Source of the DNA: Hormiphora californensis | Taxonomy: Eukaryota; Animalia; Ctenophora | Assembly: GCA_020137815.1 (NCBI GenBank) | Contig: CM035353.1 | Location: 8,432,001 to 8,496,000, forward strand | Direction: 5' to 3' | DNA: 64,000 nucleotides | In this document: one piece after another, positions 1 through 64,000 of the stretch | How the letters are laid out: each line of letters opens with the position of its first letter | Position numbering within the stretch: position 1 is the stretch's first letter | Notes under the pieces: model-generated | Seen by the model: only the letters and a program-made list of their open reading frames with translations | Databases searched by the model: none | Told to the model about the DNA's origin: nothing | Position numbers and translations under genes: made by a program

Positions 1-532
1 CATCTTGATACATCTGGAGACTAGACCCGAGTACAGCTGACAGGGTTAAAATAAATGAGTGCACTTTGAGCATTAGAAACGAATATATTTAGGCGAAAAG
101 TGAAAAAAGCAGCTGAGCACTGAACGGCATTGGCATGCACACTAGAGAGATCTAGAAAGTAGAAAGATAGTGAGATGATGAGAGAGAGAGAGAGAGAGAG
201 AGAAAGAAAGAGAGAGAGTGTGATAGTGCGAGAGCGGGGTCGAGTAAGCGTAGAGGAGTAAGAAGTCACAGTCACGCACTACAAATCTTGTTTCTCTGTT
301 CAATAGGAGTTTCAAATTGTTTTATGTCTGATACTGGCATTTAGTTTTAGTATTTTGTTTGTAAGAGATAGTGTTAGAGGAGGAGAGGGGGAAAAGAGAA
401 GGAGAGAGACGATGCGAGCCCGTGACCTCTCCAGCATATTTTCAAGCGTCACTAAGGTTACTATTTAGTATTTAACTATCGTGATCCTAACTTCCTCACT
501 CACATGTCATTGACGTAAAGAGGAGGAAGAGA

Positions 533-761
<229 letters not shown>

Positions 762-1212
762 TAGGAAACGACCCCAGGAAGATGTGAAACACGCACAAAC
801 AAGATGCAAGCCCCTCCAGTATATTTCCACACGTCCCCCCACACGTCACTATTCACCAATGCAAGGTAACTATCGTGATCTTTATATTCCCTATGATAGT
901 TACCCAATAACCTCCTCGCCTGACATAGACAGAAAGAGAAGGAGGAGAGAGTGGTACCCCATAATCTCTATTATAATTTGGAGATGTCGCGTCGAAGTGG
1001 TGGTCGTTCGTTCAGTGCGTTTCTACGCGACAGTGCTCCTTCATAAAACACTTTATGTGACCAAAGCTGTAAAGCTGTTGCTCACACTTTTGGAACTTCC
1101 AGTGGAAGTTTGTTAATATTTTCGAATGAATTTTAAGATGCCAGTCTTCATGGTTACCAATTCAGTTGCCATGGCAACCGTGTTATTGACGTTGAAAGGG
1201 CGAAAAGAACTG

Positions 1213-1276
1213 CCCGGCGAAGCCGGGTGGGTTGTCAAAAAGCCCTTACTTGAGGCGCACCCAATGGGTGCGCTAG
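1213..1276 (+). mobile_element. Helitron-like 3' terminus
   Basis: Hairpins CCCGGCGAAGCCGGG and GCGCACCCAATGGGTGCGC, followed directly by CTAG-T. Confidence 0.45.
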
Positions 1277-1500
1277 TTAATTATAATTAGGGTACCAACC
1301 ATGCCATGTTGTAGGTCGGACCACCACTCATCAGCAGTTAAAATCCCTAAAACTATCTCTGGAGCTAGTCCAACAAAAGGAACTGAGAATGATGATGATA
1401 TGGCCGAATATGGGATAACGTATATTATTATTTCATGAGAAACACGGCTCCCCCTTTGTGTTCTGACGTAAATCAGACGGATGAAGTAGGGGAGATGGGA

Positions 1501-1594
<94 letters not shown>

Positions 1595-3885
1595 TTAGTT
1601 GTATAAAGATGTGAACTATAGCAGCTCCACATCCAGGGCCAGCACAAATTTGAGAGAAGGGTTCAATCTCATTACGCCAAGTGAGTATGGCAAAATCTTG
1701 GCACAAAAAAGGGTGAAAAATGTGCTACATTAAATTCTGAAGCTCTATGTGCTGCCCAGGTTTGTTAGGTTCCGGGGTATCGAATTATAATATATCCGGG
1801 TTGTCCAACATGCCATGATAGCACCCTTGGGTTCCTATCTCACCCAGAGACACTTGGAATACGACCAATATACCTAGAATATGGGGCTTTCACATCTCTC
1901 TCTCAACTAGTGTTGTTTATGTAACACGGTCATGCGATATTCACTGTCACTTGTCACGGGTCATTGACAGTCAATTGAACATCTGTAATGCGTAAGATGT
2001 GGCCATACGAGACCTGACTAATTACTTAACATGGCTAGACAGTGTCCTAAAGACAAGTTCTTCAAACACCGGCAACAACATGGGACCTAATTAGGGTGTT
2101 ATAAAACCCACGCAGTAGTTAGCGTGTATCCAGTGTGTAGCCTCATTAGGGGGGAATAGCAAGCACCCTTATACAGTTAGTGTAACAGTTAACTACACTT
2201 CCTGAAGATGTGTATGTATCGTATATCCTGAAGATACAATAATATTTGCATAATTGGCACTATTAAATGATCTTATATCTGATAAGGAGTAGAACTTTCA
2301 CAGAATGATAGATCGATAGAGTGAGAATTAGTTAGAGAGTTAGATAGTGGTTAGTTGGCTGAGAGCCCTTTATACCCCCACGTTATAATACAACCCAGTG
2401 ATTGACAGAGCTATCTAAATAGAGGGGGTGACAGTGCTTCTAAATACATAGAACAATCCCACGAACAGAATCAACATGGACTACCAAGAAAAGGGGGTGA
2501 TTGTACTTTGAAATGGAGCGGTGAATGAAGGACGAAAGGGGGGGGGTTTGAAGTGAATAAAACAGTACACAATGTTCAATATATATTCATTATGTTCGTG
2601 CGTGTAAACACTACGAGAACACACACACAAAAACACTAAAAACAGATCTACACACATCTCCACATGGTACAAAAATGAGAAAATAGACACAAGTATAACA
2701 TAAACTATATATCGTGTACATTGATTCAACTAAATAACACTGTGTACAAACCTGGTTGTGTTGATTGTAGCTGCCATGTGCCCCATACTGATTCTGTTCT
2801 GTAGGGAGTTAGAGAGAGGGTGTTAAACAGAGTGGAACAATGAAATAGAGGTGGTGAGAAAGATGAAATAGAAGGAGCAGCAGAAATCTCACAATAGTTT
2901 TTAAAACTGTTACAAATTTGGAATAAATTACCTCTCCTACTGTCCCTATTATACGGGCGATTGCCGCTGTGATTTGTTGCCATATTTTGAGTTGTGTTGT
3001 GTTTTAAAACTGCCGGTACACTTGGTGCCGGGGGTGCGCTCAATTACTCCGATGAGTTCACCCAAGTTTAAACAGACATCACGATTAGCTCTTCCTTTCA
3101 GACGTAGAGCTCTCAAATAAATGTATTCACTACAGGGGGATACAGGGTGTCACAACAAACTATACAATCATACTATACATACAGCTAATGTACACGCAAT
3201 TTAGGGTAGTACAGTGAAAGGAACGAGAAATCAACGCTTGCACAGTGTGCAGTTGGTCAGCCTGCTTCTGGCGCGCAAAGTTACCTCACCTCGATGCAGC
3301 TTCTCATTTTGAAAGTATAAAAAGCCGCGCAGTAGTAACGCGCAAATCAATGATATCGACGCGCAACGACGCGCGACCAAAAATCCTTCAAATTAAATTC
3401 AAAATTTGCGTTCTTAAAAATTTCCACGCAGTTTGCAAATTTTTCCCAAGAATTTTGAAATTTCTAACTCTTTTAGTCTCCTTTCAAGGATGGCGCTGGG
3501 CCGCAGACCCAGCAAGTCCCTGGGTAGTACCCAGGACCAGGGGTGGCACATCTAGTCAGGAGGTATGGAAGTGAGACTCCCAAGGAGTGGGGTGCAGACT
3601 CCAGGGTCGCAGCCCCGACGGGGGTGCAGGTGTAGGGCTGGATACTTCTCGTACCCAGGGAAGGGAGGCTCTGCAAGGAGGTGACACCGGTGCAGCATCT
3701 GTGAAAAGATATTTACAAGATTGCAAGGGCACGGGGCAAGCAGGGTCAAGGGGATGCCAAACCTGTATTGGCGAGGCTAGAGTGCCCCTCCTCTTCGAAC
3801 TCTGTCGCTATAATGGGGGCTCGACGAATGTGTTCCGACACACAAAATGCAATTTAGATTTATTAACCCTCCTTGTAATTTTAGA

Positions 3886-15767
<11,882 letters not shown>

Positions 15768-15834
15768 ATCCTTTTTCCACTTTCTCTCTCTGTGTATGTT
15801 CATTTCTTTCTTACTATTACTTTCTGCCCATACA

Positions 15835-16066
15835 AAACACCCGTGTTTCACTTTGCACACAGACAACTACCGCTGTAGCCCCGCAGAAAATAGCCGTACT
15901 GGACAAGCCGCGGTCACACTTTTACCGATACATTGTTGTTGGGCGCGGTGCAATGAGAGGGGGACTCTCCGCGCGCGTGCTAATTCAACCGCGCGCTCAA
16001 TCTGGCTTCATTCCAGGGCGCTGACAAGGGGCTACGGCAGTACAAATCATGAAAACAGGGTCTTTA
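15835..16066. mobile_element. Degenerate MITE between the convergent TTI1 and RB1CC1 3' ends
   Basis: Imperfect inverted ends AAACACCCGTGTTTCA/TGAAAACAGGGTCTTT and CTACCGCTGTAGCCCC/GGGGCTACGGCAGT. Confidence 0.5.
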
Positions 16067-16349
16067 AATTGGAAATTGAATTACAGATAGAACAAGGTAG
16101 ATCACTTCATAAAATCAACCCCAGCCACTTTTCAGATACTATCTATCTTTCTCTCGTGGCTTACATACAAATAAAGTCCAAAAACCAAAGTGTCACTTGT
16201 CACAATCTACAATCTCTTCTTCTGCTACAATCTCTGTTTGACTAACATTCCGGTGAAAACCCACCAAACCCACTAATAGTTCTTTGTTTCACACCAACTG
16301 GCTAAATTACTGACATGTCAGACCAGTGCTCTGACTGACATTATTATCA

Positions 16350-19300
16350 TCACGAGTTCTCCTCCCCAACAGCTGCTGTAGATGCACTTGCAGTAGATGC
16401 ACCTGTAGATGAGGTAGATGCAGATGCTCTCTGCTGGGCGTATACCCTGTAAAACTTCCTTCCTTCAGGCACTTTAAATCTGTTGTTTTGTTTTCGTGCT
16501 TGACAGAACTCCTTGTCTTTTATCACACCAATCGCCCAGGGTTTTCGGCTTGGCCCCTCAAGACTAAACAGAGTAGTTAGGGGGTTAGAATAAGCACATT
16601 TTAGTTTTGCTAAGTGGTACGTGATACTATCTTTGAGTGTAGAAATGTATTATTACCTGAGTCCCAGTGCACCTAGATTGTCTGGATGTAGGAAGTATTG
16701 GTACTCTGTTGCACACACGTTAGCTACTAGGTAGTTGCACTTGCTCTCGTCGTAGTAGAAAAACACGTGGTCACCTAGTGGGGAGGGGAGGGGGTTACAC
16801 CACAATGTGGGGAGGGGAGGGGGTTACACCACAATGTGGGGAGGGAGGTTAGTAGTTACACAACAATGTAAGAAGAGGGCTACACATCAAGTAGTGGGGA
16901 GGAGGGGTACAAAACAAAATGGGGGGAGTAAAAGCGTGTCAAGTAGATAGTTCCATGTAGTATTGTTAGAGCATTGGCCTGACAGCTGCAGTAGTATAGG
17001 GAAGAAGAATTGTACCTCGTTGGAATTGTGTCACGGCTATCTCCATACACCTTGCCTTTAGTGCTCTAAGATCCTTGTTCTCAGCCTCTAACTGCCTCAC
17101 CCTCTCACCCAGGTTTACATCCCCCTCATCTCCTTCCATTTCCTGGTCAGGTACAGACTCTGTAGTGGTGGTGGTGGCTCTATTGGCTGTAGCTTCCTCC
17201 AACTGTTGGGCGTATGTCTCACGTAGTGCTGTCAATTCCTCAGCAGCCCTCTATCAAGGGGAGGGGTTAGGGAGGTATTCAGTGTTTTAATATGCCCCAT
17301 TCTCTACATGTGGCGATTAGATACTCAGGGCGATACTTACAGTTTTCACGTTTTTAAGATCCCGTTCACTCTCCATCTGGGCCATTCTCAATAACTCCTT
17401 GTACTCCTCTAGCGACGCAGTGAGTTCCTGGACCTGAAGATAATTTGTTATACTAAGGTTCGGAGAGGGCAGTCTTTAGTGAGACAAAGGAAGTGAGGTT
17501 GAGAATGTTAGAGGATATACCTTAGCTTCAGATAGGGATAGATTTGCTATCTTTTTGGAATTGTCATCAGCTATCTTTTCTATTGTCTCCTCCAGCTGTC
17601 CCCTATCTAGCTTCGTGTTACGTTCTAAGTCCTGTATAATCTACAAGGGTAACAGTTGGTGAGGATCATGGCATTCTAGCACTATCAAACAAGATCAGAC
17701 CCCCCTCTCTTAGAACATAACAAACTCTTTACCTTGTCCATCTCGACCCACTCTCTACAAAATGTAACTGTTTACCTTGTCCTTCTCTAAACGAAGTTTC
17801 TCCAACTCAAATGTCTTCTCCTTGTCTTTCTTGTGCTCTATTTCTAGTCGGAGGTTGGTTAGCTGCTGTCTGTGTTGTTCTGTAATTGTCTGGTTGCTTC
17901 TAACCAGGTCCACCTCCCTCTGAAACAAAACACGTGGTGAAAATAGATAATAGCTAATGGGGTCTAGGGAGTTTGGTATCATTACAATCGTTACATGTTC
18001 ACTATAATATACCTGTATACTCTTGACAGCTTCGTCCTTATCAGCGATGGATTTGTTAGCCTCCATGAGTTGTCTCTCCAACTTTTCTAAACTATCCTGC
18101 AACTCTTTCTTATCGTTCTTCCACCCTGGGGAGAGGGGGAGGGTTTGACACCCTTACACCGTGTCTAGCTGCCCATTGGACAAATACAGAGCGGAAAAGG
18201 AACTGTCACCATGAAATCTTACCTCGTGACTGTAATTTAAACGTCTCGTTCTCAGACTTGAGGGTGCTGATTCTAGTGTCTTTCTCACAGGCTAGTTTCT
18301 GGAAGGTAGCTCGTTCCTCTTTCACTGCCTCCATCTCCACCATCTTCCCCTTCATCTCCAACTGGAGGCTTTCCATTGTCTTTTGCAGCCTTGTTATTTC
18401 TTCTTGCATCTGCGACACGAGAGTATAATGTGAGAACTAAATGGTGGGGTCGCGCCTGCTGGAAAGAAATCTGTACCGAAAGGACCGTGCCTGAATCAGC
18501 ACTTTGCCGGAAAAATGAATATTAACCTGGACAACGCTCTCTTCTAATTCCTTGTTTGCGTCTGTCAGATTGTTCTCCCTTTCCTCAGCCCTCTGTAGGT
18601 CTCCTTCCAGTTTGAGACACCTTGCCAGTGACTCTGCGGAGGATGCAGCCATGGCAGGATCTATCACTGGTAGGGATGCCTGGGTGGATGCCTCGCTTGT
18701 TGGGGGGTTGGGGCGGGGAGTTGGTACTGTCAGATCCTGAAAAACTCTTCTTGCAAGTCCCTTCAAAAACGAAATTGGTGCGGCACGCATTCCCCCGCAC
18801 TCCCCCGTCTCCGACTAACTGTTTGTGACAATTATGCAGCAGTTGTTTGTGACAATTATGCAGCAGTTGCAGTACAGTTTTGGACCAGGTGTGACACTCG
18901 CTTGTTGGACATTTTTCTTGTTATTCTTGTTATCGCCCTCGTGTATAATAGGCGTCAGTTGCTCACAGGTCGGCCGCTAAGTTCACTTCACTGGGTAGTG
19001 TGCTCCATATAATTGACGCTCTATATAATGAGTTGTGGTGCTTCGTCATGACTGACTTTTGAGTGATTGTGGGACAGGTTGGGATTAAAAATCCTCACCC
19101 CCCCCCCCCCCGAGTTGTTATGTTTTAACCCTCCGTTTACATTTCGGGGGCAGGGCACGCGAAACAATCTAGCTATGCAACCCCCGATCTGGTGATGTTG
19201 AACAAGCGGCCTAGCGGATGCCGCTTTGACTGACTTTCAACTTTGCCATTAGCCATTTTCAGCGTTTTGGGCAATATTTTTCGCCGCTGTGTAGTTCTTA

Positions 19301-22300
19301 ATTCAGTAAAATGTGTGATTGTATTGAGGGTCTCTACCCTCTGATCTTGTTATCGGAACGTATATTTGTAATGCGTGTTATCAGAACTGTACCAACTACC
19401 GCATCTACCTGTGCAGTGTGGACTAATAAATTAAGGTTGGCATGACGAAATACCTTTGAGATGAGCCCTTTAGCCCACGATTTGTATCGGTTAGAGAACT
19501 TGTTCCGTCTGGCAACCTCCCCCAGGCACATACAGTACAACCTTGGTGCAATATTGATTTGTTCCAACACTGCGAACCTTCTCTTTACTCGGGTTAGATT
19601 CTCGCAGACCATTGTTAACCGACCATCACTGTTCAGGATGTTCTTCTGGCAGTGCATCACCCAGGTTAGCCGGATCAACAGGTTCTGACACAGCTCCTGG
19701 AAAGGAGGGATGGGGTCTTATTAGGGGATGGGATGGGGTGTAAGCCGGATCAACAGGTTCTGACACAGCTCCTGGAAAGGAGGGATGGGGTCTTATTAGG
19801 GGATGGGATGGGGTGTAAGTCGGATCAACAGGTTCTGACACAGCTCCTGGAAAGGAGGGATGGGGTCTTATTAGGGGATGGGATGGGGTGTAAGTCGGAT
19901 CAACAAGTTCTGACACAGCTCCTGGAAAGGAGGGATGGGGTCTTATTAAGGGATGGGATGGGGTGTAAGTCGGATCAACAAGTTCTGACACAGCTCCTGG
20001 AAAGGAGGGATGGGGTCACTCTTATTAGGGGATGGGATGGGGTGTAAGTCGGATCAACAAGTTCTGACACAGCTCCTGGAAAGGAGGGATGGGGTCTTAT
20101 TAGGGGATGGGATGGGGTGTAGTCGGATCAACAAGGTTCTGAACACAGCTCCTGGAAAGGAGGGATGGGGTCTTATTAGGGGATGGGATGGGGTGTAAGT
20201 CGGATCAACAAGTTCTGACACAGCTCCTGGAAAGGAGGGATGGGGTCTTATTAGGGGATGGGATGGGGTGTAAGTCGGATCAACAAGTTCTGACACAGCT
20301 CCTGGAAAGGAGGGATGGGGTCTTATTAGGGGATGGGATGGGGTGTAAGTCGGATCAACAAGTTCTGACACAGCTCCTGGAAAGGAGGGATGGGGTCTTA
20401 TTAGGGGATGGGATGGGGTGTAAGTCGGATCAACAAGTTCTGACACAGCTCCTGGAAAGGAGGGATGGGGTCTTATTAGGGGATGGGATGGGGTGTAAGT
20501 CGGATCACAGGTTCTGACACAGCTCCTGGAAAGGAGGGATGGGGTCTTATTAGGGGATGGGATGGGGTGTAAGTCGGATCAACAAGTTCTGACACAGCTC
20601 CTGGAAAGGAGGGGGTGTTTTTGAGGGTCCGATTTGTTGAAAGTTATCTCAGTTATTTGACAGTTTAAAACCAGCCAAAAACCAAATTACATCAAATTAC
20701 ATTGCACCTACCACTTTAGCATTAGCGAATTTGGAGTGGTATTGTATCAGCTGTCTATTGTTACTGTGAAGTCTCTGGAGCTGTTCCCGGTGTGCGGTTA
20801 TCAGGTCAGACAACACACTGACATCACCCTGGGCCATGAAGTTCTCCTGCTGGCTCCTGATCGCTGGGAGAGAGAGGGAGAGGGATGGGAGAGAGAGAGA
20901 GAGAGAAGATCGAAGCGATAGAGAGAGAGAGATCTATAGAGAGAGAGATAGATCGAGATTAGATCAGGGAGCGAAGATCGATAGAGAGAGAGAGAGAGCG
21001 TAGAATCCCCGAGCGCTCGCCTCTCTCTCTCGCGCGTCTCGCTCTCTCTCTCTCTCGATCTCCTCCGATCTGCTCGCCTCTCTAGATAGAGAGAGAGAGA
21101 TAGAGAGATGAAGATAGAGAGAGAGGAGATATGGTACGACGTTTGTATACTCACTGTTTGCATTAGCCGCCTGTTCTTCACAAATCTTCTCAGTTTGTAA
21201 AATGAGATTCTGCAGGGTAAGTAGACGCTCCTCAAGACCTCGGATATCTCTCATACCTGTGAGATATCATTGTAAATAAATAACTCTGGTTTTATTAACT
21301 AATAGCGAGGTATTAATCTTATTGTTTTGTTCAAACGCGTGGGGGGGGGGGGAGTGGGTCGAGTAAGGGATGGGTCCTGGTTACCGCCTGGTTACCCCTT
21401 GTTATCACCTAGTTACCCAACTGTTATACCTGGTGCCTGAAGGTCCATCTTCACCTTCTCCACATCCTCCTCTACACGGGGTAGGAAGGAGTTATTAATC
21501 TGGTCCATTGCTCTGCTACACTGCATGACTAGAGATCTGAGAGAGTTCTGGGTATCCTGGGCCTCGATCCAGTGTAACAGGGATATAAACTCCTGAGAGG
21601 GAGGGAGAGAGAGAGGGGTGTGAGATGGACCTGAAGGTATGGTAAATCAGGGCGGGATATGAAGGGTGTATACAACTTACAATGCCCCCAATATATATCA
21701 GGAAACTCATTACCTTCTCTTTATCGAATGGTCCGCCTAATCCCGGCACAGAGGGAGTGTGGGCAAGATCTGTACTGCTGGGTGAGGCACCAGGATCGGG
21801 AGCCCTCATACTCTCCGTTAATACCCAGACCCTGGTCACGAGTCAACCTGGGAGGAGGAGGGGGTTTTATTAGTATCCCGTTGAATCTGGCCGCTTATGG
21901 ATAGCTCATTATTATTATTCTCTGATATCACTCACCGGAATACTATCTAGCATAGTTGCTACTGCGCATCTTGTTGAGTATTCCCTGTGCTAGTGGTATC
22001 TGGGAGAGGAACCTTTACATCTTCCTCAAACTGTACCAACATCGTACCTGAGAGCGATAGGAGGGGGTCAAGAGAGGGACTCAACATCGTGTGGATAAGA
22101 GTGGATGAAGGGGGGGGGTCAAGAGAGGGAAGGAGAGTGCTAAGAGGAGCGGGTCAAGAACAGAGACGCCCATTATATCAGTACATGGTCCCCCTTGTTC
22201 CTCCCTCCTCCATTTCCACCGGATGAAAGATGTTTTAATATTAAAGCCGGACTATTTGAAACCTACAGAAGTTACACCCCCACACCCTCCACACCCCAAC

Positions 22301-23423
22301 ACCCCTCTCTACCACGTACTGTAGTGTTCCTTGTTTTGAAGGAAAGAGTCGTACAGATCGTGGAACAGTGCCACTCGACGGTTGAATCCTGCCGTTACCC
22401 CATCCAAGTTGTTGATGACAGCTGCCCAACCATTCCTCTGTAACTCCTGATCTTGTACCTGCAGGGATCACATTGTCAAATCAAGGAAGTGGAGGATTGG
22501 GGATCACATTGTCAAATCAAGGGAGTGGAGGATTGGGGTTCACATTGTCAAATCAAGGGAGTGGAGGATTGTGGATCACATTGTCAAATCAAGGGAGTGG
22601 AGGATTGTGGATCACATTGTCAAATCAAGGGAGTGGAGGATTGGGGTTCGCATATTACATCAAGATCTCATACATATCACAGATATACCACATACCAGTT
22701 GTTTAGTTCGGTTGTATATTTCCTCTGAGTATTTCTGATAGTCAGCAGCTAAATCAGCCCCTGCTTTTAGCGTGTCACAGTTCTGGCCATCATTCAGATA
22801 CCGGTCTAGCTTCTCCTGAGGTCGTAGGGTTTGGTTAATTTGTCGTTAAGACCGAACGGGGTGCGAGGGTCAATAATCGTACTTTTCTGAGGTCTATTCG
22901 GAGCTCTAATCAGGCACAAATGGCACTGATTTAGTAAGAGATATATCCAAGAATTGATGAGGGATGTATCTGTATACACTATGTAAACCTGTACAATTAC
23001 CTGTAATCTGGGATCAACAGGCAGGTTACTCTGTGCCTGTACCACGTGACACTCTATATTGCTCTTACTAAAGAGGAACAGTGGCCGCTCTGCAGTTACA
23101 AATTGGTACACACTACACTTTGGATCGAGGGCACGTCCCTGGTATGTCAGCAGCACCTGATGGGAATAGTGGTCATTCTATTTAGGGGAAGGGAAGATGT
23201 GAGTGTCTTCTCGATCCAAAACTCAACCGTACAATATTTAGTCTGATGCTTGATTAAACAGTAAACTAACGTCTAACAATCAATTTAAAATCATTGTTAC
23301 CTGCTTGTCTAGGGGTATATCAGCTAGATTGGAGAGGTGAATCTGGAGCTCATGGACCCTCTTTGAGAGGAGGGCACTGTCTATTTTATAGAGATGCCCA
23401 GAGTCCACTAGAAACACATTCAT
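16350..23423 (-). CDS. RB1CC1: RB1-inducible coiled-coil 1 / FIP200 / Atg11 autophagy scaffold, multi-exon
   Basis: N-terminal exon MNVFLVDSGHLYKIDSALLSKRVHELQIHLSNLADIPLDKQ|VLLTYQGRALDP...ERPLFLFSK. Middle exon ELCQNLLIRLTWVMHCQ...EQINIAPRLYCMCLGEVARR. Coiled-coil exons follow. The C-terminal Atg11/Claw domain reads IAVTQFQRGDHVFFYYDE...YFLHP...KPWAIGVIKDKEFCQARKQNNRFKVPEGRKFYRV. Confidence 0.88.
19667..20612. repeat. 75-bp tandem repeat (~13 copies) duplicating an RB1CC1 3' splice site plus exon start
   Basis: CCTGGAAAGG recurs at 19696, 19771, 19846, 19921 and onward. The minus-strand unit includes tttccag|GAGCTGTGTCAGAAC. Confidence 0.95.
22465..22650. repeat. 33-bp intronic minisatellite (5-6 copies) at an RB1CC1 acceptor
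   Basis: GGATCACATTGTCAAATCAAGGGAGTGGAGGAT repeated. Confidence 0.9.
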
Positions 23424-23711
23424 GGCTGGGGAGGGGAAGTTGTTCCCTCTCTCTCACCACGCTGGGGAGGGATCACTTCAATTCATAGTGCTAAACTGGG
23501 GAGAGCGGGTTCGGAGGGAGTTTGGGAAGTAGTTGGGGCGAGGGGGAGTTGGGGGGGGGGGGGGTAAGGGAAGGAGTTGGGAGGGGAGTTGTTACAAATA
23601 GTGGTGGTTGAATAAGAACAGGAAATACAGTTGTAAAAGGGTAACATCTGAATTCATCAATAAATAAACAACACCAATATAAACATCATAAAAACGTGGT
23701 CCAGGCCTGTG

Positions 23712-25921
23712 ATTACACACATGTTGTCGTTATGGGTGGTAACCAAGGTTACACACATGTGGTCGTTATGATAACCATGGTTACACACATGTGGTAGTTA
23801 TGGTAACCATGGTTACACACATGTGGTAGTTATGGTAACCATGGTTACACACATGTGGTCAGTGATCTAATCGTTGCGAGGATTTTTGCAAAAAGGGATG
23901 ACTGATTTCACTGCAAATTTCCTAAAATCCATATTAGGACATCTTATACTACTTGAATTAATTTAAAATTTGGTATACTTATGTAAATATGTTTAAATTA
24001 GTATACTACATGTGTTTTAAACCTTCAACTCAAATAATGTGGAGCCCAAAGGCAAAGATGCTAAATGCTCCCTGGATTTTCGAGTTTTATCAGTATGACA
24101 GTCGGATATATGCAAATGTCTAGATAATCGATGAAACTGAACCGTAATTACCGAAGAGTAAAGGTTTGCTCCTAATATGCGGAGCCATAGCTGCTTGAAG
24201 GGGTAGCTTTTTTTAATGCCCATTTGAGGTAAGATAAACATAATTGTATCTTCTAAAATTAATAGAACTTCTTTCATAAATGTTAAAAATAAATCTCCAT
24301 GCTAAAAAATGTACCCTGATATGCTCATATTGTGTGGAGCGGGTGTTATATTCATGGGTCCAAATTATTATTTTTTACTTCGATACTTTGCGGGTTCAAT
24401 TCACAAGCAATCAAACTAAAAACGTATGCTAAGTGGTAACAATAACATACCAGTACATATTTCATCACTAATTTAATCTTATGACTCAAAATTTGTGGAG
24501 CAAATCACGATTTCCCCCTCCATTTTCGCAGTATAAAATATCTACTTGAATATCAACATAATAAGCTTTATTTGCATCAAGATAACGTTCATCGGACCAT
24601 AATATTACAGAAATAACATTGCCAAATCATGGGACTCAAATTGTGTGGAGCAGTTACACATAAAACCTTGGAATACCATCAGTTACTTTGGCCTTGACAA
24701 ATCGAGTTATATTACAACCAATTGAGTATTTAACCAAATATTAGCTATAATTTAACCAAATATTAGTTATAGCCTTACTCAAAATCAGGGGAGCAATGAT
24801 TTTCCTCTCTGAGAATCAGAAACAGAGCATGCCATAAGGTTTTGGGCGAATTTTATGACTGTCTGGACACAAATACGGCTCCTTTAGGGGCTCCTCCACA
24901 CAATTTGAGTAACTTTTTGTGGTTAAAATGGTAAATTGTTGGTGCCCAATTATCTGTACATCTTATTTTCAAAATCAAGAACCGGTTAAACCGCAACTCA
25001 AACGATGTGGAGCAGTTTTTGTCAAAAAATCAGTATTTGCTCCACATATTTTGAGTTAGTATCTTCGAAATACACAAGAATCTTGCTCCACTATCATTTT
25101 CCTAACTTAATTGACTTATTTCAAGAAGCTACTCCTATTACTTTTTGATTTATTACTCTATTTGGAAGTATAGCTGCAGATCTTCCGTCGATTAAATTTG
25201 GAATAAATTATCGGCTAGGAAAAATCAGCTCCACACAAATTTGAGCAAATGTTTTGATCAAGTTAATGACTTAAAAAGCTCCTAAAATGTCTCTAGAAAC
25301 TAATAGTTTATGAATAAAATGTAAAGTAAATTTAAGTAACCCCAAAGAGTAAGATTTGCTACAAAAAATCGATGTGCTCCGCACAATTTGAGTTCCTGAC
25401 TTTTAATTTTTAAACGGTATAGCTAGAAATAATTTGATTGTATATTTACTAAAATTTCAAGGAGAAAGGATGAAAAACATCTCCTCTAGAGGGGGCTCCG
25501 CAGAATTTTGCTCCACACGTGTTTAAACGGCTATAACTTTGCTTTAGAGCAAGTAAATATGTTCTAGTTTTCACAGAAATTTAGAGTAAACAATTGTACA
25601 CCGGTCTAGTGGTATTATGAGTACCAGTAATAATAGGAGCATATTTAAATATCTAAATACAAATTTGTGAAAAATCCTCGCAACGATTAGATCACTGACC
25701 ATGTGGTCTTTATGGTAACCATGGTTACACACATGTGTTCGTCATGGTAACCATGGTTACACACACATGTGGTCGTTATGGTAACCAAGGTTACACACAT
25801 GTGGTCGTTATGGTAACCATGGTTACACACATACATGGTCGTTATGGTAACCATGGTTACACCCATGTGGTCGTTATGGTAACCATGGTTACACCCATGT
25901 GGTATTTATGGTAACCATGGT
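23712..25921. repeat. ~32-bp minisatellite (ATGTGGTCGTTATGGTAACCATGGTTACACAC) interrupted by the TIR element
   Basis: About 4-5 units to the left and about 7 units to the right of the insertion. Each unit contains the palindrome GTAACCATGGTTAC. Confidence 0.9.
23857..25700. mobile_element. 1844-bp AT-rich non-autonomous DNA transposon with 31-bp perfect TIRs and apparent 4-bp TSD (ATGT)
   Basis: TIR GGTCAGTGATCTAATCGTTGCGAGGATTTTT at both ends. ATGT at 23853-23856 and 25701-25704. Many internal TGTGGAGC/GCTCCACA motifs. Confidence 0.85.
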
Positions 25922-25926
25922 CACCA

Positions 25927-27937
25927 CTACATCATGATTGAGTCACAATATTCCCGGTATCTCTGATTGTACAGCTCCTTTTCTTTTTCAGTCATCTTCT
26001 CAACGTGCTCCCCCTCAACCTCTGTGAGAGATATCGGCCGACCTGTAACATTGGGGGTGTTAGTGTTAGCAGGGAAACAAGAGATATTGGCGGACCTTTA
26101 ACATTGGAAACAAGGGTGTTAGTAGGGAAATAAGAGATATTGGCGGACCTAATATGGGAGATGATTGTCACACAGGGAATATATCTTCTAATTTGCACTC
26201 ACCTTGCACAGTTACAATCCACTCATCCTCATCCTCATCCTCCTCTTCCTCCTCTCCCTCTCCTGGGTTTATAGGAGAGGAGGAGCCACTAGTGGGGGCA
26301 GAGGACGCATTCATCTCACTCTGAATGGATGGAATTTATACTCTTTTTGAGTTTTGTGTTGAAGTAGAATCTATGTAGTGATGAATATATGTAGTGAGCA
26401 TGAGCGAGATGGTTACCATGGTTACCTGGATTAGCTGTGATATATAGTCCTCCTTGCCAATGTTAGGTAGCACACCACTTATAGCACTCTGTCTTGAAGA
26501 GGACACTGGCTCGTGGGTCAAACTATCATTACTATTTGTGTTGACAACTGTACTCTCAGCCAGCCATACAGGCAACTCCTTCTTTTGCTGCTCCTGTTTC
26601 TCTCTTTCTCCCTCCAGGCTCACCTTTATACTGCTCTCCTGTGGGAATGGAGATGTTTATGAAGGAGCAGTAGAGAGTTGGTTATGTTTATGAAGGAGCA
26701 GTAGAGAGTTGGTTATGTTTTTTGAAGGACCACTGTACCTGATACAGATTATATTCCTTCCTATTACTCTGCCATAACGGTACATTCCTCGTCTTCTTTT
26801 CTGCTATTTTCAGTTTCAAAGGTTCAGGTGCCAACAACTCCTCTGATAGTTTAGTTTTCTCGATCAACTTGAGACCCTCCGTGAAGGGTTTAGTTTGGTC
26901 GTTAAACAGACTCACTAGACTCCTGTCTTGGAGGCTTTTTAACTGTACCTCATCCTCAACTAATGGTGTATCACAGTGGATGCAGAGTAGCTGACCTGTT
27001 GTTGGATCAAACAGGTCCTTCACATCTAGATCACTGAACCTGATGGGGAGAGGAGGTGGGGAGGGGGACTAAACAATGTGAGGTTAACTAGTTGAGTTAT
27101 CCAAGCTAAGAAGGAGAGTTAGAAACTCTAATAATACTGAGGGTAATAATACCTCAGGTTACAAGCTGTACAGAGGTGAAACTGACAGTCCTGGTTTAGC
27201 TGGTCATCCTGGTCTACCTTCTTCCTCATCCTGTCTAGCTTATACTTGACTACATCAACAAACACCTTGTAACTGGAGGGAGAGAGTGTGAGGGAGAGTG
27301 AGAGAGAAAGAGAGAAAGAGAAAGAGATGGGTATGGTAGTAATGATAACCTACTTTACAAAATAGTAGTTGAACTTTAGAGTCCCCCCTCCAGGACCCAC
27401 CTCCTCCTTGTCTCCCTTAGTAATGGACTTTATCAGCTTATCCTTCTTTATCATCTCTATACTAGACCGAACCTGAAACAGAGGATGTCCGGTTATTACC
27501 CGGCCCAGAACTACTAGAAATTCGAGGTTGCCGGCAACTTCTAGAAACTAGAAGGTACCGGTCAATTAACTGAACTCTTGTGACAAATCACAACAACACC
27601 GCCTATCTCACATCTAGTATTGATTTACCGATTTTTTGTCAAATTTGAGGAGCTCTATGAGATCGTCTTCTCTTAAACAGGGATGTTTAATTAGAACATC
27701 AATAATTAGGGCCTCCTCGGGATTGTAAAACGCAGACATCACCATCTTGATCAACCTCACAAAATCTGGGGAGATCTCTAGGGGAGAAGGGGGTTAGATA
27801 GATGACCGTCACTAGGGGAGGGAAGACTGTTAATAGTGATTTTGATTCGTTTGTTCTAAGTTCGCTAAAGTTAGGGCAGAATTGATTGAGTTTTTACCTT
27901 TCAAGCCTTCTTCTACATCTCCTTCTAGTTTTGACAT
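25927..27937 (-). CDS. GTF2E1: General transcription factor IIE subunit 1 (TFIIE-alpha), multi-exon
   Basis: Exons LIIDVLIKHPCLREDDLIELLKFDKK, NYYFVNYKVFVDVVKYKLDRMRKK, zinc ribbon DLFDPTTGQLLCIHCDTPLVED, ELPVWLAESTV, an acidic tract, and C-terminal MTEKEKELYNQRYREY. Confidence 0.92.
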
Positions 27938-27983
27938 TGCTATGGAAAGAATTTAGTTTGGACTGGGACTGGAGTTGATGTTA

Positions 27984-28025
27984 GTTACGAAATAACCCCT
28001 CCCTTGCCAGGGGTTATTTCGTAAC
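27984..28025. other. Perfect 17-bp-stem hairpin between AP4M1 and GTF2E1
   Basis: GTTACGAAATAACCCCT-cccttgcc-AGGGGTTATTTCGTAAC. Confidence 0.8.
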
Positions 28026-28363
28026 CAAGGCGACAAAATCATTACAAAACTAATCCAATGTGTGTATGTACAAAAATATCTTTACGACTGAACCAGCAGT
28101 CAGGGTCCAGCAAAATCAATAATTATAGCAATCAAGTTCTCTAACTAGCACGTTTCATGTCTTTCTCTCCTTAACTAACTCCCCTAATATCACTCCCAGC
28201 AATAATATACAATATCATGAATCTTCAGTTTTAAAATTAACAAAATCAATGGATCAGCTTTCTCTCTCCCTTTGGTGACGCAGCCACCCCTCTACTACCA
28301 GCAAACGAAGCCCACGAAGACATACGACAAGAGGGGATGGCATCACCAATCTCCCTCCCTCTC

Positions 28364-30690
28364 TCATACTCGGAAGATGTAGTTGGTACCATGACTAACA
28401 CTCCGAGCCCACTTGTAGGGGAGGTAGTTCTGACGCTGCTCCGTTACCTGCAACAAGGCAGGGTATTAGAGAGGATATTAGGAAGGGGGGGGGGTGGAGA
28501 TATTATAGAGAAGGATGGTAAGAATGGTCCGAAATAGTTCCCATCCATGAACTACCTTGAGTTTCTTGATGTGAATATCACTGCAGGTGTAACTCTGACA
28601 TTCGAACAGTAGGGAGATGGGTCCAATGTTAGAGGTTGGGTTCTCCGGCCATTCACCCAGCGGTTTTATCTGAAACAGGTCGTGTACTATCAGCTATTTC
28701 TGGATGTGTCTATCTGGACGGGATTGAAACGGTTCCTAGGGGGTATCTATTTCCCCTACCTTCAATTTAATTTGTTTCTCTTGGTTGCCATCCATGTATG
28801 GAACCTGCCACTGAACTATCCTCTTGCTCGCGGAACTAACAGTACTCGTCCGGTCGGAGGATTTCACACTCTCCAGATCATATGGGAATGGAATAACTAG
28901 GGATATCGACTGGCACCTAGTGGGGGGGGGGTTCGTTGGAGAGAAGGGCAAGGAAACTCTCTCTACAAAATTCCCCTTAAAAATTTTTTTGTTGCCCTGG
29001 GGAATGGTATTTTTAAAATTTTTAAAAAGGGGGGGGGGGAAATTAAAACCGCCCTATTGAAAAAGGGAATTTTTTTCCCTTTAAAATTTTTTTTAGTTTT
29101 GCTCCCCTTTTGGTACCGAAGGAAGGGTAGGGGTTTTATTCCCCAAAGGAGGGTAAAATTTCGAAAAAAACGGGTCCACATTGTTTTTCAAACATTTTCA
29201 TGGCGGGGGGGGGAAAATTTTTTGAAAAATAGAGGGAAGAGGTTTAGGATTTTAAAAAAGGAAAGGAGAGGGGGGAAAAAGTGGGGGAAAAAAACCCGTT
29301 AAAGGGAAAAAAAAAAAAAGAGGAGAGAAAGGGGGGAGGGGGAAGGGGGGGGGAGAGAAGAAAAAAAGGGACCAAAAAAAAATTCCCCTTTTTGGACTGG
29401 GGGGGAAAAAAAAAAAGAAAGGGGGGGGGCCCAAAAAAGGGGGGGAAAAGGGGGAGGATAAGGGGGAAAGAAAAAAAACCTAATTTTAAAAAAGGGGGGG
29501 GGGTTTCTTTTTTCCCCCTTTTTCACAAACATCCAAAAATAAAATTTTCCCTGAAGGGTAACAATTAAACTTCCAAATTATTTTTTTTCTTCCCCTTCAT
29601 TTTTTCTACACCCAAGGAAGGGGGGTTTTCTTTATTTTTGCATGAAGGAAAACCCCCCCCAAAATTTTTTTTGGGCCCTTTCCCCCAAAATAAATAAAAT
29701 TATCCCCCCAAAAAGGGCCCCCCGGGAAAAAAGTGAAAAGTCCCGCAAAAAACCTGAAAAAATTTAGGCAAAAATTTTTTTTGGGGGGGTTCCAAAAAAT
29801 TTAAGGGGTTTTTTACCAAAAAAATTCCCCCGGATGAAAAAGGGGGCCGGGCCAATTTTCCGGGGGGAAAAAAAAAAGGGTTTTTAAAACGAGGGGAAAA
29901 ATTTTTAAATGAAAAGAAGAGAAGATAAAAAAAGGGGAGGGGTAAAAGAAGGAAGAAGAATTAGAAGAAGAAAGAAAAAAAAAAAAGGGGGGGGGTTTTT
30001 TTTTGGGGGGGTTTTTTTTTTGGGGGCCCCCCCCCCTTTTTGGGTTGTTTTTCGTGGGGGGGGGGGGGCCCCCCCGGGGGGCCCCCCGGGGGGGGGGGGG
30101 GGGCCCCCCCCTTTCCCAAATCAGAATTTAAAAATCTGCATCCGAACCCTTTCCCTCCATAATAAAAGGAAAAATTTGCCCTTTACTTGGGGGGCCCAAA
30201 ATCCTTTATTATTTTAAAGGACGGTGTGGGTCCTCTAACCCCTCTTTTTGCGATAGGTTTGAAAAACTTGTGTGAGTTCCCGAGTCGAGTTTGGCAATAC
30301 AGCTACCTTATTATTATCATCATTAGCTGTTATATTTTATATATTTACCCGATATTTTGTTGAGTGATTCGATAATATAGAGAGGTGAGAGATTCTCCTT
30401 CGCTAGGATAACCACAAAGAACATGCCACCTCGGTATACTGATACGTAGGTGCACCCACCTAGGGGAGGGGGGTTAGAAACTGTACTCTATAGGGGAGAG
30501 GGAGGATTATTGTTAAACACATTACTGTCCCCCACCTACCTGCAATAAGTACGGGAGGTATTTTCTGGGGCCCATTCTGCTTTATCTTCTCAACAAATGG
30601 ATCTGTAACGGATCTATCGTGTTCCTGACGCATATTCTTGAATACAATAACCTCCCCGATATTGGAGAGAATAAAGAACACGGATATCAT
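28364..30690 (-). CDS. AP4M1: Adaptor protein complex AP-4 mu subunit; central part lies in low-quality sequence
   Basis: N-terminus MISVFFILSNIGEVIVFK matches AP4M1 MISQFFILSSKGD. C-terminus FECQSYTCSDIHIKKLK|VTEQRQNYLPYKWARSVSHGTNYIFRV matches the AP-4 mu ending (HTCSGLQVRFL...HKWVRHLSHSDAYVIRI) better than the AP-3 mu ending. Confidence 0.8.
28900..30250. other. Low-quality, homopolymer-inflated sequence inside AP4M1
   Basis: Abrupt switch to long G/C/A/T runs where the conserved middle of the mu subunit should be. Confidence 0.8.
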
Positions 30691-31313
30691 AGCTAGTGGT
30701 GGGTATTAGAGATGTTAAGTCTGGATTATAATAGTGGTTTATAGAATTAGAGAGATCTCCTAACCTGGATACTTTGTGTGTAACAGTGGATAACTAGGAT
30801 TTGAGGAAAACTGTCTATGTAGAAGTGTCAAGTGTGGTTAGTGGTGTACACTATTATACAGTGCGTGTAGTTACAACTGTAGTGTGTATTTTAGTGTATT
30901 ACACTGTCAGGACTGGTCTATATTTTATAGTGTCTGTGCAGTTGTGGTGGGATGACATTGCGCGCTCACAACACAAGAAGGACCTCGCGCGCTACACACA
31001 TGACTGTGTGTTTGTGTGACACGCAGGGTGACACAATCAAGGGGGTGAACTGTGTGACACATTTCCATGGACCGTCTGTGTGACCTGTTTGTACATGTCA
31101 CAACAAGGAAACCTGGTCTAGAAAACATTATAGAACAAACTAGATCGATACAAGAACATAAAAAGCTCCCAAGTTAGGAGGATTATAAGTTAAAAAAGTT
31201 AAAAAGTGAAAAAGTGAAAAAGTTTAAAAAGTTGAAGCTTCCCGCACAACAATACCTGTGATCCAGTTCAGTTACCGGCTGGTGGAATTCCAGAACGAAG
31301 TCACACGGCGATG

Positions 31314-32198
31314 TCATCCCTCAGGGTCGGTTCTGAGGACGCCTAAGTCACGATCTGGTCTTCCTGGTAAAGTCTTTCTCGCTCGAAAAGTGAGTTTTAC
31401 CTTCGCAATAAGCAACTTATGATCAGATCCTAGGGAGCTCAGCGCCTCGGACGTGTCGGTGTCCTTAATACTACTCCTCCACTTCTTCCTTATTAGTATG
31501 TAATCTAGGGTGGCCTTCTGCTGTTTCCCGTCCGCGGACGGGACGTCTGACAGGAATGTCCACAAACGACTCTTCTTCTTCTGGAATCTAATGTTAGCGG
31601 CCTCCAAGTTGGTTTCCTCCATAGTTTCCTTGAGAAGGACACCGTTACGGCTGGTGGTACGGTGATAGTACCATCCAGAGAGAGCTCCTTCCCAACCCAT
31701 GCAACAGTTAAAGTCACCACAAACAATCAGGAGATTGTGAGCAGGTAATCCGTGTATGTATTCCCTTAGCTCGTTATGGAACTGCTCTACTTCATCAGAA
31801 TCGGCATCCTCTGTTGGTGAGTAGACGGTAACAAGCGTTAGTTTGGGATTGCCGGCGAAGGTGATGGCCAGGATCCGATTAGAAACCACTCTTGTATCAA
31901 TGATGAACTCCGATAGGTTGGTCCCCATTAAGATTCCTACCCCTCCCACAGACTCACCCATACTGTTCTGCCAGGCTGATGATGTAAACAGAATTGAGTC
32001 TGGCCCAGCCTGGGTTCTCTTAACGTCCTCTTGATGGACTATTTGGTGCCCCTGAATACACAAGAATCCAATGTCATGTTTACAGAATTTAGAGAATTTT
32101 TCAGCCAGCTCGCTGACTTTGTCAGCTGTTAGGAGTGTTCTGCAGTTGAAGGTGCCTATGCGTGTTCCGCGTAAAACTTTATTCATGGCTATTACCAT
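31314..32198 (-). mobile_element. Non-LTR retrotransposon (RTE-like) apurinic endonuclease (APE/EEP) domain ORF, no RT attached
   Basis: 294-aa ORF with RIGTFNCRTL, GVGILM, RILAITF, TLVTVYSPT, GDFN, SRNG, LDYIL and SDH motifs. The usual QE reads QG. The ORF stops just after the endonuclease domain. Confidence 0.85.
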
Positions 32199-32480
32199 TC
32201 TAGTAGAAAGATGATTGTTCGATCACTAAAACAACTATCTGGACATTGCTACATAGGGAGAGGGGAGAAGGTTAGGTAAAGTTGAATGAAATGACAGAGA
32301 TCAAAGATTGTTAAACATGCAAAAAGAATTTAGCCAAAGGAACAGGAAAGAGGGGAATTACACAAAATCACACAATATTTATCTCATAAACAGTTTTGAA
32401 AGTCTCTCTCTCTCAGATCTCTCCTTTTCCAGTAGCAGCAAAGAACTATATAACAAAATATATATTCAACTATATTACTG

Positions 32481-34047
32481 TTACGTTGAGAAGAACAAGA
32501 TAACGACAACTATCATTATGACAAGGAGGATCCCAATAATCAGGTTCTGCTTCTTTCCGTCAACTTTCTCAAGGATTTTATCAACCTGGGGTGATAATGG
32601 GGGTGATATGGGGGCTAGATCACAAACAAGAAAAAAGGGAGCTGGGAGGGGCCTCAACTTAGCAAGTAGCAGTCTAGTTCAGTATTGTAAAGGATTATAG
32701 GGCCCATTATTGTAGGGGTTTACCTTTTTCTGAACACTCTGCATTCGTTTCTCAGTTTGTGACATATCCGAGTAGAAATCATCCAATAACTGGTTCTGAT
32801 CCTCCACTTCATCTCCAATAGCAGTACCAATCTGCTTCAACCGTCCTATACTTTGACCAACAATGTTCAACTGCTCGTCCTGTTCTCGCATTATCTGTTG
32901 TTGTTGAGTCATCGACTTTTCAATAAATACCTAGATAGGGGGAAGGGGGTTGTGAACTGAATAAATACCTAGATAGGGGGAAGGGGGTTGTGAACTGTGA
33001 GGTAGAAAGGGGGGAATAAGGGAGAACGAGAGAACGGCTCAATATTAGTATCAGTACCTCGTTACTCCTGTTGTTAGCTTGTTGTGCGGCTGTATACCGA
33101 TCAATGCTTATCTAAAAGGGGGGGGGGTGTTAGCTATTATATCCGGGATATATACAAACATGTAGTTTTTAACTTTCAATTTCAAAAAAGAGAAGAACAG
33201 AATAATACATGATATAAGATATTGTGCCACTATATGTACTTGTTCGTCGCTTACGCTAGTAGAAGCACTGCTATACTGAGGGTTATTCAGGCTGGCTCTA
33301 ACTGCTTCACACTGATCTTTTGACATCTGTATAAAACTCTTCCTGTTACGCAGTTCATCTTCTGTAATATTGAACCTGGGCAGGGATGGGTTCAGTTATC
33401 AGGGGGACAGGGAGGGAGGTTAGAGGGAGGGATTATTAGAGAGAGAGGGGAGTTAGGTTAGGGGAGGGATGGGTTCAGTTATTAGGGGGACAGGGAGGGA
33501 GGTTGTAATGGAGAGATATGGGGGATACATCATACAGTAGCAGTCTGCAGACCTGCATCTAAATGCTGTCACACCTACCTGTGTCTATCTAGCTCAATGG
33601 AAGATACAGCCTCCTCTAGATCCAAGATATCTCCCTGTGTACTTTCTAAAGCGTTCATTATCTTCCCTGAGAAAGGGGAGGATATTAGTCGACTAATAGT
33701 GGACAGAAACTCACTAAATACTACGCGGGGATGGTAAGCAACAAGCATGAGCGGATAGAATGGTAGCTACTCGTTGGTATGTAAATACTACGCGGGGATG
33801 GTAGATGAGTGGATAGAAAGGTATTTAGAATCACCAGTTGATTACTCATTGTTAAGTTCTAACCCTCCTCGCGGGGCGTGGAGAGGGGGTCGATCGAGGC
33901 AATTTACTCACCCTTTACAGCTGTTCTCTCCTGTTTAGCAACACTGCTAGTACCACTAGCTAGTTTCTTCCACCTCTCTAGGTTCCTGTTCATCTCCGAT
34001 ATAGAGAGCTCCGCATCCCTCTTTACTATTAGAAAGGGGTCCTCCAT
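32481..34047 (-). CDS. STX6: Syntaxin-6 (Qc-SNARE), multi-exon
   Basis: Start MEDPFLIVKRD, GDILDLEEAVSSIE, FNITEDELRNRKSFI. SNARE motif QQQIMREQDEQLNIVGQSIGRLKQIGTAIGDEVEDQNQLLDDF. C-terminal TM anchor LIIGILLVIMIVVVILFFST. Confidence 0.9.
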
Positions 34048-34267
34048 TGCTAGCTACTGGGCTGTAGTGCTACTTAGTACTTGAACTAACTGGTACTGGG
34101 GGCTGTACTACTACTGGTACTAAGATATTCTGGTTCCGCTGCTACATTGACATTGTGCTAGAAGGAATTTAAGGAGTTAAAAACTACCAACAACAATTCC
34201 AACACAACAACTAGTTAGCTTGTAAAAATATCTCGATAACTTAACACAGTATAAAAACACAATGTAT

Positions 34268-35955
34268 TCATTGTTCTCTATCCCTTGGTTTTGCTGTCTT
34301 CTCCTCTTCTATCTCAATATCTGTATCAGACTTTAGAGCTTCCACAGGAGCCCCATCACCAACATACCAATCCTTGAACTCTGGAGAGGGATTGTTGGTA
34401 ACACATCTTTTAAAAGAGAGGGTCCAGCAAGGGTTAGGATTTGAAAGGAGGTATAAGTATTTGGAAGGAACACTGGAGTTGCCTGACACTGTGTTCCGAA
34501 AAAGTATGAACAATCCAAATGAATGAAGATGATCGACGATAGTAGTTAAAAGTGGATCACCTACCGTCGATTCTGTCAGCCCAGTTATCCTTTATCGGAG
34601 TTATAGGTTTAGGTTTTAACCTTTCTTCTCCATACTTATCTAAATACTGTTGTAGCCTCTCTTCGTATGGAATAGGATTATGTTCCTGAAATCGGTACCA
34701 TATATGGGTGGAACAAGTAATTCAAAATTAACAAACATTTGAAGTGAATAGAAATCTGCGAGATTGATAAATTAGCTAAATAACTAAACTACCTTACTCT
34801 CGTTTTTTAAGAAACGCTTTAGTAAGAAACTTTTTTATAAGAAACTTTTCAAATGTAAATCACACAATTCAGAGACACCACAACAAAATAGAATACCCCT
34901 AACTTGTTTAGTTTCTTGATAAAGGAGAAATTCTTTTTGTTTTTGGATTGCTTACACCTGTAGTTTCCTAGAAAAAAAAGTTTCTTATTTAAAAGTTTCT
35001 TGAAATATGCGAGCTTAATTAACGAGAGTAAGGTATTTGATTGATAATTAAACTAAACAACTATTACCGTTTGTGCTTTTTGTAGCTTTCTCTGCTGTTT
35101 CAAGTTCTCTACAAATTCCTGTATCGGTTCCTGTAGCTTCTGTGTAGCTGTCTTCACCTGAAACATACAGATACAATAACAGTCAACACAACCGGCACAA
35201 CATACAGATACAGATACCATGGAAGTACAAAATACAATAGAGACTGATTTTAAACCAACACTGTACAGTGTACAGTGTACACAGAACTGTTTTAGTTACA
35301 GTTTTAGCTTTAGATAATGTGTGTGTCATATTGTTGTTACCTCTCCATAGCAGACCTCACACATAAAGTAGACCCGGCGTGGTGCACCACACACACTGCA
35401 CGTAGTTACTGGCATATCAAGTGGGACCTGGGAGGAGAGGGGAGGAGTATTATAGATAGTTGTTTAGTGGGACATGCGGGCGCGGGGGAGGGGTGTGTTG
35501 TGTTATCAAGTGGGACCTGGGAGGAGGAGTATAGTTGTTTAGTGGGACCTGGGAGGAGGAGTATAGTTGTTTAGTGGGACCTGGGAGGAGGAGTATAGTT
35601 GTTTAGTGGGACCTGGGAGGAGGAGTATAGTTGTTTAGTGGGACCTGGGAGGAGGAGGAGGGGCGTGTTGTGATATCCATCTAGGTTTTTAGGTGTTTAA
35701 TGACCCAAAATGTTATACCTTCCATGCCATTCGCCGTTCAATACGTTTCATCTTTTTCGACTTTTTCCGTTTGGGAACACCCATTAGTAAGATGGAGCTC
35801 TCCTTTTCAAATGTATCCAATACCCACGACTCCCTCTCTGCTTGGTGTGTGAGAGGTAGAGTGTTGTGGAGGTGTGCTACTACAGGGTAGAGGTATCTCC
35901 TGGCTACATCCTGAATACACTGGTCTAACACCGCCCCTACCACCTTGGTTAGCAT
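34268..35955 (-). CDS. MRPL32: Mitochondrial ribosomal protein L32 (bL32m), 5 exons
   Basis: Presequence, then MGVPKRKKSKKMKRIERR, then zinc ribbon CSVCGAPRRVYFMCEVCY. Exons about 35955-35719, 35427-35341, 35157-35068, 34685-34563 and 34380-34268 are phase compatible. Confidence 0.8.
34790..35035. mobile_element. Tc1/mariner-type MITE in an MRPL32 intron
   Basis: TACCTTACTCTCGTT ... AACGAGAGTAAGGTA terminal inverted repeat with TA ends. Confidence 0.7.
35410..35660. repeat. 32-bp minisatellite duplicating the MRPL32 exon-2 acceptor
   Basis: GTGGGACCTGGGAGGAGGAGTATAGTTGTTTA units. The minus strand reads cccag|GTCCCAC in each copy. Confidence 0.85.
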
Positions 35956-36252
35956 ACTGGTAGCTACCGAGAGAGAGAGTGGGGGAGATATTATATAGGC
36001 AGCTAGGAGAGAGAGTGGGGGAGTTATAATATTAGGGGAGATTATATTGGGGTAGATTGGGTAAAAAAAATAAAAGGTTATCAAAGTGTAATAATTAATT
36101 GTAACAATAGATATAAACGGATGAAGTGTAAAATGCCGTGCTCGATCCTCTCTCCCTTCGAAAGTTGGGTTTGAACAAAACAAAAAATAATAATGGTGCA
36201 GCTAATCTCTGATAAAGCTGGTCAAATCTTTAAAAAACAAACACTCTCCTCC

Positions 36253-37236
36253 CTACGCAGTGACAGATCTAGCAGGACAGTTGTGTGTTGATATCTCTCT
36301 GAAACTCCCGACCTCCATCACACACCTGGGACACACAAACCTCTCCCAAGAAGGCCCCTTCACTAGCCCACTACTAATGGTCTCTCTAACAGGTACAAAC
36401 TCTATCTTAACATTCCTAGCCCCACAAACATGGTCCTCCATCCCCGAATCAAGGGGAAACTCCTCCCCACACTTCTCACATTTCAACTCCCTCTGCTCAC
36501 CTCTCTCAGTAAACATACAGCTGTGCTCCACCCGGTAGTGAAGTGACAACTCATCAGGAACCATAAACCTCCTCTCACACAACTGACAGGATCTCTGTGC
36601 TATCTGGATTGTATCTCTGTGTTGTTTACAGCGGGATACATGGCACTGGATACCCCGCACTGACCGAGATACAAACCCGCACAATGTACAGGTCCTGTCC
36701 CTCTCTGGTACTGGTTGTTGAGTGAGGTGGGCGGGTCCGATCTTCTCATAGTCTTCATCTTCTGCATCTTCCTTTTTCCTCTTCTTCTCCCCCTGGTCAC
36801 TACCGTCTCCCTCCTCCTCGCCTGCGTAGTCCTGTGGTGCTTTAGCGCGACAAGACCGCTGGGATCGGGGGTTAGCATCGTGCTCCAATACCCAACATTT
36901 GGGTTTGTGTTTCTGTAGCTCTTCTTCGGTTTTATAGGCATTACCACAAGCACAGTACTCTAAGTTAGAAGAGAGGGGTGTAGTAGTGGTACTGGGTTGT
37001 TGAGGGGGTGTAGGTGGGTCTGTTCGAGGTGGTTCAGGGTTAGACTTGAGACTATTAACCAAGTGTACCACCTCTGTCAACACATCCCTCTCGGAGACAA
37101 CATCTGGGTGTATTGTGTTGTAGGCGTGCACAGCTGATTTGACAGTGTTCTCCAGTGAGCTGTAGGACCTGTCCTCTGAGGATGAGATAGTGGTTAGGAT
37201 GGTGGAGACGAGGTTCTGAGGGAGGGTCTCTGACAT
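36253..37236 (-). CDS. C2H2-type zinc-finger protein, single coding exon
   Basis: 327-aa ORF with several CxxC...H fingers (CACG..HKPKC, CTLC..HVSRC, CQLC..HYRVEH, CEKC..HVC, CPRC..HNC) and an NLS-like KKRKK. The ATG is preceded by ctctcag. Confidence 0.8.
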   Translation of the reverse strand: MSETLPQNLVSTILTTISSSEDRSYSSLENTVKSAVHAYNTIHPDVVSERDVLTEVVHLVNSLKSNPEPPRTDPPTPPQQPSTTTTPLSSNLEYCACGNAYKTEEELQKHKPKCWVLEHDANPRSQRSCRAKAPQDYAGEEEGDGSDQGEKKRKKEDAEDEDYEKIGPAHLTQQPVPERDRTCTLCGFVSRSVRGIQCHVSRCKQHRDTIQIAQRSCQLCERRFMVPDELSLHYRVEHSCMFTERGEQRELKCEKCGEEFPLDSGMEDHVCGARNVKIEFVPVRETISSGLVKGPSWERFVCPRCVMEVGSFREISTHNCPARSVTA

Positions 37237-38030
37237 CTTCCTGAGAGGGAGAGAGTTAGTAGAGTTAGTAACAGGAAGGGAGAGAGTTAGTAACAGGGAG
37301 GGATGGTGTTAGTAACAGGGAGGGATGGGGGAGGGGGAGAGGATGGTGGGGACGAGGTTCTGAGGGAGGGTCTCTGACATCTTCCTGAGAGGGAGAGAGT
37401 TAGTAACAGGAAGGGATGGTGTTAGTAACAGGAAGGGATGGTGTTAGTAACAGGAAGGGATGGTGTTAGTAACAGGGAGGGATGGTGTTAGTAACAGGAA
37501 GGGATGGTGTTAGTAACAGGAAGGGATGGTGTTAGTAACAGGGAGGGATGGTGTTAGTAACAGGGAGGGATGGTGTTAGTAACAGGGAGGGAGGGGGTTA
37601 GTAACAGGGAGGGATGGTGTTAGTAACAGGGAGGGATGGTGTTAGTAACAGGGAGGGAGGGGGTTAGTAACAGGGAGGGATGGTGTTAGTAACAGGGAGG
37701 GATGGTGTTAGTAACAGGGAGGGAGGGGGTTAGTAACAGGGAGGGAGGGTGTTAGTAACAGGGAGGGAGAGAGTTAGTAACAGGAAGGGATGGTGTTAGT
37801 AACAGGGAGGGATGAGATAGTGGTTAGGATGGTGGAGACGAGGTTCTGAGGGAGGGTCTCTGACATCTTCCTGAGAGGGAGAGAGTTAGTAACAGGAAGG
37901 GATGGTGTTAGTAACAGGGAGGGATGGGGGAGGGGGAGAGGATGGTGGAGACGAGGTTCTGAGGGAGGGTCTCTGACATCTTCCTGAGAGGGATGGATGT
38001 TAGCAGAAGGGAGGGGGTTAATAACAGGGA
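37185..38030. repeat. 22-bp minisatellite with ~25 TACTAAC motifs (minus strand) plus 3 extra copies of the zinc-finger acceptor/ATG block
   Basis: GTTAGTAACAGGGAGGGATGGT units. The block CTGACATCTTCCTGAGAGGG occurs at about 37230, 37374, 37860 and 37973. Confidence 0.9.
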
Positions 38031-38292
38031 AGAAAGGTGTTAGGAGACATGGAGCCTGGATGGAGGTAGGGGCGTTAGGAGTAGACAGAGAGTAATACGA
38101 ATTTTGTTTGTAAGAACATCAATAAATAAAGCACACTGTAAAAATATTCATTCTCTTTCGATAATATCAGCTTTTTCGCTTTCCCTCTCTCCCTCCCTCT
38201 TTTTTTCTCTGCGACCCTCTTTTTGTCCTCTTTTTTCCAATCTCTCTCTGTCACCCTGTACACACTGTAATACAGTTTACATATCCCCCTGT

Positions 38293-40288
38293 TCACTTGT
38301 TGTAGAAGTACATAGGTTTCTTCTCGGGAGGCTCCTCAGACAAGTCTCCTCTGTCACCTTCTGGTAAACATTCTTAGTCTCAGGCCCATATGCTGGTGCT
38401 ATCCAATAAGGGTCCTCCTCACATTTCTCTGCTAATTTCAGTAACGCATCCCTGGGATCTTCCTCCTCGGCAGGGGCACCATGTGTTTCAAGAGCGATCC
38501 GTTTAGATTCAAATGCATGACATAGAACACCCTTTAGTCTTGTGGGCGTCCAACCCATAAGCAGGCTTGTCAGGAGCAGAGGACTGGACGGGGTCTCTCC
38601 TTGCCTTATCCTTCCTCCTCTTAGCGTATAGGAACCTCTGTTCTCGATACATAGGGAGACTGTAAGGGTTGATAATCTGATTGTGGCAGTGCTGTAGCTT
38701 GGTCTTCATTCCTGAGCAGCGCGACGTCGCTGTTTGGCCGCACACAAGCATTGCACCCTTGGTAACTTAGGGTAGGACAATAGTACACCTTGACAATGCC
38801 ATTAGAACACCCTGCTACAATCTGGTTTAGTTTGGGGTGCCACAGAACTGAGGCCACACTCCCCTCACCCACTGCAAACCTATACACTGGCTGGAAGGTG
38901 TTGATATCAAAGAAGACAAGATCACCAGAACCTCTCTTGACTGAGGTCCCTGTCATCACGAACTTCTCATCGGGACTAAAACAACAACCTGTACCCTCAA
39001 ACGCATTCTCCAGACCATCAGCAGAGAACACTGGTGCTGTTATTTTCCTGATATCCCATAACTTCATGGTATCATCACCTCCTCTACTAAGCAGCTTGGT
39101 TCCATCAGCAGAGAACTTCAGACAGCTTGTCTCGGTGCCTGTTTGGTGGGCAGCTTTGTTGGCTGACTTGGGCCGTATGTAGGGACCCTTAGATGGGTAT
39201 AGAGACAAGACACCGTCAATAGTCGCCACTGCAATCATAGTAGAGTCAGGATTATAAGAGCAGTGGGTTGGGTTGATCTTCTTACCATCACGACCCTTCA
39301 ACTTTATAACCGTTGTTTGCTCCTTGATCTTATTTATATCCCACAGTCGCACAGTACTGTCAGCTGCACACGTCATAAAGTGGTTCCTGTCTTTAGTGTG
39401 CCACACTGCGTTAGACATTGCGGAGGTGTGACCTTTAGTTTTACTCATATCATACACATACTGATCACCCTTCTTACTCTCATACACCTCCTTCCCATCC
39501 CTGTCTAGCACCTTCGCCTGGGGACCCCCACTAGATAGCAACAACATATCCCCTCTCGCACTGTATTGTATTGATCTGATATGATAGTTTTCCATTGGTT
39601 GGATGGTACGGAACGATTGGAAACGAGAATCCATGGCATTGAAATCCCAGAACTTAACATCAAAATCTTGGCTCCCGGTCACAAGACGAGCTCCAGCGGG
39701 GTCAAGAGCTAACCCCGTCACTGCTTTTACAGAGTGTTGTAACTTTATTTCGTGAGTTACTGGGAATGATTGCGGAGTTACATCCATATCTTCATCATCT
39801 GAGTCTGACATTTCGTCTGCAGAGTCAGCAGCAGATGTCCCCTGGGGCTGTTGCTCTGCTCCTTTACCAGGATTCACTGCCTTTTCTTTCTGTTTTGGTG
39901 GCGGTGCTGTGGCTGGAGCTTCTTTCTTCTGTTTTTCTGGAGCTTTCTTGCCAAAACCAGAGAATCCCATGAGACTCATCATGTCATTCTTTTCGTTTCC
40001 TTCAACATCTTCCTCTATCATTTTTACTGCACTGATCTTAGTTTTCTCAACTCTTTCTTGAAACTCCGACATGATCTTCTCTACATCAAACTTTTTAGCA
40101 GATTTCTGAGCATTTTTCTGAGAGTTCGAAGTTTTAGTTGCTGTCATAATAGATGATTGGTTCTTTGAAGTATCCTCTTTGTTGGAATCTCCTGTTGATA
40201 TCGTACCGAAACCGGAAACATTGTTATCAGGCTTTGATTCTGGCGCTTTCGCGAGGGATATTTTCCCGAATGAAATCTTTTTGGACAT
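38293..40288 (-). CDS. WDR70: WD repeat-containing protein 70 (Gad-1-like), apparently intronless; frameshifts near the 3' end are probably errors
   Basis: MMSLMGFSGFGKK, PVTHEIKLQH..KAVTGLALDPAGARLVTGSQDFDVKFWDF, KGDQYVYDMSKTKGH, LLSRGGDDTMKLWD, WHPKLNQI. C-terminal EDPRDALL...EEDPYWIAPAY lies in a shifted frame. Confidence 0.92.
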
Positions 40289-40470
40289 CCTCGCGTCGTC
40301 AGTTCATCCTGAAACAAAAGTTGGCTTAAATACAGAGGAAACTGACCACTGCACAGATTTGGAAACGTTGTGGGCTACGCAACCGGCGACAGAGACCGGG
40401 TGGACCGCCCAAAAACAACATTTCTTAAAAAACATCCCAAAAATTTAAAAAATAAATAAGGAACCATAAT

Positions 40471-41576
40471 AAAGTTCAAGAGCGCACCCCATCCAAGAGC
40501 GTACCACCTCCAAAAGACACCACTCCAAGAGCGCACCACATCAAAGAGAGCTCCCCATCCAGAAGATACCGCGCGCAGGGGACACCACGCGCAGAAGAGA
40601 CCGCACGCGCAAATACAACGCCGCGCTGGTCTCTTCTGCGCGTGGTGTCCCCTGCGCGTGGTATCTTCTGGATGGGGAGCTCTCTTTGATGTGGTGCGCT
40701 CTTGAAGTGGTGTCTTCTGGAGGTGGTGCGCTCTTGGATGTGGTCTCTTTTGGGTGTGGTACGCTCTCAGGTGTGGTCTCTCTTCGATCGGGTGTGCTCT
40801 TGGGTGCTCTTGGAGGCTCTTGAACTTTATAGGGATCCCTAAAAAAGTTCAGTATTTACACAGAGTTTACACAGTCTTTACTCAGTCGTTACACCCAGAG
40901 CGCCCGCGCCGCTCTGGGTGTAACGACTGCGTCTTTCGCACTCGATTTGCAGCGTTTTCGGAAACTTTTTTCGCCGCAGCGCTCAATTTTATCAATTGTG
41001 CAGCACACAATCCAATATTTTCTTGGAAAAAGCCACTGTGCGCAGCACGCGCCGCTCTGGGTGTAACGACTGAGTAAAGACTGTGTAAACTCTGTGTAAA
41101 TACTGAACTTTTTTAGGGATCCCTAAAGTCGGATTTTTTGAAGTTGTCACCCCCCTTTTCGTGCGCGGAATGTTTTTGCGCGTCACATCACATGTTAACG
41201 TGTGGTGTGCGCGTCAAATTTGATAAATTTCACATGCGCGGTCATTTGGGGGTGACAACTTCAAAAAATCCGACTTTATTATAGGGATCCCTAAAAAAGT
41301 TCAGTATTTACACAGAGTTTACACAGTCTTTACTCAGTCGTTACACCCAGAGCGGCGCGTGCTGCGCACAGTGGCTTTTTCCAAGAAAATATTGGATTGT
41401 GTGCTGCACAATTGAGTAAATGGAGCGCTGCGGCGAAAAAAGTTTCCGAAAACGCTGCAAATCGAGTGCGAAAGACGCAGTCGTTACACCCAGAGCGGCG
41501 CGGGCGCTCTGGGTGTAACGACTGAGTAAAGACTGTGTAAACTCTGTGTAAATACTGAACTTTTTTAGGGATCCCT
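40471..41576. mobile_element. Four abutting MITEs: A 40471-40828, B 40831-41124, C 41125-41277, D 41283-41576 (inverted copy of B)
   Basis: TIR pairs AAAGTTCAAGAG/CTCTTGAACTTT, AGGGATCCCTAAAAAAGTTCAGTATTTACACAG (B and D), and AAAGTCGGATTTTTTGAAGTTGTCACCCCC. Confidence 0.85.
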
Positions 41577-42770
41577 ATGGTTCCTTATGCACAATTTGAA
41601 TTTTACGAACGCGAATGGCGCGCGCATGTCGCGATGTCGTCCCCGTTGGCGCGCATATTCCTAAATAAATTGTTCGCGCGTTCCATTCATTTCAGCGAGA
41701 TACCTGATCCAGACCCTGACTGTGAGTGTGATGTGAGCCACACTAATGTCTGTCAGGCATGGCTACCGCCTCCTAGGGCTGGGGAGTGAGGACTGCAGCT
41801 AGGATCGGATCAGTGCAGGATCACTGATCCTGGATCAGGATCCGGAGTCACACTCACACTCAGTGTGTCCTCAGAGCTGAGTCAGAATCAGTCACTGTGA
41901 GTGACCTGTGACTGACTGCAAGTGTGACTGTGAGACTCACAGTTTGAGCGTGACTGTGACAGTTTCAGTGAGACTGTCTGATCAGATAAAACTAAAAGTG
42001 ACGCATCTTTATTTTGAAACCCCGGTCCAATGTGAGTCATATTTTTGATTTCAACTTCAAGGACATCATATTTTGACAACCGAAAATGTAAATTTCCAAT
42101 TACAATCAGGGAGCAAACATAACTACTCTCTCGGTGTTTATAAATATAGGTACAAACAGAAGACATACAAACATAGCATCTCTCTCAGTCTCAGGGGGGG
42201 ATATAATCAACTTCAAGGGGTCAAAATTAAATAAGATTTAACTCACAAGTTATCTATAGATTCCAGAACCCACAGCTTCTAAACATTAGTGTTTGCATAA
42301 TCAAGTTTTCCCGGCTAGTGTTGTGTGAGGTAAAAAGAGTGATTACGGTAAATTAAAAAGGCGTTTTTGTTAAAATCTGATCCCAGTCAGCATAATAATA
42401 TAGGGCGGCCTGACGGAAGAGAACTTTCACACTCCAATAAAGTTATTTAGGTACAGGAGACCAATTTGCACTCTCTTTCAGACGTGAGTCATCATGGACA
42501 CTGGATACTTTTTATGATGGTTTGGTATATTTTGTTCCAGCTTCACCCGAACATGTCTAAACTCAAAATATTTGCACTCTTGATATTAGCAACAATTTCA
42601 CTGTTCACTCTCGCCCTCTCGCTTTCTCCACCCATTTTGACATCTATATTAACTTTCCACGAAAGGTGTTATAAATTATCAAAAAACTCATAAAAATATA
42701 AATAAGGTCTAAAATAATAGAGGCGGTACACACACATCTCATCTCCCAACTTATCACCCAGTGCAGTGTT

Positions 42771-45700
42771 CTAACTCGCCATCATGTGTTTTACAGGTCC
42801 ATCGTTGGAGAGGTGTTGCTGCATTTGAGATATACAGTTCGCACTGAACATGTACTCTGTCACCCCATTACTAGCGGGGTTCTGAGGCAGGAGTGGTGAG
42901 GTGTTCGTGTTGGAAAGGGGGGAGGTGTTGTTAGGCAGGAGTGTTGTTGTAGGTGATGAGACGACTGGAGTTGAGGGGGTGTTAAAGGTGGCGGGCAGAG
43001 CACAGAATCCACCAAGAGGGGTGGCGTGGGCCGTATTGAAGTGAGGGTTCGTTGTGACTGGAGCAATCAGTCTCGTCTCAGGGGGCAGGGTTCCCATGGC
43101 CGTCTTCAGCAGCTGGGTGAAGACAATATCGTCCGGGTTCCTGCAGTAACGGTACACCAACCGTTGCCCGGGGATGTGCTTGATGATATTTTTCTCGTAG
43201 TAATACCGCATCGCCCGGGACAGCTTATCAAAGTTCATGCGGGCATTGTTTTTTCTCCTACCCCACCTCCTAGCCAGCTCACGACTGTTGATCACCTTAA
43301 ACTCAAGGTCATTCCCAGTCCATGCAATGAAGTCCTTGCAGGAGTGGTCCCCCAGTAGCTCCAGTATGAACTGCCAGAGGTGGACAGGATATGAAGGACC
43401 TGGAGAGGAGGAGGGTTAAATCTGGGCAGGAGGGAAGGGGACATTAGCCGTCACTTATTGTTGTGTGTCAGTCAACAAGGATCAGAGTTTGTGTTTTGGT
43501 CAAAGTCATAGTGGGAGTAAAGATTTGGATAGAGAAAAAGAAGAGATCAGAGAAAGAGAAAGTTTCGAAATTTCGGGAATTTTTGGGAATTTAAAACGCA
43601 GTTAATTCAGTTTGAATGGTGAAGCAATACAACAAAATAACACCAAAACAACACCATGTAATATTTTACATCATCTGCAGTAGTGATAACAGCATTAAAT
43701 ATCTTAATCAAACAAAAAACGTGTGTTTAGCATTCCATTAGTGTTACACATGTGTTAGGATCTAGTTAGACCTCTTAGTACAAGTATAGGTTGGCGTGCA
43801 GTTAAACGAGGCGCTGCCTCCTCAAAGGGATTTATCACGTGGATTTAAAAAGTGCTATTATAACATTTAGCTTCCATTGAAAAACGTATGTGTGGGACAC
43901 ACGTGGAGTTAAGATATTAAAAAGTCAAATAAATAGGGGCTTGAAGAATAAATAACATCACAATTACCCCCTCAAACTTAGTAGCATACAAACACACATT
44001 CACAAGAAAAAAACGCTACAATTTCTCGGAATTTCATCATTTTTGCTCTTTTTCGCTTTCATAAGTTACCCCTTCTCCTTTTCAAGTCCCATATAATCAC
44101 TCACACATTATCACACACACTCACACACAAACAGATCCCTAATTCAGAATCTCTTTCTCTCCCGCACCCAATATCACTGCTACCTAATAGACAGTCATTT
44201 TGACAAAAGGGTCTGGCCGGGCCGGCTGTGTATTCATGTTGGGTGCTGCATTGAAATATGTCTCAGGGAGGGAGGGGCCCGGAATGGGGGAATTAAAACA
44301 AGGGTTGGTGGTAACCGGGGCAGTTAATCTGGCATCAGGGGGCAGGGAACCTAGAGCTGCCTTCAGCAGCTGGGTGAAAGACAATATCGTCCGGGTTCCT
44401 ACAGAATCGATACACCAACCGTTGCCCGGGGATGTGCTTGATGATATTTTTCTCGTAGTAATACCGCATCGCCCGGGACAGCTTATCAAAGTTCATGCGT
44501 GGTTTATTTTTCCTCTTGCCCCACCTCCTAGCTAGCTCGCGGCTGTTGAGGACTTTAAACTCGAGGTCATTGCCCGTCCACGAAATGATATCTTGGCAGC
44601 TGTGATCCCCCAGTAACTCAAGTATGAATTGCCACAAGTGAACAGGGTAGGTGGGCCCTGCAAAGAGAGATGTTTCACTGGCTTGATCTTTTTTAATTTG
44701 AAATTTCCCAAAATGCACACGATGATATAGAGAGAGATAGAGATAGAGAGAGGGAGGGTAGTCAGTCAGTTAGTCAGTTAGATATTGAGATATCACATAC
44801 CTGCGGGGAATGGGGCGTTTAATCCTCCTTATCCTCATTGGTCCATTAACCTCACTCTGCTGATACTCGTGTAGTTTTATCTCAGAGTGGTTCCGTGGGG
44901 TAGCAGTATCGGTGGGGGTCGCTACTGTTGTTGGTATGGCCGTGAGACCCCCGAACAGGGGATGTGATAGGACGGGGTCTGTTTCAGCGGTACTCCTGTA
45001 ATCAGAGTCAGAGTGTCAGTATTGTGTTGTATTGTCAGTTGTCATGGTAACAGGGGGGAGGGAGTTCTTGCTCACACACTCACACAAAACCCACACACAT
45101 TCTAAGCCAATCAGAGGCCAGGATTTCAAAATATCCAGGCTTGTGATTGGTTGGTTTATTTTAAATTGTAGCCGCGATAGATCAAGCACAGTGAAACACC
45201 CCATTGTGAGCTGCAGGGCCCATACAAACAGTGTGGGTGTGATAATATATAAAACATGCAATATCTCTAGTATAATAGTGCTGTGCTACTTACAGGGTGG
45301 GCTGGTATTTGTTATCCTGTTTTAGGTGATCTTGGTTGACGAAGGAGTTGGGGAACATCATGTCCGATAACCTGGTAGAGAGGGGAGGGGTGTTAGACCT
45401 GGGTTAGTAAAGAGGAGGGGGAACAGGAGGGGACAGTTCGAGCTAGGGGGAGGTAGTCGAGAACACCTACAGCTATAAGAAGTGCAATTATAATAGTGGT
45501 GAAGGTGGGATGTTATCAAGTTAGGAAACTCTACGTACCTGTACCCTTGGTAGTCGATCTGATTAAGGTTCATTGTGGCGCTGGGGTAGAGACCTCCCGC
45601 TGTCTGGTTGGCGTTACCCAGGTAATAGGGGTTCAACTGGTAGGGTGAGTTGGGGGATGATGGCTCTGGTTTCACTGGGAGAGGGTAGGTTGGATATGTC

Positions 45701-46481
45701 TGGTGCTGGGAGGAAAACACTGGATTTGATAACATCGAGGTTGTATCGTAGGCAGCCGTTCCACCACTGAACTGTCGCTGCATTGATGATGATCTGAGGA
45801 GGGAGAGGGGGTGTTAGATCTGGGGGATGGGGTGTTAGAATCTGGGTGGTCTGGGGGAGAGGGTGTTACAATCTGGGTGGTCTGGGGAAGGGGGTGTTAG
45901 AATTGATGGTAATGAAGACTGATCTGAGGAGGGAGAGGGTGTGTTAGAATCTGGGTGATCTGGGGAGGGGGTGTTAGAATCTGGGTGGTCTGGGGAAGGG
46001 GGTGTTAGAATCTGGGTGGTCTGGGGGGGGGAGGGGTGTGATAGAATCTGGGGGAGAAGGGGGCGAGGAAGGGGTGTTTTAGAATGGTAATGAAGACTCT
46101 GGGTGGGAGGGGGAAATATATGTTGGTATTAGACACATGGTCACTTGATGATATGGATATGGATGTGCAAATGATATTGATGATATGGATGCGCAAATAA
46201 AAGCTGAACTATATACATTCCCCGTGAACTATTATATAATACATTCCCCCATTTTATATTTCCGGGTATATCACCCACCCAACTACACACACCCTCAAAG
46301 TTAATCTACAACTTGGTATAGCTCGAGGTCTAATGTCTTGGTTTTCCTGCTCAAAACTATCACCACCAAGAGATGTCATATTTGTTTTAAACCATTCCAA
46401 GTGGTGTCGAGACTCGAGTGAGAGAAAAACGGCGATGACCTAAGGCTAGGAGATTTGGGCAAAGGAGAAATTTAACAAAGA

Positions 46482-46531
<50 letters not shown>

Positions 46532-47599
46532 ACATACAACACTTACAGCAAGAGGAGGTGCTCCACACGGAAGCGCGAGGTAGCAGACATGTGTCTAGAC
46601 TGGACTGTCTGGCCATGTACCAGCTACTAGCTGTGCAGGACCCAGTTAGCGGCTAGCCGGCCCGACACCCCCGCCCAGACACCAGACACCAGACTTGTTA
46701 GACGGGGTATTATAGCAAGCTGATCTCTAGTAGGTAGGGGCGGACAAGGGATGGATCTAATCAATGTCTAGCCGGGGGACAAGGGATCGGTCTAATCAGA
46801 GTTTCTAGCCGGCCCGACACCCCCAACCCAGACACCAGACCCGACTTGCTTGGGGACAAGGGTCTAATCAGCTAACTTCTAGCCGGGGGAAACACACCCA
46901 GACACCAGACACCACTGTTAGATATCCAGAACTACCACCCTAACAAGGTCGTCTAATTGGGATCACATGGCACTGAAGCAACACAGGGTTACAATGAACT
47001 TCTAATTCATCATTTTCTACCGAAACTTGGGGACTATTATATCGAGATCTTCATGAAGGAGTCCCACACCTCTTTTTGTATTAGTGGATCCTCTTGTTCG
47101 AAAATGCCATCTCTCTCTGAGTCTCTTTTATTCCTCCTCCCCTCTCTTCTATACAACTCCCTCTCTATGATGTCTCCATTGACTCCCTCCTCTTTCTGAC
47201 TTTCTGAGCTCTCATTCTCACTCTAACTCCCCCTCGCTGAGCTCTCATCCTCACCCTAACTCCCCCATTCTAAGCTCTCATCCTCACTCTAACTCCCCCA
47301 TTCTAAGATGCCCTTCTCACTCCACTATAAGTGTAAAGCCGGAAGTTGGAGCGCAGCACACCACGTGACTCAATACCACGTGGAGATCACGGGGTGTCTA
47401 GAAACACATCACATGACACTAATATCTGTCTAGCAACTCCCCTCCGAGACAGAGGTAATCACGTGACCCCTCTGAGCCAATGGGAGGACGAGAATTACAG
47501 ACGTCCACCAATGGTGAGGGTAGAATTGTGAAACAACAGACATCTCTCTGGAGTTGTGTGAGTCTGAGTGTGACACACATTCAATGTTACTTGAGAGAG

Positions 47600-47676
<77 letters not shown>

Positions 47677-47678
47677 GA

Positions 47679-47709
<31 letters not shown>

Positions 47710-47714
47710 AGGAG

Positions 47715-47767
<53 letters not shown>

Positions 47768-48948
47768 GAGATGATGGGAGCGTGTGACACATAGAAATAA
47801 CAAGCGAGAGGAGTGAGAATGGTTGCGCGACAAACAGGACACACTGCCACGGCAAGATCGATTGCGAACAAGAGATCGTAATATCATGAATAGAATGGCC
47901 GAAAAATAACTGCCACTGGAGAAGCATATTGAACTTTTATAATTTATTTGATGTAGTATCTAACCAAACCCCCGATCCCTGCAAGTCATGCACAATTTCG
48001 AAGAAGTAAGAACCATAAAACGCATCATCATTAAACAACTCAGAGGTCCCAACACATGACTATGAAGCCCAGTGTGAATTACAAAATAACTTACGATGTT
48101 ATAGCGTGTCCAGTGTTGTAGAGGCTATCGAAGTTCTGTTGTGTACAGTTTGTGATGTGATCCCGGGGTTGTTGCTGCTGTTGCTGTTGCTGTTGCTGTG
48201 AAAAGGTATTCTCGTCATTGCAGAAGTCTGATCCTCTAATGGGACTGGGCTCTGTCTTACAGTTCCCGTTGTATGATTCCATGTTCTCCCCTGATATAGA
48301 GGGCGGTTAGATCAGCAAATAGAGGGGGCACGGCGGAATAATAGTTACAAATCGTAACGGTTTTACTCCGACTGCATGCTATTGGTAATCGGTAAAATAC
48401 GGCGGGAGATTTAAACAAGCTGGCTACTACTGCAGCAGTATAGCTGGCTACCATTATAGACCAGGTATACTGCTGCAGAAGTGCAGTGTGTAAACTTAGT
48501 AAACAGACAGGTGGCTAGACAGCAGCCAGCCAGACACTGATGTGTGTTGCCAGATATCTGGTTTATAACATTTTAGTCGTGATTTAGAGTGGAGAACAGA
48601 GCCTATCAATCAGCTATATGGGGTGTTTGACGTACCTGTACCGTTGTATATCTGAGAGAGATTGGAGCGGAGAGATTCCAGCATTGTACTGACGCTGTTA
48701 GTGTTTCCTTCTCCACCTCCACTGCTGGGCGAATTGGAACTGGATCCGTTCAATATCTTGTTATCTGGAGCGAGGAGGGGGTGTTAGAGGGATGGTAGAC
48801 TAGGGAATAGAGGGGGAGGACACATGTTACAAACTATACGGACAGTGTGATAGTGTGACATACAATGTGCAATAACAGAGTGTGATCTAAACTCACCGTG
48901 GCTTGTGAGACCAACGAGGGGTGGAAGAGAGTTAAGAAGAACTGTCAT
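42771..48948 (-). CDS. ETS-family transcription factor with two alternative terminal ETS-domain exons
   Basis: Phase-consistent exons about 48948-48897, 48765-48636, 48290-48095, 45793-45539, 45370-45293 and 44995-44781 (the last needs one fewer C in a C-run). Then ETS exon A about 44657-44184 or exon B about 43399-42771, both with LWQFILELL...WTG..EFK...LARRWG.RKN...[14 protein letters not shown]. Confidence 0.85.
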
Positions 48949-49363
48949 GCTACAATAATGGGTGGTTAAATACACTGCAGAAAACGAGTTGCAAACATCG
49001 AAATAGTTGACAACGATCAGAGACACTAAATAGCTGGGTAGTCACTAGTCATGTAGAGACTGGTTGAAGACGTATAGGGTTCCAAGCAAGTACAATGATA
49101 CAACTGATCAGTAAAGTAACTATCTGTAGCTGGTTGTATACTAAACTAAGATCCACTAAACTAACAGATCTGACTCAGCAGATACGGAGCCAGGGTTACA
49201 GCCTGGTTACACCCTGGTTACACCAAGACTCAGCAGATATATATGTGTTAAGGAGTGGCTCCAAGCTAGCTAGTAGTGGAGCTATGGTGCTAATACATTA
49301 TAGTCACTAAATCAAATCACTTACCGTACACAACCTAAAATAGCTAATATTGGCACGTGACAT

Positions 49364-49407
<44 letters not shown>

Positions 49408-49855
49408 TCCGAGTTAGATGCTCTCTCTCTCCTCTCTCTCTCTCTGCAATACACGTGTGTCAGAGAGAGAGGGGGCACCCCCCGGCTACACCCGGAAGCA
49501 GCTACACAATATATGGTTCAAGCAGCAGTTTGACACTGCACCTTTATACCCTCACATTAGGCTCCCCACACCCCCCATCAGGGACCCCACCGCTGGGAAA
49601 CCCAAGCTACTCCCACCAAGGGGGTAGGAGAGTGAGCGAGTAATTAGGATTTCCGGGTAACACCGGAGAGGTGGTGAGAACTAATGGAGATCTGTTACAG
49701 GTACATGTCACAGTATGTAATTGGAATTGTTGCAACTGCAACAAACTCTGCAAGACAGCAACTGAATAAGATTAAATTGAAATGCAGTTTTTAAGGCCGG
49801 TGCAGCTTGCTGGCTTGCTGCAGCAGTTAGTAACTGTTCTTAGAATTTAATGACG

Positions 49856-49916
<61 letters not shown>

Positions 49917-52900
49917 TCTCTCTGTTCAGTGTTAGCGGCCAACGCACTGGACCACGTGGACATATTGTTGGGCATTAAAGAAATTAATTGAGAAATTTAA
50001 ATACTAAATGCTTTTGAATTACCACCTAGCAGGAGCCAATGAAACTTATGCCAACCAACAAGATGTGTGTCTACTAACTACTTTCTCTCTACGAAAAGAG
50101 CTGCAACGAGTTGGAGAAAGCAAATAATCTGCAGATTATCTATTTGCTTTCTACTAGATATTATATGCTATTTCTGGGATCCATGATAAACTACCAATAT
50201 TATTATTAGAAGGCTGCAGATTATAAAAACTATAATTGTTGCTGAAGGGCCTAGGAAGAGGGTGTTTCTAAGAAAAAGGAACTGTTTTTAGTAGTTCCTG
50301 GTTTGGGCGAGTCTGAATATATAATGGATGATCAGTTCTAACTGAGTAGCTGCAGTAGAGGGGGATGAATTCTATCAGGGCCGAGAGGGATGATGAAGTG
50401 ACTAGACTCTTTCCCTTCACCTAGAATAGAAGAAGGGGGAGGGCTTAATATAGAATCAGTGCTCATGGAGGATGGCAGTGATTTCCCCATTACATCATGT
50501 TCACAGATCTAACTACTTGTGGCGCCCCGTTACTTCCCGGCCAGTTAGCCGGTTAGTGCACCCTCTAAGTGACAGATTCAGAGATTGATACAACGTGAGG
50601 ATCAGAACACCGCCAACAACCTAGACCACCTCTAATACTGTCTCTATTTCTCTCTCTCTCCTCTCTGATATACTACTAGACCTCCCATTAGCTCTATACT
50701 TCAGTGGAGGGGTTACAATCGTTTGAAGCACGTGTCAAAGGCCAAGTAGTATAGACACTTTCAGTTGAGGCCGTGATCCCTCCTGTATGAAACATCAAGT
50801 ATAGACACTGCAAGCCTTCTAAAGAGAGACTATAGGTCATCTCTCCTGTGAAACATCGAGTGACAGAGCTAAGTAAAGGAACAAGAGTGATATGTACAAT
50901 GTACGGGGGAGAAGGACATGGTGTACAAGACCATGCCGTATCAAACTCGATCTAGGTCGGGGAGGAGGGGCCTTGTAAAAACAACAATGTGAAACTGCTA
51001 TAACACTGCATGCTCCCCCCTTTTTAAACCACACAGTGCCTTGTAAAGAGAGATCTGGTTCTGGTTACGACAGGGGGTGATGTGAGCTGCTATGATTGCA
51101 TGGCTGGATGCAGTAGCTGATTAAGTGTCGCAATACTAGTTACAGCTGAGCCGCAGTACTAGTTACTAGGGGGGTGTGATACCTGAGCCGCAGTACTAGT
51201 TACTAGGGGGGTGATACCTGAGACGATATGTGAACAGGCAATCATTGGACAACTACCGGAATGCAGCACAACTAGGTCCTACATACATTACAATGATGTC
51301 TAAGAGCTCTAAGAGGTCCTACTTTACAGCTATTCAATAATGTCTAAAAGCTTTTATACCACGAATCACGATCATAGTGGAAGCAAAATAACAAAACAAA
51401 TTTTAACATTTGGTTTAAACACTATAATTATAAGTGTTTAAAGTTGTTATGTGTCTTATTATAGCTATCTCTTATTCAGCTAGGTCAGATCTGAGATCAC
51501 TGAACACTGTTCAGTGTTCGGTTTAAACACCAAGTTGTTTTGTTACTTTATACTTTACTTACTCATTACTTTATACTTTACTTACTTATTACTTTATACT
51601 TTACTTACTTATTACTTTATACTGATATCTAGGCCACTGCGTCAAACCAGTTAATCGTGCGTCACGATATGGAAAGATACGTCCTAAATTTACCGTCTAA
51701 CCATTAATATATGGTTATGAAGCATAATATATGTAGCTACGCCCAACTACTAGATACTGGTCCTAGGTGTTACAGAACTTTATTTAGAATACAGATAGAG
51801 CTATATATTGTAACAAAAAGAGGTGTCCCTTAATGAGTCCACCTAGGGGAACCCCCAAAATGAGTTAAAAGAAAAGGAATGATTAAAAACAACAAGTTCT
51901 CAGACAGGGTATATTGGGTGGGGCTCTGCAACTCTCCCACCCTTTACATTTGTCAGGGGGGGGGGGATGAAAAAGAAAATAAACCATGGGGCTCCTTTAT
52001 GTCTGGGGAGTTCTAACTGTCTCGCTCTCACCATCTCTTTCTCGAGGACTAAAACTATATAGTGAAGACAAACTAAATTCACGCTCTCGATGAATGAACC
52101 TGAACAGTCCGCATATCATGATCTTCAAGGTGAAGATATACCGGATTAGGGGATCTTAACATTTGGCTGAGTAGTTCGGTGACAAATAGTGATACTTACA
52201 GGGAGAAAGAGAAGCTGGAGAGACAGGGAGAGAGAGGACTGAATTAGAACACGAGAAATAGGAAATGGAGTTGAAAATGGGGTGAATAGTGTGTCTACCC
52301 CATTGTCCTCCCTGACAAGTTACTATATGATAGAAAAAAGAGATCATGATTCAGGAGTGTTCAATTACATGCTTCTAGAATGATGTTTCATTAATCATAG
52401 CATATAAATTTTGTCATATTGTATTAATAACACTAGTGTTGTCTACAGTTTTTATTAAACATGCCTACTGCCTCGATGCTAATTAGTTTCATCATCATCT
52501 TCATGTCCATTCTATTTAATCATAGTCGTAATACATTTTGAGTTTTAATAGTTTGATACTGATAATTTCTAATCTATTAGGATCCTCCTCAATTTAAATT
52601 TTCATTGTGAATTACAGGAATGAGTGCTCGGCAAACAGGTGGCGAAATAGAGAGAGAGATGGAGAGATGAGATAGAGAGAGATTGAAAGAGAGATATATC
52701 GATATATAGTTGGAGAAAAAAAGAGAGGAATAGAGAATCTCTCTGACAAAGAGAGAGATCAAACAGTCATGGTCACACGTAAAGGAAGATTTGAATTCAT
52801 TAAAGACCTGAAATAGAAACGAAACATCAATCTGAATTGACCTTGATTTTTCATGATGTACGAAATACAATTAGCGGTATAACTTGCCAACACTCATCAC

Positions 52901-53290
52901 CGCCACTCATCTCACATTGAGCCATTGATAAATTTGTAACAGAATGGTAAAGACCCATGAAGAATCTACTGCCAGGATATGATCACCTATGTATGGTACT
53001 TAACAAGGATACAATAATCAGCTACCCATCTCGGGTTCCATAACTCCCACAGCAGGGCTCTGTACTTCCCGGATACAACCTTCTAACATCAACAAGCAAA
53101 CACGTATTGTGGAAAGAGAGACCCGGAACGCTAGGCTTCCGGCTTTTTAATCAGTCGCGTTGACGTCACGTGTATACTAAATGAGAAACAGAGAGAGATA
53201 GATAGATGAAGAGATAGAGAGTGAGATAGTGAGATAGATAGTGAGATAGAGAGTTAGAGTTGAGATATATAGGGATAGAGAAAGATAGAA

Positions 53291-53346
<56 letters not shown>

Positions 53347-54492
53347 CACGTGACAGCTGCTGCTTAGGGCGGAAACACTCCTGCCATGTGGGGGTGTAAC
53401 TCTATCATGGCCCGGCAGCTGACAGATGATGTGAGCGGTGGTGAGAAATGGGGTCCCCAGTCTGACAGGTCGACCAGTGGTGGTGGTGGTGGTGTTCAAG
53501 AGGTATAGAGAGAGAAAGAGAGTGAGAGAAAGAGTGAGAGAAAGAGTGAGAGAGAGTGAGAGAGAGAGAGATAAGGGGTGCTTTTATACCAGGCTAGAAA
53601 GTAACAACTACTGCAGTCAAGAATTTAAGCATTGCATTGATCAGAACTCAACCACATAACTCGAATATCTTGAAGCAACGCCTTCAAGACACTGAACTAA
53701 ACAATTATAACACTTGACTAGATCTACACTTGTATATATCTGGAACTGAACAGCGTACAACTGGCTACTGACTAGATCTACACTTATATCTGGAGCTGAC
53801 TGACTACTGACTAGATCTACACTTATATCTGGAGCTGACTGGAACCTTCACAACCAGTAGTGACAAATTACATGTGACAAGCGTGACAAGTGAGAAGGGG
53901 TCAGGTGAGACATGGCGGATTGGGTCGCCCCCAATAAACAAGCACGCACTTGATCAGATGACAAGCATTATAGATTAGTAACTTGTCCCCCCGCTATAGC
54001 AGATGACCCAATTAGGTACTAGAGCTCCCTCCCTCAATCAATTGGGCACGGAATTGGGGTCATATACCTCGTTTGAATGTTTTGCAGTACAAGGTGGCCA
54101 GGATCATTCATAGGACAAGGTGGCCCTCTGTTATTGGAGGGTCATTCTCTACATGCAACCTTGGTTATCCAATTGTAGACTGAGTCTAAAGTAAGGTTAG
54201 ACTGATTTTGTATTGGGTAAGACTCCGGTGTCTCAATACTGACTAGATAGAGGTAGCTGTGATTGCTTCGTTCTATGTATTACGTGAATTCTCTTTGTAT
54301 TTGACTTTTGAGTATGATTCTGAGTCAGACAATATACTAAAAGTTGGTTAAATGTTTTACAAAAAGAACAATCCACGTGATATGAAGTGTTCTTTTTTGT
54401 AAAACATTTAACCAACTTTTAGCACGGTCTCTGACTCAGAATCATACTCAGGGACAGAGAAAAAGAGAGAGATGGGGATAGAGAGAGGGATG

Positions 54493-54554
<62 letters not shown>

Positions 54555-54576
54555 TAGGGAGAGAGAGAAAGAGTGA

Positions 54577-54647
<71 letters not shown>

Positions 54648-55456
54648 GGAGAGAGAGAAAGAGTGAGTGAGAGAGAGAGAGAGATAGGGAGAGAGAGAAA
54701 GAGTGAGTGAGAGAGAGAGAGAGAGAGATAGGGAGAGAGAGAAAGAGTGAGTGAGAGAGAGGGGATAGAGCTGTGTTCTAAAAGTCTCCAAATCTATACA
54801 CACCACTGCACAGACATGTAAACTAGCACCCCAACTGGACAGTCATGTAGTCAGAGGGTGTGCAAAACATGTGAAATATTGTTCATGGTTATATCAATAT
54901 CATATCCATGGATACTTATATTTTTCCACAATATCACATTGTCATAGTGATGAAATCCTGTTTCATGGGACCTTCCTATTAGTCATAAAGTCAAGGGTAT
55001 GGATACTGCTAGGATCGGGGTTGGGACAAGCTTTCACTTGGTCTGATTGGTTCTTCCAAGCGGGCAACTTTTCCTTTTTTAAATAATTTGTCTCTATAAT
55101 AGTGCTTAGCTGGATAAAAGCAGCTGTGCAGCTATGTTGCTGCAGCTGGAGGTAAGCCAGTGGAAAGCTTGGATAGTTTCCCGCCATAACGACAGTGTAC
55201 CTTGCATAGAGAAAACCAGAGAGAAACCCAGAGAGAGAAAGAGAGGGGAGAGGCAGGGAGGGAGAGATAGAGGGAGAGATAGAGACAGAAATACAGAGAG
55301 AGGGAGTGAGAGAGATAGAGAGAGACATGTTGTAGAAAAGTCCCGGAAAAGTTAACCAATCTGCACTGTATAACACTAGCAGTCCCGCCACCACAACTTG
55401 TATTGGGTACCCGCCATGTACAACCCTCTCTCTCTCCCCCTCTCTCCCCCTCTCTC

Positions 55457-55505
<49 letters not shown>

Positions 55506-57012
55506 ACCATCTCTGTTTCTCCCTCCCTCCCTCCCTCTCTCTCTAGAGGGAAGCCCGCTCAGACACTGTACAGCAGGATCTACAGGCTGGGAACGATATA
55601 ATATTGGGTAGAGCAATAAGAAAAGCAACGGTATTGGTAGCAGTAGAAACTAGTTATCACTTAATTGTAAGAGGTGTTCCATTGGTATATGACTATATGA
55701 TCATGTATCATAGATTTAGAATTGATACAAGAAGAATGCCTATGTGATACACTATTGCAGTATCCAAAGTGTGCACACAAGGAAACTCCCAGGCATTTGC
55801 GATAGACAGCAGAGAGAGATAGATATATAGATAGGGAGAGAGAGATAGATAGATAGTGCGGCGTCAGGAAATGGCGCTACCGGGTCGGACGGGGGCCAAC
55901 TGCAGCAGCAGCAGTGGTATATACACAGCAGGAAATGCAGATGGTGTAACAACTACTAGCATGTGTGTACAATGACGTCTAGTTAAGGAAGCATCATTTC
56001 CCGCGCTGCAGTGATAACTAAGTGGATGAGAGGTGATGACAACAGACAAACACACCGCCAAGCAAACAGAGATGTTATGGGTAACAGTAGAAAAACAGAA
56101 GTATACGAAATCTAGATGCATCATGAGAACAACCAGCAATACAGTTGATCTAGATCTAACCTGTATTATTAGCTGTAAATCCAATGTTGATGTCCTTGTG
56201 TAAGGGGGTGTTGTCCTCCCATTGTCCACCAAGTGTCAGTGCCGCTCCATGTAGACCTTCGTTCATTACTGGACAGGGGGAGGGTTGACGTGGGTTATTG
56301 ATGAAGGTGACTGGGGGACCGGGGATGGTTGGTTATGGTAGCTGGGGCGACGTGGGTTATTGTTACAGCTTGGTGGGACGGTGGGTTATTTTAGCTAGAC
56401 TGGGGGACCGGGGCGAGGTAGTGGGTTACAACTTTAAACATGGCAATACTAAATTAAGACATTAGGCAATGGTAATAGATAACTAAACTGCAAATATAAT
56501 CGTTGGGGGGCCATCGTTACACCATATAGACGACAACGCCCCTGAACTATGTTGTCTAAGTATCTAACTAGCCAACTCTATCTAGAAGATGGGTGGCTTC
56601 CTCAATTACGGCTTTCCAAAAGTCGTACTGATATATACCAGTACGACTTTAGTCACAGCTGGGTGGATGACGGGTGCACATAAAATGTGTCATTATTATA
56701 ACATTTCAAAAATTGGGATGAAATAGAGGAAGATAAGATGCACATATATATCAGTGTTTTTCACTTATAGCACAAGGGAATATTCTAAAAGGATTTATAT
56801 CTTGAATCTTAAATCACTATTTAACCGTTACCCGGCCGGAGTATCTATCCGGTTTAGCTCTCATATACCTCTATCTCTATCTCCTATATCCCTCTCCCTT
56901 TCGCCCCGGCTATTCGATCAACAGAAATTCCCGTTTTCCCATCTTGTAGGTATCTAAGAATGGTTACCCAGTAATATGTGCTTAGAATATAATAGTAGAA
57001 CATATCTCTCTC

Positions 57013-57056
<44 letters not shown>

Positions 57057-57129
57057 CTCTCTCGTCTCTCTCTCGCTCTCTCTCCTCTCTTCTCTCTCTT
57101 ACCCTCTCTCTCTCCCTCTCTCTCACTGG

Positions 57130-57870
57130 CTCATGGTTCAGGCCTCTAAAAGAAACTACTAGAAATGGAAACAAAGGAGTCACACCTAGTGTCCACACCG
57201 GACTCTAGCACTACACGGGAAAAGATAACAAGAATTCTAAAACCCCCAAAAACAAAAACCGAAACTCTACGAAAACCGAACGAAAAGAGAAATGGCGAGA
57301 AAAAGAAAAGGGTGAAGGGCCCACCAAACATAGAAGGCAAGGGGAAGGGCGACCAAAAACAAAAAAAAGCGACTGAAACAGCAAAACACCCAGAATGCAC
57401 TAGGACAAACAAAAAGTCAAATAACAAAAACTGAAACAACAACACAAGACAGGACAATCGCCCGAACTAAAGACGAAAAATTACTCTGAGTTTTACCACA
57501 ACGATTATCGGAAAGATTATTAGAGAAAACACTAAACTAACAATCAAAAACAAGGAGACAATGAGAAGTCTGGACACTGGCCATATCGGGCCAGAACAAC
57601 CTAGGAAGCCGCCCTCTCCCACAGAGACCCTTCCATACATCCCAACTGTTGAGTTATGTGGGGAAAGAGAAAACTCCAAACACAAACTACTAAACTGTCC
57701 TGACCTTGACCACCTCAGATTCACTCAAGAGTATCAAAACATCAAAGAAAACATTTACAATGAAGACGAGCCACTGGAACTAAGGAAACTCACCAACGTA
57801 GTCACCAAATCCGGTCTATTCAAAATAAAACATAACGCTACCACCAAAATGATTCTATACCAACGGTAGT
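57130..57870 (+). mobile_element. Degenerate 3' fragment of a non-LTR retrotransposon (C-terminal CCHC finger region)
   Basis: RSLDTGHIG (cf. RLRTGH) and LCGERENSKHKLLNCPDLDHLR resemble LINE ORF2 C-termini. A-rich and frameshifted. Confidence 0.55.
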
Positions 57871-58299
57871 TTAAAAGTGCACACTGGCAAAGCCCTGATC
57901 TCATCAGGTAGAGTCTGTTGAAACCATCACGGCAGAAGCAAATCCGCAACTAGCAAAAGCGCAATAAAACCAAGTCACTAGTCTTTGGACTGGGCCCCCC
58001 ACAACTAGATCGGCTAAACAAAAAGAACAGCGCCACCTGGGTCGACTCGATCATAGCTGCTATGACGACTCGATGGACCGAACCCTACCACTGTACCCCG
58101 ATCAAGGGTACACGCCTGGAAACCGGCAGGTGGTAGTGCACAAATGTGCCTCATCATGGTGAAGATGAACCGCACTATCGTTCGGCGATTTAACCTATTC
58201 TTGGGAACCCTACCGTAAGACTGGTACGTAAATACTAGTGCGCCCGCTGTTGGTGTTACCTTCATGTCTTTATCGAAACAGTTCTCGTCTTCGACTCGT

Positions 58300-61260
58300 G
58301 TCTTCCAATGGAAGGGTACCCCCTAAGGGTACCGGGGAAACCCGGCGCTACCTTGGTGGGAACCTGACCGGGGAGATCGGCACGGCGCTCTTTGGGGATC
58401 CCTGGTTTTGGGGGACCTGATAAAAGAACTGTTTAAATCCCAGGGATGCTGCTCCCCAAAGCAGCAAGTGGGGGGAAGTACGGGGGGGACACGACACACA
58501 CACACCAAATTGGGTTTAGGCCTCAAAACAAGGTGGTTACGGGTTTTTAATCTAAGGGGGACACCTGAGTGCAGTAAAGGGGATTTTTTAGTTTAAACTA
58601 GTCGTCTACCCAAACCCCCCACCCCTTCTAACCCCTTTCCCCCAAATCACCACCACCCTTTACACTTCTAACCTTCCCCAACCCACCACCCCCCTTTTTA
58701 AACCTTTCCCCCCCCAAACCCCCCCACCCTTCTAAACCCTTTCCCCCAAACCCCACCACTTCTACCTTCCCCAACCCACCACCACTTCTACCTTCCCCAC
58801 CCCACCACCACTTCTACCTTCCCCAACCCACCACCACTTCTACCTTCCCCCCAACCCCACCCCCTTTTTCCTTCCCCCCAAACCCCCCCCCACTTCTACC
58901 TTCCCCCCAAACCCCCCCCCCCACTTCTACCTTCCCCCAAACCCCCCCCACTTCTACCTTCCCCCAACCCCCCACCACTTCTACTTTTCCCCAAACCCAA
59001 ACCCCCCTTTTTTTTTACCTTTCCCCCCAAACCCCCCACCAAATTTACCTTCCCCCCCCAAACCCCCACTTTTTAAACCTTTCCCCAACCCAAACCCCCA
59101 CTTTTAACCCCCCCCCAACCCAAACCAAACCCCTTTTACCTTTCCCCCCAAACCCCTCACCATTCTAACCCTTTCCCCCAAACCCCTCACCCCCCCTTCT
59201 ACCTTCCCCAACCCACCACCACTTCTACCTTCCCCAACCACCCCCACCCTTTACCCTTTTTCCCAAACCCCCACCCTTCCTTAAACCCTTCCCCCCCCCC
59301 CCACCACCACTTTCTTCCCTTCCCCAAACCCCCCACCACTTCTAACCCTTCCCCAAACCCCCCACCACTTTTTAACCCCTTTCCCCAAACCCCCCCCACC
59401 ACTTCTAACCTTCCCCCCAAACCCCCCAACCCCCTTCTACCTTCCCCCCCCCCCACCCCCTTCTCCTTCCCCCAAACCACCCCACTTCTTCCCTTCCCCC
59501 AAACCCCCCACCCCTTTTACCCTTTAAACTAACACCTCCCCAAAGGGTCAAAGTCAAACAAGTGCTAATATTAAACCTCCCCCCTAGAGAGAACATGTGT
59601 GTAGGTAGAATCTATAATCGGAAACATGATAAAACTAAATTAGTAACTACACTGCTGCAGCAGCTCCCCGCGGTATAGAGAATCGATAAGAACTAACAAG
59701 AGGACACCAATTTTGTTGCAGCAATCTTTTTGGGAGTGGGGATAAATGCAACTCCCTTCCCAAAACTAGGGGGTTTTTCAACAATGTGATACCATTGCAA
59801 TCATCACCAAAAATCCTCAATTTTGGGCATAAACCCTTCCCTCTAAAATGGGGGCCGGAGTTGCGGCCGTTTTAAATTTACCCAAGGCGGAAAATCTAAA
59901 ACCCTATTTTTCTATAATGGGGATTATTCAATTACAAAATGCTGGGGTTTAAAATAAACCCTCAAACCCTGTCGGGAAATTAAAGGAGCAGTGATAAAAC
60001 TGAAACAGTCCCAAACCAAAAGTTGATCGGGGGAAAATACGAGTTTTTTGTCAGAGTTTTCAGCGAAAAGCACAAAAACATTTTTCCGATTCTTTACTAC
60101 CTCTCTCTTTTTAAAAAGTCAAACAAAAAATTGCAGCAAAACCCCCTCTCTTTCCCCCTTCTATCTTCTCCCCCCCCTCTCTCCTCTCCCCTTTTCTCTC
60201 TCTGTTTCTCTTTTCTCTCTCCCATCTCTCTCCCCCCCCCTCTTCTCCCCCCCTTCTCTCTCTTCTTTTCTTTCTCTCTCTCTCTCTCTCACTCTCTCTT
60301 CACAAACACACACACATAGCTAGAATTTTTGGGGCTATTTACCTTTCCTATTGGGCTATATTGGCCCCGGTTCGCCTTTTCTCTGGCTTGGGGCCATTTA
60401 AGGGCCCGTACTCAATGGACACGTGACAAGCGGGGAGCAACCAAAAGGTACAGCCTTTACGCCCTAGGGTTTCGGGGGGAGGAAAAAGATCCAAACCAAC
60501 TCCCCTCCCATTTCAAAAGTTACAACATACACCCCAAACAAAAATAAAATTATTAAACCTTTTCCCCCTAAAAGGGGGGGAGTTCGGAAATTTTAAAATT
60601 GACAAGGGGCCTAAAACTCCCTTTTAAACATTAACTTACAAGGGAAACACCCATGTTCAAAAATTTTTTTAAAAAAAAAAAAGGGGGGTTTGTAAAAAAA
60701 AAAGGGCCCCCCAATTTGGGCCCCCCAAAAAACCCGATTTCCAAACCCCTAAATTAAAAAAAAAATTTTTAAGAAAAAAAAAAAAAGGGGGGAAAAAAAA
60801 AAAAAATTTCCCCCCCCCCTTTTTCCCCCTTCCCCCACCCCTTTTCCCCCTTTCTCCTACTCCCCTTTTTTTTCCTTTTCCCCCCTTCTTTTTCCCCCTT
60901 TTTTCCCTCTTTTCCCCCTTTCTTCCCCACCCTCCCCGGGGCGTTTTCCCCCTTTTTTGGGGGAAAAAACCCCCAAAAGGGAGGGAAAAGGGAAAAGGCC
61001 CCCCCCGGGGGGGGGGAAGGCCCAAAGGGACAAAAGGGAAAAAAAAAAGGTAAAAAAAGGGGGGAAGGGAGGAGAGAGAAGGAAAAGAAAAAGGGGGGGG
61101 TGGAGAGAAGGGGGAAAAGAGAAGGGGGGAGAGAGAAGAGAAGGGGGGGGGGGGGGGGGGAAAAAAAAAAAAAAAAAAAGGGGGGGGGGTTGGCCCCCGG
61201 TTTAAACCCCCCCACGGGGCCCCCGGGCCCCCAAAAAAAACGGAAAACCCTTGGAAGAAA
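58300..61260. other. Low-quality sequence including a ~25-bp C-rich minisatellite (CCCACCACCACTTCTACCTTCCCCA)
   Basis: Homopolymer inflation throughout. Recognisable repeat units at 58610-59520. Confidence 0.7.
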
Positions 61261-63077
61261 ACAAGGCTCGAGAAACATTGTGTAAAGAGGCAACACGGAT
61301 ATAATATAGGTTGAGAGATGCTTGTATAATATCACTAAAGGGGCAAAATGCCCCCACTATATATACACATACCGTAAAAAAACATGTGTAGAACAGGACT
61401 GGTGCCGCCCGAAACAGCAGGCACTATGTTTGGAGGAGGAAGAAAAGCGAACCCTTCCCTTTTCCCTTTTCTCTCTCTCTCTCTATTCCCCTCAGTTTTA
61501 ATTTACCCCCCTATCTAGTGTTGCTTTTATATGTGCGGAGCTCCTAAAGTGTTGTACTTTATTCATTTGATTGAGTTGCGACCATCATGGTGTTATAACA
61601 GCCTCATGGATTACACCAGATCTAACACTTCTCCAGATCTAAGACTTTACAATACAGCCGAACTACATATTGCGTAAAACCTAGCGATGCCGACCAAATG
61701 GAGTAAGCTGCAGCTTCAATTTACCTAGCTTGTTGTTGGACGAGTGGGAGCCACGCATTTAATCGCAGATATATGTTACCCAACTGACATATCCTCAACC
61801 AGATAACTCCAGGATTTAGATTTCCCAAATACTTCGAGAGGATTATATAATCAATAAACCCGGGTATATATGTAGCGGGTCGCCCGCTAGGGTGATTCGC
61901 TACACCACATACTGCCCGTCCTGCGAAGCATGGATGTATATGGTATAAAACCCGGCCAAAGGGAGGGGTTTATACTTTCTGTAAGCAAGGATTATATTGA
62001 TTATAAGTTTTAGCGGCAAAAACATCCTTGCTTTTTATAGCGGGCGGGGTGTATACATCTATGATTTATAATTCTCAGCCAGTTCGATTACCAACTACAT
62101 TTCTTTTCTCAGCAGGGGTTTTTCTCTCCCTCTCTTTCTCTCTGCCCTGTCATGTCCCCTTCATTGACCCCTCACTTTTCCATAAGCCAGTACAGGATCA
62201 TGTCTATTGATTGGGAACACACGACGGATTGACGCTGATTGGGAGGAAGTGTGTTACCACAAGTCACAATAGATTAGATCTCATCTTAACAAAAGCGAGA
62301 CAGCAGCCACAGCAGGGACGGTTGAATCAGTCCCATGTTCACTGCAGCTGGTCTGGATATTGGATAACCACTTTTAGAGCTATATTTTCAATTTCAGGCC
62401 ATATACCATGGTTATCGTATCATGTCCCAAATCGAAACAGCAGCATGGACGGTGGAATAATAACCCATATTTCAAAAAGATATTGGATAACCACTTTTAG
62501 AGAAATTAAACACGTGGCTCCAAAAGTGGTTACCCTTGAGGCGATGGTTACCATGGTTACTGTATCATCATGTATACTGTATGTACACTGTAAAGTTTCG
62601 AGGCCCCGCAAGACACCAGCAAAGTGGGAGGAAGTACGGGAGGTTCAAACACACACACTGTAAAGTTTCGTGTATATTCGGAAGAAAATGAACCTTCTGA
62701 GCCGTCTGTTTCGGGGTCTTACTACCAGGGTCTAACAGGATCACACTAACACCACGCCCCTGCAGTATTATGTTACGGATCTACCAATTTGTTTCACACT
62801 GTAACAACCCCAACTAATTGCTTATAAACCCACCTAGCTATGACGTTACACTGCTATACTCTTTACTTTATGTTCAAAGATTGGTATGAATAAGTAATTT
62901 CAATCTATGAATGTAATCTAAAATGGATTGAAGGGGGTATTTACGTTTAACCATTTCATTTTCGACTCGACTCAGAGTTCAGACTCTCTTGACCCTGTGA
63001 TGAGAAAAAGGCAGAGATAGGGAGAGAGATAGAGCTGGAGATAGATAGAGAAAGAGCGAGAAGGAGAGAGAGAGAGA

Positions 63078-63120
<43 letters not shown>

Positions 63121-63691
63121 TAATATTAGATAGCATTATAGATAGAGATAGGGAGAGAGATGGAGAGATAGAGATGGAGATAGATAGAGATAAATAGAGA
63201 TAGAGATAGATAAGATACGAGATAGGAAAGATAGGAGAGATTTAGATAGAAGAGAGAGAATGGGGGGAGAGAAGAAGGAAATGAGGAGCGTTTAGGGATG
63301 AGTAGAGTTTAGAGATTTTTTAGTAATTATGTTATATAGAATTGAAGAGAGATAGATAAGAAGTAGAAAGATAAAGGGATAAAGGGAGGTAAAGAAAAAG
63401 TTTGATAAAGAAATTTAGATTGGTTAAGATGAAGGGGAAGAGGTAAGAGAGAGAGATCAAATGGGGCTAATTGTACAATATATAACAGTCTGTCTAGAAA
63501 GGATGTTGCTTCCTGAATGTCGCGGGTTACATGTGACCCATGCGCGGCTCTCCCTCGCTCTCCCATTGGGTGGGTAGAGAGTCACGTGACCAAGTTATGG
63601 TGGTATTGGTGGGCCCTTGGGCACGTGATGTCTGGTAAGGATGGCTAGTTTGGCACCCTCATATGGTCCACCCTTTAGAGGTAGATTACTA

Positions 63692-63729
<38 letters not shown>

Positions 63730-64000
63730 CCCCTCTCTCTCTCTCTCCCTCTTTTGCACACCATAAAATGGAGAGAAAGCTGGTGCTAAAAATAGCCCAC
63801 GCAGCTGCACCCGTTTACCCATAGGTAACTCTTCTTTGTAGAGACAGGGTCAGTGGTCACGGGGCAAGATTGGAGGAGGGCTGGGGGACTGGGATAAAAC
63901 TATAGGCTGGCCACATCAAATTACTACAAGCTAGAAAGTGGTCTAAAAAGGTTTCTCAATTCCTTTTGACAGACGGACAGCAGGGAGGATGATTTACAAC

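What the first reader, a model, noticed from the sequence alone, without database searches (positions are those of the whole stretch)
16350..40320. Candidate SL trans-spliced polycistronic operon: WDR70-ZnF-MRPL32-STX6-(APE)-AP4M1-GTF2E1-RB1CC1
Seen: seven unrelated housekeeping genes lie head-to-tail on the minus strand. Stop-to-start gaps are about 220-620 nt; the GTF2E1-RB1CC1 gap is about 270 nt once the TE and minisatellite are removed. Each ATG sits just after an acceptor-like AG, usually with a pyrimidine tract: ccccag|ccATG (RB1CC1), ttccatag|caATG (GTF2E1), cactag|ctATG (AP4M1), ctag|caATG (STX6), ctcggtag|ctaccagtATG (MRPL32), ctctcag|gaagATG (ZnF), and tttcag about 20 nt upstream (WDR70). 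No obvious upstream donor or exon fits in the short U-rich gaps. TTI1 (ttttag|aATG) and ETS (ttgtag|cATG) show the same start signature. Known: this architecture marks SL trans-spliced operons in nematodes, tunicates and flatworms. Inference: this is a long operon resolved by trans-splicing in a probable early-branching animal.
Basis: partly seen in the sequence, partly recalled or inferred. Interest (0 to 1): 0.8.

Follow-up and report, generated by a model that had tools for sequence, protein, structure and literature searches.

The report
Candidate gene operons in comb jelly
Seven unrelated housekeeping genes of a comb jelly sit head to tail on one DNA strand, each with an unpaired splice-acceptor site in front, and they are likely read as two shared transcripts cut apart by leader splicing, an arrangement not yet shown by RNA in this animal group.

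Summary
The window is from a ctenophore (WDR70 tree). Seven minus-strand genes are confirmed. Five of six junctions are 220-426 nt, two only after discounting repeats; STX6-AP4M1 is 1,790 nt. All seven starts have an unpaired acceptor within 120 nt (P 0.0001-0.002, window chosen after looking), and the short gaps mostly lack donors and GC patches. A GC patch, TATA-like box and two donors before AP4M1 suggest two units (4+3 genes). A Mnemiopsis gene model fuses MRPL32 to STX6 in the same order, so that pair is conserved; numbering suggests the whole run is not. No leader addition or shared transcript was shown: only contigs of a relative were available. Leader splicing is known in ctenophores; a 2021 paper says operons are unreported there, though I recall an older claim I could not open. 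The scan noted leader-capped elements elsewhere in this genome and candidate operons in other animals. Verdict: good candidate, about 60% polycistronic at least in part.

The parts
41610..41677 (.). CGCG/GCGC-rich patch, candidate promoter of unit 1
   Evidence: 13 tetramers, 11 CpG per 100 nt; function inferred
40475..41578 (.). Palindromic (foldback) repeats upstream of WDR70
   Evidence: Inverted arms of 297 nt (99%) and 117 nt (96%)
40308..40310 (-). Unpaired acceptor of WDR70 (exon would start at 40308, 20-nt UTR), followed by a 2-codon upstream ORF
   Evidence: Score 5.7; uORF; similar residues in front of the start of P0002
38293..40288 (-). WDR70, no intron seen; several frameshifts in the 3' part, likely assembly errors
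   Evidence: the relative's contig has 181 letters where the window has 185
37240..38057 (-). Acceptors of the zinc-finger gene (38055, 37983, 37870, 37384, 37240) in a minisatellite that repeats acceptor and start codon four times
   Evidence: Scores 12.5-14.7; repeats; branch-point-like motifs
36253..37236 (-). C2H2 zinc-finger ORF, 328 aa, single exon
   Evidence: Weak zf-C2H2 hits; translation; no homolog search left for it
34268..35955 (-). MRPL32, 5 exons, 215 aa; acceptors at 36002 (9.4) and 35963 (7.5)
34157..34159 (-). Best acceptor for STX6, 111 nt after the MRPL32 stop, giving a 110-nt UTR
   Evidence: Score 5.4, no upstream donor above -0.6 in the gap
32481..34047 (-). Syntaxin-6, 6 exons, 236 aa
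   Evidence: 98% identical to P0135 over its whole length; introns bridged by a relative's contig
31314..32250 (-). LINE-type endonuclease ORF (about 294 aa from 32198) without reverse transcriptase, behind an acceptor at 32248
   Evidence: Exo_endo_phos E 8e-8; acceptor score 9.1
30924..30989 (-). GC patch (30960-30989) and TATA-like hexamer (30929): candidate internal promoter of unit 2
   Evidence: 7 tetramers; hexamer; no copy elsewhere in the window; function inferred
28364..30690 (-). AP4M1; middle unreadable (low-quality sequence about 28960-30300); acceptors at 30764 (8.0), 30720 (7.2), 30692 (4.7)
25927..27937 (-). GTF2E1, 8 exons, 391 aa; best acceptor at 27962 (5.7)
   Evidence: 69% identical to P0133 over its whole length
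23713..25926 (.). 32-bp minisatellite interrupted by a 1.85-kb element with 32-nt terminal inverted repeats (23856-25701)
23495..23497 (-). Best acceptor for RB1CC1 (72-nt UTR), followed by a 2-codon upstream ORF
   Evidence: Score 11.0; uORF
16350..23423 (-). RB1CC1 (FIP200/Atg11-like), multi-exon
   Evidence: ATG11 domain; colinear matches to P0140 from residue 1; named relatives

Best explanation
The run is a cluster of seven same-strand ctenophore housekeeping genes that is likely transcribed as two polycistronic units, WDR70-ZnF-MRPL32-STX6 and AP4M1-GTF2E1-RB1CC1, each likely resolved by spliced-leader trans-splicing. In this model polymerase starts upstream of WDR70 and again at the GC patch before AP4M1. 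Each upstream mRNA is cut and polyadenylated shortly after its stop, and the leader RNA is joined at the unpaired acceptor 111-402 nt after that stop, which caps the next gene. Shown: gene order, gaps, acceptor and donor scores, MRPL32-STX6 linkage in Mnemiopsis. Inferred: promoters, leader addition at these sites, the shared precursor.
For: All 7 starts have an acceptor scoring at least 5.4 within 120 nt; P 0.0001-0.0002 against three nulls and 0.002 against the sense strand with its real introns. Best upstream donors in the five short gene-to-gene gaps are 3.8, 0.9, -0.6, 5.6 and 3.1, against a true-donor median of 8.1 and an antisense median of 5.9 per 250 nt. Those five gaps hold 0 CGCG/GCGC tetramers and 0.9-2.1 CpG per 100 nt, while such patches lie at 3271-3372 near a pair of apparently divergent starts, upstream of WDR70 and upstream of AP4M1. 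Only 111 nt separate the MRPL32 stop from the STX6 acceptor. Mnemiopsis model ACHWQZ_G015576 is MRPL32 fused to STX6. Its linker ends in residues matching the STX6 5' UTR of L001 read in frame, and a separate 236-aa STX6 exists (P0137). Fused models are a known artefact of operons (PMC7986045, passages). Leader trans-splicing is common in ctenophores (PMC8527503, passages).
Against: No leader was seen joined at any site and no RNA spanning two genes was seen. Because over half of ctenophore mRNAs carry a leader, unpaired acceptors are expected without operons. The 120-nt window was chosen after seeing STX6 (110 nt), the matrices rest on 37 sites, and three acceptors (5.4-5.7) sit only at the top 5% of background AGs. 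The GC patch is an uncalibrated promoter proxy: 4 of the 7 patches in the window lie in repeats or in a likely small element. The run is probably not conserved as a block: Mnemiopsis WDR70 and MRPL32-STX6 are 588 locus tags apart, and the Bolinopsis WDR70, STX6 and GTF2E1 accessions are 113 to 848 apart on same-length contigs. A fused model can also arise from tight spacing alone.
Confidence: 0.45

Rival explanations
1. Each gene has its own compact promoter and a short outron, and the leader is spliced onto monocistronic pre-mRNAs; the tight packing reflects a compact genome.
For: A leader is on at least 56% of reads in Hormiphora (PMC8527503). The block is probably not conserved in Mnemiopsis or Bolinopsis. 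Four of five short gaps leave 218-402 nt between stop and acceptor, enough for a 3' UTR and a core promoter.
Against: MRPL32-STX6 leaves 111 nt for 3' UTR, promoter and outron, and the pair is conserved and fused in a Mnemiopsis model. No GC patch occurs in the five short gaps.
Confidence: 0.3
2. All seven genes and the endonuclease ORF form one operon from a promoter upstream of WDR70.
For: All are on one strand. The endonuclease ORF has its own acceptor (9.1) 233 nt after the STX6 stop, and AP4M1 has acceptors of 8.0 and 7.2.
Against: STX6-AP4M1 spans 1,790 nt with a GC patch, a TATA-like hexamer and two donors of 7.9 and 7.7. In L001 the sequence after STX6 is an antisense LINE, not AP4M1.
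Confidence: 0.15
3. No leader is involved: the AGs are start-codon context or acceptors of ordinary 5' UTR introns, spliced from donors in or beyond the upstream gene.
For: All 7 starts have a purine at -3 and four share the same three letters at -4 to -2. A relative's STX6 contig keeps those letters but continues upstream without an acceptor-like pyrimidine before the AG. Donor candidates exist before AP4M1 and GTF2E1.
Against: Stronger acceptors lie further upstream at all genes, donors are scarce in four short gaps, and the phylum trans-splices most mRNAs.
Confidence: 0.1

Closest known systems
Ctenophore spliced-leader trans-splicing (Hormiphora californensis, Mnemiopsis leidyi; PMC8527503, passages read; Derelle 2010 not held, known only through citations)
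   Same: Same phylum; unpaired acceptors just upstream of coding starts are what this process needs.
   Different: That paper describes leaders and gene clusters that share a leader exon but never uses the words operon or polycistron (0 occurrences). The leader of this species was not seen.
Hydra RFC140-flp operon (PMC3273482, passages read)
   Same: Non-bilaterian; unrelated genes joined by a short T-rich spacer with a polypyrimidine tract and an acceptor near the start codon.
   Different: Two genes, proven by transgenes (no promoter in the spacer, acceptor needed). Here there are 3-4 genes per unit and no experiment.
Chaetognath operons (Paraspadella gotoi; PMC12460157, passages read)
   Same: Housekeeping genes, up to nine per operon, no operon-specific leader, defined by spacing under 250 bp plus leader reads.
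   Different: Defined genome-wide with leader reads. Gaps here are measured from the stop codon and are 220-426 nt.
C. elegans and tunicate operons (PMC7986045, passages read)
   Same: Head-to-tail genes resolved by leader addition; operonic genes are sometimes annotated as one fused gene.
   Different: C. elegans uses a dedicated SL2 and about 100-bp spacers; Ciona and Oikopleura spacers are about 1 and 30 bp. Neither a dedicated leader nor true intercistronic distances were measured here.

Membership tests
SL-resolved eukaryotic operon | Same-strand, head-to-tail genes with short spacers | tested here: met
   5 of 6 junctions are 220-426 nt stop to start, two after discounting repeats; the sixth is 1,790 nt
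SL-resolved eukaryotic operon | 3' splice acceptor upstream of each coding start | tested here: met
SL-resolved eukaryotic operon | No cis donor paired with that acceptor | tested here: inconclusive
   Best donor below the 10th percentile of true donors in 4 of 5 short gaps, 5.6 before GTF2E1, 7.9 and 7.7 before AP4M1; donors inside upstream genes not excluded
SL-resolved eukaryotic operon | Host lineage uses spliced leaders | tested here: met
   Ctenophore by tree, 100/100; leaders in Hormiphora and Mnemiopsis (PMC8527503); not shown directly for this species, and no leader gene in the window
SL-resolved eukaryotic operon | Leader joined to the downstream mRNAs | tested here: inconclusive
   The first 18 letters of L001 match the 3' end of the published Hormiphora leader at 12 positions (counted by eye; chance 0.02-0.09) but lack its 8-letter core even at 2 mismatches. 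Only 30 of 140 loose letters of the relative's STX6 contig were shown.
SL-resolved eukaryotic operon | Polycistronic precursor RNA across the gaps | not testable with these tools
   No raw reads of this species were listed; only contigs of a run under 90% alike
SL-resolved eukaryotic operon | One upstream promoter, none in the spacers | tested here: inconclusive
   GC-patch proxy only: absent from five short gaps, present before WDR70 and AP4M1
Nematode SL2-type operon | Dedicated leader class on downstream genes | not testable with these tools
   Needs 5'-complete reads
Conserved operon | Same neighbours in other ctenophores | tested here: inconclusive
   MRPL32-STX6 yes in Mnemiopsis; WDR70 and GTF2E1 probably not adjacent, judged by numbering only; ZnF, AP4M1 and RB1CC1 not placed

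The most novel reading that the evidence does not exclude
Comb jellies, possibly the sister group of all other animals, have true multi-gene operons resolved by leader splicing. MRPL32-STX6 is an old operon kept from this lineage to lobate ctenophores, and neighbours, including a LINE-derived endonuclease, join such units by bringing only an acceptor. Start-stop micro-ORFs right behind the leader junction may tune translation of these mRNAs.
Probability: 0.4. Interest if true: 0.7.

Novelty: new member of a known kind. Interest (0 to 1): 0.5.

Why it matters
Leader-resolved operons are known from nematodes, tunicates, flatworms, chaetognaths and Hydra. A 2021 methods paper lists ctenophores among groups with leader splicing but no reported operons (PMC7986045). 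A proven ctenophore operon would extend the link between trans-splicing and operons to the base of the animal tree. It would also mean that some ctenophore gene models are fused operon neighbours, as the Mnemiopsis MRPL32-STX6 model appears to be. The conserved pair is a direct test case in a laboratory species. The mechanism itself would not be new.

Tried and rejected
No genome is held for the window. No RNA holder was listed; the one added run is a guessed RNA run kept as contigs, under 90% alike. In one search, 4 contigs were laid (WDR70, MRPL32 end, STX6, AP4M1) and none bridged two genes; contigs cannot show ends or absence, so this counts neither way. The WDR70 metagenome scan found 0 relatives among 112 stretches; the STX6 scan found 1 among 395. 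No leader gene was found in the window: one chance-level match inside AP4M1, 7 matches of the 8-letter core against 3.7 expected and none at a gene start, and no Rfam hit. The endonuclease ORF matched no solved structure and no part of the LINE in L001. The Atlas could not read the zinc-finger protein. Derelle 2010 and Moroz 2014 are not held, and the Hormiphora supplements could not be read; these may already describe ctenophore operons or leader variants. Ten literature searches listed no paper on ctenophore operons. The WDR70 frameshifts were not read as a pseudogene, since relatives are intact and the window has visibly poor stretches.
Full report
Organism. The WDR70 ORF's best named hit is Mnemiopsis leidyi (56% over 98% of the query), while other animals give about 50% over two thirds. 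In a tree of 18 WDR70 proteins the window falls in a 13-row clade (100/100) with Mnemiopsis and Bolinopsis, but outside their six-row group and beside the unnamed P0002. It is a ctenophore distant from those two. The assembly is error-prone: the WDR70 tail switches frame several times and about 28960-30300 is unreadable.

Genes. Spliced models close without internal stops for MRPL32 (215 aa), STX6 (236 aa, 98% to P0135) and GTF2E1 (391 aa, 69% to P0133). RB1CC1 matches P0140 in order from residue 1 to the ATG11 domain. AP4M1 rests on weak but consistent hits of its first and last exons to the ends of AP-4 mu-1. The zinc-finger gene is a 328-aa ORF with weak C2H2 hits. Between STX6 and AP4M1 lies an endonuclease ORF with no reverse transcriptase behind it. 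Gaps from stop to start are 313 (1,056 to the coding copy), 297, 220, 1,790, 426 and 2,503 nt (289 without transposon and minisatellite).

Splice signals. I built acceptor and donor matrices from 37 introns of the five spliced genes; all 37 had AG and GT at the given coordinates. At STX6, GTF2E1 and RB1CC1, however, those AGs score -3.7, 1.2 and 2.3, under the 10th percentile of true acceptors (4.1). Every start has a purine at -3, so these look like start-codon context. Two relatives agree for STX6. A contig of run X1 continues 140 letters upstream, and the 30 shown resemble neither the window nor the published leader end. The spliced copy L001 has 96 letters before its ATG. Better acceptors lie at 40308, 38055, 36002, 34157, 30764, 27962 and 23495 (scores 5.4-14.7). 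That all seven reach 5.4 within 120 nt has P 0.0001-0.0002 against three nulls and 0.002 against the sense strand with its introns; the 120-nt width was picked after looking. Donors upstream of these acceptors are weak in four short gaps (3.8, 0.9, -0.6, 3.1), marginal before GTF2E1 (5.6) and strong before AP4M1 (7.9, 7.7).

Promoter proxy. The window has 7 clusters of CGCG/GCGC. One lies at 3271-3372 near two apparently divergent starts, one beyond the foldback repeats upstream of WDR70, and one at 30960-30989 before AP4M1 with a TATA-like hexamer at 30929. The other four lie in repeats or in what looks by eye like a small element at about 15900-16040. The five short gaps have none. This is the basis for splitting the run into four plus three genes; it is a proxy, not a measurement.

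Conservation. Mnemiopsis model ACHWQZ_G015576 (473 aa) carries an L32p domain in its first half and a whole syntaxin-6 in its second. The last 17 linker residues match the STX6 5' UTR of L001 read in frame, and the same syntaxin exists alone as a 236-aa protein (P0137). So MRPL32 and STX6 are neighbours in the same order in a distant ctenophore and were merged by annotation, which PMC7986045 names as a known error for operonic genes. The rest of the run is probably shuffled. Mnemiopsis WDR70 is G014988, 588 tags away on a contig of the same length. Bolinopsis WDR70, STX6 and GTF2E1 share a contig length but have accessions XP_063678641, XP_063678754-6 and XP_063677908. This rests on numbering, not coordinates.

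RNA. No run of this species was listed. The four contigs laid at 80% likeness confirm several introns and each lie on one gene. The start of L001 resembles the published leader end at 12 of 18 letters (by eye; chance 0.02-0.09) but lacks the core, so it is inconclusive. Leader addition and a shared precursor remain unshown.

Literature. PMC8527503 (passages; supplements unavailable) reports the leader on 56% of Iso-Seq reads and does not mention operons. PMC7986045 (passages) states that operons have not been reported in ctenophores. PMC3273482 and PMC12460157 (passages) give the Hydra and chaetognath precedents. Ten searches listed no ctenophore operon paper. From memory, Moroz 2014 mentioned operon-like clusters in Pleurobrachia and Derelle 2010 found several leader variants in ctenophores; neither could be opened, and the first would lower the novelty. 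Earlier notes of this scan report leader-capped mobile elements in the same genome; I did not check them.

Verdict. It works like a leader-resolved operon, and two units are likelier than one. Membership is unproven because the three RNA-level features are untested or inconclusive. Odds: two operons 0.45, one operon 0.15, separate trans-spliced genes 0.30, no leader 0.10. Interest 0.5.

Noticed in passing
window 40299-40307, 34145-34153, 32235-32246, 23478-23486 (minus strand): Four of the 8 best-scoring acceptors are followed within 10 nt by an upstream ORF of at most 3 codons, against 2-3% of random positions (P about 5e-5, criterion set after seeing them). The residues in front of the start of P0002 fit a conserved acceptor and micro-ORF at WDR70.
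   Followed up: partly
window 31314-32250: A LINE-type endonuclease ORF, open for about 294 codons, sits behind a genomic branch point and acceptor with no leader remnant and no reverse transcriptase. The metal-binding glutamate appears replaced (motif recalled). It may be a decayed insertion or a passenger of the STX6 transcript.
   Followed up: partly
window 37240-38030 and 19671-20613: Minisatellites that repeat an acceptor together with the first bases of its exon: four copies at the zinc-finger start and 12.5 copies of a 75-mer in an RB1CC1 intron.
   Followed up: partly
window 40475-41578: Nested foldback repeats between WDR70 and the nearest upstream GC patch.
   Followed up: no
window 42774-43415 and 44338-44769: Two tandem ETS-domain exons on the minus strand with near-identical domains: a duplicated gene or alternative last exons.
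   Followed up: no
window 6808-8439 and L001 1219-3117: Reverse-transcriptase LINE pieces, 56% identical at protein level; in L001 the element lies antisense just after STX6.
   Followed up: partly
P0134 (Bolinopsis GTF2E1 model): It runs 44 residues past the end seen in P0133 and in the window, possibly another model that reads into downstream sequence.
   Followed up: no
window about 18740-19450: No match to RB1CC1 residues about 488-726 of P0140 was found by tblastn, and the first part of that stretch has no obvious exons; assembly error or divergence.
   Followed up: no
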